A DNA stretch of 64,000 bases, from positions 90,231-154,230 of the forward strand of contig NW_013657613.1 of assembly GCF_000142905.1 (NCBI RefSeq), read 5' to 3'. Within the stretch, counting starts at the first letter, position 1; every line of letters starts with the position of its first letter. Positions 1-64,000 of this stretch are shown one piece after another. Source of the DNA: Thecamonas trahens ATCC 50062 (lineage: Eukaryota > Protista > Apusomonadida). The position numbers and the translations under genes were made by a program. The notes beneath the pieces are model-generated. The model was not told the DNA's origin and did no database searches. It was given only the letters and a program-made list of their open reading frames with translations.

Positions 1-1204
1 CCGACTCCACACCGGGCGTTCGCGCTGCAATCTCGGCACCAATTGAGTACGCTTTGGCGGCGTCGGCGTGGTGGCGGAGATGGTCGTGCTCGACTGCAAT
101 GTTGTTAAAAACGCCAAGGATGGTGCGGAGCATGGCGGCGTCGCCGGGCACCTGCACAATGTGCGACTCCGCCTCTTCGCCCGAGGCCACAGCCGTAAAC
201 CGCGAGAAAAACTCGCGAATGTATGGTGCAAGCAACGACTTGGCCTCTATCCCTGCCTGCAGCGCATCTTCGTGTGCGTCGAGCTTGGAGTGGCACGCGC
301 TCATGTTGAGCAGCGTTTGCGCCACCGCAAGCTCGTCGCCGGCCTCAGACTCGAGCCGCAGCGCGGCTGCAAGCAGCCGCAACGCCGTCCGTGGCCGCTT
401 GATCCGCCGCTGCAGGAGCGCAGCGTTGTTGAGCCACGCAGCTTCCAGCCGCGCCTCGCCAAACTTGGCCAGCGCTGCTTCGGCCGCAGCCAGTAGCACC
501 GACGCTGTCCGTTCCACCGCACCGGCCGACGGCGGAACCATGACTGATGCCGAGCCAAACTTGCGCGCGTCGGCCAAGCTCGGCAGCAGGCCCTTGGCAT
601 CGTTAGCAGGACTCGCTGCCGCATCAAGCAGCAACGCCGCCGCCGCTGCTGTGGTGTACTCGATGAGATGATGAGCAGCACGGGTAGCATGATCCGAGCT
701 CGCGCCGTAGCCCCTGATAGTCAACCGCAGTCGCTCGCGCAGAACTGCATAGCCATGTGGAGTATCCAGCGCCGCCAGCGATGGCGGATGATCCGCCACA
801 TCTCCCAGCTCGGCCAACCGCGCTGCGAGCTTTGCGTCGGGCCGCCGCTCTGTCTGCGACACTGTCGACGACGATGACGCCGGCCGCTCCGACCGTCCCA
901 CCAAGCCGCTGGTAGCAGATACATCTGTTGACCGAGCTGACCACTCATGCGAGCCGTCATCCGACGCATCGAGAGAGAACGAGTCGAGATGGTCATCATG
1001 ATGATAAGGATCATCGACGTCGGGGTCATCACCATGATTGTCGCCATTGCCTCCATGGTGCTCTGCGCTATCTGAAGGACCATGATCACGGTCTGTCGCG
1101 AGACCAGCGTCTGTTGTCGGCGATGCGGTGACGACGACCCATCCGTCAGCACTCTCGTCATCAGTCACACCAACCGCACCGCCATCTCTGTCCGACTGCG
1201 ACAT
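1..1204 (-). CDS. TPR-like helical repeat protein, 3' end runs off the window
   Basis: Hand translation from ATG 1204 gives MSQSDRDGGAVGVTDDESADGW..., open to the window edge (absent from the ORF track because there is no stop). The C-terminal part has TPR-like helices: ELAVAQTLLNMSACHSKLDAHEDALQAG and LGVFNNIAVEHDHLRHHADAAKAY. Confidence 0.7.
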   Translation of the reverse strand, partial: MSQSDRDGGAVGVTDDESADGWVVVTASPTTDAGLATDRDHGPSDSAEHHGGNGDNHGDDPDVDDPYHHDDHLDSFSLDASDDGSHEWSARSTDVSATSGLVGRSERPASSSSTVSQTERRPDAKLAARLAELGDVADHPPSLAALDTPHGYAVLRERLRLTIRGYGASSDHATRAAHHLIEYTTAAAAALLLDAAASPANDAKGLLPSLADARKFGSASVMVPPSAGAVERTASVLLAAAEAALAKFGEARLEAAWLNNAALLQRRIKRPRTALRLLAAALRLESEAGDELAVAQTLLNMSACHSKLDAHEDALQAGIEAKSLLAPYIREFFSRFTAVASGEEAESHIVQVPGDAAMLRTILGVFNNIAVEHDHLRHHADAAKAYSIGAEIAARTPGVES

Positions 1205-1827
1205 GTTTGGCGCCAAGGAGGTGAGGACGGAGGGAGGGGGAAGGGGGGCGAGTTGGGGAGGATGGCGAGAGATAGAGGTAGTCTGAGGGCGAAGCAGAGA
1301 GTGTGGTAGCCTTCTTATATGCAGGGGCAAGGAGGCGGAGTGAGGTGTTGTCGGTAAGAGATTATGACTACGTGGGGGAGGGAAGGGAAGCTGACTGCGG
1401 GCAGGTGGTCGTCCTCGTTGATCACGATCGCACCCAACCAACTGTGGTGATCGATCAACCGGTTGGTGATGGGAGAAGGATGGAGAAGGGGAAAGCAACA
1501 CAACGTGAAGGGCAAGGGCGACCATCTGCATACACATACAACATAGTAAACACCGCAAGGTCGGTGTGTATGGTAACGGGAAACAAAGATGCACATGTCT
1601 ATCATCCTCACACCATCTTGCTATTTCACCTTGACTTGGTTTTGCCATGATCAACAAAAGGTCGTCAAGTTTGCATGCGTCCGAAACAAGGACGATCATG
1701 ACAAGAGGGGGTGAGGAGCCGGGCAGAGGTGACCTGGTATAGGCAAGGGGAAGAGTACAAGCAAGAGCAAGCACTTCTCTCTAAGGAAAGAGAGAGGGTG
1801 TTACTGAGCGAGGAGGGGAGGAAAAAC

Positions 1828-2796
1828 ATGGCTGCTACCGGTAACAGAGCAGGAGCAGGAGCGAGAGCAGGAGCAGGAGCAGCGGAAGGTGGAGAGGGAG
1901 ACGGGCGGCCTGTGTTGAAGCTGAAGGAGTTGACGGCGCTTGCGCGCAACTTCCGTCAAGGAGTGCGTGTGCAGGATCGGTACATCAAGAAGGAGTGCTT
2001 CCCGCAAGCCTTTGTTGGCTCTGAAGCTGTGACCTTTCTGGTGGAGGAGGCGCTAGCCGATGACCGCGACGAGGCCGTGCGGCTGGGTCAGTGCCTTGCA
2101 GACGCGGGCATCTTCTTCCACGTCGGTGGTGGGGGTTCGTTTGTGGACGGAACAGAGCTGTATCAGTTCCAGGAACATGATCTAAGGCCGGACGATGGCG
2201 ATGAGGCTGTCCCGCTGGGTGGCGATGATGCTATGTATTTGGCTTCAAAGTCGGGCTTTCTCCACAAGAAGGGCAAGTCCAAGTTTACCTCGTTCAAGAA
2301 GCGATGGTTTGTCCTTGCCAATGCCTTTCTCTTCTACTACAAAAAGCGGAACGATGTCCATCCACAAGGCGACGTGCCGCTGCTGGGTGCTACGCTCTTG
2401 CGATCCAAGGCCAAGGATGAGGCCGGGATGGAGCTGACCACCGCTCACAACTCGCGCACCTTTCATATTGTGGCCGAGAACGAAGCCGAGCTTGGCGAGT
2501 GGATGTTTGCCATTGGCAAGGTCATGGCCAAACTTGCGCGATTTGACTCGTCCCCGACGCTTGCGCCGCGCCCGCCGCATCCGCCGACCGCGCTCTCGAT
2601 CTTTGCCCGTGGTATGGTCGATAGCTTTGATGCGACGGCAGTGCTGAAGGCGGTGCGCGGACTGAGTTCTGTGGCCTTTGCTGAGGTTGATCTGGAGCGG
2701 GAGCACCTGCTTGTTCATCTGTCATCGCTGTTTGAGCCTGTCGAGCCTGTTCTCGCGGCCATCGAGATGTGCGGCATGTTGCCTGTTCTAGAGTAA
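1828..2796 (+). CDS. DEP + PH domain protein with a C-terminal degenerate HMA-like domain
   Basis: DEP motif (VQDRYIKKECFPQAFVGSEAVTFL...EAVRLGQCLADAGIFFHV...FVDGTELYQF). PH motif (KSGFLHKKG..FKKRWFVL...LFYYK...PQGDVPL...EWMFAI). The first in-frame ATG is at 1828. Confidence 0.85.
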   Translation: MAATGNRAGAGARAGAGAAEGGEGDGRPVLKLKELTALARNFRQGVRVQDRYIKKECFPQAFVGSEAVTFLVEEALADDRDEAVRLGQCLADAGIFFHVGGGGSFVDGTELYQFQEHDLRPDDGDEAVPLGGDDAMYLASKSGFLHKKGKSKFTSFKKRWFVLANAFLFYYKKRNDVHPQGDVPLLGATLLRSKAKDEAGMELTTAHNSRTFHIVAENEAELGEWMFAIGKVMAKLARFDSSPTLAPRPPHPPTALSIFARGMVDSFDATAVLKAVRGLSSVAFAEVDLEREHLLVHLSSLFEPVEPVLAAIEMCGMLPVLE

Positions 2797-2807
2797 GGAG
2801 CGAAGAT

Positions 2808-3372
2808 TTACGAGCTTGAGCGAGATGACCGCGAGCCCGAGTTTGAGCCCGAGTTTGAGCCCGAGTTTGAGCCCGAGTTTGAGCCCGAGTTTGAGCCCGA
2901 GTTTGAGCCCGAGTTTGAGGCTGAGCCTGAGGATGAGGCGGAGCGGGAGCGGGAGCGGGAGCGCGAGACTGAGGCGTCCGAGCCGGCATCAGAGCCAGCA
3001 TCCGAGCTGTTGGCAGAGCCGCTGGCTGAGCCGCTGGCAGAGCCGTGAGCAGCCGCAGAAGCCGCACTCTGCGAAGCAACTGGAGCCTCAGAGCCATGGG
3101 CAGAGGCGCTCGCAGAGGCGCTGGCTGAGCCGTGAGAAGCCGCAGAAGCCGCAGAAGCCGCACTCTGCGAAGCAACCGGAGCCTGATCAGCGCCAGCAAG
3201 CTCGGGCTCTGGCGCAGACTTGGGTGCAGGCTCGGGCGCGGTCTGAGCATCAGACTCGGACGGGTTGTGTTGAGCCGCGACCGAGGTGGATGCGGTGATG
3301 AGCCCCGAGTCGGACTCGGAGCCCGAGCGCGAACTTGATGGCGAGTGAGCGTCCTTGGTCTTGCCCTTCTTT

Positions 3373-3403
<31 letters not shown>

Positions 3404-4624
3404 CCTTGTCCTTCTTGGGCGTGGGCGCAACAAGGGCACGGGCAACGACGTCGTCGAACCAGGCCTTGCCACCGGCAGCTGAAGCCAGCTCGGCGAGCTC
3501 GGCGGTCGAGTACTCCTTGGCGCCGTACATGACGTCAACCTTGAGCTTGGCGCCATCGCGACGAAGGGTAAAGGTCTCGACGATGCCTGGGACACGCTTG
3601 CGGACTGTGACGACCAGGTGCTTCTTGGACTTCATCTTCTTGATGCCAACGCCGACGATGTAGTCGCCGGCGCGGATGCCAGCGGCGGCAGCCGGTGAGC
3701 CGGGGTGGACGTCGTGGACCCGGACTCTGTCGCCAAACTCGTTTGTTCCCTCATCCGACGACGACGAACCGCCGACATCCTTGGCCACCAATCCGAGAAC
3801 GAGTGTGGAGTCGATGATTTTGGCCCGGGCAGCGGCCTGCACGTCGCTGGCGTCCTTGGCCGGCGTGGCAGGGGCCGCGGCAGCAGCCTTTGTCTCGGCC
3901 TCTGCCGGCACGACAGCAGCGTCAGACTGGACCTCTGCCTCAGCAGGTGCGGCAACAGCTTCAGGCTCGGGTGCTGGGCGCGGGTTGCGGGCGAGAAAGG
4001 CGCGCTGAATGGTACGAGCAGCAGCATCCTCCTCAGGATCAACAGTAATCTCGTCCTTCCCAGTCTTTGCCGCAAGAGCAGAAGTCGAGGCCGACGAGTC
4101 AAGGGTCAGCGGATCGGCACCATGGCTTTCATGCGGATGCGGCGTAGGCTCTGGATTGAGCGGCTCGGGGACGACATCCGAGCCATCATCTCTAGGAGCG
4201 TACTTTTCGACCAATCGCGCAAACTCACCCGCACGAGCACCTCGGAGGATATGAAAGAGACAGCCGTTCTTGTAGAACAAAAAGGTAGGCTGCGATGATC
4301 CCTTGTACTCTTCCAGCTCCTCCACCATAGCGGCATTGACTGAAATGAACTTGATTTTGTCGTTGGCCAGCTGAACAAACAAGCTCCGCATCACTCGCTC
4401 CATAGCCTCACACGGTCCGAACCACTGGCCATGGACATCAGCCACTATTTCCCCGAATCCATCTCCATCTATGAGTTCCCCCTCCCCTTCCTCCTTCCCC
4501 TCCCCCCCTCTCCTCCAGCCCAGCCCAGCCCCAACATACCCACCAGGCCGTCCATGGCCACAGCCTCGGGCCATGCCTCTGCACTCTCCACAGCCTCGCA
4601 CACATTCAGCTGCCTCCGTGCCAT
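2808..4624 (-). CDS. Thioredoxin-like (NME8/NME9, dynein LC3/LC5 type) + IQ + PDZ protein with Ser-rich tail; 2 exons
   Basis: Exons 4624-4540 and 4444-2808, intron 4539-4445 (GTATGT...TAG, phase 1). Splicing gives DGLVVADVHGQWFGPC, followed by SQPTFLFYKNG. IQ-like AAARTIQRAF. PDZ VRVHDVHPGSPAAAAGIRAGDYIVGV. Confidence 0.8.
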
Positions 4625-4732
4625 AGCCGGTGCTTCTGACGAGACACGCAGAGAGAGAGAGAGAGGTGTGAGGTGTGGTTGTGGTTGTGGTTGTGGTTGT
4701 GGTTGTTGTCGCTGGGACTGGTGGCAGTCCGT

Positions 4733-4840
4733 TTCCGTCGATTCCGTCGATTCTGTCGATTCCGTCGATTCTGTCGATTCCGTCGATTCCGTCGATTCCG
4801 TCGATTCCGTCGATTCCGTCGATTCCGTCGATTCCGTCGA
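4733..4840. repeat. 9-bp tandem repeat TTC(C/T)GTCGA x12
   Basis: Read directly. Two units carry a CG>TG change. It lies in a divergent intergenic region. Confidence 0.95.
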
Positions 4841-5318
4841 TTTGAGCCGATCTGCCGATGCGGCCGACTTGGCCTCGTCATGATCACCACGGGGTGTGAT
4901 TTGGACGGGATATGGTACCAATTCAATTCCTGGATGGCTGTGAGGGGGGGAGGAGAGAGAGAGAGAGAGAGAGAGGGAGCGCATCATGCGGTTGCGATTT
5001 GTGGTCATCATCAGCAATCCTAATACTGATTCTGATCCTGATCCTGATCCTGATCCCGATCTCGATCTCGATCCCGATCTCGATCCCGTTCCTCATCTCC
5101 ATCCCCAACCCCCCCCAACCCCATCCCCATCCCCATCCCCATCCCCATCCCCATCCCTCCTCTCTCCCCCCCTTCCTGCTCGCATCAACCCGTTTCTTTT
5201 GCCGCCACTGGCGTTTCAGCCAAGGTAGCAGTCGGGGAGAGACACGGGAGGAATCTGCGGCGAGACGGCAACACTTGTCGCTGACAGCTGTGGCAACCAA
5301 GGGGCCATACAACAGAAA

Positions 5319-7217
5319 ATGGAGCACTTTAAGCAGTCATGGAACCGGCCGTCTGAGATCTGGGCACTTCTCAAGTTCAAGTTTACCACCAAGCACGGAG
5401 CTGACCTCCCGCCGCTCTCCGACTCGCTCTCGGACCTCGAGTGGTTGCATGTCAAGCTTGTCCAGACCTCCCGTTCCTTTGCGGGCGTCATCAGGGAGAT
5501 GCACTCGGAGCTCCAGCTTCCTGTACGTAGAGATTATTCCTTCTACACCACACACATACCCATATTCCAATCCATGTCATATCATGCTCCACCATCTACA
5601 TCTCCCCGTCACACACTCCGTCCACCTCTCGGACGAACGAGGGGGGATCGCCCAAAATCACCGCACATTGCCGTTTGGAGGGGGGGAGGGGGGGGGGGGG
5701 GGGGGGGGGAAGGGGGGAAAAACTTTACATGATTGGGTATGTATGTGTGTATGTGTGGATGTGTGGATGTGTGTATGTGTGTGTGTGTATGTGTGTATGT
5801 GCGTGTGTCTGTACTCTCTCTCTCTCTCTCTCTTCGTCTCGCGCTCTGTCTCTCATGCTGTCTCTTGCCTGCGCTCGCTCTGTCTCTCATGCTGTCTCTT
5901 GCCTGCGCTCTGTCTCTGTCTCTCATGCTGTCTCTTGCCTGCGCTCTGTCTCTGTCTCTCATGCTGTCTCTTGCCTGCGCTCTGTCTCTCTTTCTTGATC
6001 TCGCACTTGCACTCTGTTCTGTCTCTCGTGCTGTGTCTCGCTTGCGCTCTGTCCCTCTCTCTTTGTCTCGTGGTCTGTCTCTCTGTCTTGATCTCTCTGT
6101 TTGTCTTGTGGTCTGTCTCCCACGCCGTTGCTCTCTCTCTCACTTCCACACACACGCACTCTCCACCTCGCTCTGGTCACAGATCGCTGTCTTCTACTTG
6201 GTCCTCCGTGCTCTTGATTCTGTGGAGGATGATATGGCTGTGCCTGCTGATCGCAAGGTGCCGCTCCTTCATGCCTTTTATCATCTCTTTGAGCATGGCG
6301 GCTCGGCGGATCTGCTGGACCTGTCGAACATCGGTGAGAAGCCGGAAGAGGTCGAGCTGCTCGACAACATCCATCGGCTCATCGCTGTCCACGCCTCGCT
6401 CAAGCCCGAGTATCAAGAGGTCATTGTGGAGATCTGCAAGGAGATGGGTGCGGGCATGGCAAAGTACCTGGACAAAGAGGTGGAGACCGAGGAGGAGTAC
6501 AACGAGTACTGCTACTACGTGGCTGGCCTGGTCGGTGTTGGTCTCTCGGGCCTCTTTGCTGCCTCGGGACTCGAGGATCCGCGCTACGCCGACATGAAGG
6601 CCCTCTCCAACGCCTGCGGACAGGCGTTGCAGAAGACCAACATCACCCGCGACATGCAGGAGGATCTTGGGGAGGGTCGGGTCTTCTGGCCCAAGGACAT
6701 TGTGCACCAGTACGTGACACGGATGGAGGACATGGTCAACCCCAAGCACCGCACCATGGCGCTGCGCTGCCTCAACCACATGGTCCTGCTCTGCGTTCAG
6801 CACGCCCCGGACACCCTCTCGTACATGGCTGGCCTGGTCACTCCCGAGGTCCTCCGTTTTGTGGCCATTCCGCAGGTCATGGCTCTCGGCACCGTCGCCA
6901 TCCTGTACAACAACCCAGAGGTGCTGGAGAAGAACGTCAAGATGCGCAAGGGGCTGACCGCTCGCATCTTTATGTCCATCAACTCGTTTGCCGACGTCTG
7001 CCGCTGGTACCTTGTCTTTACCCGCCAGCTCCGCGACGCTGTCGGCTCGCCCTCCAACGAGGTCGAGACCCGCATGGTCGCTGTCCTCGACAAGGTCGAG
7101 GCTATCTGCGCCGAGCATGTCGACGACGGCTTCTCCGCCATGGACTGGGCCGTCGCCGGCGCCTGGGCCGCCTCCTCGGTCTATCTCCTGCAGAAGACGC
7201 TGCACTCGCACCTGTGA
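5319..7217 (+). CDS. FDFT1: Squalene synthase (farnesyl-diphosphate farnesyltransferase); 2 exons
   Basis: Exons 5319-5522 and 6183-7217, intron GTACGT...CAG in phase 0. Motifs TSRSFA, FYLVLRALDSVEDD, YCYYVAGLVG, LQKTNITRD, FVAIPQVMA and VKMRKG, plus a hydrophobic C-terminal tail. Confidence 0.96.
5841..5990. repeat. Intronic pyrimidine-rich ~30-36-bp tandem repeat (GCGCTCTGTCTCTCATGCTGTCTCTTGCCT), ~4 copies
   Basis: Read directly inside the squalene synthase intron, after a G-run and (TG)n/(CT)n tracts. Confidence 0.85.
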
Positions 7218-7292
7218 ACCTCGCTACGTCGTCCCCTTCCCTCGTGTAAATCGATCCCCCACCTACGGCCTCCTCTTTGCTGTGAGCAGTGT

Positions 7293-8894
7293 TTAGCCCT
7301 CAAAGGCATCGTCGATGGGCGCAAACGAACGGTCGATGATGTCAAAGGCCTCAGCAATCTGCTCCTCGTTGATGATGAGCGGCGGGTTGCACATGAATGA
7401 CGACCAGCGGAAGAGGGTGAAAAGCCCGTTCTCGCGGAGCTCCTTGTTAAAGGCAGCAATGGCCGGCGACGGCGGGCCGTTGTAGGTGACAAACGGCTCG
7501 CCGGCTGAGTTCTTTTGCAGGTCAACCATGCCAAAGAGGCCAACGGAGCGGGCGGCGCGGACGGCCGGATGCTTGTCGGCGAGCTCGTTCATGTGCTTCT
7601 GCATGACGGGCTCCATGGCCTTGGCGTTGGCGCCAATGCCGGTGGCGAGCGAGTGCTTGAGGGCAGCGTAGGCCGAGGCGAGGCCCACGGGGTGCGAGTT
7701 GTACGTCGTGCCGATGGAGATCGGGTGGTCCATAAAGTGCTCGGCAATGTGGTCGCGAACGGCGACGGCGCCGAGCGGGACAAAGGCGCCGTTGATGCCC
7801 TTGGCCATGGTCACAATGTCGGGCACAATCATGGGGTCCGAGTGCATAAAGCCAAACGGCTCGCCGGTCCGCCAAAAGCCGGCCATCACCTCGTCGCACA
7901 CCATAAGAATGCCGTGCTCGTCGCAGATGGCGCGGACGCCCTCGAGGTAGCCTGCCGGCGGCTTGAGCACGCCGTTAGTCCCGGTCACCGACTCGAGGAA
8001 GAAGGCCATAATGTTGTGCCCGCCCTCGTACTGGATGACCTCGCGGAGGTGCGTCAGGTTGTTGGCCACAATCTCCTCCTCGGTCTTGCCAAACGAGACG
8101 TGGTAGGGGTCCGGATCAAAGACACGGATGACGTTGCCCATGGCCGGCTCGGCCGTCCACCGGCGCGGATCGCCCGTCAGCGCCATCGTCGCCGCAGACC
8201 CGCCGTGGTACGAGCGGTACCGCGCCATAACCTTGGACCGCCCGGTAAAGAGCTTGGCCATGCGGAGGGCGGCCTCGTTGGACTCGGCGCCGCCGCAGGT
8301 GTAGAAGAAGTGGTTGAGGTCGCCAGGCATGAGCTCCTGCATCAGGCGTCCGAGCTTGGCCTTGATGGGCACCGTGGTGTGGCACGGGTAGGCGTACGGC
8401 GCAGCACGCATCTGCTCCACAACAGCCTCGATGACCTCCTCGGGCACGGTGTGGCCGAGGTTTGAGCACATGGCGCCCGAGTTCCAGTCAAGATACCGCT
8501 TGCCGGCGGTATCGGTAAAGTACACGCCATCGCCCTGAGCAATCTGAATAGGATCAACAGCACCGGTGGCGCCCCATGTGACCAGATGCGACTCGCGGAG
8601 CGTCTTTGCAATCTCATCGACCGACCACTCGGCGGCGTCCATGGCAGCGGTCTTGGCGAGAATAGCCTCGGCATCGACGGTGTGCGGCTCGGTGAGAACA
8701 GACTTGGCAGGTGGCACAGGCGCTTGCGGCGTCTTGAGTCCGATCTGGTTGACAACATTTCGTCCAAGCGTCATCGAGCTGATCACAAAAGCCGCAGCTG
8801 CAGTTCCAGAAAAAGAAGCTGACGACAAAGCCAACGGCAAAGTCGCCGATGATGAGGCAACCTTGGCGCCGACAGCAGCACCGACACGGAACAT
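7293..8894 (-). CDS. Class-III PLP aminotransferase (taurine/beta-alanine:pyruvate type), probable mitochondrial presequence
   Basis: Motifs GKRYLDW, GGAESNEAALRMA, RSYHG, LMVCDEVMAGFWRTG and PDIVTMAKG (PLP lysine). First ATG at 8894 gives MFRVGAAVGAKVASSS, Ser/Ala-rich and lacking acidic residues. Confidence 0.92.
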   Translation of the reverse strand: MFRVGAAVGAKVASSSATLPLALSSASFSGTAAAAFVISSMTLGRNVVNQIGLKTPQAPVPPAKSVLTEPHTVDAEAILAKTAAMDAAEWSVDEIAKTLRESHLVTWGATGAVDPIQIAQGDGVYFTDTAGKRYLDWNSGAMCSNLGHTVPEEVIEAVVEQMRAAPYAYPCHTTVPIKAKLGRLMQELMPGDLNHFFYTCGGAESNEAALRMAKLFTGRSKVMARYRSYHGGSAATMALTGDPRRWTAEPAMGNVIRVFDPDPYHVSFGKTEEEIVANNLTHLREVIQYEGGHNIMAFFLESVTGTNGVLKPPAGYLEGVRAICDEHGILMVCDEVMAGFWRTGEPFGFMHSDPMIVPDIVTMAKGINGAFVPLGAVAVRDHIAEHFMDHPISIGTTYNSHPVGLASAYAALKHSLATGIGANAKAMEPVMQKHMNELADKHPAVRAARSVGLFGMVDLQKNSAGEPFVTYNGPPSPAIAAFNKELRENGLFTLFRWSSFMCNPPLIINEEQIAEAFDIIDRSFAPIDDAFEG

Positions 8895-9636
8895 GGCGAG
8901 TTGGTTCGAGTGCGGAGAGAACGAGTCAAATAAGAGAGAGAGAGAGAGAGCGGCTTCAGCTGCTTGGTACCCTCGCTTCAATTCGAGTAGAGTCTGCTGG
9001 TCCCCACTGTTCTCGCTGTTGCAAGGTTGGCTGACGGGGGGGAGTGGCGGTGAGGGAGGAAGCAGGAGGCGGACGCGTGGCTTTGGTCGTTTTGTCCATT
9101 CAAGTCGGTTTTTTGGGCGGTCATAGCTTTTTTTTTTCTTTCTTTCTTTGCTTTGGTTCGTTTGGATGGTTCGATGGCGGTTGAATGTGCTGCCTCAGGA
9201 GGTTGGAGGAGGTATTGTAGATGGCTAGTATTGATGAGACTGACCATGTGGTTGGGTGTGGAATGGTGTAGATGGAGCGAGGGTGTGCGGGGCGGGGGGT
9301 GCGTGTGTGTTTGGGATGTGCCGCGTCATGATCTGTTTAAATATTTTCATTTCGTTTCGATGCTTCGATTTAGCATAGGAGTGCGGGGGATGATGGGGGC
9401 AAGTGTGCGATGGCATGGCGGGGGTTGGGTTGGTGCGTGTATGAAGGGGGTGTGTGTAGGTGGGGGAGGTCGAGTGAGGGGGGGGAGGTGAGGGGCGAGA
9501 AAGAGGGAGAGGAGGATGCCGCATGCATTAGTGAGGAGGATATTTCTTCAATTCTTTGTGGAACTGATGTGGTCGGTGCGGGTTGTACGTTTGCTTGTTC
9601 ATTTGTGCATCGGTATGAGGAGCGGGACGAGTCGAC

Positions 9637-11804
9637 CTACACCAGCAGCGCGTCTTGGTGCTTGCCTAGAAGTGCTTGCTCAAAGTTGGCGACGAGGCCC
9701 AGGTCAAACGGATTGAAGAAGCCACCGTCGTCGTCCTTGAAAATCTCGTAGCGGTCCGAGTTGAGCCGCTCGTTGGTGGTGAGGTTGCGTGAGGTCTGGT
9801 ACAGCATCTGGAAGGTGAGATGAACCATCCAGATGAGGAACGGCGTGTTCCAGACAACTGCAAGGCAGAGGAGCGGAGCGGTGTTGAGCATGGCGACGAG
9901 CGAGGTGAGCGAGGTCGGCGAGTACGGGGTGACAGAGGCGACAAGGTGGAGGAAGAGCAGCTCGGCGAGAGCAAAGAGAGCGACAAAGGCGACAAAGGCG
10001 CCCATGTTGTTCTTGCCGACGCAAACACCGAGCCAGGGACAATGGTGGTCGAATCGCTCAACGCAGACACCGCAGGTCGAGCAATGCTTTGAGCGCAGTG
10101 GCCGGATGATGAGGCAGGTCGGGCAGAGATTTGAGGGTTTCGTGCCTGCGGCGAGCATGTCACTCATGACCTCAGCCTGGGCGGCGGTGGGGACTATCCG
10201 CGGCGTCGTCCCAGGCTGCGAGTTGCGGAGCCAAAGAAAGATGCCCAGCGTGGCAAAGGAGAGAAGCCAGAAGAGGCAGAGCTCGAGCGGGGCGGCGACA
10301 AGCGCGGGCGGGACGATGTACATGACGACGGCCGGGACCGAGAGGAGGCTGGCCGCCGCAAAGATACCGATCTGTAGCGCCTCGATGTAGTGTGCAGTGA
10401 GGCGAGCATTGGAGACCTCGCCGTCGCCGTCGGGCGTGCTGAGCGCGAGCCACGAGTGCTTGTTGGCGTACCGAACAATGCCGGTAAAGACCTTGAAGCC
10501 AAAGGAGACGAGGACGAGGATGGTGAAGAGCGCAAAGAGCGGGTGCATGACTGCAGCTACGCCGGCACACGCTGCCACCATCACGCACGCCAGGGTGCTC
10601 ACAACCCGTTCTGACGATGTGGCCAGTGGCCGGCCACACGCGTTCACACCGACCTTCGAGACCGAGAGCCTCGGCGGGACGAGGGCTTGCTCGACAAAAC
10701 CTCCGTGCTCGCGCAGCGGGGTGATCTTGCCGCCTGCGGCCGTGGCAAAGCGCTCGGCAGCCTCGAGGAGCGAGACGACCTTGGGCGCGCCGACGGCACG
10801 GGCCCAACCAATCGGGGTCTCGCCGTCGGAGCAGTGGGCGGCTAGGACGGAAGCGAGGGCGTCGGGCGAGGTCGCGAGGGCCGAGACCAGAAGCTCGGCC
10901 GGCCGCTCGTGCTTCATGGCTGCTGCCCAGTGCAGAGCAGTCATCCCATCAGCTCTGCACGGCACATCGATCCGAGCTCCGGCGCGCAGCATGAGCGCCA
11001 CCATGGCGGACGACCCTTCGTACGCCGCACGCATTAGCGGGGTGTGCCCCTGCTCATCGCGGACTTCGCAGTCTGCGCCTGCATCCAGGAGCACCATAGC
11101 CGGAAAGACACAGCTGGCGGCCACGGCAGCGTGAAGAGCAGTAACTCCGTGGCCATCAGCTCCGTTGACATCCGCGCCAAGCGCAAGAACCCAGCGCGTT
11201 GCGCGGACCGATCCGGAGAGCGCCGCCACTGTCAGCAGCGGCGGCGAGAAAGCGCCTGGAGTCGTCAAGCAAGGAAGAGCGCCAGTCTCCATCACAGCCT
11301 CAGCCATGGCAACACTCGGTCTTCCCAACGCCGCATGAAGCAGCGATCTGCCGATGCGAGGCCCAAACGCAAGTTGCTCTGTCTCTGCCTTTGCCATCAG
11401 CGCCCGTGCCTCTGCCAGCGATCCATGAGCCACCGCCTTGACGAGTTGTGGAGCCGGATGCGAGTGTCCATGCTACTACCAGCACCAGTTTGGCCAGTCC
11501 CAGCAGCAGCTCGATCAGTCCCAGCAGCAGCTCGATCAGTCCCAGCAGCAGCTCGATCAGTCCCAGCAGCAGCTCGATCAGCCCCAGCAGCAGCTCGACC
11601 ACCATCACCATCCCTACAACCATCACCATTCCCACAGCCATCACCATCTCCACAGCCATCATCGTGATCCACTTGCCTATCTCTTCTCCCAGCACCCGTC
11701 AGAGCAAGCGCCGTCGACTCGAGCGGTAGCGTCTCGCCCTGTGCAGCACGAAGACTCGGTCCTGCGAGACTCGCCCATACGCCTTCCAGGTCCGAAGCGG
11801 TCAT
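9637..11804 (-). CDS. Ankyrin-repeat DHHC palmitoyltransferase (AKR1/ZDHHC17-like); 5' structure uncertain
   Basis: Ankyrin repeats (GVTALHAA, GHTPLMRA, GMTALHWA) and the DHHC-CRD CPTCLIIRPLRSKHC..C..CVERFDHHCPW, with TTNE and NPFD. The main frame is open from 11472. It joins ATG 11804 either by an intron 11780-11473 (GTATGG..TAG) or by a 1-nt frameshift. Confidence 0.92.
11495..11598. repeat. 21-bp tandem repeat CAGTCCCAGCAGCAGCTCGAT, ~5 copies
   Basis: Read directly in the 5' region of the DHHC gene. Confidence 0.9.
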
Positions 11805-11980
11805 GGAGGTGGGGAGGGGAGGGTATGAAGATGTGGTGTGTGGTGATGTGTGTGTGCGTGGTGATGTGTGTGTATGTGTGTGTGTGTATGGGCAGTGAGT
11901 GCGGGTGGCGGATGTGGGTGGCGGTGTTTGAGAGGGTTTGGGCCTGCGGATGTGTGTTTTCTGAATTGTGTATGGTACGG

Positions 11981-12380
11981 ACGGATTGTGTGCAGATCAT
12001 ACGGATTGTGCGCAGATCATACGGATTGTGTGCAGATCATACGGATTGTGCGCAGATCATACGGATTGTGCGCAGATCATACGGATTGTGCGCAGATCAT
12101 ACGGATTGTGTGCAGATCATACGGATTGTGTGCAGATCATACGGATTGTGCGCAGATCATACGGATTGTGCGCAGATCATACGGATTGTGTGCAGATCAT
12201 ACGGATTGTGCGCAGATCATACGGATTGTGTGCAGATCATACGGATTGTGCGCAGATCATACGGATTGTGCGCAGATCATACGGATTGTGTGCAGATCAT
12301 ACGGATTGTGTGCAGATCATACGGATTGTGCGCAGATCATACGGATTGTGCGCAGATCATACGGATTGTGCGCAGATCAT
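11981..12380. repeat. 20-bp minisatellite ACGGATTGTG(C/T)GCAGATCAT x20
   Basis: 20 contiguous units with a single variable position and no spacers. Confidence 0.98.
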
Positions 12381-12716
12381 AACGATGGATGATGGGATCG
12401 ACATGGCTTTGGGTATGTGTTGGAAGTATGTGTATTTCTGATGTTGGGGTTACGGCGGCGGAGAGGCGGGTGGGGTTACCCATCGCATCCCATCGCATCC
12501 CTCTCCCCTTGCCATCTCCACACTGTCATCATCGAACTGATAAAAGGCATGTCGACCACGAAATGGGCCAAACATGTCCCTCCTTCCCCACCGCAGCGTT
12601 ATCACCACCACCATGAGTCAATGTCATGATCATGATCACCGCCACGATCGATCACCCCCATGATCGATCACCCCCCCTCCGCCCACCCCGCCCTCGCCCA
12701 CACCCCACTCACCATC

Positions 12717-14373
12717 ATGTCATCGTCTGCAAGCCCGATGTGTGTGGCCGCAGGAGAGTCTGTCTGTGTGAGCATGGGCGTGGGTACGTATGGAGAGCAT
12801 GTGTGGGTGAGTGTGGGGAGTGTGGGGTGGCGGAGGGGGGGGGAAGGTGCCGAAGAAGGTCGCAGTTTTGGCGCGAGCACGACTCACACATTCACACACG
12901 TATGGGCGTGGGTCGGGGGGGGGGTCCGGGGGGGGGTCCGGGGGGGGGGATGGCTGGTATGGGTATGGGTGGGAGATAGTGGAGGCGCTGCTGTTCCCCG
13001 AAGTGAGTGAGTACATCGACGACATCAAGGCGGCTGTGGCAGCCTTTCTCGGCTTCTTCACCCCATACGAGCTAGCTGTGGCAGCCAGTATTCGACCGGT
13101 GGCGGTGGCTGAGGACAAGGCCATGGCTATCGAGTCCAACGAGGGCTTGCTGGCGTACATGAGAGCCAATGTGAAGCGGTTGGACATCGAAGTGGCATAC
13201 TCGCCAGCAGATGCAAGGGCTGACCCCGAGGTCATGGTCAAGATCGCACGTCCAGGGATCGGCGCGGGCGAGGTCTATCCGTTGGAGATTGTGGCCTACA
13301 AGCTGAGCCACGATGGTGTGGCTGAAGAGATGGACGATGCTGGCGAGTTTGCCTCGGCCTCGCACTGGGTTCTCCCAGCGGTGGAGTTTGATGGCGTGTG
13401 GGAGTCGCTCGTCTATGACTCGGCCATCAAGGCAAATCTGGTGCGGTACGTCCAGGTGGCGATGCAGCTCTCGGACGCCGGTGTCGACACCAATTTGGTG
13501 GCCTTTAACCGGGTGGTGCTTCTGCATGGCCCGCCGGGAACCGGCAAGACCTCGCTGTGCAAGGCGCTTGCCCACAAGCTTGCCATCCGGCTCTCGTCGC
13601 GGTACGCCCACGGGCAGCTGATCGAGATCAACGCGCACTCGCTCTTCTCCAAGTGGTTCTCCGAGTCGGGCAAGCTCGTCACCAGGCTCTTCTCCATGAT
13701 TCGCGAGCTGGTCGCCGACTCGGACACCTTTGTCGTCGTTCTCATCGACGAGGTCGAGTCCCTGACCGCGGCGCGGACGTCGGCGCTGGCCGGGACTGAG
13801 CCGTCTGACTCGATCCGGGTCGTCAACGCCCTGCTCACCCAGATCGACCTCATCAAGGCATACCCGAACGTCGCCATTCTCACGACGTCTAACATCACTG
13901 GGGCCATCGACCTCGCCTTTGTCGACCGGGCGGACATTAAGCAGTTCATCGGCCTGCCTTCGCGCTCGGCGCGCTACGGCATCCTCGCGTCGTCGGTGAC
14001 CGATCTCATGCGAGCCGGCGTTGTCCAAGCGCCGACCGCTGGGCCGACAGGCTGCATCTCTGGTGCCGGTCCATTCTTCTTTGCCTACGACGAGCTGATG
14101 GCTGCTGAGGCCTCGGACGCGCTGGCGGTCTCGCTCGCCCTCCTCGACGTGGCCGATGCTGCCCAGGGCCTCTCGGGCCGCTCGCTGCGCAAGCTCCCGG
14201 TCGCCGCCCTCGTCGCCGTCTCATCGGCCACCCAGCTCAACGTCGCCGCTGACATCTTCCTCGCAGGCCTTCTCGCGGCCGCCGAGGCCGAGATGGCCTC
14301 TCGCGCTGCCCTCGACGCGCCGCCCGACACCGCCGCCCACGGCGCTGATGACATTCCGCGCGCCCGGGCCTGA
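12717..14373 (+). CDS. TRIP13: Pachytene checkpoint AAA+ ATPase PCH2/TRIP13; 2 exons
   Basis: Exons 12717-12783 and 12980-14373, intron GTACGT...TAG in phase 1. Motifs LPAVEFDGVWESLVYD, NRVVLLHGPPGTGKTSLCKALA, EINAHSLFSKWFSESGKLV, IDEVESL, DSIRVVNALLTQID and SGRSLRKLP. Confidence 0.96.
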
Positions 14374-14659
14374 CGCCCCCAGGCGTGCTTAGCTCAGACC
14401 TGAACTGCCCGAGCCTGATGCGCACGTAGCCTTCTCCCTCTCCCGCCCTTCCACAGCCTGGGGACAAGGAGGGCGAGAACGGTTGCGCTGACGCGAGCAT
14501 TGATTGTGGGGAGAGTTAACGATTATGTCAAAGAGACCATTGATTACGACGAGTCTACGATTACTCGGACGAGACCATTGATTAAACTCACCGCTCTCAT
14601 CCCCCCCTCTCCCCCCCCCTCCTCCCCCCCCCGTACCCGCACCCCTCTCATCCCCCTTC

Positions 14660-15802
14660 ATGCTCAGAATATCTCGTGGGAGCCTCGGCCGCCTCGCTAG
14701 CGGACGTCTCGCTATGGTCGCGCGGCCTGGAGCAGCTGGCGGCAGCGAGAGTGAGTCGCAAGCAGAGTCATCGCCTCGGGCGGCAGCCATAATGGGGCCG
14801 ACTGGGCCGACTGGGCCGACTGGGCCGACTGGGGCGATGGGCGCAATGGGCGCGATGGGCACTGTGGCGATGCGACGATGGATGTCGGACATGGTCCCGC
14901 TGCCGCCGGGAGTGGTCGATGGCGTGGCTGAGGACAAGGGCCGTCTGCTGGCGGCGAGCTCGGCGTGGGATGCTGGTGCGACGCTGCTGGTGGAAGAGCC
15001 CTTTGTCTGGGTCCCCAACCCGAGCGCTCTCAACTCGCTCTGCACACACTGCTTGGCCGATCTGGAGCCGGCGGCCTCGTTTGGCTGCCCTTCGTGCGAC
15101 CGGCCCATCTTCTGCTCGGGATCGTGTCACGCCATGGCTGCCTCGGGCTACCACGGCCTCGAGTGCGAGGCCTGGGGCCTTTATGAGCGCGATGAGGCTG
15201 CGCCGGACGCCTCGCCGCCGCTTTATCGCACGCTGCGGCACTCACGTCACACGCTTCTTGCTGCACGGTACGTCTCGATGCTGATGTCCCATCTCAAGCG
15301 CGGCGACATGGACGAGGTCTCCACCCTCAACACCCAGATCGGAGAGCTCATGGGTCGTGGCATCTCGTTTGCCGATGATCCTGCGCTCCTCGCCGCCCAC
15401 AAGGGCCTGGCCAAGACCGTTCTCGCCGAAGGCGACAACGCTACAGCCTTTGACGCCAAGTGGTTCGACGTGCTCATGGGCAAGTTCCAGCTCAACTCGT
15501 TCAAGATCGAGGTCCCGGCGCCCGATGGCGGCTGGCGCGACCTGGGTGTCGGCCTCTACCGCCACGCCTCCAAGATCAATCACTCTTGCGAGCCGAATGT
15601 CCAGGTCCAGTTTGGCGCAAACGCTCGCAAGCCGGCCAAGCTCACACTTGTGGCGCTCGCAGACATTGCTCCGGGCGACGAGCTGTGCATCGCCTACTGT
15701 GACCCGGACGAGACCATCTCGCAGCGTGATCACTATCTGGCCACAGCCTACGGCTTTGACTGTGGCTGCGCCAAGTGTCTTCGCGAGCGGAGCAAGGCGT
15801 AA
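14660..15802 (+). CDS. SMYD-type SET/MYND lysine methyltransferase
   Basis: Split SET domain (DKGRLLAA...GATLLVEEP). MYND cysteines (CTHC, CPSC, FCSGSC, H..EC). Motifs SKINHSCEPN and GDELCIAY, and post-SET YGFDCGCAKC. Confidence 0.92.
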   Translation: MLRISRGSLGRLASGRLAMVARPGAAGGSESESQAESSPRAAAIMGPTGPTGPTGPTGAMGAMGAMGTVAMRRWMSDMVPLPPGVVDGVAEDKGRLLAASSAWDAGATLLVEEPFVWVPNPSALNSLCTHCLADLEPAASFGCPSCDRPIFCSGSCHAMAASGYHGLECEAWGLYERDEAAPDASPPLYRTLRHSRHTLLAARYVSMLMSHLKRGDMDEVSTLNTQIGELMGRGISFADDPALLAAHKGLAKTVLAEGDNATAFDAKWFDVLMGKFQLNSFKIEVPAPDGGWRDLGVGLYRHASKINHSCEPNVQVQFGANARKPAKLTLVALADIAPGDELCIAYCDPDETISQRDHYLATAYGFDCGCAKCLRERSKA

Positions 15803-15862
15803 ACCGGGGATCAGACTGCTGTTGCTATCTTCCCACAACCGCGAGGAGTTTACAGCCGCAAC

Positions 15863-18805
15863 TTACTTGGGCAGCGAGTACATGCCGTCAGCAAAGGCGA
15901 GCTCCTCCTTGCGGACGAGCGTATTGAGGAACGAGATGAGCTCGTTGAGCGAAGCGGTGTAGCCCGAGTTGGCCACAAACATCTTGAGCATGTTGTGGAT
16001 GCGCTCGGCGGGCAGTGCGCCGAGGTTGCCGAGCATACCGTTGACGTACGACTGGTAGACCCGCATCTCCTCAGCCTTTTGGTCCTCGAGCGAGGCGACG
16101 CCCGAGTCGGCGTCCATGCCGCCGGCGCCGCCGGCCGACGAGCTCGGTGCGTCGCCCAGGACCGAGACCGAGGCGTAGCACTCGTCGCCAGCGTCGACAA
16201 CGACCGAGGCGGCGAGCCAGTAGACCATCTGCTTGCGCAGGAGCGCGACGTCGATGCCGACAACCTTGGCCAGCGCCCGTGCCGGCCAGGTGACGGTGCC
16301 GTCAACGGCGATGCTGGCGCCACCGACGGCTGCAGCCGTCTTGGCGTCAAAGTACGAGATGATGGTGGCCAGCAGCGGCGAGACCGTCACCTCGAGCTCG
16401 GTGTCGTCAAACTCGAGCGTCAAGCTGACCGAGCCGAGGTTGGGCAGGAAGCTCAGCGTCCGCGGCGTCTTGAGCGAGTGGAACGCCTTGGCGTACGTCT
16501 CCATCTGCGCTGCCATGGCCGGTGGGAGCTGGAAGTTGACTTCCTTGAGCGGCGGCCAGAAGAGGCGAGAGATGACAGTGCCTGAAACCACGAGCTCGTT
16601 GTCGCCGCCGCCCTCGTGGGAGTGGACGTACGCGTTGATCCGCTTCGAGTCGGCGAGATCCTTGAGCATGACCTCGGCCGGCTGCATCGAGCTCTCGCCG
16701 AACCGCAGCTTGAGGAGCTCAGAGTTGCGGACCTGATCGTCGGTGTTGTAGTCGGTGATGGCGAGGAGCTTGGAGGCAAGCAGAACCTTGTACTCGGAGA
16801 CAAACAGCTCCTGTGAGCCGTAGATGTTGACCAGCATGGCCAAGATGTCGGTCCGCGCCGCGGGCGCCGTAGTCGTCGCGCTCAACGCGCCCGACTCGAG
16901 CGGTGCCGGCGTCCAGTTGTCGTAGTCCTCATTTGCTGCGCCACCGCCGCGTCCGCCGCCGACACCGCTGCCGGTCGGGCCCGACGCGGAGACCAATTCG
17001 CCGCCGAGGAGCGAGGTTGGTGACGGGTCGGTGAGCGAGGTGACCACGCACCGGATGGTGTCCTCGCGGTTCTTGAGATAGTTGCGGATGCCGTGCGAGA
17101 CCGAATCGAGCATGACACCCGACGGGTCCAGCCGAGTCAGCACTTTGATCGACGACACGTACTGCCCCAAGATGTCGACCGTGTTGGCGCCAAGATGCAG
17201 CAGACGCTTGTCAAACGCCGCAGAGAGCACGTCAACCAGCCGCTCGTGCTGCCATGTCCGCGCCAGTGCCCGCCGCAGGTCCTCGACTGCCGGCGCTGAG
17301 TCGGGAAAGTCTACAATAATGTCAAAGAGCTCGCGGATGCGGAGCTCTCCAAAGGCCTCATACATATGAAACCATAGCCGCTCACGGAGATGCGCCACCG
17401 TGGCATTCCCGCAGCCCTTGACAACAGCCTCAACGGCTACGGCCACATCAGCCTCCATCCACCGAATGAGCTCATCGAGCCACGCCTCTTCGAACTCTCC
17501 CTTGGCCTGCGAGAGGATGTGCGCCTCGACAACCCGGTACAGCAACTGGGTCACCACTGACACCGACGCCTGTGCAAGGCCCAGCACCGACAGCTGGTGC
17601 ATGAGCTGGGTGAGACTATCGAGGCCAAGAACTGCCGAGCCTGCACTTGTGGCCGCCTCATCCTCATCGTCATTCTCCGCGTCGTCGTCCTCATCGTCAT
17701 ACTCCTCATCGTCGTCGTCGCGGCACACCACGCTGAGCCCAAAGACGAGCAGTGCCTCCTTGTACACCACCGCCATGACTTCTTCAAACAGTGTGTGTGG
17801 CAGTGCAACCTGAAGAGCAGCTTGGAGGCCCGCGAGCGCAGCGGTTTGCCTCGACTCAGCTGCCTCGGGCGTGATGCCCAGCGCGGCGGCCAGCGTGTCG
17901 AGCGCCGTTGCCACGGCTTCAAACAGGCCCACGATCTTGCCAGTGGCCTCGATAACGCTCCCAACAACAACGCCCGCCTCGTCATCACATCCGCGCTTGG
18001 CCTCTAGCACTTCTAGCAAGCCGCTCCATACGTCTCGCGCTCGCTGTGGCGGCAGGGCTTCATCTGCAATTGCGCGCGCGTACGCCGAGAACAGCGCCTC
18101 GGCCTCAGCGCCTGTCCCGACAGTCCCAGCCGCCTCCAGGGCCATCTCTGTGTGCCATACGTATGTGAGTGAATGTGGAGTCTACGGCCGATCTGTGCCC
18201 CAAGCGCAGACCAGTCTATGTCCTAGCTAGCTCAGCTCAGCCTAGCACAGCGCAGTGCAGCCACAAGCCGACCAGTTGATGTCCGGATCAGCTCAGCCGA
18301 GGTCACCGCAGTGCAGCTACGATCCGACCAGTTGATGTCCGGATCAGCTCAGCCGAGGTCACCGCAGTGCAGCTACGAGCCGACCAGTTGATGTCCGGAT
18401 CAGCTCAGCCGAGGTCACCGCAGTGCAGCTACGAGCCGACCAGTTGATGTCTGGATCAGCTCAGCCGAGGTCACCGCAGTGCAGCTACGAGCCGACCAGT
18501 TGATGTCCGGATCAGCTCAGTCTCACCCAGCCCAGCCACGACCAGCCTCAGATCAACCCATGTTCGACCAGCCTCAGATCAACCCATGTTCGACCAGCCT
18601 CGCCCAGCCCAGCCATCCCAGGCCATTCCAGACTCCCTCCCTTCCTCCCCCCCCCCTTCCCCCCCTTCCCCCCCCCTCCCCCCTTCCCCCTCCTCCCTTG
18701 TCACGTACCGAGTGGCAGGGTGGGGTCCTGGGCATGGCGGTAGAGGACGGACCATGCCTCGGTGGGTGGTGCACACCCCGGTGGTACCGTCCGCAGAGCA
18801 AACAT
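15863..18805 (-). CDS. ANAPC2: Anaphase-promoting complex subunit 2 (cullin-like); 2 exons
   Basis: Motifs LRIRELFDIIVDFPDS, RLLHLGANTVDIL, LVNIYGSQELFVSEY, ELLKLRFGE and EVMLKDLADSKRIN, plus a C-terminal WHB domain. Upstream exon 18805-18709 (MFALRT...DPTLPL) joins through intron 18708-18148 (GTACGT...ACTCAC...CAG, phase 1) in frame to EMALEAAG. Confidence 0.95.
18251..18520. repeat. 56-bp minisatellite, ~4.5 copies, in the APC2 intron
   Basis: Unit CCGACCAGTTGATGTCCGGATCAGCTCAGCCGAGGTCACCGCAGTGCAGCTACGAG starts at 18268, 18324, 18380, 18436 and 18492. A ~26-bp duplication follows at ~18540-18600. Confidence 0.95.
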
Positions 18806-18871
18806 GGTGGTGGTGGTGGTGGTGGTGGTGGTGGTGGTGGTGGTGGTGGTGGTGGTGGTGGTGGTGGTGGT
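18806..18871. repeat. (GGT)n microsatellite abutting the APC2 start codon
   Basis: About 22 units, read as (CCA)n-CC-ATG on the coding strand. Confidence 0.95.
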
Positions 18872-19084
18872 GAAGTGGGTGGCCTTGTCCTTGCCCTGCC
18901 CTTAGGTCGGTGGCGCCGTGGTTGGCGCCAACTCACTCGCTACTGGCACTCACTGGCATCTTCAAATTGCTGGTGGTCGGGAGCGAATGGTGAGAGGGAT
19001 GATGAGGAGAACATGCACAGTGTGTGTAGAGGGATTTAAAAAAAAGGACCAAGATCGGCTGTTTCTGGGTGTTGATGGTCTTCT

Positions 19085-20716
19085 CTACAAGTCGTCCTTG
19101 GCAGCCTTGGCGGCCTTGGCGGCCTTGGCGGCTTCGACTTGAGCCTTGAGCTCAACGATGTGGTCCGAGATCATGCGGAGGTTGTGGGAGAGGACTCGCT
19201 TCTCGCCCATGGCGACGATACGGGCCATGCGGAGCCGGATGGAGAGAGCGGCGACGTCATCGTCAGACATGGCCTCGTCGTCAGCCAGGGTGGTGGGGAA
19301 CCTGGCGAGGAGGCCGGCAAGGAGCTTGGCGGCAGCCTTGTGGGCCCGGAGCTCGGTGACGGCGTCCAGCGGGTCGTAGAACGAAATGCTGTTGGCCACG
19401 CTCGGCGCGTCGTTGTAGGCAGTGAGGAGCGTCGAGGGGAGCTTGGCGATGCGGAAAAAGGCGATGAGGTCAGGATGGATCTCGTCCTGGAGATCAAGCT
19501 CGATGGCATCCTTGGCGCGGAAGCGCGCGTTCTTGAGCACCACGCTCCGCTCCACAAACCGAGGGTCCGACTCGGCAAGCTCGACGTCGACGGTGACCCT
19601 CGGTGAAGGATGGTTGACAAAGACCACGTTGTGGCGATAGAGCATGTCGGTGTTCGACGCCATGCCGGCCGGCTTCTGCAGGACATCACCGGCGGCGGTC
19701 GGGACCGACGACATGATGCGGACCCGTCCGTTGACCACGGTCGTGTATGCCTGGCCAGTGTAGTTGTGCGAGATGAGGTCAAGAAGCGGAACAATGGCCA
19801 CCTCCTTGCCGCGGTTCTTGCCGTCCTTGTCGGTGTCAAGATGGAGCTTGACCGACCGCGCCCATACCGTCGCCCACGCCCACGCCACGTTGCGCTTGGT
19901 GAATACGTGCGGCGGGAAGAGGTGCGGCTCGACCTGGGTCAGCGGCTTGACCACCGTGGTGTACAGCCTCTTCACATCGGCCAGATCCATCTCGTGGAAC
20001 TTGGCAATGCGCGTTCCGGCCAGTGCCGCCAGCTCCTCGTCGGTCCAGAACAGCGTCGTGTCGAGCTGCCGCGGGAGCAGCTGGATGTACGGCGCAAACT
20101 CGGACGACGGCCCGGCCAGAAACGTCTCAAACACCAGATGCAGAATGAGCGCCGTCCGCGAGTCAATCGAACGCGCCGCATCTGTCGAGAGAAACTTGCC
20201 CAGTGCCGACCGCAGCGCCGACTTGTGCGACATGATCTTGGACGCCGGAATGACCGCCGTGATCTCGCTCATCGATGAGCTCTCTCCGCCGTTAGAGGCG
20301 CCATCCTTCGGCCGCGAGGCTTGGACAGCCACCTTGGACGGGCAACTGGGACAGAGGCTCAGAACCAGCCGCCACTTGCTCCGACTGACGCCCGAGGGAC
20401 GAAGCCAAGTCATAAAGTCCTCGAGCAGCTCCACAGTCGGGGTCTCCTTCTCTGCCGTCAGCGCCTTGAGGCTACTGGCCAGCATCTCCGAGTGCTGCAA
20501 CGGACCCCACATGATATCACTCCGAACACCACGTGGAGCCTCATCTTCCAAATCATAATGATGATCATCACCATTGTCCGACACCTTGCTCTCCGACTGA
20601 CTCGTCGTCTTGCTCTCCGCAGACGCCAGCACCACAGCAAAGGCAGCCACCACGGCTACAACCAGCACGGCCACACGCATCACATTCACATATCCTCTTC
20701 CACTTCCAGACACCAT
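19085..20716 (-). CDS. Rubisco-LSMT/SETD3-family SET-domain protein with signal peptide and C-terminal KDDL
   Basis: Motifs SEFAPYIQLLP, FWTDEELAALAGT, WAWATVWARS, PLLDLISH and FPTTLADDE..RLRMA...EKRVL (LSMT substrate-binding domain). Hydrophobic N-terminus MRVAVLVVAVVAAFAVVLASA. Confidence 0.88.
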   Translation of the reverse strand: MVSGSGRGYVNVMRVAVLVVAVVAAFAVVLASAESKTTSQSESKVSDNGDDHHYDLEDEAPRGVRSDIMWGPLQHSEMLASSLKALTAEKETPTVELLEDFMTWLRPSGVSRSKWRLVLSLCPSCPSKVAVQASRPKDGASNGGESSSMSEITAVIPASKIMSHKSALRSALGKFLSTDAARSIDSRTALILHLVFETFLAGPSSEFAPYIQLLPRQLDTTLFWTDEELAALAGTRIAKFHEMDLADVKRLYTTVVKPLTQVEPHLFPPHVFTKRNVAWAWATVWARSVKLHLDTDKDGKNRGKEVAIVPLLDLISHNYTGQAYTTVVNGRVRIMSSVPTAAGDVLQKPAGMASNTDMLYRHNVVFVNHPSPRVTVDVELAESDPRFVERSVVLKNARFRAKDAIELDLQDEIHPDLIAFFRIAKLPSTLLTAYNDAPSVANSISFYDPLDAVTELRAHKAAAKLLAGLLARFPTTLADDEAMSDDDVAALSIRLRMARIVAMGEKRVLSHNLRMISDHIVELKAQVEAAKAAKAAKAAKDDL

Positions 20717-21433
20717 TCTGAGGTACTCTTCTGTTCAGAGTGAAATACCCTCTACCTCCCCCTCCCCCCCCCCCCCCCTCCCCCTCGCTCAACCTCCGCG
20801 CAACTCTCGCCTGTCCCTCGCAATGGTCGCCGAGGTAAGCGGTTTTGCCCGAATTTTCTATTTCACGTGTTTCTTCATGAATCCTCCCCCAGCTAAACCA
20901 ACTATCTATCTAGCCAAGACCGATGGCTTATAGCCATGAAAAAAGGCCTCTGTCAATGTGGTTATACGGTCCTCTTACTGTATGGCCTACGTATGAGTCG
21001 ATTGGAGAGAGTGATGCCTGGTGATTGGCGGGCTGGCTGGCTCGATCGCGCGCGCGCACACACACACACATACACTCGCTCACGCTCTCGTTGATCTGCG
21101 TCGTGTGGAGCAAAGTCAGCACCATAACATGGACATCAGACATGATGCTCGGATGAAGATAATGCTCTGATGGCGATTGCGCTTGTCCTTCCCCCCGGCA
21201 CGCTTGAGTTCGATCTGCAGATGGAACTGCCCTGGACCTGGTCGTCGTCGCGGGCTCACGATAAGATGTTGATATCATCACGAAAGCGGTATCATCCACA
21301 TTGAACAAGAATCTGACCCCCTCTGAGCGCTCCGAGTCGCAGTGATGTCGGAGCGGTCATAATCTGGGCAGAACCTGGCTCCCGATTCCCGACGATGATG
21401 ATGACGATGAAGACCATGATGACGATGAAGACC

Positions 21434-21475
<42 letters not shown>

Positions 21476-21705
21476 ATGGTGATGATCAGGCAGCCTGCGC
21501 ATACTTAGTCTCCTATCCCCATCACGCACCTGGCCATCATGGCGAGTCTGAATCCAAACTTGGCGCGCAGCGCCAAGGCGTGCTTCCCGCCCCACCCGCA
21601 CCCATCACCTCCAAGCATCAGCTACGGCCACTCCACCCCCACGTGCAACCCCCACCCAGACAAACCACACCGAATACATCTTTTCTATATACTCACCGAG
21701 TTTCA

Positions 21706-24700
21706 ATGGCGTCAAGGCCATACTCGCCCATTGCGAGCCCAAGACCTGTGACGCCCACCTCTGACCTTGCTGCGGCTTCGATCATGTCGAAGAGTGATGA
21801 TATGATGATGAGCAAGCATGGCCATGAGGCTGACCAAGATCATCATCATGATCACGACAACAATCATGACAAAGGTCTTGATCAAGATGGCCACGACTCG
21901 GTGCCTGGGACGAACGACGCCAGCCGACGGCCCCAAGCTCAGCCAGCTTCCCGCCCTTTTGCAGCCTCGGACGGCTTGCTGCGAACGCCACCACCAGCCA
22001 TGCGCAAGGGCTTTGCGAGGGACGGGGACTCGGACGAGATGCTTGCGGACGAGCCGTCACCAAGGACCTTTGTGCCGTCGCCCACGCCTCCGCCCACCTC
22101 ACCGGCCGCTCCATCGCCTGTTCCTGGTGGCGAGAGCAGCTCGAGTGCTGACGAGCCTGATGGAAGCGAGCGCCAGCGGAAGCGCTCGATTCTGGCGCAG
22201 CTCAACTCCAAGGAGGCCCAGGATCGCCGCCAGCGAAGCAAGGCTGCGGTTGCATCGAGCCTAGTTCTTGACTCGGTTGTCCGGGTCTCCAACACGGGTC
22301 ACTTTGGCGTCATTCGTTTTGTGGGTGAGACCAAGTTTGCGCCGGGCCTTTGGGTCGGCCTCGAGATGGAGGAGCCTGTCGGCAAGCACGACGGTCTCCG
22401 AGATGGCGTGCGGTACTTTCAGGCCCGATACAAGCACGCGCTCTTTGTGCGGCCGTCGCGGGTCAAGGTCATTCTCCGCCCGCACGTAAGCGCGTCTGTT
22501 GCATCGCCACCGCGTCCGTCGACTGCCCCAGCAGTCTCGGCGCCGCGGTCGTCGACAAGCGTGCCGGCAACAACCGCGACTTCGACTCACTTTTCGCGCC
22601 GCTCGCGGTCCGAGCTCGACCGCTCGCGCGCGTACCGCGATCGCGACATGCTCGCCAAGCTCAGCGTTGGCACCCGCGTCACACTCCGCGATCGTAGTGT
22701 GCCGGGCACAGTCGCTTACATCGGCCGAATCGACCGCCCGGCCCACACCTCCCGCCCTGCCACTGCCAGCCGCAGTCAAAAGGAGGTCAGCGACGTCTTT
22801 GTTGGCGTTGCGCTCGACGTCGCCGCCGGCAAGAACGATGGCTCAGTCAAAGGCACCCGGTTCTTCACCTGCAAGCCACAACACGGGGTCTTTGTCCGCC
22901 CCTCGGCCCTTGCCCTACTCAAGGTCAAACTCAAGCCGCAGGCTGTCGCCGGTGCAACGCCAGAGTCTACCGGCGCCTCAGCTCCACCACCGGCACTTTC
23001 GCTGCCGGTCAAGCCGACGCCGCGCCCGGCCCGCCACCAGCGGTCATTACAGGGCCATCGGGCTCGCTCTCACCGTCGACAGCGTCGGGGCCATCGACGC
23101 CGACCTCGCCCGAGGACGCGAACCGGTCGTTTTCGTTCTCAGGCTACGACGAGTGCCTCTCAGGCCCATTGGCCGAGCCATCGGACGGCCTCTTGCCGAA
23201 GCGCAAGTCACCGGGGCGGCGGCGGCTCGGCAGTTCGCCGTCAATAGCCAAGACGGGAGCGGGCGCGGGCGCAAACGCAAGCAAGAAGCCGCGGGCGTCG
23301 CGGACGCTCGGCTTTCGGCTCGGCGCTACTGAGCCGCCGGCGCGAGCTTTAGATCCGGATACCACTCCAGCGCCTGCCCGCGATTACACCTGGAACGAGC
23401 GGTTTCAGGAAGTGGTTCACCTGCCAGCACTCACGCCTGCGCAGGCCGAGGTCAAGGCGCAGGCCATCGCGCAGCTGTCGCAGGAGCTGGTGGCAGCGGC
23501 GACGCCGGTCGTCAAGACCATTGTCAACGAGCTCCACATTCCGTTCCCGGACAAGACTATCAAGCCGGTGACGCAGAGCGTGGGCGGAATGGCCGGTGGC
23601 GACAAGTACATTCGCGATGGCCTGTTCTTCAAGCTCGCTCGCGACGTGACCGGAGCGTACGGCGGGGATGAGAACGCGGCACACGCGGCGCACCACGAAA
23701 TGGATGCGCTTGCGGCACTGCTCAAGGCCAACATTCCGGGCCTACACTTTCCGCTCACGGCAGTCATTTCGTACTGCGGGCACACGGTGTCGGTCGCATC
23801 GCTGCTCCCGATCGATGCCAGCACACTGGTGTACGGGTCTGCTGACGGCGGAGCGACGCTTGTCAAGTCGAACCACGATATGGATGCGATGATGCAGCTT
23901 GCAGGCTCGGCGCTTAACCTCAAGGGCCACGTGGTGAGCGGCTCGCGGAGTGTGGCGGCCGGCTCGCGGCGGAGCGACGCCTTTGTGTTTCACGGTCCAG
24001 CCGACATGGAAGGCCATCTCGGGCACGATGGACGGTTCTATGTGGTCGACATGGCCCGTTTGTTTCCGCCCGAAGCACCGGCGAGTGACGCGCCCAAGGG
24101 CACCATCTTGTACCGACTGCTGCGGCCCGAGGCTGTGGCGGCGGCGCCGACGCCGCTGTCGTCGGACGCGTTCTCGCGGATGGGCCGCCACAATCACCAT
24201 CTGCACAACACCGAGGTGGCTCATGCCACGGCGGCACTCTACACGCACACCATTCCCGTGCTGGCTAGGGAGCTCCTGGCGGCCGAGTCGGAGCACGCAC
24301 TGTCGGCAACGGCGCTCGCCAGTTCAAGTCTCGGCTTTTTTGCGTCGCGCGGGCTCTCGACCCGGCACCTCGGCGCGTTGCGATCGCACGTGCCTGCAGC
24401 TTCCGACGGCGTGGCTGCACACTTGCGCGAGTGGTTGACGACGTACATGGTGGCGCACACGTTTGGGGCGCAGTTGTCTGCGTCGTTGCGGCGGACGCTG
24501 CGCAAGCGGCGCAACCGGATCTCGCGCAAGACGCTTGTGGTACAGCATTTCAACGCGCTGCTCGCGTGGCAGGTGACGGATCCATTTGGCATTGTGGCCT
24601 CGATGGGCAAGACCCGTCTGGCCAAGCCTGGGCGGCGGTGTCCGCTGGGCGGCTTTTGGTGTGGCGCGCTGTTTCGCGGCATTGAGAAGCGGTTTGTGGG

Positions 24701-27278
24701 CTTTCCGGACGTCCATGACGGAGCCGTGCCCAAGGCTGCGGCTGTGCCTGTGGCGTCGACGCTGACGGCCTGTCCGCGGTGCGCATGGCTACGCGGAGCG
24801 GTTGATCGTGAGCTGGTGTTCAAGATGGCGTGTGCGACGACAGGCGTTCGATTCGAGGTGACCTCGTCGTACCTTGCGCCCGAGACGATGGCGCCGCTAA
24901 GCGTGGAGCAGCTTGCAGGCGTAGGGGTGGTCTCGCGGCACCTGGAGGTACTCCCGCTTGTTCATGCCTCGACCGAGCTTGACACAGTGTATGCGAGCGA
25001 GCTTGCACGGCTGGCGCGACTGGCGGACGAGGCTGGCGCGCGGGGTCTTGATGGCGCGCAGGTGAGCGGAGGCGGGTTCTTGATCCCGCAGCTGCAAGTG
25101 GCTGTGGACGCGACGGTGCCAGGGCGAGCGGTCAAGGTGGTGCGGGCCATGGTGCGGGTCCATCTCAATGTGGCAGAGCTTGCCGCAGCGTCAGGCGAGG
25201 AGGCGCAGGCGGTGTCGGCGTTCCGGGCTGGGCTTCATCTGGCGGGCCTGGTGTGGGGAACTGGTGATCTGGCACATCTCTATGCATGGCAGCAGTACGC
25301 AGATGTGGTGTCTCGGATGGACGGTGGCGGGCTTCAAGTGGCTCGGGTCACGTACGAGTGGCTACTTGCACAGCTGCCTGGAGCGCCGGGCCCGCCGCCG
25401 ACGGCGCAGGCAGTGCCGCTGTATGTAGATGTGCAGAACAATCTGGGCAATGTGTTGATGGCGTTGGGTGACGAGGCAGGAGCTGTGGAGGCGTACTCGG
25501 CGGCGGTTGCGCTGCGGGAAGCGGATGGTATGCGTGCTGAGGCGCTGGTCAACGTCCTCAATAACCTAGCGCTGGCTCACTCGAGCAGCGAGCCGGACAA
25601 GGCGCTGGCGCTCTTCCAGCGAACACTCAAGCTGCTTGACGGCGGGTTGGTGATGGACAAGGCAGCGCGTGCGATGGTGCTGAACAACATGGCGGTGCTT
25701 GTGGAGCGGTCGCTGGTGGACGTAGCAGGTGGAGGCGGCGGGCTACTAGCGCCTGCGCGGCGGATGAGTCAGGTGAGCGGGGCAGAGGCGCGGGTGCTGG
25801 CGATGTACTCACGGGCGCACGCGCTCAAGGCGAAGAGCCTGCCGGCAGATGATGAGCGGCTGGCGTCGACGGCGTTCAATCTGGGGCGGCTTGCGGTGGT
25901 GCTGGGGTGCTACGGCGAGGCGCTGCCGTATCTGACGCCGCTGGCGGCATCGGGTTCGACCGAGGCTGGGGTGCTTGTGGCGCGTGCGCACATCGGACTG
26001 GGTGCGCCAAGCAAGGCGCTGCCTGTGCTCTATGGACTTGTGGAGGACGCGCGACGCGGTGTGCGGCGCGGGAGCGAGCGAAAGGCTGTATTTGCAGCGG
26101 TGTGCGCGCTGGCAGAGCACTACGAGGCGCTGGCGGGCGCGCAAGCGGCGGCGGGACAGCTGAGCGGCGCGCGGCGGAGCTATCTGCTGCTACTGCAGAT
26201 GCTTGCGCGGGTGTATGGGCCGCGGCATCCTGTGCTGTGCCGGCCGTTGCGGCGTGTGGCGCAGGTGCTTGTGGGCGAGTGCAAGTTTGACGGCGCGCGG
26301 CAAGCGCTGGCGTACGCATGCGGGATTTGCGACGCAGTGTTCGGGCCCGAGGTGACTGCGCTGTCGGGAATGATGGCGGCGCTGGGGCATGTGGTGTGCG
26401 GGGTAGGCAGCTCTGCCGAGAGCGTGTCGCTTGCGGGCGCGCTGTTTGCGTTTGACGCGCAGACAGCAGAGCTTGCGCACGGGGCGTCGTCGCCGCGGAT
26501 GGTTGATGCGCTCAACAATCTCGGGTGGTGCCAGCTGCAGGCCGGCGAAGTGGGCCGCGCGGTAGCGGTGTTTGAGCGAGCGCTTGCCGCGTCCAAGGAG
26601 GCGTCCGATGGAGCGCATCTGGGCGCGCGGGCACGGGTGCTGAACAATCTGGCGTTTGTGCGGCTGGAGGCGAGCGAGTTTGACGAAGCCGAGGCGCTGC
26701 TGCGGCGGGCATTGTTCATTTGCGAGCGGGTGCGCGGGCCTGAGCACATCGACCTTGCGGTGGTGCTGACCAACTTGGCAGGAGTCTACGTCCGGACCGG
26801 CAACTACACACTCGCTGAGTCGATGCTCTACCAGTCGTTGCGAATCAAGACCAAGGTGCTCTCGCCTGCGCACCCGTCGCTGGTGGCTAACCTGGAGCTC
26901 CTGGCCGGTCTCCACGCGTCACGCGGGCAGATGGCAACGGCGCGGCGGCTACTGGAGGGCGCGCAGGCGGCGGCAGAACGGGCGCTCGGCAGCGAGCATC
27001 CGCTGCTGGCGCGGATGCGCGAGAACACCGCGCTGGTTCAGGCCGGATCGATGGTGACGGCGAGCTCGGCCTGGCTCACCGCCGACCACCTCATTGTCGC
27101 CCGCGAAGCACCCGTCCACGCCATCGGCAACAACGGCGGCTCGCTTGTGGTCCCGCAAGCTCAGCTCTGGCAGGACTTTCCGGCCGATGTTGAGGCTGTC
27201 CGCTGTGCTGCCGACGCCTCTGACCTCTTGCCGTGGAGCGATGTGGTGGGCGAGAACGGAGCTGACAGTTATAGTTAG
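21706..27278 (+). CDS. 2x CAP-Gly + Clu domain + TPR protein (needs a 1-nt frameshift near 23030)
   Basis: CAP-Gly motifs GVIRFVGETKFAPGLWVGLE...GKHDG and FVGVALD...GKNDGSVKGTRFF. Clu motifs WNERFQ, GGMAGGDKY, TLVYGSADGG, DMEGHLGHDGRFYVVDMARLFPP and LLRPE. Kinesin-light-chain-like TPRs follow. The Clu frame is open back to ~23031 with no ATG of its own there. Confidence 0.8.
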
Positions 27279-27524
27279 ATGAATGACATGCATAGATGAC
27301 AGCAGATGACCGCGATGGATGATGGTGACAGTGTGCGATGGCTCGCTGCGAGGGTTGGCAAAGGCGGCAGTGCGGGTGAGCTGGGGTGAGGGGAGGAAGC
27401 GGCGCTATTAGAGGGCACTTTTTGGTGCGCCCCTTTTTGCAGCTGAATGAATGGCAAAACGGCTACCACTGGCACTGAACGTCACACGGTCACACGGCTC
27501 TCTGCAAGACAAGCTCGCCCAAGC

Positions 27525-29371
27525 ATGTCCGGCATAGCCAAGTGGGACTTTGAGGGGCGAGAGTATGGCGACGCAACATTTGTTGCAGGCGACCGCATAG
27601 AGTGTATCTTCCTCACAGACCACCCTGAATGGTACGCATGGCGGTGTGGGTTGTGGGGGGGTTGGGGGGGGGGGGTTGGGGAGGGTGGCGGGGAGGGGGG
27701 AAGGAGAGGGAGGGAAGGGGGTTGGGGGTGGGGGGGAGTAAGGGCAAGACTATGTGTGTCTTCAGCATGTGTGTCTTCAGCATGTGTGTCTTCAGCATGT
27801 GTGTGTGTGTGTGTGTGTTTATGTGTGTGTATGGAGGGGAGAGGGTTGGGAGCGGGTTGCTGAGCCGAGCGTAGCTAGCTGGCGACGCATGCGCATGTTT
27901 ACGGCCTTTCTCCGCCGCTCGGCGATTGCGCGGAGGGGAGGCGGGGGGGGGGGGCAACTATGTACCGCTCCTTGGTGCGAGGGAAGAAGGGAAATGGCGT
28001 GAGTTTTGGATATGTTAGGGTGGACAATGCATAGCACAGACTTGTGCTTCTTGCATGTGTTTACCTGTTACGGTGGGGGCGGGTAGCCCCTGCCCCGTCC
28101 CGTCCCGCAACGTGGTGATCAATTCCCGCGAGATCATGACCGGTTTGATCACGAGTGGGTGGCGGGGGAGGGGGGGGGGGTACGCAGAAGGAATGGAGAA
28201 AGTTACTGACGTGAGAGTGTGGCTACAGGTACATTGGAACTGTTGCGGGCAAGGTGCCGAGTGTGGGGATTTTTCCGGCCAAGTACGTGGAGCTAGAGGC
28301 CGAGAGCAACGAGGTGTTGGCCTTGCCCACCCGCGGGGTGGTGACCAAGCCGTTTCGGCTGAACGAGCAGGGGTGGGGCAAGGCCCTGCCGGAGGAAGCG
28401 GCAAGCAAGCTGCTGGAGCTGGAGACCGGCGACTTTGTGTACTTTGTCATGACCACTGCCGCGGACGACTGGCTCTACGGCGAGTCGCACGGGGAATGTG
28501 GTTATTTTCCGGCGGCGGTGGTCAACCTCCTCGAGCCGGTCTACCCGCCAGAGATCCCTCCGCGCAAGGTCGGCCCTGCCACGAGTGGAAGCGGCGACAA
28601 GGGCGAGAGCCAGGGTGAGGGCGAGGACGGCGTGCCTAAGATGCGCGAGCGAGCGTTTTCCGGGCCGCGGCGGCGATCCGGGACAGGACCGCTGCCGTGG
28701 ATGCCCGACGCGGCGCGGCTGAAGTCGCGGACGCGGGCCGAGTCGGATACGCAGCAGCGCGGGATTGGTGGTGGCGAGGGCGGCGAGCGGCGATCGACGA
28801 TGGCAGCGGGGCGGCGGCGGCTGCCGACGCCCGGCGAGGGCCACAAGGCTGTGGCCGGACGGCGCTGTCGGTGTCGGGCAAGCGCGACCTGCCTGCGCCG
28901 CCGATGGCGCCCAAGCCAGCGACGCTGCCTGGAGCTGCGAGCGATGGCGAGAGTGAGGCGCGGGCGGCTGCGCCGCCACCACCGGTTGCGGGCTCGACGC
29001 TTGCTGTGCGCAAAGTGCTGTACCTTGCCACGGCCCTGTACGCGTACTCGGACAATGAGGTTGCCCGGCTCGAGGTGGAGGTTGGCGACCAGTTTGAAGT
29101 CCTCAACGACAAGGGCGATTGGTGGTGGGTCTACTCCAAGCGGCTGGAGAAGGAAGGCTACGTGCCGGGCAACTACATGGAGCGGGTTGCAGCAAGCGAG
29201 GCCGGCGTGCCGAGTGCAATGAGCACGAGCGCAGAGGCTGGCCGGCCTGAAGTGCAGTCCAAGCCCAAGAGCAAAGGCAAGAAGAAGAAGAAGGCTGCGC
29301 CGCCGCAGCTGCCGTCGCGGGCCAAGTCCAAGCTGTATCAGAAGAAGGGCCAGTTGCCGGTGAATGGGTAA
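27525..29371 (+). CDS. Triple-SH3 adaptor protein; 2 exons plus a 1-nt frameshift near 28855
   Basis: Exon 27525-27631, intron 27632-28228 (GTACGC...ACTGAC...CAG, phase 2), which restores SH3 AKWDF...EWYIG...GIFPAKYV. The second SH3 is DWLYG..GYFPAAVV. The third SH3, ALYAY...DWW...GYVPGNYM, lies in the shifted frame. Confidence 0.85.
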
Positions 29372-29417
29372 AGAAGAGAAGACAGGAGGAACGTGGATGG
29401 GAGGGAGGTATAGCCCT

Positions 29418-30514
29418 TTAACAGGAGGACATGACAGCGGCGCGGATCTTAGAAATGAGGCTCATGATCTCTTCCGAGTCTGGGCGGTCCTTGAAAGCGG
29501 CTGCGGCGAGGTGAGCGGTGATGCTTGCCGGGTCCGTGGGCGAGACCTCGGACTTTTTCACCTTCTTGGTCGACTTGTCGGAGAGCGGGAGCTTGCCGGT
29601 GGTGCGGTAGCGCTCGACGGCCTTTGCGGCCTTTGCCCTGGACGCCTCCTTGCGCTTCTGCTTCTTGAGCTTCTCATTCTGCAGGAACTTGTGGATGAGT
29701 GACGAGTCGAGGATGTTGTCCTCGCTCTCCCAGGTGGCCTGGGCGACAGGAAAGTCCTTCCACTTGATGAGGTACTCGCGGCGGCCCTTGCGGAGGCGCT
29801 TGCGGAGGATGTCCTCGACCACATACACGCCGTCTTCCAGCTCCTGGTCCGACTCGTCAGCCATGTCGGTGTCGCCCGCGCCGGTGTTTTCGGCACGGCG
29901 GCGCAGCATACGCAGCTTGCGCTCGTTGGTCGAGCCCTTTGGCCGCCCGCGGCGCTTCTTGGGCTTGCTCGCCGAGCTCTGACCGCCGCTCGCCGCCGCT
30001 GTGCTCTTCTGCCGCTTGGGGGTCGGCAGCTCCTCGCCCCCGCTGGCGTTTCCAGCTTCGTCCATGATCAGCAGCACGCTCGCGGCGGCAGCTCCAGCCG
30101 AGTCTGTTGGCGCGGATGCGGCGACGGCCACCGACGAGCTTGCCGAGCCTGCCTTCTTCCGCGACGCCGAGCGCTTGCGCTTCCGCGACTTGTCATTAGC
30201 GACGACCATGTCCTCAACCTTGTTGCTGATGTCCTCGGAGGACTCTTGCGAAGGTCCTTCCGACGAGCTCGAAGCCTTTGGCATCTCTTCCACGTCATTG
30301 TCATCATCAACCAGACTCACATCATCAACTCCACCAGACGATGATGCCTTGGTGGCCTTTCTGTCGTCTGCCGACGGAATGGATGACTTGGGCGACTTGC
30401 CATCATCATCATCATGATCAGCAGCAGGCGAACGAGGGGCAGCAGCCGTGGCAGCCGATGAAGTCGAACGAGTGTCACCAGCAGCACCAGCAGCACCAGC
30501 AGCACCAGCAGCAC

Positions 30515-30546
<32 letters not shown>

Positions 30547-30746
30547 GCACCAGCAGCAGCAGTAGCACCAGCAGCAGCACCAGCACCAGCAGCACCAGCA
30601 GCAGCAGTAGCAAGGGCAGTCGTCCGTCCACTTGCTTCCTTCCCCATAGACAGAGCAAAGGCAAGTCGCATCTGCCGCTCTTCGTCAAGGGTAGGTGGCT
30701 CGAGTCGCTTAGGCGCACGTCGCCTCCGGGAGCCAGGTCGCGGCAT
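29418..30746 (-). CDS. UIM + AT-hook + chromodomain protein
   Basis: UIM-like LDEERQMRLAFALSM. AT-hook KKRRGRPKG. Chromodomain YVVEDILRKRLRKGRREYLIKWKDF....TWESEDNILD. ATG at 30746. Confidence 0.88.
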
Positions 30747-30895
30747 GGCTAGTGTAGGAGGGGAGAAGGGAGGGAGAGGGGGGAAGGGGGGAAGGGGGGG
30801 AGGGGGGGGGGGGGGTATGCGAGAAGGGTGTGGGGTGTTGGAGAGAGAGTGTGTGTGGAGTGTGTGTATGTGTGTGTGGTGGGGGTGGCTCGAAT

Positions 30896-30995
30896 NNNNN
30901 NNNNNNNNNNNNNNNNNNNNNNNNNNNNNNNNNNNNNNNNNNNNNNNNNNNNNNNNNNNNNNNNNNNNNNNNNNNNNNNNNNNNNNNNNNNNNNN
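30896..30995. other. Assembly gap (100 N)
   Basis: Run of N. Confidence 1.
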
Positions 30996-31271
30996 AGTAA
31001 CATAATCCCTGTGGTGTGGCGGGAGGTGGTTTGGTTGGTCGGGGGAGGGGAGGGGAGGGGAGGGGAGGGGGGAGGGGAGGGGGATTGTCAGTGGGCGGTT
31101 GTGTCCCTTGTCGACAAGGTGGTTGGTCTTCACGATGTGTTTGAATTGGGTTCGAATTGGATGGGGGGTTTTTTTTTGAGGGCAAGTGGGCGGTGATGGT
31201 GATGGGCATGGGTGATGGTGATGGATGGGGGGGGAAGAGGCATGGGTGATGGTGATGGTGCTGGTGGCCTG

Positions 31272-32747
31272 TTACGACTGAAGAGTGGCAAGATGGGCCC
31301 AGAGATCGGTGGTAAACGCGCTGGCGTCCGAGTCTAGGAGCGGGGTGACGGAAGTGAGGAGGGTGTCGCGGGCCGAGTCGTCGCGCGGCGCAAGATGCGA
31401 GATGACCATGCTCACAAAGTCGGTGTCGACCTCACCAAAGAGAGCTGTGGCCTTGGTCTTCAGCCAGGGGCGGACGGCGTCGGCGAGGGCATCAGCGTCC
31501 GGGAGAGCAGCCCAGTCGAGGGTGGCCGGCGAGGCACGAGAGCGGCTGGAACGCTTGCGGCGCTTGCGGCGGCGCGGGGCGTCCGAGCCGCCGGATGCAG
31601 CATCGTCCGAGCCGGCCGAAGCTTGCGAGTTGTTGTCGGCATCGTCGTCGTCGCCCGAGGCGTCGTCGTCTGAGCCGTGGCGGTGGCGGCGGCGGCGGCG
31701 CTTCTTGCGCTTCTTGCGCTTGCGCTTGCGGCGGCCCGAGGCGTCGTCTGCGTCTGCGCCTGCGTCTGCGTCTGCCTCGCCCGACGCAGCCTCGTTGTGG
31801 CCTTCGTCGGCGTCGCCGCGCTCCTGCCGCTCAGCGCGGCGGTCCTCGTCGTCGCGCATGGCCTCCATGCGGCGGGCGGCGGCGCGGCCGGGAGCGCGGG
31901 AACGGGCCATCTCGGTCGCGTACATGTTGTCGTCCGGAAGCAGGTCGACGCTGTGGGCGTCGAGGTTGGCCAGGCCAAGCGAGGCCAGAGCGGCACAGCG
32001 CTCAGCATCCGCAGCCTTGGCAGCCGCCTCGTCGGCGAGGATGGCAGCACGGCGCGACTCGCGGCGGAGCCACTGCTTGACGGCAACCTGGTAGGCGCGG
32101 TCGGCGGCAAGCTTCTCCGACTCGAGAGCATCCGCCCGCATCTGAATTGCATGCTTCCGGCGCTCATCTCGCTCGGCACGAGCACGGAGTTCGCGATCCT
32201 CTGCAGCAGCACGATGGCGATCGTAGTTCTCGACGGAAGAGCGGAAGCGAGACTTTTCCTTTGCCAGCAGATCATCATCATCACCATCACCATCACCATC
32301 ATCCCCACCATGACCATGACCATGACCATGACGACGAGCAGAGCGATCAGACGACAAAGTAGTAGTAGCAGCAGCAGCATTTGCCATAGTGGTCGAGTAG
32401 TGGTTTGCGAGGAGTTGATCGAGTTTGAGACGAATCTTTGCTCTCCTTGCCGAAGCCGAGTCATCCGGAGGAAGAGCAGCGAGAGCGTCTGCCAATTGAG
32501 CATCGACCTTGATTTCCAAACAAGTGTCATCAATACGAAAGCCATTGAGGAGAGCAAGGGCATCTCCCACATGACTCACTTGATCATACTCTGCAATGCC
32601 AAAGGTAGCAAAGGTCTCCGGTGACTTGGGCTCCGCCACTCGTTGCAGGTTGTCCACCTTGCCTACAGCAGAGAGGAGCGAGTGGAGGAGGCTGTTGGGC
32701 ACTCGCGGGGGAATGCTCCCCACAAACACTGCGTGGGGTCCGCTCAT
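31272..32747 (-). CDS. RBM25: RBM25/Snu71-like splicing factor (RRM, R/E-rich coil, PWI)
   Basis: N-terminal RRM (AVFVGSIP...FGIAEY...ALALLNG...LEIKVD), QWLRRE, and PWI LDW...VRPWLKTKATALFGEVD...LDSDASAFTTDLW. Confidence 0.82.
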   Translation of the reverse strand: MSGPHAVFVGSIPPRVPNSLLHSLLSAVGKVDNLQRVAEPKSPETFATFGIAEYDQVSHVGDALALLNGFRIDDTCLEIKVDAQLADALAALPPDDSASARRAKIRLKLDQLLANHYSTTMANAAAATTTLSSDRSARRHGHGHGHGGDDGDGDGDDDDLLAKEKSRFRSSVENYDRHRAAAEDRELRARAERDERRKHAIQMRADALESEKLAADRAYQVAVKQWLRRESRRAAILADEAAAKAADAERCAALASLGLANLDAHSVDLLPDDNMYATEMARSRAPGRAAARRMEAMRDDEDRRAERQERGDADEGHNEAASGEADADAGADADDASGRRKRKRKKRKKRRRRRHRHGSDDDASGDDDDADNNSQASAGSDDAASGGSDAPRRRKRRKRSSRSRASPATLDWAALPDADALADAVRPWLKTKATALFGEVDTDFVSMVISHLAPRDDSARDTLLTSVTPLLDSDASAFTTDLWAHLATLQS

Positions 32748-32754
32748 GTCGACT

Positions 32755-33000
32755 GGGGCGTGGGCGTGGTGAGGGCGGCGGGCGTGGGCGTGGGGGTGGG
32801 CGTGGGCGTGGGCGTGGGGGTGGGCGTGGGGGTGGGCGTGGGCGTGGTGAGGTGGTGGGGACGGTCGACGACTTGGTTGGGCCTGCGTCGGGCGAATCGG
32901 GCGAATCGGGCGAATCGGTCGGTCGGTCGGTCGGTCGGTCGGTCGGTCGGTCGGTCGGTCGGTCGGTCGGTCGGTCGGTTGGTTGGTCGGCCTGTTAGCG
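32755..33000. repeat. Microsatellite cluster: (GGCGTG/GGGGTG)n, (GGGCGAATC)3, (GGTC)n
   Basis: Read directly upstream of the RBM25-like start codon. Confidence 0.9.
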
Positions 33001-33328
33001 AGCTCATCGGCCAGTCAATTGGTCTGTTAGCGAGCTGATCAGTCGGTCAAGGAGTTGATCGGTCGGTCGAGGAGTTGATGGGTCGGTCGGTTGGTGTGTC
33101 GGTCGTTCGGTCGGACGAGAAGGTGTTGGGTGAGGGGAACCAGGTCAGCGGGCGGGATCACAGGATCTGACGCGGGCACGATTTAAAGAGCGTCTGCTCA
33201 TTGTGACGGGCTCGCACACACCACAAATGATCAAGACGGCTTTATGGGGAAGGAGGGGCGGGAAACAGTTAACATATTTGATGTGGTGGTGAAATGGACG
33301 GCCGATGGGTGGTGGTTGGGCCAGGCGG

Positions 33329-34189
33329 CTACGAGTAGTACTCAAACTCGCCGTCGTAGAGCGCCTCGATCACTTCGGGAACGGGCATGTGGTCGGCATC
33401 AGCTGCTGCGGCAAAGATCAGGTTGTTCTCGATCGAGATGTCGACCAGTCGCATGCTGATGACCTCGACGCCTTCCTGTGGCCTGCGATCGCCGCTGCGA
33501 CCTGGGCTGTTCATGTCGTTGACGCACCGGCCAGGATCAACCTCAACACGGGCAAGGATCCGCACCTCCTTGGCCACCGCATCTCGGTTGACAATGTTCG
33601 GCTTGTCATCGTCGCTCGAGTCGCCGCTCTCGCTGCCGTAGTTGTAGCTAAGGTTGGCTAGCCTGCCAGACGAATCCTCATTCTGCGACCCAGCGTCAAG
33701 CGGGCGCGGGACCAGGATCGGTTTCTGCTCTTGGCGATCTGCATCAGCCAGATCAGATGGCAGCGGGTCAGGGCCTAGTGCAGCTGCCAGAAACGCCACC
33801 AGATCGGAACCAAATCGGCCAAAGCCATCTGCATGCGGGAGCCAGGTGCCGGTCAGCACCCTGATGGAGGTCTCGTTCTCGTCGTTTGAGTGATCCTCGT
33901 GGCCGCGAACAAAGACATACTTCTTGACAGCCCGTCCATCAGCACCAATAGCCAACGATGTGTGCCATCGTTCAAACAAGCCGGTTCCCTCGTTGAATCC
34001 GCCGCACGACATCAGCAGACCCGGCGGGACGGCCATCCGCCGTCGACCAAACTCCCGTCGAGCGAGTGCTGCCCACCCCACGCACACCCTCGCCATCTTG
34101 GCCACCACCAGAACATCCGCAAATGCCATGACCTCTGCCCATAGCTCCAAAGGAAGAAGATACTCTTCGTTGTGCCCACCAGCAGCCAT
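33329..34189 (-). CDS. Hypothetical protein with N-terminal F-box-like motif
   Basis: 286-aa ATG-initiated ORF with LLPLELWAEVMAFAD...MARVCVGWAAL. Confidence 0.65.
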   Translation of the reverse strand: MAAGGHNEEYLLPLELWAEVMAFADVLVVAKMARVCVGWAALARREFGRRRMAVPPGLLMSCGGFNEGTGLFERWHTSLAIGADGRAVKKYVFVRGHEDHSNDENETSIRVLTGTWLPHADGFGRFGSDLVAFLAAALGPDPLPSDLADADRQEQKPILVPRPLDAGSQNEDSSGRLANLSYNYGSESGDSSDDDKPNIVNRDAVAKEVRILARVEVDPGRCVNDMNSPGRSGDRRPQEGVEVISMRLVDISIENNLIFAAAADADHMPVPEVIEALYDGEFEYYS

Positions 34190-34469
34190 CTCTGTCGGTC
34201 GCGAGAGGCGTGTCCACCAGACTGAGTCTGCGTAGCATCTGTGTACCAGCCCGGAGGGCTTGCACGTGTTCGGTCTCCCTCCCCCCTCCTCCTCCTCCTC
34301 CCCCCGATCATGACGTCATGCGACTAGGAGATCATGACGAGCAGCTGGCGATGCTGGAGAGGGACATACTCTGTGGGATCGTCTCCTGTCTTGCGTTGGA
34401 TCGCATTCAGGCTGGCCACCTTCACGGATCACCTCTTCGAGGCGGGGCAGCGGCCTGGCAGCGGCATTC

Positions 34470-34603
34470 TGACGACGATGATGACCATGATGATGATGAA
34501 CATGATGATGATGAACATGATGATGACCATGATGACCATGATGATGACCATGATGATGATGACCATGATGATGATGACCATGATGATGATGAACATGATG
34601 ATG
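34470..34603. repeat. (GAT/CAT)-based trinucleotide repeat tract
   Basis: GATGATGACCAT/GATGAACAT units read directly. Confidence 0.9.
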
Positions 34604-34764
34604 GTAACTGGCCGTTCGCCTGTGGCTTCTTCTCGCAACCGAATGGAAGCATCGAATCGAAGCGGATGTCGGGCAGAGCAGGCAGAGCAGGCTGAGGAGA
34701 CTGAGCAGGTAGAGGAGATAGACGTGACTCGATCGAAGCGAGCAAGCGAGCAAGCGAGCGAGAG

Positions 34765-35652
34765 ATGGCGGGAATGACCAAGGAAGAGCGAGCAGTTGCT
34801 GAGGCTGTGAGAGGCATTGTGTCGAGGCGACAGGTCGGCTATACCGTTCGGTTGGAAATGGCTATGGTGGCTGGCTCGGCCATGTACTCGCTGGCGGGAA
34901 CAAGGTCAGACACGGATTATGTCGGCGTCTTTACCATGCCGAGCGAAGCGTATCTGGGACTGGAGAAGGCGAGCAGTGTCATGGACTCCATTGCTAATGT
35001 GCCTGGGCACGGATCAGAGGCTGAAGAAGATCATGCTCTCCATGAGATCGGCAAGTTTGCACGCATGCTGGCAAAGGGCAACTTTCAGGCCGTCGAGCAG
35101 CTGTACTCTTCTGTTGAGGGCAAGACACCAGTCGTTGCATCGCCGGCCTGGGCTGCCCTCGCTGACCGCCGATCCGAGTTTGTCACGGCTGAATTTGTCA
35201 CCATGTACTTGCTCTACGTGCGGACGCAGCTGCGGCGACACGGCAAGCGCGCCGCAGAGCGATCCGAGCCGAAGAAGTGGTACAACATCTTTCGGGCCCT
35301 CTACGTCATTGGCGCTGTGGTCGATGGCCGCCCGCCACCTATTGCGCTCGACGCCTCGCATCCTGACGACAGCAGAGCCATTGACAGGCTCCTGGCTATC
35401 AAGCGCGGCGAGATCGACCAGGTCTTGCTGTTCATGGAGGCCAAGGACCGCCACGCCACGCTTGTTGCGGCCGACCTCTCTCATCTCCCACAGAGCTGCG
35501 ACCGCGAGTGGCTTAACTCGTGGATCCTCGCTGTCCGCCGCGGCGACTACCTCGATCCGGATGTTCCCGAGCTCTTTGTCATCGAGCCGTCGACCGCCGC
35601 CGATCCCTACGCCGACCTCACAGCAGCCGACGAGCCGAGCAATGCCGAGTAG
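34765..35652 (+). CDS. Pol-beta-superfamily nucleotidyltransferase, YcgL/RlaP-like
   Basis: GSAMYSLAGTRSDTDYVGVF (GS-x-Y-x-L...SDxD), HEIGKFARMLAKGN..AVEQL, KKWYNIFR, LLAIKRG and LNSWILAVR. Confidence 0.8.
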   Translation: MAGMTKEERAVAEAVRGIVSRRQVGYTVRLEMAMVAGSAMYSLAGTRSDTDYVGVFTMPSEAYLGLEKASSVMDSIANVPGHGSEAEEDHALHEIGKFARMLAKGNFQAVEQLYSSVEGKTPVVASPAWAALADRRSEFVTAEFVTMYLLYVRTQLRRHGKRAAERSEPKKWYNIFRALYVIGAVVDGRPPPIALDASHPDDSRAIDRLLAIKRGEIDQVLLFMEAKDRHATLVAADLSHLPQSCDREWLNSWILAVRRGDYLDPDVPELFVIEPSTAADPYADLTAADEPSNAE

Positions 35653-35710
35653 TCGCTAAACCGTACCTTGAGTCTGGATCACTCACAGCTTGTCCCGCCC
35701 CACCCGCCTG

Positions 35711-35860
35711 TATCACTCCGTCCCTCCTTGGCCTTGATCGGTGTATGAGCTCCACCCCGCCCGCAACTTGCTCCTATGGCCCGATCAGCCGCCCCCCTCC
35801 CCCCCCGCCCTCCATCACTCTGTCCCTTCTTGGCCTTGATCGATGTATGAGCTCCATCCT
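35711..35860 (+). repeat. Imperfect ~45-bp direct repeat, 2 copies ~103 bp apart
   Basis: ATCACTCCGTCCCTCCTTGGCCTTGATCGGTGTATGAGCTCCA versus ATCACTCTGTCCCTTCTTGGCCTTGATCGATGTATGAGCTCCA. Confidence 0.85.
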
Positions 35861-35995
35861 CTCGCTGTCGGCATGCGGTAGACCAATCCCGAGCCAAACG
35901 CCAAGCCCGACTCGCGCAGCGGGAGCGACAGCAACCAGCGACAGCAGCGGGAGACGCGGGCAGCCAAGGGACACCTCTCGCAAGCTTTACTGAAC

Positions 35996-36082
35996 ATGGT
36001 ACGAGATAGATAGATAGATAGAGAGATAGAGATAGAGAGAGTATGTGTATGTGTGTGTATGTGTGTGTGTGTGTATGTGTGT

Positions 36083-36128
<46 letters not shown>

Positions 36129-36459
36129 AGGGGGGTGTAGGGAGGGGTGAGAGAGGGCATGTCGGTTGGTTTTTGGCGGGGGGATGGGGGGGGGGATGGG
36201 GATGGGGATGGGGAGTGGGGGGGTAGCAGTGGGAGGGTAGGTAGATATGGGTGTATGAGAGGGGGGAGGAGGGGGGGAGGGGGGGGTATGGGGGAAGGGG
36301 AGGGAAGGGGATGGTGGGTGTGGGTACTGGTGGTGGTGGTGGTGGTGGTGTGCTGGAGGGGGGAGGAAGGAGGGGGGGAGGGGGGGGGGGGGGAGGGGGG
36401 GGCGTGGAGGATGGACTGATGGGGTTGTGGGTGTGGGTATGTATACTCATTATATTTGT

Positions 36460-36521
<62 letters not shown>

Positions 36522-36818
36522 TCGGAGGTGGAAGACACAATCAAGCGCATGGAGCAGCACAAGGGTGTGCAGGGCGTCATCATTCTCTCTCATGATGGTA
36601 TCCCCATTCGGTCAACTCTGGATAACGATAAGACCATCTCGTATGCTGCTCTCATCACACAGCTGACAGAGAAGGCCGCGTCTGTCGTCCGTGAGCTCGA
36701 CGTCACAAACGAGCTCACCTTCCTCCGTGTCCGCTCAAAGCTCAACGAGATCATGGTCGCTCCCGATGAGCAGTACATCCTCATCGTCATCCAGTCGGCC
36801 GGTCAGCAGGAGAAGTAG
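35996..36818 (+). CDS. DYNLRB: Dynein light chain roadblock/LC7; first coding exon is ATG only
   Basis: ATG 35996-35998, intron 35999-36521 (GTACGA...ACTCAT...TAG). The product is MSEVEDTIKRMEQHKGVQG..DGIPIRSTLD...NELTFLRVRSKLNEIMVAPD. Confidence 0.95.
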
Positions 36819-37249
36819 CTCTACTCATCTCCTCCGTAAACTCCCTCCCTCCCTCTTCTCCCTCCCGCCCGCCCATCCCCCAATCCGATCACGACCCCCT
36901 CAAGCCCCCCCTCCCCTCCCCCACCTTCGCCCTCTCCCGCAACCGCTTCTCTCCGCGCCGTCCTCCGAGTACGTACGATCGATCACGATCACGATCACGA
37001 TCACGATCACGCACCTCCCCCCTCTCCCGCCTCCCCCCTTCCCCCCACAACCCCCCACAAACTCACGTCCTCTACCCCCCTACCCACCGGTGCGGTTCCC
37101 TCTTGCTGTCGGCGTGCGTGCGTGTGTGTGCGTGTGCGTGTGCGTGTGTGTGTGTGACTTGACGACGAACGCGACTTGGACGTGGCGAAAACGGGGCGAA
37201 TGGCAAATGGGCGCCAAAAGTGACGACGCCGCCACTCAAGCCGCTGCCG

Positions 37250-38893
37250 ATGGGAGGAGGAGGAGTAGGGGGAGGAGCAGGAGGCTTTCCCAATATGAGT
37301 CGGTATACGCTTGGAGAGGTGTTGGGAAGGGGTAACTTTGGAGCTGTTCGTATTGGTGAGTCACCTTCAGGTACTCAGTATGCTGTCAAGGAGATGGAGG
37401 TGTTGGGCAAGAAGCGGCTGATGAAGGAGAGGGCCATTTGGGAGGTGAGGGTCATTGCTGCCGCTGGTAATGGTCATCCCTATATCATTGGATACAAGGA
37501 AGCAAGCTATGCTAATGGAACCGTGTACATTGTCATGGAGTATGCATCGGCTGGCAACTTGTCTCACCTCGTCAAGCAGTATGCCACACCCTCGGGCGCG
37601 CTTCCCGAGTCGCTCCTCCGTCGCCTGCTCGTCCAGCTGGCCCTCGCGCTCAAGGCCCTGCACGATGCGGACTTTGTCCATCGTGATCTCAAGAGCGACA
37701 ACGTGTTTCTGGACGCTGGCCTTGACGTCAAGCTCGGCGACTTTGGCCTGGCGCGGTCGCTGCCGCGCAGCTCGTACGCGTACACCCCAGCTGGGACGCC
37801 TGGCTACCAGGCGCCCGAGATCATGATGGGCCGGGCGTACAACGCCAAGGCCGACGTCTGGTCGCTCGGATGCATTGCGTACGAGATGTGTGCCGGGCGG
37901 CTGCCGTACCACCCGTCAGTCAAGCATCAGATCATGTACATGCAGCCGGGCCCGCTGCCGTACACGTACTCGAGTGGCCTGCGGAGCCTCATCGGCAAGA
38001 TGCTCAACAAGAACGCACACTCGCGGCCGTCGATTGACGCCATCCTCAATGACTCGTACATGCGTGCGGCGTTCAAGGACGAGCTCAGCGCCGATCACCA
38101 GGCGCTCTTTGACGCTTCCTTTGCCTTTAAGGCGCCAAGCGCGGCGACGCCGAGCCACGCCGACGACATCCAGCGCCATCTCATTGGCTCCATCCGGACG
38201 TTTGACTTTGCCGAGAGCGAAGCCGCGCCGGCTGAGCCCCCTGTGGAGCAGCTTGTCGCCAAGGAGAATGTGGGCGTGGTGAGCGGCAAGAAGCTTGCCT
38301 CGGCCGCCGCCGCGCTCCCGTCGCCGATCGAGGGACTCGACGCCGACGGCACCGGCCCGCTAGCAGACTCTGCGTCGGTGGCTGCGCCGGGCGTCTCCGA
38401 CTCGGTCGTCCTCTACTCGGGCATCGACAACCTACTTGGCGACCTGGATCTCAACGCCACTCTCGACGCCGAGACTATTGCGGCCAAGATCCAGGAGATG
38501 AACTCGCGGTTTAGCAAGATCTCGACTCGGGCGGCAGCGAGCGACGCGGGCTCGCCGGCAGTGCCTGCGCACAAGGGCAGCAGCGCGGCGGCAGCGCCTG
38601 CGCGGACGCCTGCGCGGGCCGGCCCGGCAGTGCCTGCGCGGCACGCGGCCGAGGCTGGCGCCGGCGCGGCGCCACTCAAAGTGGCTGCGCACAAGATGAC
38701 CGTGTCGTCGTCGGTGAACACGAGCGCTGCAAAGGCGCGCGTGGCCAACCCGCTCTTTGACGCGCCGACGGTCTCGGTTGTCGAGAGCTACGGCGTCGGC
38801 GGCGGCGGATGGGGCGCGTCGGTGGCCGGCAGCTATGCGCTGTACGGCGGTGGCGGCGGGTACGGGTACGGCGCAGGCGGGCTGTACTTCTGA
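37250..38893 (+). CDS. NEK/NIMA-family Ser/Thr kinase
   Basis: Motifs GRGNFG, YAVK, IVMEYASAGNL, HRDLKSDNVFL, VKLGDFG, GTPGYQAPE and YNAKADVWSLGC. The start is ATG 37250 or 37295. Confidence 0.9.
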   Translation: MGGGGVGGGAGGFPNMSRYTLGEVLGRGNFGAVRIGESPSGTQYAVKEMEVLGKKRLMKERAIWEVRVIAAAGNGHPYIIGYKEASYANGTVYIVMEYASAGNLSHLVKQYATPSGALPESLLRRLLVQLALALKALHDADFVHRDLKSDNVFLDAGLDVKLGDFGLARSLPRSSYAYTPAGTPGYQAPEIMMGRAYNAKADVWSLGCIAYEMCAGRLPYHPSVKHQIMYMQPGPLPYTYSSGLRSLIGKMLNKNAHSRPSIDAILNDSYMRAAFKDELSADHQALFDASFAFKAPSAATPSHADDIQRHLIGSIRTFDFAESEAAPAEPPVEQLVAKENVGVVSGKKLASAAAALPSPIEGLDADGTGPLADSASVAAPGVSDSVVLYSGIDNLLGDLDLNATLDAETIAAKIQEMNSRFSKISTRAAASDAGSPAVPAHKGSSAAAAPARTPARAGPAVPARHAAEAGAGAAPLKVAAHKMTVSSSVNTSAAKARVANPLFDAPTVSVVESYGVGGGGWGASVAGSYALYGGGGGYGYGAGGLYF

Positions 38894-38945
38894 GGACGGA
38901 CGAGCGAGCACGGAGCAATGAACAGTGCATGTATCTCGTGGAGGC

Positions 38946-41261
38946 TCAGCGAAGGCCCGAGCGGGGGCGCGAGGAGCGAAAGAGCGCCGACTGGGCGGCG
39001 GCGGCGCGGCGGGCCTGCCAGACGCGCGAGGCGATGACGGCGAACCAGAGGGCAAGGGTGAGGACAGACGACCACATCTGGGTCCGCTCGAGGTTTGCAC
39101 GTGAGGGATCATGGGCGCAGCGGACGTGTGTGTGGAGGGTGCGACCGGCTGCGTGGACGAGGCCGTGCAGGGCCTTGACGTCGTGCTTGAGCGAGCGGGC
39201 AAAGTAGATGGCGTCGTCCCAGCGGTTGAGCGAGGAGGAGAGAGCGACGCGCTCGAGCTTGTAGCGGACGACAGCCCAGCGGAGGAGAAAGTCCTCGACT
39301 TGGGCGGTGCCAAGGAGCTGCGAGAGCTCCTTGGAATACTTTGAAAAGTGAGCAAAGAGCCCCTGCAACTCGATGAGGGTGGTGTTGACGTGGGCGTAGA
39401 CGGCGTGGCGGGCGGCGGCGTCGCGAAGCGCAAACGACGAGGCCAGCTCGGTGGCGTACGGGCCAAACGGGGTGCCGGTGAGTGACCAGAGGTAGTTTTC
39501 GTCGAGGTGGCCGTCACGGGCCTGTGACGACGCGAGATGGGTCGGCGTGATGCCAAAGATAGCCGAGAGGAGGGCGCCGGCGAGAGCCGGGTACGGTGCG
39601 CCCTTGTCGACACTCACGCCCGAGCTCGCGTCGCCGGCGACCTGGCAAGTGTGGGCGGTGTAGAAGGAGCCTGACGTGGAGACGCCGACGACAACGTCTG
39701 CGGCGCCGAGGGCGAGATGTTCGAGATCGAGGAGGAGCTCCTCTTCGTCGAGGTGGAGGAGGAGGACCGGGATGACGCGCGAGGTGTCGGTAGCGTCTGT
39801 GCCGTGAGGGGCAGCAGCAGCGGCGGCGCTGGTGCGAGGCGGGCGGCGCTCACGCCGGGCGGCGCGGAGCTCGGCATCTGCGGCAGCGGCGGCGGCGGCG
39901 ACATGTGCGAGCTCGGCTTCGTCAGTAAAGTGGAAGAGTGGATGCTGCGAGCGGACGAGGTCAAAGAGGGCGGCCGAGTCAAGGTAGTGGTGAAAGGCCA
40001 TCGAGTGGGAGGCGTAGACGTCTGACTCGAGGGCGGTGAGGTAGGTCTTGCGGGCGTGAGCGAGGGCGTACTGGCAGATGGGGCAATCGGAGCGGGTGAG
40101 AAAGGTGGTGGCCGAGGTCAGCTGCTGGCCAGGCAGGGCATGGTCGTTGACAAAGGCCATGACCTCGGCAAGGCGGGCGCCGACCGCCATACGGGCGTCG
40201 TCAGCGGCAAGCGAGTCGTCGCCGACGACCACAAACTTGATCTGGATGTGCTCGGCGTCAGCGGCGGAGTCCCAGAGCGGCGGGAGAACGAGGTGCTTGA
40301 CCGACGACCAGACGAGGGCGGCAAGGTCGGCAAGGAGGAGCTTGGCGTTGGGCGCGGCGTCGAGCCGCGGGAGGGTGTACCACTCGACGATGCCAGCGCC
40401 GGCGAGCTCGGGCCCGTAGTGCGCCGGACCTGCGCCAAAGTCGAGCCAGGCGTAGCGGGCGTCAGCCGAGGCATGAACTGGCGCGCCGCAAGGCGAGGAT
40501 GAGGTTGACGTCGTGTCGCGATAGAGGTAGATGCGCCCGCCTGCTCTGGGATTCTCCAAGTTGAGCAAGTAGAAGGTGTAGCCATCTGCGGCGGCGACCG
40601 AGTCTGCATAGACCGGAGCGAGGACGTCATCAATGACGGCAAAATCGACCATGACAACTTGCGGGGAGATGTTTGGATGGAAGGGATCATGAGGACCCTG
40701 CTCAGCCTCAGCCTCTGCCACTGCGGCAGCGAGAGCGCCTTGCAACTCTGCAGCGAGCGATGGATGAGCCTTTGTGACATCAAAGACGACACGGGGATGA
40801 ATGGGACCATACGACGACGACGACGATGATGACGATGACGATGATGACGATGACGATGACGATGATGACGATGACGATGACGATGATGGAGCATCTGGCG
40901 AGAGAGCGGAAGCCGCGAGAGCATGAAGAAAGACATGCAACTGTTCATCATCGACATCGACAGCAGCAGCAGCATCACCATCCATACCCACCAGAACCAC
41001 ATGAACATATACAGTATCAGTATATGTAGCAACATCAGCAAGTCGTTCTTCAAGTGGTCCATCAACAAGCGCATCATCTCGCCACAGTGCTCGTCGTTGC
41101 TCTCGTCCAAGTGCAAGAAAGCCATCGTCTCGTGCCCAGGGGTCACTCGCCGGCGTGTACGGGAGCTTGGAGAAGACAGACGCAGGTGTCTTGGCTGTAC
41201 TGCCTTGGGTCGAGAGGAGGAGAAGGACGAGGAGAAGGACGAGGGTCTGCCGGTGGGGCAT
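38946..41261 (-). CDS. Signal-peptide/type-I membrane protein of an uncharacterised family (resembles plant At3g28720/At5g58100 type)
   Basis: Signal peptide MPHRQTLVLLLVLLLLSTQG. Motifs VHVVLVG, FYLLN, RYAWLDFGAGPAHYGP, YLDS and YLWS..TPFGP. C-terminal TM segment plus basic tail. The family assignment is from memory. Confidence 0.75.
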   Translation of the reverse strand: MPHRQTLVLLLVLLLLSTQGSTAKTPASVFSKLPYTPASDPWARDDGFLALGREQRRALWRDDALVDGPLEERLADVATYTDTVYVHVVLVGMDGDAAAAVDVDDEQLHVFLHALAASALSPDAPSSSSSSSSSSSSSSSSSSSSSSSSSYGPIHPRVVFDVTKAHPSLAAELQGALAAAVAEAEAEQGPHDPFHPNISPQVVMVDFAVIDDVLAPVYADSVAAADGYTFYLLNLENPRAGGRIYLYRDTTSTSSSPCGAPVHASADARYAWLDFGAGPAHYGPELAGAGIVEWYTLPRLDAAPNAKLLLADLAALVWSSVKHLVLPPLWDSAADAEHIQIKFVVVGDDSLAADDARMAVGARLAEVMAFVNDHALPGQQLTSATTFLTRSDCPICQYALAHARKTYLTALESDVYASHSMAFHHYLDSAALFDLVRSQHPLFHFTDEAELAHVAAAAAAADAELRAARRERRPPRTSAAAAAAPHGTDATDTSRVIPVLLLHLDEEELLLDLEHLALGAADVVVGVSTSGSFYTAHTCQVAGDASSGVSVDKGAPYPALAGALLSAIFGITPTHLASSQARDGHLDENYLWSLTGTPFGPYATELASSFALRDAAARHAVYAHVNTTLIELQGLFAHFSKYSKELSQLLGTAQVEDFLLRWAVVRYKLERVALSSSLNRWDDAIYFARSLKHDVKALHGLVHAAGRTLHTHVRCAHDPSRANLERTQMWSSVLTLALWFAVIASRVWQARRAAAAQSALFRSSRPRSGLR

Positions 41262-41388
41262 GCTGCGGTGTGTGGGTGGGGTGGTGGTGGTGGTGGTGGT
41301 GGTGGTGGTGGTGGTGGTGGTGGTGGGGGGAGTGGGCGTGTGTGAGCTGAGCTGGGCTGACCTGGGCCGAGTCGCCACCCTATCCAGG

Positions 41389-41519
41389 CCAGGTCACCGC
41401 CTTCGACCAGGTCACCGCCTTCGACCAGGTCACCGCCTTCGACCAGGTCACCGCCTTCGACCAGGTCACCGCCTTCAACCAGGTCGCCGCCTTCAACCAG
41501 GTCGCCGCCTTCAACCAGG
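41389..41519. repeat. 18-bp tandem repeat CCAGGTC(A/G)CCGCCTTC(G/A)A x7
   Basis: Read directly. Both variable sites are CG/CA alternations. Confidence 0.95.
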
Positions 41520-41576
41520 CTTCGATCAGGATCATTTAGCCGCTGTAGAGCTACTTTGCTTCAACGGCGGCGCGTT

Positions 41577-42557
41577 TTACGACGTAAAGGTCTTGACGGC
41601 TGCGCGCAGGGCAGCGAGCGAGTTGTCGTCGCGGGCTGCATCGCCCGAGGCGACGTGAAAGCGGGTGAGAGCGAGACGGGCGAGATCAGCATAGTGGACG
41701 CCACACACAGTGAGCTCGCCGAGTGAGGCTAGCCGCCGTCTCCGCCGCGCCGAGAGTGGTGGCGCGGCGCGGAGCGCCGACGTGCGTGAGACCAGCTTGA
41801 CCGCGAGAACGACCTGGCGGATCGAGTCGTTGACCCGAATGTCTGCTGCAGGGCGGTGGCCGGTCACGAGCTTGATCTTGCCGGTTACGCCCGGGAGCCG
41901 GATGGTGGTTCCGACGAGGCGCGGGCCGGCGCGGGGCGAGCTTGCGCTGCGCCGGCGTGGGACAACCCCGAGCGAGACGAGCTGGCTGGCGACGGCCGCG
42001 GGGTTGCCGACCACAACGCGGGCGTACGTGCCTGGCAGCTCTGCGGCGAGGCCGAGGGCGGCGAGGACGAGCATGATCTCGCCGCGGTCGGCGTTGTCGG
42101 TTGCGCAGAGCTCGATGCCGAGGACTGCGGCCGAGAACGCCGGCGTGAGGTGCGAGGCGTAGATCGACGCCACGCTGTCGGCGATTTCGCTGGCGAGCGC
42201 GCGGAGCGAATCCTGCAGCGGAAGCGCGAGGTACTTGCCGAGGCGAACGCTCCGCGCGGTGGCGGCGGCAAGCTGCTGTGGCCAGTGGCGGCGGGTGAGC
42301 AGGTGCGGCTTCCACTCGCTGATGTCGATCGAGGCGCGCTCGTACGGCGAGACCTGGTACGCGAGGCCGTACAGCTGCCGGGCGGCAAAGCGGAGCTCAT
42401 CGCTGACCAGCGCCGCGTATGCCTTGCACACGAGCGCCATGGCCATCCAGTTCTTGCCGAGCGGGAGGAAGCGGACGATGTGCGAGAGGATCTCGGGCGG
42501 GAGAACCGACCAGGCAGCGACAGTTTCTAGCTGACAGACGCGGGCACACGCAGCCAT
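41577..42557 (-). CDS. Hypothetical protein with N-terminal F-box motif
   Basis: WSVLPPEILSHIVRFLP....AMALVCKAYAAL. The first in-frame ATG is at 42557. Confidence 0.7.
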   Translation of the reverse strand: MAACARVCQLETVAAWSVLPPEILSHIVRFLPLGKNWMAMALVCKAYAALVSDELRFAARQLYGLAYQVSPYERASIDISEWKPHLLTRRHWPQQLAAATARSVRLGKYLALPLQDSLRALASEIADSVASIYASHLTPAFSAAVLGIELCATDNADRGEIMLVLAALGLAAELPGTYARVVVGNPAAVASQLVSLGVVPRRRSASSPRAGPRLVGTTIRLPGVTGKIKLVTGHRPAADIRVNDSIRQVVLAVKLVSRTSALRAAPPLSARRRRRLASLGELTVCGVHYADLARLALTRFHVASGDAARDDNSLAALRAAVKTFTS

Positions 42558-43474
42558 CGCTTCGCTGCCAGTGACAGCGGACGACGAGCCGGGCTCCAGC
42601 GTGTGCGGGCAGATCTCGGCACAGCCGCCGCCTGCTCGGGCGACGGCTGCGCCGGTCGATATGGGGGCTAGCACGCCATCATGACTTGTCACAGCGCGAC
42701 ACGCAGTCGCTTCAGCTCCATTGTCTCCGCGATGGAGGCGATGGAACCGCGTAGATGGCGAGGATGATGGGAGAGGTGGCGAGCACCTTCGAATAGAAAG
42801 TTCGAGAGGCAATGGACAACAAGCGCGGTGCGTTTGCCAGAGAAGGATATCATATCATGGATGAGAGAGCAAGGTGTGTGCAGGGCATCGGAAGACTACA
42901 ACTGCATTTCGATGAGAACAAGAATGTGAGGTGGCAAAGAGCCGTGTGTGACGACGGTGTGATGGCATTGCGCAGGGTTTTATGGAGGAAAAGATGCCAT
43001 TTTCTTTGAATGCTGAGAAGAGCCAACGGAATGGAAGGCTCTTCTTTCCCCTCCGCCCACTCTAGTCGAATGGCGCAGACAAACGGCGATGACTCGTTCG
43101 TTGTGTATGGGGGGGGGGAGGGGGGGAGGGGGGGGGGAGAGGATGATTGCGTTTGGCTACGGTTGAGAGCTGCTCGGGCGGATGAAGACGACAACAGCGA
43201 ATCGATTGTGGCCGATAACTCTCCGGCGACCCTCCTCGACCTCAATGGTGGCCTTCAGCTAATCCGCCCTTCGCATCGGGCACTTGCTGGCGGACGTGGT
43301 GACGATGTGCTGGTGGTGGTGGCGGACTTGTTGACGGACAAATTCAGCTCGGGCAAAGTGGAGTGGAGAACGGCATGGGGCAACGGCAGCGAGGAGAATG
43401 GTGAGAGTCTGGTGGCCTGGTGGCAGACTCGACGTAGTACTACCGCTTGGCAGCAGCAGGCGCTGGGCGTGGTT

Positions 43475-46018
43475 ATGCTTCGTGAACGAGTGGCGGCTCG
43501 AGAAGGAGGCGGCGGAGTGGGCGAGGTGGCGACCGATGCGGGAAGAGGCGCGACGGGCGCCACAGGCTTGGGCGCCATGGCGGTACATTCCGGAGGGAGA
43601 TTGGAACATGGCGGAGGGCTGAGTCGAGGAGCGGTGGCGATCCTAGGCTGTGTGGCTCTGCTGGTGGTGTGGATGCTGGCGACTCATCTGCCGTCGCGCG
43701 AGTCGATGGCGTTGGCGGTGATGGGCGGTGGCAGTGATCCGCCGGCGCTCCCGAAGCGGTTGCCGTGGCTCTCGTTTGCGCCGGCGTACGAGCCGACGCT
43801 TGTGGTGTACGCGTACTATGAAAATGTCAAGCACGGGTACGATGCTAATCTGCGGTATCTGCTCGCCACCATTGCGCCTGATGACGGCGTCGACTACGTG
43901 TTTGTGGTCAACGGCGTGTCCAGCCGCATCGAGTGGCCGTCGTACGAGAATGTGCGAGTGGTGAGCAAGGGTAACGAGTGTTACGACTTTGGCGGCTATG
44001 CCGCGGGCCTGCTGGCGGCGGCAGGCATGTCGTCGGCGTCGGTCGTCGACGATGCTGCCGAACTCTCGGTCGCGCTCGCGGCCAAGTACTCGCGGTTTGT
44101 GCTGATGAACGGCTCTGTGCGTGGCCCGTTTGTGCCGGCATATGTGGGTAGGGAGCTTGGGCACTGGACCGACTTGCTGGGCTCACTCCTGAGCCAGACG
44201 GTCAAGCTCGCGGGGACGACGATCAACTGCCAATGCGCGCGCAAGCCCGGCAGCGACGACCGGTGCTCGCCGCATGTCCAGTCGATGGTTCTTGTGACGG
44301 ACACGATTGGGCTCAACGTGCTCCTTGCTTCGGGCTCGGTCTTCAAGTGCTACACCGAGATCTACGACGTGGTCTACTACTCGGAGCTTGGGGCGTCTGC
44401 GGTAGTCCGCGAGGCCGGCTACGACATTGCCTCGCTGCTGATCAAGTACGACGGAGCCACGTTTGTCGGACCGGACACGATGGCGTGCAACGCCAAGGGC
44501 AATCCAACATACCAGAACCACTACGACGGCAACATGCTGCACCCGCTTGAGGGCATGTTTGTCAAGTCCAAGGCCAATCAGTCGACGCTGGCCGACATGG
44601 TCGCGCTCCTCTCGCCGCCTGATCTGACGCCATCCCTGCCGCCGGCGCGGGTGCCAGCACCGGCCACCGGTCTCCCGCCGCTGGATCGGCGGCTGTGGGG
44701 CGCGACGTTGGCGGCACACGCCACGCTCGCGTCGGCGTGTGGGCTTGCGTCCAACGTGTCAGTCGCGGCGTGGATGGGGACGCCGACGGCGGCGCGTGCC
44801 GATGGTGGAGGCATCGCACACGCCCAACTGCCGCACGCGTCGGCGCACAGCCACGGCCACACACCGTTGGTGCGCTCGGATCCGGCGCTGGCGCTGGGTG
44901 TGGTGGCACCGGAGCGGCGGGCGTGGGTGAGCCGTGGGTGCAAGGCGCTGGCGAAGACCCGCTCGTGGCCGCGGCTGCACCACTCGCTGCCGGTGCTCCT
45001 TCCGGGCGTCGCCGAGCTCCCTGCCGAGCCGTCGCCGACGCGGCCGAGCGCACAGCGCAGCGTGGACAAGGGCGATGCCAGGGCGCTGGTTGTCGTGCCT
45101 GTGGCGAGTCTGCCAACGCCGCGGCAGGCGGACAACATTGCGTGGCTGGCGGCACGGAGTCGCGGCGCGAAGCTGCTCCTCCTTGCAGCGTCGGAGGCTA
45201 TTGCTCGTGAGCTCAAGGCTGCCGGAATGACCGCAGCCGCGACGGTGCGGGTTGTGGAATGCAAGCGAGAAGTTGATGAGGCCGGGTTGCTCGCGGCGGT
45301 CGAGGCCGACGTGATTGACGTTGCACAGGCCTCGGTTGTGGTGGCGGTCTCGGCCTCGCTCCGCGGACCATTTCTTCCTGTCTACGCCAAGGGCATCGCA
45401 TGGTGGGATCTAGTGAGGAGGGCGGAGGGCGACACGGAGTGCGCGTCGTCGCGGATATACGGGGGGTACCTGTTCCGGATAGCGACGGACTGGAGCGGGG
45501 TGCTCGATCCGAGCTCGGCTGTGACCGGGCTCGCGCTTACAGCATGTGGCACTGTGCCGGGCGCGGTCTCCCCGCTGGAGACCGTGTTTGTGCCGTACGG
45601 ATCTGCCGCGGACGACGATACGCTGACGGGTGGCTGGGCAAGGGCTTACTCGCGTTACGCCGAGGCACCGGATCGCGACGCCAACGCGCTGGCGCCGACG
45701 GCTGCGGTGGCGGCTGGAGCCGACGACGCGCTCGCGCTGGAGCTTGCGGTCATGGCGGCATGCGATCTCGAGTTTGACGACGAGTACTTTCAAAAGCGGC
45801 ACAACTATGTGCTCGCGCCGGGCGGTGGGTACCTCCCGCTCTTTGCCGAGTACGACGATGGCTTTGCGTTCTGGAAGGCCGAAGGCTTCCGCACCGGCAA
45901 GCACTACAAGTTCCGTCCGGCGAGCAACGGCCTCGCCGGCTCGGCCTGCCACGGCCTCACCCTCTACGCGCGGCAGTACAACGGCATGGTTGTGTTGGCG
46001 CATCCGTCCGAGTACTAG
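43475..46018 (+). CDS. Type-II membrane putative glycosyltransferase (RgpF-like motifs) with a second degenerate domain copy
   Basis: TM segment AVAILGCVALLVVWML. Motifs LVVYAYYE, NLRYLL, NECYDFG, FVLMNGSVRGPFVP, PHVQS, ELGAS and HPLEGMFVK. The second copy has SASLRGPFLP..SPLETVF. The start is uncertain (43010, 43475 or 43577). Confidence 0.7.
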   Translation: MLRERVAAREGGGGVGEVATDAGRGATGATGLGAMAVHSGGRLEHGGGLSRGAVAILGCVALLVVWMLATHLPSRESMALAVMGGGSDPPALPKRLPWLSFAPAYEPTLVVYAYYENVKHGYDANLRYLLATIAPDDGVDYVFVVNGVSSRIEWPSYENVRVVSKGNECYDFGGYAAGLLAAAGMSSASVVDDAAELSVALAAKYSRFVLMNGSVRGPFVPAYVGRELGHWTDLLGSLLSQTVKLAGTTINCQCARKPGSDDRCSPHVQSMVLVTDTIGLNVLLASGSVFKCYTEIYDVVYYSELGASAVVREAGYDIASLLIKYDGATFVGPDTMACNAKGNPTYQNHYDGNMLHPLEGMFVKSKANQSTLADMVALLSPPDLTPSLPPARVPAPATGLPPLDRRLWGATLAAHATLASACGLASNVSVAAWMGTPTAARADGGGIAHAQLPHASAHSHGHTPLVRSDPALALGVVAPERRAWVSRGCKALAKTRSWPRLHHSLPVLLPGVAELPAEPSPTRPSAQRSVDKGDARALVVVPVASLPTPRQADNIAWLAARSRGAKLLLLAASEAIARELKAAGMTAAATVRVVECKREVDEAGLLAAVEADVIDVAQASVVVAVSASLRGPFLPVYAKGIAWWDLVRRAEGDTECASSRIYGGYLFRIATDWSGVLDPSSAVTGLALTACGTVPGAVSPLETVFVPYGSAADDDTLTGGWARAYSRYAEAPDRDANALAPTAAVAAGADDALALELAVMAACDLEFDDEYFQKRHNYVLAPGGGYLPLFAEYDDGFAFWKAEGFRTGKHYKFRPASNGLAGSACHGLTLYARQYNGMVVLAHPSEY

Positions 46019-46044
46019 CCAGGCATCGTTGGGTGGTTGCGCTT

Positions 46045-46280
46045 GTGGTTGTGGTTGTGGTTGTGGTTGTGGCTGTGATTGTGATTGTGATTGTGATTGT
46101 GATTGTGATTGAGGTTGTGGTTGTGGTTGTGGTTGTGGTTGTGGTTGTGATTGTGATTGTGATTGTGATTGTGATTGTGATTGTGATTGTGATTGTGATT
46201 GTGATTGTGATTGTGATTGTGATTGTGATTGTGATTGTGATTGAGGTTGTGGTTGTGATTGAGGTTGTGGTTGTGGTTGT
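46045..46280. repeat. (GTGATT)n/(GTGGTT)n hexamer microsatellite
   Basis: Read directly upstream of COX10. Confidence 0.95.
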
Positions 46281-46489
46281 ATGTGTTATCGACGTTGAGA
46301 TATTACGATTAATCGCTGCAGACATTGTGATTCATCGTTGTGAACAATCGTTGTGGTGAATCATTCAGTTAATCGTTGGCTATGGTCGGCCGAAATGATG
46401 TCCCCTTCACTCACTTCAGGCGTTTTGAGCGGCAAAAGACGGCCATCGTTTGCCACTCGGCTCGTTCCTCCCCTTTTTGGTTTTCAGCC

Positions 46490-47716
46490 ATGTTCCGGGG
46501 AGCGGTGATTGGCCGTGGCCTGCTTGGCGGCGGACGGATGTGCGGTCTGCAGCAGCTGAGGGGCGCCATGCGTAGCATGAGCATGAGCAGCAACAACAGC
46601 AGTGGCTCAGAATCTATGAAAGCACCTACCAATGCCGTGGCGGCAGCAGTGGAGGCAGCAGCAGCAGCAGCAGGAGCAGCAGGAGGCAGAGCGGGTGGCA
46701 CTCAAGGCAGCGCGACATCCACGGCTGAGGCGACGACGACGACGACGACGGGGAGCAGGAGCAAGGACATGGGGGAGAGTATGGGCATTGCAGGGCATCT
46801 CAAAGCATACGCTGGACTGTCAAAGGCCAGACTCTCTCTATTGGTCGTCCTTACATCTGCTGCTGGCTATGGTATGGCTCCAGCTGCGCTCTGTACCCTC
46901 CCTCATGGCGCGGCTATGATGGCTACGGCAGTCGGAACAGGCCTCTGTGCCGGTGCTGCCAATGCTCTCAATCAGAGCATCGAAGTTGCTCATGATTCAA
47001 AGATGCATCGGACAAAGACCCGCATCTTGCCCACCGGCAAGCTCTCCGTCAACCATGCGCTTGGCTTTGCTGCTGCCTCGGGCACGGCCGGTGTCGGGCT
47101 CCTCGCCGCTGCCTCCAACCCGCTCACCGCTGCTCTGGGCGCCGGCAACATTGCCCTCTACGCAGGCCTCTACACTCCGCTCAAGCGAGTGCATGAGATC
47201 AACACCTGGGTCGGCGCCCTCGTCGGTGCCATCCCGCCCATGATGGGCTACGCTGCCTGCATGGGCACCATCGATGCCACTGCTGTCTACCTCGGCGCCA
47301 CCCTGTTCTCATGGCAGATGCCGCACTTTATGGCTCTCGGCTACAACCTCAAGGACGACTACCTGCGCGGCGGGTACAAGATGATGCCGTCGTTTGATGC
47401 GCCCAAGGCTGCGGCGGTCTCGCTCCGGCACTCGGCTGCACTGGGCGCTATGGGCGTCGCCGCCCCGCTCATGGGCCTCACGACCCCGCTCTTTGCCCTC
47501 GGCGCCACCGGCGTCAACGCCATCCTCATCGCCCGTGCTTGGTCGTTCTACTCTTCGCCAAACAACGCCACCGCACGCGCGCTCTTCCGCACCACCCTCT
47601 GGCACCTCCCGCTCCTCCTCACCATCATGCTGCTGACCAAGGCCGCGCTGGAGGACGAGGCCGCGCCGGCTGAGGACGCCGACCGCGGCGCCGATGTGCC
47701 GGCTGCAGTGGCATGA
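46490..47716 (+). CDS. COX10: Protoheme IX farnesyltransferase (heme O synthase), mitochondrial
   Basis: Motifs LSKARLSLLVV, ANALNQ..E...DSKMHRTKTR.LP, YTPLKR, NTWVGALVGAIPPMMG, WQMPHF and DDYLRGGYKM. Arg-rich presequence from ATG 46490. Confidence 0.96.
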   Translation: MFRGAVIGRGLLGGGRMCGLQQLRGAMRSMSMSSNNSSGSESMKAPTNAVAAAVEAAAAAAGAAGGRAGGTQGSATSTAEATTTTTTGSRSKDMGESMGIAGHLKAYAGLSKARLSLLVVLTSAAGYGMAPAALCTLPHGAAMMATAVGTGLCAGAANALNQSIEVAHDSKMHRTKTRILPTGKLSVNHALGFAAASGTAGVGLLAAASNPLTAALGAGNIALYAGLYTPLKRVHEINTWVGALVGAIPPMMGYAACMGTIDATAVYLGATLFSWQMPHFMALGYNLKDDYLRGGYKMMPSFDAPKAAAVSLRHSAALGAMGVAAPLMGLTTPLFALGATGVNAILIARAWSFYSSPNNATARALFRTTLWHLPLLLTIMLLTKAALEDEAAPAEDADRGADVPAAVA

Positions 47717-47806
47717 GTCACTCGCGAACCGAGTATTCACGCACTCACTACTCCCCCCCGAGTCTGCGATGGAAGGCCGACCTGCAGCGCTGTCGCTGCC
47801 GGCGGC

Positions 47807-48853
47807 TTAGGCCGACTCGCGGCGTGCGGCGGCGCGGCCGCCATGGGCGAGGACTACGGCGAGAACAAGCGGCGCAATCGAGTCAGCGGCATGGTTGACA
47901 AAGTCGTTAAAGTCTGCTGCAGCATCGCCTTCCATGGTGTCCGAGAGGGCGCGGACAACAAGGTACGGGACGCCAAAGGCGTGGCAAATCTGGCCAACGG
48001 CAGCAGCTTCCATGTCGACCGCCAGCGGCGAGCCGAGCTTCTCCCACAGCGGGCGGAGCTCGTTCTTGCGCGCCGTCGTCACAAACTCGGAGCCTGTCAC
48101 CACCCGACCGATGTGGAGGGCGGCATCCGGAGCGAGGACTTGCGGAGCGGCGTCTGACGCGAGCTGGAGTAGGACTGGATCGGCGGCAAAGGAGCGGAGA
48201 CCGTCAAGAAAGGGTAGCTCGCCACGCTTGTGGACGTAGTCGGGCTTGTGCGGGAGGACCAGGGCAGTGACGTCCATGTCGTAGTTGATGGTATCCGCCG
48301 CCAGGATGACATCGCCAACCATGTGATGGCCCATGAGACCGCCAGCCACGCCCGAGAACAGCACCGCATCGACATTGAATGCCGTGATAAGCATGGTGGC
48401 CACTGCAGCAGCATACACTTGGCCCACGTTGGATGCCACCAGCACCACATCGACCTCGGCAGCACAGCATTCCGATCCAGTTTCCGCACCAGGCACAGGC
48501 ACATCGGCTGCAAGCGCATCGGCTGTAGGCGCATCTGCGGCAGGCGCATCGGTATCGGTATTGGCGTTGGCAGGCGCATCGGCATCAGTATTGGTGTTGG
48601 CAGGCGCATCGGTATCGGTATTGGTGTTGGCAGGCGCATCGGTATCGGTATTGGCGTTGGCAGGCGCAGTCACATCGGCCGCAGCGACGAGGCAATGACC
48701 GCAGGGCGCAGCGGGCGAGCACCTTGCCTTGCCGAGATGAAAGGTAAAGAGGGAGCCCTTTGAGACGACAGTCACTTCGGTGAGTGCCTTGCGAAGGAGA
48801 GCAATCTCCACACCCATGGCTCCAATGATGCCGTAACTCCGTCGGTCGCTCAT
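47807..48853 (-). CDS. mtnN: 5'-methylthioadenosine/S-adenosylhomocysteine nucleosidase with a repeat insertion
   Basis: Motifs GIIGAMGVE, VG.VYAA, FSGVAGGL, GDVILA, YDMDVT, TGSEFV, AVDMEAAAVGQIC and VVRALSD. Confidence 0.9.
   Translation of the reverse strand: MSDRRSYGIIGAMGVEIALLRKALTEVTVVSKGSLFTFHLGKARCSPAAPCGHCLVAAADVTAPANANTDTDAPANTNTDTDAPANTNTDADAPANANTDTDAPAADAPTADALAADVPVPGAETGSECCAAEVDVVLVASNVGQVYAAAVATMLITAFNVDAVLFSGVAGGLMGHHMVGDVILAADTINYDMDVTALVLPHKPDYVHKRGELPFLDGLRSFAADPVLLQLASDAAPQVLAPDAALHIGRVVTGSEFVTTARKNELRPLWEKLGSPLAVDMEAAAVGQICHAFGVPYLVVRALSDTMEGDAAADFNDFVNHAADSIAPLVLAVVLAHGGRAAARRESA
48525..48670 (-). repeat. In-frame 30-bp tandem repeat (APANTNTDTD-like) x4
   Basis: Read directly inside the nucleosidase CDS. 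Confidence 0.9.
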
Positions 48854-49426
48854 ATGCTTTGTCTGCGGCGGAGATGAATGTGTTGGGAGGGGGGAGGAGG
48901 GAGGAGGGATGAGGAGCGGCTGACACAGTGACGGCGATCTGCACGTGGAGGGGGGTGAGCGGGGGGGGGGGAATCGGATGGTTGGCCTCTCAGAGTGGTG
49001 ATGGGGGGTGGTAGGGGAGGGGATGGCGGAGGTGATCGGGTTGGGTATGGGGAGGGGGGGGGGGGCTAAGCAGACGTGATGGGGGGAAGTGACCTATGGC
49101 GATGGATGGTGACGGGATGGACAGCCATGGTGATGATGGCGCCCAGCAGCTCACTTCCGACCATCACCAAGGTACTCTCATCCCCCACCGAGTCTATCGA
49201 TTGAAATGGGGTGGACAGTGCAAGTCATCGGGGAAGGCGGCTGTTCCGGGCGTGCGGGCAAGTCGGGCATGTCGGGCATGTCGGGCATGTCGGGCATGTC
49301 AGGCAGGCGGACAAGGCGGGCGGGGTAGAGACGGATTGGCGGATATCACCGCACTCTTCGAAGAGAGCAGGAGCGGCAGAGGGAGAGAGGGAGAGAGAGA
49401 GAGAGAGAGAGAGGGCCAAGTCGAGG

Positions 49427-51349
49427 ATGAGTCTAAGTAGCATGCCCTCTATGGGTATGCTGGCTGAGGGACGTGGAGGAGGAAGGCATGAGGCAGGGAG
49501 AGTCATTGGTGTGGTCGTGGCTCTGGTCGCCTTCCTCGCATCTTCGCTCCCTCCTGCCACTGCTGTCTTCCGATGGCTATTTGCGAAAAAGGATTTCGAT
49601 TATCCCATGGCTGCTGTGGTTGCTGCCAGCAGCATTCCCTTTGTAATGGCCATACTCTACTTTGCTGCGGTTGCTATGGCTTTCACTCCTTGGAGATCTT
49701 GGCGCTGTGGTGTTCATTCAGATCGCGCTCCGCATGCTCCGCCCTATCTCTCGCTCGTACGATTACTTTATGTTGGTGATCTCGTTGTCATTGTCTTGCT
49801 TTATGGTCTTGCTCATCTTGGTCTCGCGGTGGCTCTTGTATCGCTTCCGGTGCCGATGGTCCTGGCTTTGAGAGCTGCTCTGGCTCAGGCATGCTCGGCT
49901 GCGCTCCTCGTCCTGCGGTCGGATCGCGGACCGCTGGCCACGCTGCTGCCGGCCTTGGGTATGGGGGCACTCTGTCTGGTCATGGCCGTTGTCTTCATCT
50001 TTGTCGATTACGATGACGGCCTCGCCTTCCGCTCGCTGTCAACGAGCCAGGTCGCGGCGCTGGGCGTGCTCGCCGGCTCACGCGCTGCCGAGTTTGCCAC
50101 CGGAGCTGTGCTTCGGACGCTGACCGCGCTGCGCTGTGGGAGGGCGGCAGCCAGCGTGGCGCCCGTCGAGCTTACCGCCGACGAGGAAGCCGAGCAGGCT
50201 GCTCCGCGCGAGCTGCGATCGGCGCTCGGCCCGTTTGGTCGAGTCTGGGCCCACAACCCGGCATGGGCCGCGCACCTCTCCGAGGTCCGCGACACTGGCG
50301 TGTACGACGGCGAGCTTGTAGGCTTCTCGCGCGAGGCCACATTTGAGCTGCATGCACTGTGCGCCCTAGCGCTGCTGCCGCTGGCGGCCGGCGGTATGCT
50401 CGTCCGCGGCACGCCGCTGGCGGTTCTCGGCGACGTCGTGGCTGATGCGGCGAGCTCCGGCCGCGCGTTTCGGATTCTGTCGTCGCTCGTCTGGCTGGCC
50501 GCCATCCAGGCTGTGCGGCCGGTGGCTAACGCCCACATTGTCCTCCATGAGCACTCGGTGACGTACGTGACGGGCTCGGTGGTTGCGCTTGCCGCTGGCG
50601 TCGGCGGCGCGGTGGTGGTCATCCCCGGCGAGGCCGAGTCAGTCGGTGTACTTCAGTTTGTGGCCGTAGTTGTCATCCTCGCCTGTTTCAGCCTCTCGTG
50701 GCGGGTCACTTCCACCCTCCAGAAGCGGGCAACCAATGCTGCTCACGCCGAGACGCTCGTCCGCCTCCTTCCGCAACTGGCCGGCGCCATCGACATGGAC
50801 GCATACGTTGCGTCGGCGGCCGCCAGCCGGGGGGCCGGTGGCGGCGGCGGCCTCGAGCTTTCCTCGAACCAGCACTTGCTCGCGATGGAGCAATCATCGC
50901 TGGCGTCTGGGCATGGCAGAGGCAGCAGAGGTGCCGGCGCCGGCGACGACGGCGCCACCGGCCCGCTTGCTCTCAAGTCGCTCCTTGCCCGTGATTACTC
51001 GCACATCGGAGTTGAGGACGAGAGGCAGCTTGCGCGGCAGTCGTCGTTGCGGCCGACGCCGCTGGAGCGGCTCGACGCCCGGCGGAGCGAGTTTGCGGCT
51101 GCAGCAGCAGCTGAAGCCGAAGCCGAGGCCGCAGCAACTGCAGCATCGGCAGCAGCGGCAGCGGCAGCAGACGAGGTCGAGGCGGCGAATAGGCACCAAG
51201 CCGAGGTGGCGACTGATGTAGATGGTGCCACGCACGATGATGCCATCGGTCGGCCGGGCACGCCTGGCCCACGCCCGCCAAGCTCGACAACCCCTGCGAG
51301 ACAGGCGTCGGTCCGGAGCGCGATATCGCCGGCGTCGTCGTTGAGGTGA
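49427..51349 (+). CDS. Multi-pass membrane protein, weakly SLC35/triose-phosphate transporter (DMT)-like
   Basis: About 10 hydrophobic segments. WLFAKKDFDYP follows TM1, resembling the TPT-family 'F.YP'. Low-complexity C-terminal tail. Confidence 0.6.
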   Translation: MSLSSMPSMGMLAEGRGGGRHEAGRVIGVVVALVAFLASSLPPATAVFRWLFAKKDFDYPMAAVVAASSIPFVMAILYFAAVAMAFTPWRSWRCGVHSDRAPHAPPYLSLVRLLYVGDLVVIVLLYGLAHLGLAVALVSLPVPMVLALRAALAQACSAALLVLRSDRGPLATLLPALGMGALCLVMAVVFIFVDYDDGLAFRSLSTSQVAALGVLAGSRAAEFATGAVLRTLTALRCGRAAASVAPVELTADEEAEQAAPRELRSALGPFGRVWAHNPAWAAHLSEVRDTGVYDGELVGFSREATFELHALCALALLPLAAGGMLVRGTPLAVLGDVVADAASSGRAFRILSSLVWLAAIQAVRPVANAHIVLHEHSVTYVTGSVVALAAGVGGAVVVIPGEAESVGVLQFVAVVVILACFSLSWRVTSTLQKRATNAAHAETLVRLLPQLAGAIDMDAYVASAAASRGAGGGGGLELSSNQHLLAMEQSSLASGHGRGSRGAGAGDDGATGPLALKSLLARDYSHIGVEDERQLARQSSLRPTPLERLDARRSEFAAAAAAEAEAEAAATAASAAAAAAADEVEAANRHQAEVATDVDGATHDDAIGRPGTPGPRPPSSTTPARQASVRSAISPASSLR

Positions 51350-51719
51350 TTTGATGCCTCGGTTGCAAACCTGCGTAAACTTCATACGGTGTGGCGAGGA
51401 CAGGCCGTATCGCCAGCCGCAAAGTTCGGCGCCGCTCGTGTCCAAGCTGCATGACAGCCGGCGGCCGGTCCGGAGCAGCACAGCTCACCTGTTGGTTGCG
51501 TGATGGCGGGAAGGACGGGGGGGGGGGGGAGGGGAGGGGGGGAGGGCCAGGCGTAGTGTGGCTTGGTGGACGTTGGCGAGGCAGAGAACATGTGAATATA
51601 TTTTTTTGCAACTCGATCCGACGGAACGTGGTCTTCACACCGTTTGATGGACACGGTTTGCGCGTGTTTATTGCTGGCCAACGTCGAGCCGCATTCTCGT
51701 TCTCTCTAGAACCGACACG

Positions 51720-53993
51720 ATGAAGCTCGCACTGACCTTTGTCGTCATTGTTGCGTGCATTGCCGCAGCACATGCTGACCTCGTACGTGGCATTGCCTAT
51801 ATGTATAGAGGGTGTTTGGGGTGTTTGCTGCGCCAGGGGGGGCGCTGGCGCTTTGTGCAGAGGCGAGGGTTGCAACCCCCGCAAGGGCGAACGACTGGCG
51901 TCCATCTACGCGTGAGGCTCGTTTTTTTCGAGTGTTCCATGGCGCTACGGGCGGATGTATGGGGAGGACGGGGCAGCCGAATGACCACCCCTTCGGTGAG
52001 TGTAGGGGAGAAGGCGTGCTACGTCCCACTCGGGACTTTGCGTGTGCCTCTAGCCTATTTTGCGCCTTTTGCAGGCGGGAGGGCGGGCTGGCGGGCGGGT
52101 GTGCGACCGGCCGCTCTGGCGTATTTTTTTGGGTTCGTCGGAAGACCCCCGTTGGCGTCAGCGGGCGGCGCGTAATTGGCGAAGCAGTGGAGGAAAGGGA
52201 CTTACGAGTCGGGCATGATGGGCGGCATGGCATGCGGCGGGATGGCTGCGGTGTGGGGACAGTACATGCACAGCCCGCGTGGCTCGAACAACCGCCTCGA
52301 TGAGGACAACCGCAACCGCAACGACGGGAACCGGCTGTTCGACTCGCAGAACAACAACAAGGGTGGTTACAACATGAACCAGATGGAGTACTACGGTGGC
52401 TCCGAGCTCCAGGTGGAGTGGACCAACCAGCACTCGTGCGGCGACGCCGCGGCCGAGTGCCAGATCATCATGCAGTACATGTGTGAGGACAACAACGGCG
52501 GCATTGGCATCCGTAACGGGCAGCAGCAGACCCGGATCCCGGAGAACAAGGACAAGGACCACAAGTTCGGTCGCCACGAGTCGGCGTCGTACTGGGCGGA
52601 CTGCAAGGCCCGCCAGCGCAACCTTGGCCTCTTCCTCGCCGACCAGAACATCCCCGAGGATGCGACTGCGATGCGGACTCGCCAGAACAACGACGAGAAC
52701 GCCAACAACCGCCGCCGTGGCTACGAGTGCCCGGAGGAGCGCGACTACTACCCGTACTGGCATCCGTCGCCGTGGAAGGATGTCGCGATCTTCACCTCGC
52801 GCTCGGACGAGCTCTGCCCGATGTACCGCGCCGAGTCGCAGAACGTCAAGGGCAAGCACTACTGCACTGGTCTTCGCCAGGAGACGCCCGGCAACCCGAT
52901 CACCTCGGGCTCGGCTATCAACAACCAGGCTGAGTGCGAGGCTATTGCCGAGTTTGAGTGGGTTGAGGCGCCGGCCTGGGGCCTTCCCGCGCCGGCCTGC
53001 TTCCCGGACACCATGATCAAGTCGCGGATCAACCACCTCGGCAACGGCGTCGACGGGTGGCAGAACCGCTACGTGTGGCGCCTGCCCGCCGTCTCGCGCG
53101 AGCAGGTCTGCGTCTTCCGCATGCGGTACAACATCACCACGATGGACTACGACGGCTGGAACACGTACGCCGACATGAACGACAACGAGGACAACTACGC
53201 GTGGCAGGGCGACCCGACGGTCAACGTCGGCTCCGATGGCACCGACATCCTCCTCAAGCTCCGGATCTCGACGGACCAGATGGGCCGGACCTTCCAGGAC
53301 CGCACGTCGACGTTCATCATCAAGCCGTCGCCGGTCGAGGGCCGCATCATCAACCTCAACGTCATGGGCCAGCGCGGCAACATTGTCCAGAACTACCCGT
53401 CGGTTGAGTACGACTACGTGCCGACCATTGTGCGCGCCACGACCTCGACCTTTATTCACCGCCAGGTGACCGGCTCGAACACCACGCCCGACGGTGCCGG
53501 CAACGGCGCCGACGAGACGGACCGCTCCAACTTTGTTGAGCTTGCCAAGCCCGCCGAGGGCGCGGTCAAGACGTCGGCCGGCAACTACCCGGCGTACGCC
53601 GAGAACATCACCATGTTCAACCAGCCGATCAACAACAACGCTGCGTACGACATGGTCATCCACTGGTCGACCTACTCGCTCAACAACGACCAGCAGAACG
53701 AGGCCAACCCCTACCAGGACCTCGGCCTCATGCGCTACAGCTCGCCGGCGACCTACGAGTTCATGGCCACCCGCAACAACGACTTCTCCAACCGCTCGCA
53801 CAAGGGCCGCATTGAGGTCACCGATGGTGGCAGCGCCTCGCCTTCGCTCGACGCTGGCAAGATCGCCATCATCGCCGGTGCCTCGGTCGGTGGTGTCGTC
53901 GTCGTCGGTGGCGGTGCCGCCTACGTCGCCACCCACCGCTCCATGTTCTCGGGCATGGGCGGTGGCGCCAAGGCCCCTGCCGGCTACGCCTAA
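51720..53993 (+). CDS. DD3-3-family cell-surface protein; 2 exons
   Basis: Exon 51720-51782 (signal peptide), intron 51783-52262 (GTACGT...ACTTAC...CAG). Splicing gives ADLYMHSPRGSNNRL, then RLFDSQNNNKGGYN, EWTNQHSCG, GYECPEERDYYPYWHPSPW, GRTFQDR and TRNNDFSNRSHKG. C-terminal TM segment. Confidence 0.92.
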
Positions 53994-54149
53994 TCGTGGT
54001 CTGTCATCACACAATGAACAAGCCGATTTTCTTCAGCGTAGTGACCGGGCGCGCAAAGAAGAGGGGAGGGGGCATCTCTGTGGTCTTTGCCTGACAGGTG
54101 CGCACCAGGGAGGGGGGGGAGGAAATAGCAGCTGACTCGCAGAGCGCGA

Positions 54150-56433
54150 ATGATGTCAAGGTGGACAAGTCGGCGTAGACATGGTGTTGGCGGTGGTGGT
54201 GGTGGTGGTGGCGGTGGTCTGGTGGTGGCTCTGGCGGTGGCTCTGGTGGTGTGGCTCGGGGCAGAGGCTGTGGTTGGAGACGGGGCAGCTCTGTTTGAGG
54301 CGAGTGACTTTGCCCATCATCGGCAACTCTCTCCAGAGTACGACCTTTATTGGACGGTGGACAGGGCGAGTCAGCGAGTCATCTTCGGGGTCTCGGTCGA
54401 AGCAAGTGGTTGGGTCGGTCTCGGCATCTCGCCATCGGGTTCGATGGTCGGTGCGGACATGGTTGTCGGTGGCGTGGTCAGAGGGGAGGTGTATTTCTCG
54501 GTACGTTGGGAGCGGTGCGAGCGGGGAGGGGAGGGGAGGGGAGGATGGGGAAAGAGGCGGTGACTCATGTGAAGGAGGCTTGTATGCGGGTACAGGATCG
54601 GCATGGTGGGAGTGAGAACGGGTTCCCAGAAGCGGATGGCGACGGAACGCTGTGGGTGCTGGAGGGCGGGAGCGAGGAGGGCGGGCGGACGATGCTGCAG
54701 TTCTCGCGAGCAATTGGGGCATGTAATGCAGATGATGTGGCGATCGAAGCTGGGACGTCGCAGGTGGTGTATGGCTACACGTTGACGGCCGACGCGGACA
54801 GCTCGTTCTCGCCCGGCGTGTTTGTAAGCACGATGTGAGCGGCACGGCGTCGGTCAACCTGCTCACAGCCGGCCAGGGTACAGCAGCATTACCGGATGGT
54901 GCGGCCACGGGTGAGCTCCGCGCCGGCGGCGTGTTTGTGGGCGGGGCGACGACGACAATGTACGGGTGCTCGGGAGGCAAGCTCCCGGGCGACATCAAGT
55001 ACCATTTGATCGGATACACGCCTGTCATCCAGCCGACGAGCAACCATGGACGGGTCCACCATATGGTGGTATACGCGTGCCCAAAGACGATGGCGATCAA
55101 TGAGACAGCGTTTCTGGGGTGGCGGGGCGACTGCAACCGCGATGCGAGTATGCCGGCGGAGATGGCGCGGTGCAAGGAGGTTGGGCAGCCGATCATGGGC
55201 TTTGGGGTCGGCGGCGGCGGGGTGCGGTTCCCAGCGCATGTCGGACTTCCGTTTGGGCTCGGCGAGATAGCGTACGTAGTGCTGGAGATCCATTACGACA
55301 AGATGCAACCAGAGATGTTTGTGGACAACTCGGGGATCGACTTTCACTACATGGCGTCGTCGGGAGAGCGGCAGGACGCGGGTGCGTTCTGGACGGGCGC
55401 GGTGGGCTTTGTGGTCCCGCCGGGCCAGGCCGCGTTTGGCGTGGACGGAGTGAGCGCGAGCGAGTGCAGCGCGAGCGTGTTTCCGCCGCAGGGAGTGAGC
55501 ATCTTTGGCGCCTTTCCGCACACCCACTTGCTCGGACGGAGCGTGGTGGGCCGGCATGTGCGGAACGGGACGGAGTTGGCGCCGTATGCGTGGAACCCGC
55601 ACTTTGACTTTAACTTTCAGGCCTTTGAGTGGCCCGCGGACGAGATCCGTGTCCTGCCGGGCGATGAGCTTCATGTGCGATGCGAGTACGACTCGCGCGG
55701 GCGGAGCAGCGCGACGATGGAGGGGCCATCGACGCAGCACGAGATGTGCCTCGTCTCTGTGCTCTACTACCCTCGGGCGGCGCTGACGACTGCAGTTCAG
55801 ACGACCGAGTACGAGGTGGTCTTGCCAGAGTTTGCAGCGGCGCTCGAGGCCGGCGATGCGAGTCTAGAGGTGGCGCGGGTGCGGCGAGCGATGGAGGCGT
55901 ACCGCAACAAGACGAGCAGGGCCAGCGGCGACGACAGCATCGAGCCGCTCCGCAACCTCCGGATTGCGGCGTTCCTCAGCGAGGCCGGGGTCACCTGGAG
56001 CGCACTCCAGGTGGCACTGTGGAAGGAGGCGATGGCAGCTACTGAGGCGAGCGGGCGGGTGACGGCGTGCTTCGACGGGGCGGTGCCGCAGGTGTGGCCG
56101 TTGCCGTCTGCGCACCTCCCTCTTGTGACGACGCACTACACGCGGCCACAAAGCTGCGGACAGACACCTGTGACTACGCCGAGCATGGGCGATGCGCTCC
56201 AGCTCGACCGGCACCCGGGAACGTCGCGATCGGCCGTCCTCGGCTCTGTCATCCTCGCCTTGGCGCTCTGCTCGGTCTTCACCTGCGCGTTTGTGGCAGG
56301 AGTCTTTACCAGTGCGCGGCCCAAGTCGAGCATAGACGAGGGAGCAGTTGAGCTCGAGCGTCGGCGGTCCGAGTTTATGGAGCGAGTGGCATCCGAGAGC
56401 GTGGCATCGTCGATGGGCCAGACGAGAGTGTGA
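54150..56433 (+). CDS. DOMON + copper type-II ascorbate-dependent monooxygenase (DBH/MOXD1-like); 2 exons plus a 1-nt frameshift near 54826
   Basis: DOMON GWVGLGISPSGSMVGADMVVG. Intron 54501-54595 (GTACGT...ACTCAT...CAG). Copper ligands VHHM, EIHY, PHTHLLG and EMC, plus FDFNFQ. C-terminal TM segment. Confidence 0.9.
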
Positions 56434-56524
56434 CAGTGGTGATGGCGGCAGCTGTGCGGGTACTTGTCTTTGAGAGATTGGTGTCTGTCTGTGAAAGAGA
56501 GGGATCCATCTGGAGGAGGCAAGG

Positions 56525-57994
56525 ATGAGTGAGATGCAGTCGTTGTTGGATGTGCGGGAGAGGGCCGAGTATCTGTCTAAGGTATGGCCATAGGGTGTTG
56601 GGCGGGGTTGGGGGGCTGGGGGGGGTTGGGGTTGGGGTTGGGGTTGGGGTTGGGGTGAGGACTGACGTGTGTGCGTATATGTGTGTATGTGTATGTGTAT
56701 GCGTATGTATGGTTATGGTTGTGGTTGTGGTGGTTGTGGTTGTGGTGGTTGTGGTTGTGGTGGTTGTGGTTGTGGTTGTGGTTGTGGTGGTGGCGGTTGG
56801 TCGGCAACTCGGGACTTGGCGCCGGAAACCGGGGCGTGTGCGGATGTTGATGGGGGCAGATANNNNNNNNNNNNNNNNNNNNNNNNNNNNNNNNNNNNNN
56901 NNNNNNNNNNNNNNNNNNNNNNNNNNNNNNNNNNNNNNNNNNNNNNNNNNNNNNNNNNNNNNNNNNNNNNNNNNNNNNNNNNNNNNNNNNNNNNNNNNNN
57001 NNNNNNNNNNNNNNNNNNNNNNNNNNNNNNNNNNNNNNNNNNNNNNNNNNNNNNNNNNNNNNNNNNNNNNNNNNNNNNNNNNNNNNNNNNNNNNNNNNNN
57101 NNNNNNNNNNNNNNNNNNNCTGTCCAAGATGTGTGGGTGGATGCGGGTGGTGATGCTGGCTGATGGTTGCGGATGTGGTGGTGAACGGGGGCGGGCGTGG
57201 CGGGCTGGTGGGCTGGCGGGCTGGTGGGCTGGTGGGCTGGCGGGCTGGTGGGCTGGTGGGCTGGTGGGCTGGTGGGCTGGTGGGCTGGTGGGCTGGTGGG
57301 CGTACAGAACACGCTGCTGGATCGGGTGGCGTTGGTGGGTTCGCTGCCGGAGCCTGCACCGCCGGTGTCGGAGCTGAACGCCTACTTTGTCAACTTTTTC
57401 CGCGCACACACATCGTCCGAAGATGCCAAGGGCTCGTCGGGCTTGCTGCTGACGTTTGAGAGCTCTGTGCTTGTGGTTGTGGAGCACGCGCCCGAGGTTG
57501 TGGCGGCGTTGCTTCGCGAGCTGGCGGCGGGAGTGCCGTCGTCGACAACCGATGCCGAGGGCGAGACGGCGCCGCTGCTGGTGGGCGTCCGCCTGCTGGC
57601 GTTGGTGGAGGATATTCCGCGGAGACGGTTCCCGCTGTTTGCGGTGCGGGCGGTGACGCTCTCGCGGGCAGAGCGGTACGATCTCGATCTCGACGATGCT
57701 GTGGGTGTGGCGTCAACGACGTACGTTGCGCTGCTTAAGCTCGGCGACGTGCTTACGACCGAGTACGACAAGGGTTCGGACGCGCTGTCGCGGGCGCTCG
57801 ACTCGCTGCGGAGCAACGAGGCGACATCCAAGCTCATTCCAGTCACCTCGAGCATGAATGTCCTCCTCTCCTCCTCGGCGCTCTGTACGCTCGACGAGTA
57901 CATGGAGATCTACGAGGCGCCCGTCGACATTGCCCTCGACTCGGAGCTCCAGTATCCGCCCCCGTTTGATGGCTGGTGGTTCCACCTGTTGTAG
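56525..57994 (+). CDS. TEX47-like (BLUF-like fold) protein; 2 exons with the intron spanning a gap
   Basis: Exon 56525-56581 (MSEMQSLLDVRERAEYLSK|GTATGG) joins in phase 0 to CAG|57308 NTLLDRVALVG...SGLLL...VEDIPRRRF...EYMEIYEAPVDIALDSELQYP. The family is recalled from memory. Confidence 0.65.
56863..57119. other. Assembly gap
   Basis: Run of N. Confidence 1.
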
Positions 57995-58427
57995 ATGAAT
58001 GAAGACTGGGCGAGCACATGCTGTGTGTGGTTGTGTGGTTGTGTGGTTGTGTGGTTGTGTGTGGTTGTATGGTTGCGGATGTGGATGCGGATGTGGTTTG
58101 TGTCGCCCTTCTCCCTCCCCTCCCTCCCCTCCCCTCCCTCCCCTCCCCTCCCCTCCCCTCCCTCCCCTCCCCTCTGTCCCCGCTTGTCGCCGTCAAACCC
58201 TCTGCGGGTAATGGTTGTCGGTCGACTAATTGACCAGTCTCTTGTTCCATTAATGGTTCGTTGCCCTTGGTCGTATCACTTTGGTTGACGAACAACCGCC
58301 AACCGACCGAGACTGACACCGACACGACAACGACAACAGCGACCACACCTTCCATACCCTCCCCCCCCCCCCCCCCCCTCCCTCCTTCCTCGACCCACTC
58401 CACCTCCCTCCTCAACATTCGAAACAT

Positions 58428-59711
58428 ATGGCTTTGGAGCAGCACTCCTACGTGGTGGGCGGTGTCCGGTTCGACGTGGACCCGGCTTACACCTTGGAGA
58501 ACGCCATTCTTCTCGGAGAGGGCTCGTTCGGGCAGGTGGTGAAGGCGACACTCCGTGCGACGGGGCAGACGTTTGCGGTGAAGAAGATCAAGAACGTGTT
58601 TGACAACCTCATTGATGCCAAGCGGACTCTGCGGGAGCTGCGACTGCTGGCGCAGATGAACCATGAGAATGTCATCTCCATTCGCGACATCATGCCCATC
58701 GAGGACTTGGAGCAGTTTGTCTCGCTCTATCTCGTCACTGACTTGCTCGACACCGACTTGCACAACATCTGCGCTTCGAGCAATGTGCTGACCGACGACC
58801 ACTGCAAGTACATCATCTACCAGGTCCTCCGTGGTCTCAAGTATGTTCACTCGGCAGGCGTCATCCACCGTGACCTCAAGCCGTCCAACATCCTCATCAA
58901 CGCAAACTCGGACTGCCGCATCTGCGACTTTGGCCTTGCGCGCGTTGTCGACCACGACGACGACACTGCGTACTACACCTCGTATGTCGCCACGCGCTGG
59001 TACCGCGCACCCGAGGTCATTCTCGAGAAGGGCTGCTACTCTAAGGCTGTCGACGTCTGGTCCGTCGGCTGCATCCTCGCCGAGCTCCTCGGCCGCACCC
59101 CGCTCTTCCCCGGCCGCGACTCGGTCCAGCAGCTCTCGCTCATCACCGACGTGCTGGGCAACTTTTCGGCCGAGCAGGTCCGCAAGACGCGCAATCCCAA
59201 GGCGCGGGCGTTCATGCGGGCCATGCCGCGCAAGCGCGGGCGGTCGCTGTACGACATGTTCCCCTCGGCTAACCCGCAGGCCGTCGACCTCATGCAGCGC
59301 ATGCTCCACCTCGACCCGGACTACCGCATCTCGGTCGAGGAGGCGCTCGCCCACCCGTACCTCTCGCAGCTCCACTTGCCGTCTGACGAGCCCGTTGCCG
59401 CCTCCACCATCGACTTTAACTTTGAGGCCGCCCCGCTCACCGAGCCCATGCTCCGCGCCCTCATCTTCAACGAGATGCTGCGGTTCCATCCGGAGCTCGG
59501 CCAGTACATCGACAACATGTCGCCGACCGACGTTGTCGAGGCGCCTGAGATCACCGACATGGACCTCGAGGTCATGCGCGAGGCCCGCATGTCCGCCGCC
59601 ATCCTCGAGGCTGCCGAGAGCCTCGGCGAGGCCGACCTTGCCGCCGTTGACGCCGTCGTCTCGGACGACGAGTATCTCGGCGAGGACTCTATGTCGCAGG
59701 GCTCCGAATGA
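58428..59711 (+). CDS. Mitogen-activated protein kinase (ERK/plant-MPK-like), TSY activation loop
   Basis: Motifs GEGSFG, AVKKI, DAKRTLRELRLL, HRDLKPSN, ICDFGLAR, TSYVATRWYRAPE and EEALAHPYL. Confidence 0.96.
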   Translation: MALEQHSYVVGGVRFDVDPAYTLENAILLGEGSFGQVVKATLRATGQTFAVKKIKNVFDNLIDAKRTLRELRLLAQMNHENVISIRDIMPIEDLEQFVSLYLVTDLLDTDLHNICASSNVLTDDHCKYIIYQVLRGLKYVHSAGVIHRDLKPSNILINANSDCRICDFGLARVVDHDDDTAYYTSYVATRWYRAPEVILEKGCYSKAVDVWSVGCILAELLGRTPLFPGRDSVQQLSLITDVLGNFSAEQVRKTRNPKARAFMRAMPRKRGRSLYDMFPSANPQAVDLMQRMLHLDPDYRISVEEALAHPYLSQLHLPSDEPVAASTIDFNFEAAPLTEPMLRALIFNEMLRFHPELGQYIDNMSPTDVVEAPEITDMDLEVMREARMSAAILEAAESLGEADLAAVDAVVSDDEYLGEDSMSQGSE

Positions 59712-60185
59712 TGACGATCACAATGATGTTTTCCCTACGTATGAAATACCTCCCTCTGCATGTTACCCACAGTCTTGTGAAGCCAAGCATCGGCATGGGA
59801 TCATGTTGCCGGCTCGGCCTGCCGTTGGGTTGGCAGGCGGGAGCAGAGCGAGTCGAGGTGAGCGGGGTGGGAGGGAGAGGGCCAAGCCAAGCCAGGCCAG
59901 AGCACTGGCCGCGACTGCGACGGACTACCTGACTCTCCCAAAGTTGGCGAAGAGGAGGAAAGGCGTCCAGGTACACATAGTCTGTGGGTGTGAGCGTGAG
60001 TGTGAGTGTGAGCGGGTGTATCTCTGCTCTGCTCTGCTCTGCTGTGCGTGTGCTGGACAACGTTGACAAGGACGTGTGGCAGGTAGCGGACAAGTCGGAA
60101 CAGAGGTCGGCGAGGTAACGGCAGGCGGAAGCGAGGCAGTGACGGCTGTATTGGACGGGTTTGGTTGTACAACGATCGAGAAGGT

Positions 60186-62123
60186 ATGGCAGAGCTGGAC
60201 GAGGCCATCACATCGATTGATGCTGCTGTCAATCAGCGACTGATGCACGCCCTGTCGCTGGCTTCTAGCGGCTCGCAGGCTGGCCAGGCCGAGGGCGGTG
60301 GGTATGGTGGTGGAGAAGCAACGGGCTACCGTGATCATCAACAGACAGAGCTGCCTCGCGCGCAGCCGATGTCTTCGCACGGGCACTCGAGCTATACGAG
60401 GTATGGAGGACATGCGAGCCAGGCGCAGCCGATGTCGCAGTCGTACGCGACCGAGGCCAGATACGGAGCGAGCCGGTTTGCGAGCACGCCGGTTCCGAAT
60501 CGGGCCCGAGGCGGGGGCGTGCAGGCTGCCGAGACGGCGGGGATGATGGCGCAGCTCGAGGCGGAGCACCAGGCGCGGATGGCGGCCGAGCTGTCGGCGC
60601 AGCGGCTGGCGGCGCAGGTCGAGTCGATGGCGACGTCGCGGACGGCGCTGCAGAACCAGTCTCGGCACGAGATGGAGTTGCTAGCGGCACACGCGCGGTC
60701 GCTGCAGAGCCGCGCCGAGTCGTCCGAGGCGCGGGCGCGCGAGTCGCATCTCTCGGCGTCGCGGGCGCTGGAAGAGGCCCATGCCCGCATCGCCAGTCTG
60801 GAGAGCTCGTCAGCCGAGGCAGCGGCACGGGTGGAGACTCTGACGGCGAGCGCGGCTGCAGCCGAGGCTGCGGCCCATAACGCGCGGGCAGCGTTGGCGG
60901 CGACCAAGCGCGAGGCCGGCGGCGCGGTGGAGGCTGCCGAGCGCGAAGCAGCGCGGCTGCGGACCGAGGTGGCCGAGGCGACGGCTGCGATCCGTTCGCT
61001 TCGCGAGTCGCTGCAGACCAAGGAAAACGAGGCGCGGCGGGCGGGCGAGGCGCGCGACGAGGCGCGCGAAGCGCTGGCAGCGACGCAGGGCGAGTTGGTC
61101 CGGGTCCAGGCAAGGGCCGAGGAAGAAGAGTCGCTGCGGAAGGAGAGCGAGCTCGCACGCCAGCGGGCGGAAGGCACCGTTGCCCTGCTCGAGAGCCAGC
61201 TCGCGGCAGCCCGAGGTGAGCGCAAGCGGGAGACCAACGCACGCCACGAGCTGATGGCCAAGGCGGCGCGGACCGAGGCCGAGCTGGTCAACAAAGTCCA
61301 CACGGCCGAGCAGAGCGCGGCCGATGCGCGCGCCGAGGTCGACGCGCTCCGGGCGCAGCTGGCGGTTGCCCGCGAGGCCGGTACCCTCCATCACTCGTCA
61401 CAGTCGTCGGCGCTGGGCGTCATGCGCGACCGGTGCATGGCGCTTCAGGCCCGGATCGAGGAGGCGACGGCCACCATCACCTCGCTCGAGAACCAGCTGG
61501 CGTCGGTCCAGCTGGAGCGGGCGTCGCTGCAGGGTGAGGTGGCGCTGCTCCAGCGTCAAAAGGTTGAAGTTGAAGGCGTGGCGGCGGCGGCACGGGCGGC
61601 GGCGGCGCATGGCCAGGCCGACCAGGCCAAGCTTCTCTCCGAGTCTGAGACTGCCCGCTCGCTGTTCGAGCTCCAGTCGGAACTGGCTTCCAAGTCGGAG
61701 GCGCTCGAGCGCGCCGAGGCCACCGTCGCCGCTCTCGAGGATCAGAACGGTCAGCTCGAGGCCTTTGTGGCGGCGCTCACTGCGCAGCTCAACAGTGCGC
61801 ATCGCTCGCCCGCGGCTGCGGCCGCGCCTGCGGCTTCAGCTGCGGCTGCTGCCGTGCCTGCGTCCCACGCGCCATCCCCGATCCGACTTGCCTCGCCGCG
61901 TAGCTGGCGGCCGCCGCCGCCGCGGCACCCACCGGTCCGATCGCCTGCAGCAGGCATGTCGGCGGCTGCTGTCTCTGCGGCAGCGGCGTCCGCAGCAGCA
62001 ACCGCAGCATCTGCGGCAGGCACTCGCGGTCGCCGCTCTGTTCCGCCACCATCATCCCCATCGAGCCACTCTGTCCGCTCTGATGACCCGCTTCCGCGGC
62101 GGCCACAGCTGTTGCCAATGTGA
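60186..62123 (+). CDS. Long coiled-coil hypothetical protein
   Basis: About 645-aa ORF with A/E/R/L heptad-rich sequence and a Pro-rich tail. Confidence 0.8.
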   Translation: MAELDEAITSIDAAVNQRLMHALSLASSGSQAGQAEGGGYGGGEATGYRDHQQTELPRAQPMSSHGHSSYTRYGGHASQAQPMSQSYATEARYGASRFASTPVPNRARGGGVQAAETAGMMAQLEAEHQARMAAELSAQRLAAQVESMATSRTALQNQSRHEMELLAAHARSLQSRAESSEARARESHLSASRALEEAHARIASLESSSAEAAARVETLTASAAAAEAAAHNARAALAATKREAGGAVEAAEREAARLRTEVAEATAAIRSLRESLQTKENEARRAGEARDEAREALAATQGELVRVQARAEEEESLRKESELARQRAEGTVALLESQLAAARGERKRETNARHELMAKAARTEAELVNKVHTAEQSAADARAEVDALRAQLAVAREAGTLHHSSQSSALGVMRDRCMALQARIEEATATITSLENQLASVQLERASLQGEVALLQRQKVEVEGVAAAARAAAAHGQADQAKLLSESETARSLFELQSELASKSEALERAEATVAALEDQNGQLEAFVAALTAQLNSAHRSPAAAAAPAASAAAAAVPASHAPSPIRLASPRSWRPPPPRHPPVRSPAAGMSAAAVSAAAASAAATAASAAGTRGRRSVPPPSSPSSHSVRSDDPLPRRPQLLPM

Positions 62124-62305
62124 CCATGGCTGAACGATAAAAAAGAATTATGGGAACAATGGATGACGTAAATGGAACGTCGTCGTCGCCAGTGATTGAG
62201 TGAGACAGAGAGAGAGAGAGGGAGAGAGGACGAAGCGAACTGACGGAATGCTGACCAACGAGCTAACGACGACGACGACGGTACATCTCTTTGAGAAGGA
62301 CAGAC

Positions 62306-63791
62306 ATGGTAAGTGATGAAGAACAGAGGGATTATTACCGACTGGTGATGTCAACCATGTCCATACCCCCTCTCCTGGCCCTTCCCCTTGGCCCTTCCCC
62401 TCCTCCTCTCTCTCTCGGACGAGAGANNNNNNNNNNNNNNNNNNNNNNNNNNNNNNNNNNNNNNNNNNNNNNNNNNNNNNNNNNNNNNNNNNNNNNNNNN
62501 NNNNNNNNNNNNNNNNNNNNNNNNNNNNNNNNNNNNNNNNNNNNNNNNNNNNNNNNNNNNNNNNNNNNNNNNNNNNNNNNNNNNNNNNNNNNNNNNNNNN
62601 NNNNNNNNNNNNNNNNNNNNNATAAGGAGCCCCCCTACCCTTCCCCCCTCCCCTCCCCTGCCCACCGTGGGATTGTGACACGCCGGGTGGATCTCTTCTC
62701 CACTCGGCCTCTGCCCGTCTACCTCGTTTGATGCGGCTGGTAGAGGCGGTGGGTAGAGGCGGTGGGTAGGGGAGGGGAGCGTTTGGCTTCTGTTTGTTTG
62801 GGTGAGCGCGAGGGTGTTATGTATGCATGTATGCATGTATGTATGTATGTGTGTATGTATGTGTGTGTGTGTGTGTGCGTGTACTCATGGTGTTTGTGCG
62901 TCTGTCTCTGCGTCTGTCTCTGCGTCTGTCTCTGCGTCTGTCTCTGCGTCTGTCTCTGCGTCGGCTTGTGACTCTGGTGCGTGACTCTGGTGCGTGGCTT
63001 GGGTGTGTGGCTGCCTCTGTTTTACACAGTCGACGACAACGGATCCGGTGTGCTACACGTGTGGCGAGTCTGGCCACTTTTCCCGCGAGTGCCCTGCTGA
63101 GGACGGCCCGCTTGATGGCGCTGGCTCCAAGTGCTACAGCTGCGGCCAGTATGGCCACATTGCCCGCGAGTGCCCGGATGTGACGGATGTGGTGAACGGC
63201 ATCTCGGGGACCAAATGTTACAGCTGCGGTCAGATCGGGCATTACGCCCGCGAGTGCCCCGATGGTGACGGTGCCGGCTCGGGCTCGCCGGGCGTCGGCT
63301 CCAAGTGCTACAACTGCGGCCAGCGCGGCCACTTTGCGCGCGAGTGCCCTTCAGGTGGCAGCAACGGCGGCAGTGGCCGCGAGGGCGGTAACCGGTGCTT
63401 CCGCTGCTCGGGCGTCGGCCACTTTGCGCGCGACTGCCCGTCCGAGGACGCCCGGACGTGCTACGTCTGCCACCAGCGCGGCCACTTTGCGCGCGACTGC
63501 CCGCTCGACGACGGGACCCAGGAGCGCGCGCCGCGTAGCAGCGGCGGCTCGTGCTACAACTGCGGCCAGACCGGCCACTTTGCCCGCGACTGCCAGGCTT
63601 CAGGCTCGGATGACGACGGCGGGTACCGTCCCCCGGCCCGCTCGGGCCGCAACTCGCGTGGCGCCAAGTGCTTCCGCTGCGGCGAGGTCGGCCACATGGC
63701 CCGTGACTGCGCGTCGGAGGACCGCAAGTGCTTCAACTGCGGCCAGCCGGGTCACTTTTCGCGCGACTGCCCCGAGGCTGACGACTACTAA
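62306..63791 (+). CDS. CNBP/HEXBP-like protein with 9 CCHC zinc knuckles; probable ATG-only first exon
   Basis: Nine C-x2-C-x4-H-x4-C motifs counted. Acceptor TTTTACACAG|63030. The candidate first exon is ATG 62306-62308|GTAAGT. The intron contains a gap, so exon 1 is tentative. Confidence 0.88.
62427..62621. other. Assembly gap
   Basis: Run of N. Confidence 1.
62897..62962. repeat. 12-bp tandem repeat GCGTCTGTCTCT x5 (intronic)
   Basis: Read directly. Confidence 0.9.
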
Positions 63792-63920
63792 GGTGCTTGC
63801 GTACCCTGTTGACTTATTTCCGGGTTTCGGGAGAGGGAAAGGGTGTGCGCAAGGGTTTTGCGCTCCGACACGCGGGCATCATGCCGGATAGACATGAAGA
63901 GCGGGTGGAGTATGGTCTTG

Positions 63921-63962
<42 letters not shown>

Positions 63963-64000
63963 TCGTTCTCACGCCGGCCCTACAGAGTGGCGGCCGGTCC

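Follow-up and report, generated by a model that had tools for sequence, protein, structure and literature searches.

Many genes in the 64-kb stretch of the GC-rich Thecamonas trahens genome analysed here (hereafter, the window) start with an A-T-rich patch dense in ApT, which raises the question whether these patches reflect adenine methylation or ordinary compositional forces. In ciliates, Chlamydomonas, early fungi and many protists, 6mA is written at ApT downstream of the TSS by AMT1/MTA1c (PMC12695648, PMC7145601), and the initial annotation of the window proposed that repeats expand to supply ApT for this purpose, even where protein sequence suffers. The analysed DNA amounts to 293 kb (∼1% of the genome), including the window and an independent 200-kb sample (C27), with ORF-based gene models and 5' distances that run from ORF starts, not TSSs. 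The observation as a whole is partly confirmed, and its interpretation is partly supported.

The genome does encode an AMT1 ortholog (G000:C27:40123-40626(-)), so that the objection that no AMT1-type enzyme exists falls away. This protein matches PF05063 over the full profile (132 bits) and carries DPPW at residue 27 of its translated exon. In a phmmer comparison with the PDB, it scores 242 bits (E 4e-71) against the Tetrahymena MTA1 chains (7f4r, 7yi8), 135 bits against METTL3, about 60 against METTL14 and 28 against a METTL4-type chain; judged by these scores, it is closer to MTA1/AMT1 than to METTL3, METTL14 or METTL4. An AMT6/7-like partner is encoded by an ORF on C61, with MTA9/AMT7 as the best PDB matches (E 3e-17) and no DPPW-like motif, and a 1331-aa ORF on C31 contains MT-A70 (aa 894-1071, DPPW at residue 900) followed by two stretches of ZZ from aa 1138, the AMT2/5 architecture being MT-A70 and then ZZ zinc finger(s) (PMC12695648). 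Searching the genome for a C5-methylase domain gave no match. Because AMT1, AMT6/7 and AMT2/5 are all encoded and a C5-methylase match is missing, TSS-proximal ApT methylation is expected in this genome, by inference from PMC12695648, and the 5' ApTs are probably substrates.

The enrichment of ApT at 5' ends is pronounced in the window. In the first 600 nt of the window ORFs, ApT O/E is 1.19, compared with 0.95 beyond 900 nt (11 of 12 genes, p=0.005), with TpA and TpT unchanged and ApA lower; an excess of ApT over TpA, ApA and TpT at 5' ends, with composition controlled, is thus seen in the window, and the rise in the independent sample is not significant (1.03 vs 0.98, p=0.14). Of the 24 segments of 150 bp that are densest in ApT, 18 are in spacers, six in the initial 600 nt of ORFs and none in distal ORF sequence. 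ApT-dense coding patches are distributed 6:0 and 6:1 between 5' and distal positions, and coding patches dense in TpA, ApA or TpT show no 5' bias in the independent sample. At codon phase 2-3, ApT ranks first of the 16 dinucleotides, its O/E falling from 1.00 at the 5' end to 0.71 in distal sequence. The phase-specific O/E at 5' ends (1.00-1.17) is not, however, above the intergenic ('neutral') expectation (1.0-1.1 in spacers): what departs from neutrality is the distal ORF, which is depleted of NAT, whereas 5' ApT is at the intergenic level. Specificity of the rise for methylase substrates is not supported either. SATS, the best-methylated context in AMT1 species (PMC12695648), gains least at 5' ends (ratio 1.13), compared with 1.27 for mixed contexts and 1.35 for WATW, the WATW/TAT-type contexts gaining most, and the ratio for VATB is 1.13 vs 1.56 for non-VATB, SATS and VATB being the contexts preferred by the methylase. 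The 100 nt ahead of the ATG are depleted of ApT (O/E 0.76), ApT has no nucleosome-scale periodicity, and 5' ApT does not correlate with the codon-bias proxy for expression (rho -0.08). On the coding strand of the first 600 nt, CpG O/E is down and TpG is up in both samples.

The repeat tracts that gave rise to the proposal are real. All the listed non-coding tracts are present; each lies in a spacer on the promoter side of a gene, and for four this is a divergent promoter. The spacer repeats are as follows.

5017-5157: (GATCCY)n microsatellite of hexamer/12-mer units, in the divergent promoter of a thioredoxin-PDZ gene (minus strand) and a squalene/phytoene synthase gene (plus strand).
11495-11661, minus strand: two repeats, a 21-mer (x5) and an 18-mer (x3.4), on the upstream side of the DHHC-ankyrin gene.
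11981-12381: 20-bp minisatellite (x20, 97% matches) with GATCAT inside, in a divergent promoter.
12610-12675: CATGATC/GATCAC patch upstream of a TRIP13-like AAA gene, in the divergent promoter shared with the 11981-12381 minisatellite.
34470-34603: GAT/CAT 15-mer array in a divergent promoter; with 34 ApT in 150 bp, no patch in the window is denser in ApT.
36977-37011: (CGATCA)5 microsatellite, with a protein-kinase ORF 240 bp downstream.
46043-46280: x40 hexamer array (TRF consensus unit TTGTGA) in the spacer that separates the stop of ORF 43010-46018 from the start of the UbiA ORF.

With one exception, the coding tracts are in frame early in real ORFs (within the first ∼40-160 codons), and those at 14830, 20550, 32270, 40815, 46570, 48540 and 49430 are in frame within the first ∼1-160 codons of called ORFs. 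The exception, DHDDGCGDGDG (11600-11670), sits in an upstream open frame (11400-11996) that is out of frame with the DHHC ORF (ATG 11397) and, for this reason, is probably a 5' leader or promoter repeat. The in-frame tracts, with a nearby assembly gap, are listed below.

990-1090, minus strand: D/H/G-rich tract, ∼38-75 codons into an ORF that crosses the left edge of the window (probable ATG 1204).
14795-14842, plus strand: GAMGAMGAM, from a 9-bp repeat (x5.4), codons about 55-65 of a SET-domain ORF.
20550-20580, minus strand: DNGDDHHYD tract, codons about 45-55 of a Rubis-subs-bind ORF.
21795-21890, plus strand: MMMSKHGHEADQDHHHDHD, N-terminus of the CAP-Gly ORF 21580-23247.
30399-30419, minus strand: DHDDDDG tract in a chromo-domain ORF, ∼110 codons past the first ATG (30746).
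30896-30995: assembly gap.
32273-32332, minus strand: H/G/D tract of hexamer repeats at codons about 137-160, within the linker that joins RRM (aa 7-77) to PWI (aa 424-490).
40812-40888, minus strand: poly-Ser encoded by TCA/TCG, located in a DUF7906 protein at a variable loop.
46556-46590, plus strand: MRSMSMS tract, codons about 58-65 of a UbiA prenyltransferase ORF (domain from aa 156).
48539-48668, minus strand: NTDTD-type repeats (30-bp repeat x4.3), codons about 63-105 of a PNP_UDP_1 ORF, ahead of the domain, which begins at aa 133.
49427-49460, plus strand: MSLSSMPSMGM at the start of a 640-aa ORF without a Pfam match.

In homologs of the DUF7906 protein, the poly-Ser site is occupied by unrelated low-complexity fillers of varying length. 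The CAP-Gly ORF was missed by the gene caller. The open frame of the chromo-domain ORF reaches the assembly gap, across which continuity and frame are not determinable; the 49 codons from the gap to ATG 30746 are CT-rich, low-complexity and spacer-like, as is the far side of the gap, and no conclusion rests on bridging it.

The forced insertion of His, Asp and Met into proteins, postulated by the initial annotation, does not emerge as a trend. Across all 119 genes, the frequencies at codons 1-100 and 300+ are 4.9 vs 5.6% for D, 2.3 vs 2.2% for H, 2.4 vs 2.1% for M and 2.8 vs 3.2% for I, that is, flat along the ORFs with no N-terminal enrichment; the differences within the window alone are not significant, the FYMINK residues do not increase at N-termini, and no amino-acid shift was found that would indicate ApT gained at the expense of protein sequence. 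Repeat expansion as the source of ApT is not supported either: with tandem repeats masked, the within-gene 5' odds ratio of NAT is 2.31, compared with 2.33 unmasked, and that of NBT is likewise the same.

What changes along the ORFs is the choice among synonymous codons. Taken over all long genes, GC3 starts at 0.69 and reaches 0.81 by about codon 300. As anticipated, the usage of GAT over GAC, and generally of NAT over NAC, drops with the distance from the start more than that of the NBT/NBC controls, in the independent DNA as well; the odds ratio for NBT is 1.50 against the 2.33 for NAT (difference-in-differences p=8e-5), and the effect of the preceding A in the independent sample does not depend on the next base. 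The smallest 5' shift is that of BCG-to-BTG contexts (logOR 0.26 vs 0.44). The 5' codon usage is about midway between distal usage and intergenic trinucleotide frequencies: regression on the latter gives r=0.82 and a slope of 0.46, with small residuals for NAY (GAY +0.29±0.10, TAY +0.15, CAY +0.09, AAY -0.07) and +0.24 for GCY. In genes with a strong GC3 dip, the four-fold sites of codons 1-100 (A.195, C.277, G.288, T.241) compare with an intergenic composition of A.191, C.307, G.310, T.192, and NAT in these genes, which had been picked for low GC3, exceeds the intergenic value (0.51 vs 0.39). Since the dips fall within conserved domains (RRM, aa 7-77, and kinase, aa 19-271), they are not due to mis-called starts. 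The gradient extends over ∼750-900 bp (∼250-300 codons).

The effect is regional: it is strong between about 2.8 and 51 kb of the window, and weak outside this interval. The affected region, as given by the per-gene table, is the following.

2808-51349: run of about 18 genes with a 5' GC3 dip and 5' ApT excess.

Within this run, dGC3 ranges from -0.13 to -0.39 and the dip is strong in nearly all scorable genes; window genes beyond about 52 kb have no strong dip or ApT excess. The window differs from the independent sample in both dGC3 (MWU, p=2e-4) and dApT (p=9e-5). The generality claimed for the 5' enrichment is thus not borne out: besides the lack of a significant O/E rise, the enrichment in divergent promoters is absent from the independent sample (ApT O/E 1.04 vs 1.48 in the window), the top 5'-enriched 4-mers of that sample are CCCC/AGGG rather than ApT words, and most of its genes lack the gradient. 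Only the synonymous excess of NAT over NBT recurs there (OR 1.73 vs 1.25).

The best explanation, with a probability of about 0.62, is that the 5' A-T-rich patches combine a regionally variable drop in silent-site GC with ordinary microsatellites, and do not represent an adaptive supply. In the affected genes, a regionally clustered subset that includes almost every gene at 2.8-51 kb, the first ∼200-250 codons lack the GC3 enrichment seen in the remaining ORF. The force that favours GC in distal ORFs, and NAC over NAT, would be codon selection and/or GC-biased conversion; as it lapses at the 5' end, NAT, and hence ApT, would return to the neutral level of ∼1.0, so that the contrast between ApT-rich starts and ApT-poor bodies would be a synonymous gradient. 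The second component would consist of micro- and minisatellites in promoter-side spacers, some with GAT/CAT units, along with slippage-type codon repeats in variable N-terminal and loop regions. No sign of ApT being made for methylation is apparent in the sequence. Several observations nevertheless run against such an ordinary-composition reading: an ApT-specific residue remains (the replicated excess of NAT over NBT, the preceding-A effect, the first rank of ApT at phase 2-3 and dense patches with a 5' bias for ApT only), NAT in dip genes overshoots the intergenic value, and the ∼750-900 bp scale far exceeds that of translation initiation and resembles a promoter-proximal chromatin domain.

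A true 6mA footprint, whereby methylation or chromatin context would select ApT or bias mutation, repair or conversion so as to retain A:T, would leave a synonymous trace in the first ∼250 codons, and the regional clustering would mirror the methylated genes. It is favoured by the AMT1/AMT6-7/AMT2-5 trio in a genome where no C5-methylase was found, by the same ApT-specific residue and by a scale that suits a post-TSS domain, and in some species methylated genes are indeed denser in ApT; in most species, however, comparison of post-TSS ApT density with 6mA revealed no clear link (PMC12695648). Such a footprint is unlikely given that 5' ApT rises no further than the intergenic level, that SATS and VATB gain least, that ApT is depleted ahead of the ATG, that nucleosome-scale periodicity and correlation with the expression proxy are absent, and that O/E does not rise significantly in the independent sample. 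Adaptive supply of ApT through repeat expansion, even costing protein sequence, is extremely improbable. The listed tracts exist, and there are 10 ApT-rich tandem arrays in the initial 600 nt of ORFs but 2 in distal ORF sequence (14.2 vs 1.7 per 100 kb; 92.6 vs 64.3 for ApT-poor arrays), but six of the 10 come from the discovery window, with 4 vs 2 in independent DNA, the ApT-rich share of spacer arrays is similar 5' (15%) and 3' (13%), the tracts occupy non-domain N-termini, linkers or a loop that varies among homologs, and neither the masking nor the amino-acid frequencies, window genes included, fit this proposal. Weaker codon bias and lower GC near starts are widespread and, together with the CpG and TpG shifts in both samples, could point to selection on translation initiation or mRNA folding, or to CpG decay, as the cause of AT-rich 5' ends. 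This, too, is very unlikely because the gradient runs well past initiation effects, most genes of the independent sample lack it, the BCG-to-BTG shift is the smallest and no C5-methylase domain was found. A speculative variant, which we consider a long shot, is that the genes combining GC3-less first ∼250 codons with the NAT overshoot carry a strong TSS-proximal 6mA/H3K4me3 domain that prevents GC-biased conversion locally or changes how A:T is mutated or repaired; if so, 6mA would leave a heritable synonymous footprint, an adenine counterpart, of opposite sign, of CpG decay under 5mC.

The genome resembles the known AMT1/MTA1c systems in encoding AMT1 (with DPPW), AMT6/7 as a partner lacking DPPW, and AMT2/5 with ZZ, and in having an ApT-richer zone in the first ∼0.6-0.9 kb of ORFs, the usual site of 6mA domains. 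It differs in that 5' ApT is no higher than in spacers, SATS is not preferentially enriched and the compositional effect is regional. Codon bias is weaker at the 5' ends of genes in known positional codon-bias and GC3 gradients, and as in these, the shift in the present case is purely synonymous at constant amino-acid composition, with 5' usage falling between that of distal codons and neutral trinucleotide frequencies. Unlike the known gradients, it is unusually long (∼250-300 codons), and only a minority of genes, clustered along the chromosome, show it strongly; these genes lose the bias completely, their four-fold sites being intergenic-like. As in micro- and minisatellite expansions, the tracts consist of 3-30-bp tandem arrays that are perfect or nearly so and, like satellites of promoters and disordered segments, lie in spacers, N-terminal extensions, linkers and a homolog-variable loop; unlike in ordinary satellite expansion, a greater proportion of arrays contains ApT in the window, with 21 ApT-rich arrays in 64 kb, than in the independent sample, with 13 in 200 kb.

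The 5' excess of ApT in Thecamonas trahens genes is mostly not specific to ApT: a small ApT-specific residue lies atop a general, regionally patchy dip in GC3. The statistics cover 293 kb with 119 ORF-based genes, that is, the window, an independent sample (C27:100001-300000, on another contig) and three loci of 9-10 kb, with 229 kb coming from beyond the window; the ORFs were called with a codon log-odds model, and gene positions are counted from ORF starts, not TSSs, in intron-blind models. The whole assembly consists of 28.7 Mb in 131 contigs. The window, positions 90231-154230 of contig C67, has a GC content of ~62%, 142 TRF rows of micro- and minisatellites and no matches in tRNA and Rfam scans; its ORFs are long, mostly unbroken and closely packed, and encode eukaryotic domains (CLU/TPR, APC2-cullin, DHHC-ankyrin, class-III aminotransferase, thioredoxin-PDZ, DEP-PH, squalene/phytoene synthase, TRIP13-like AAA, SET, RRM-PWI, protein kinases, UbiA, PNP_UDP_1, Cu-monooxygenase, chromo, SH3 and CAP-Gly). 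The organism is a GC-rich, intron-poor protist.

The initial annotation regarded ApT clusters at gene 5' ends as a footprint of TSS-proximal 6mA. In the pooled metaplot, the observed/expected ratio (O/E) of ApT is 0.76 in the 100 nt preceding the ATG, ~1.1 over ORF nucleotides 1-500, ~0.95 past 800 nt and ~1.0 after stops; TpA is flat at ~0.45-0.55, the low level that it has genome-wide, and ApA and TpT have no trend. When nucleotides 1-600 are compared with 900-end gene by gene, the proposed enrichment beyond that of TpA, ApA and TpT holds in the window (1.19 versus 0.95; 11 of 12 genes, p=0.005), where none of these three dinucleotides rises at the 5' end, but is not significant in the independent sample (1.03 versus 0.98, p=0.14). 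In the window, the ApT O/E of divergent promoters is 1.48, or 1.24 once repeats are masked, versus 1.04 in 26 independent divergent spacers, with ~1.0-1.1 in tandem and convergent spacers. ApT-dense patches of 150 bp are 3.5 times as frequent in the window as in the C27 sample, and inside ORFs they favour the 5' part in either data set (6:0 and 6:1, respectively, 5' versus distal); patches dense in TpA, ApA or TpT have no 5' bias in the C27 sample. No nucleosome-scale ApT periodicity (160-200 bp) was seen in 5' regions, at the low power of 22 and 30 genes, a codon-bias proxy for expression did not correlate with 5' ApT, and the most 5'-enriched 4-mers in independent DNA are of the CCCC/AGGG type, not ApT words.

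Codon usage by position provides a sharper test. The fraction NAT/(NAT+NAC), for codon pairs that end in ApT or not, is.299,.295,.221 and.187 in codons 1-100, 100-200, 200-300 and 300+, compared with.334,.278,.250 and.271 for the control NBT/(NBT+NBC). The within-gene Mantel-Haenszel odds ratio for codons 1-200 versus 300+ is ~2.3-2.4 for NAT, 1.5 for NBT and 1.1 for two-fold NBT controls (NAT versus NBT difference-in-differences, p=8e-5). The initial annotation had suggested comparing GAT with GAC and CAT with CAC usage by position. The 5' excess of NAT over NBT is replicated in independent DNA (1.73 versus 1.25) and is far stronger in the window (4.5 versus 2.4). At phase 2-3, ApT ranks first of the 16 dinucleotides in the 5'/distal O/E ratio (1.40).

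This excess is, however, not a gain over neutrality: at phase 2-3, ApT has an O/E of 1.00 in the 5' part of ORFs and of 0.71 distally, so the depletion is in the distal ORF, with the 5' end at neutrality. Across the 16 NNY pairs, how far distal usage lies from intergenic trinucleotide usage predicts the 5'-versus-distal shift in log-odds (r=0.82, slope 0.46), the residuals of the NAY pairs are within the scatter, and that of GAY (+0.29±0.10) is comparable to that of GCY (+0.24). GC3 climbs from 0.69 to 0.81 across ~300 codons, and in 24 genes with a lower GC3 at the 5' end than in the rest of the ORF (dip genes), the four-fold sites of codons 1-100 are intergenic-like in composition. The best explanation, to which we assign a probability of about 0.6, is that the enrichment in GC3 would lapse in the first ~250 codons, generally but to a regionally variable extent, with ordinary satellites superimposed on this lapse. 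A 6mA-linked footprint is kept alive by the small NAT-specific residue and appears unlikely. Species with AMT1 methylate ApT best in the SATS context and worst in WATW/TAT (PMC12695648); here, the 5' rise is smallest in SATS (1.13) and largest in WATW (1.35), and amounts to 1.13 in VATB versus 1.56 in non-VATB contexts. The combination of NAT versus NBT by position with SATS versus WATW makes the test more discriminating. Origin of NAT by CpG deamination (NAC|G to NAT|G) was rejected: the BCG/BTG contexts shift least, no C5-DNA-methylase domain (PF00145) was matched anywhere in the genome, and in the independent sample the effect of a preceding A is seen with any next base, whether or not a G follows, which speaks against CpG decay. 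Throughout coding DNA, in all sampled ORFs, the ApT O/E is 1.5-2.0 in SATS versus 0.2-0.3 in WATW. A separate, strand-asymmetric signature, more general than the ApT effect, is found on the coding strand in the first 600 nt of ORFs, with a lower CpG O/E (1.07 versus 1.19), a higher TpG O/E (1.18 versus 1.09) and unchanged CpA, both in the window and in the independent sample (p ~2e-4 to 5e-4).

The patchiness is pronounced. Gene by gene, the 5' dip in GC3 and the excess of ApT are strong in nearly all window genes at 2.8-51 kb and absent past ~52 kb; the window genes 31272-32747, 38946-41261 and 49427-51349 exemplify the dip, and 52215-53993 is a gene that lacks it. In the C27 sample, both features are moderate in the first ~60 kb (C27:100-160 kb) and missing from the other ~140 kb (166-300 kb). 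The window and the C27 sample differ at p=2e-4, and 5' GC3 has a lag-1 autocorrelation of r=0.25 (p=0.007). The synonymous dip clusters along chromosomes at a scale of tens of kilobases. The range of the originally described pattern, 950-49460, matches the strong-dip region, and that pattern came from an unusually strong locus. Dips are found inside conserved domains, an RRM (aa 7-77) and a kinase (aa 19-271), and therefore do not come from mis-called starts; upstream spacer length and orientation were also rejected as the cause (rho -0.09).

The initial annotation further proposed that repeat expansion supplies ApT at the expense of protein sequence. The non-coding arrays that it named were all found as described, in promoter-side spacers. 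The coding tracts fared less uniformly: seven (14830, 20550, 32270, 40815, 46570, 48540 and 49430) are in frame within codons ~1-160 of their ORFs, that at 21795 is the N-terminus of the CAP-Gly ORF, and that at 990-1090 begins ~38 and ends ~75 codons into an ORF extending beyond the window. The 11600-11670 tract is outside the DHHC frame, in an upstream open frame with a stop at 11400, and is most likely a non-coding repeat. In the chromo-domain ORF, the DHDDDDG tract lies ~110 codons from the first ATG (30746); the open frame reaches an assembly gap (30896-30995) through CT-rich, spacer-like low-complexity sequence, which resembles the far side of the gap, and continuity and frame cannot be read across the gap, which is not bridged here. 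The poly-Ser tract falls within a DUF7906 match, in a loop that in homologs holds unrelated low-complexity fillers of differing length (alignment of 279 relatives from an exhaustive HMMER search; a word-index search with this protein gave no matches), and the remaining coding tracts lie ahead of or between Pfam domains. Ordinary slippage, in segments that tolerate it, accounts for the coding tracts. The first 100-200 codons contain no excess of D, H, M, I, N or Y, either overall or in window genes, and FYMINK residues are lower at the 5' end of dip genes. ApT-rich tandem arrays number 10 within 600 nt of ORF starts versus 2 distally, with six of the 10 from the discovery window, and masking of all tandem repeats leaves the NAT odds ratio as before (2.31 versus 2.33). 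These results do not support a supply of ApT by repeats at a cost to proteins.

The candidate writer enzymes are present. A PF05063 profile search of the genome found three loci, with no METTL3/14/4-like match among them:

C27: AMT1-like, DPPW present, 242 bits to Tetrahymena MTA1/AMT1 chains versus 135 to METTL3
C61: AMT6/7-like ORF, nearest to MTA9/AMT7, DPPW absent
C31: AMT2/5-like ORF of 1331 aa, MT-A70 with DPPW followed by ZZ fingers, the AMT2/5 architecture of PMC12695648

The lack of an AMT1-type enzyme, which would have counted against the initial annotation, is thus not observed. With the full AMT1/AMT6-7/AMT2-5 set documented in this protist and no C5-methylase match, the genome appears equipped to methylate adenine, but not cytosine, in its DNA, and from these predicted writers, TSS-proximal 6mA at ApT would be a reasonable expectation; the earlier observation is, in all, confirmed in part. 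Few genes were seen that clearly contain introns, the AMT1 gene among them: the open frame of its MT-A70 domain (L005:4118-4687, minus strand; G000:C27:40123-40626) runs to the stop over only 214 aa, so that the N-terminal half must be on a separate exon.

Whether 6mA shapes base composition has already been asked in an 18-species survey of ApT O/E and of post-TSS ApT density in methylated versus unmethylated genes (PMC12695648; Nat Genet 2025), and the answer was largely no: there was 'no clear association' in most species, some had a higher ApT density in methylated genes, and limited compositional effects were concluded. Our literature search for a link between 6mA and codon usage found no paper. 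Were 6mA to shape composition, adenine methylation could be screened from genome sequence alone and a mutational or selective cost of the mark would be shown; the practical value is modest because the codon-resolved test yields only a small ApT-specific residue.

Several other features of the window were recorded:

18232-18520: minisatellite, 56 bp x5.2 (95% matches), directly ahead of the start of the APC2 gene; C-rich tracts come next
18805-18872: perfect (TGG)22 array
21580-23247: CAP-Gly ORF
22698-27278, plus strand: CLU open frame, overlapping the CAP-Gly ORF in a different frame
56863-57119 and 62427-62621: two more assembly gaps, outside the range of the finding

The CLU domain begins at ~23391, and the first ATG of its frame is only at 23589, with none in frame ahead of the domain; 21580-27278 (plus strand) could be a single gene whose CAP-Gly and CLU parts are joined across an intron, or could contain a frameshift.
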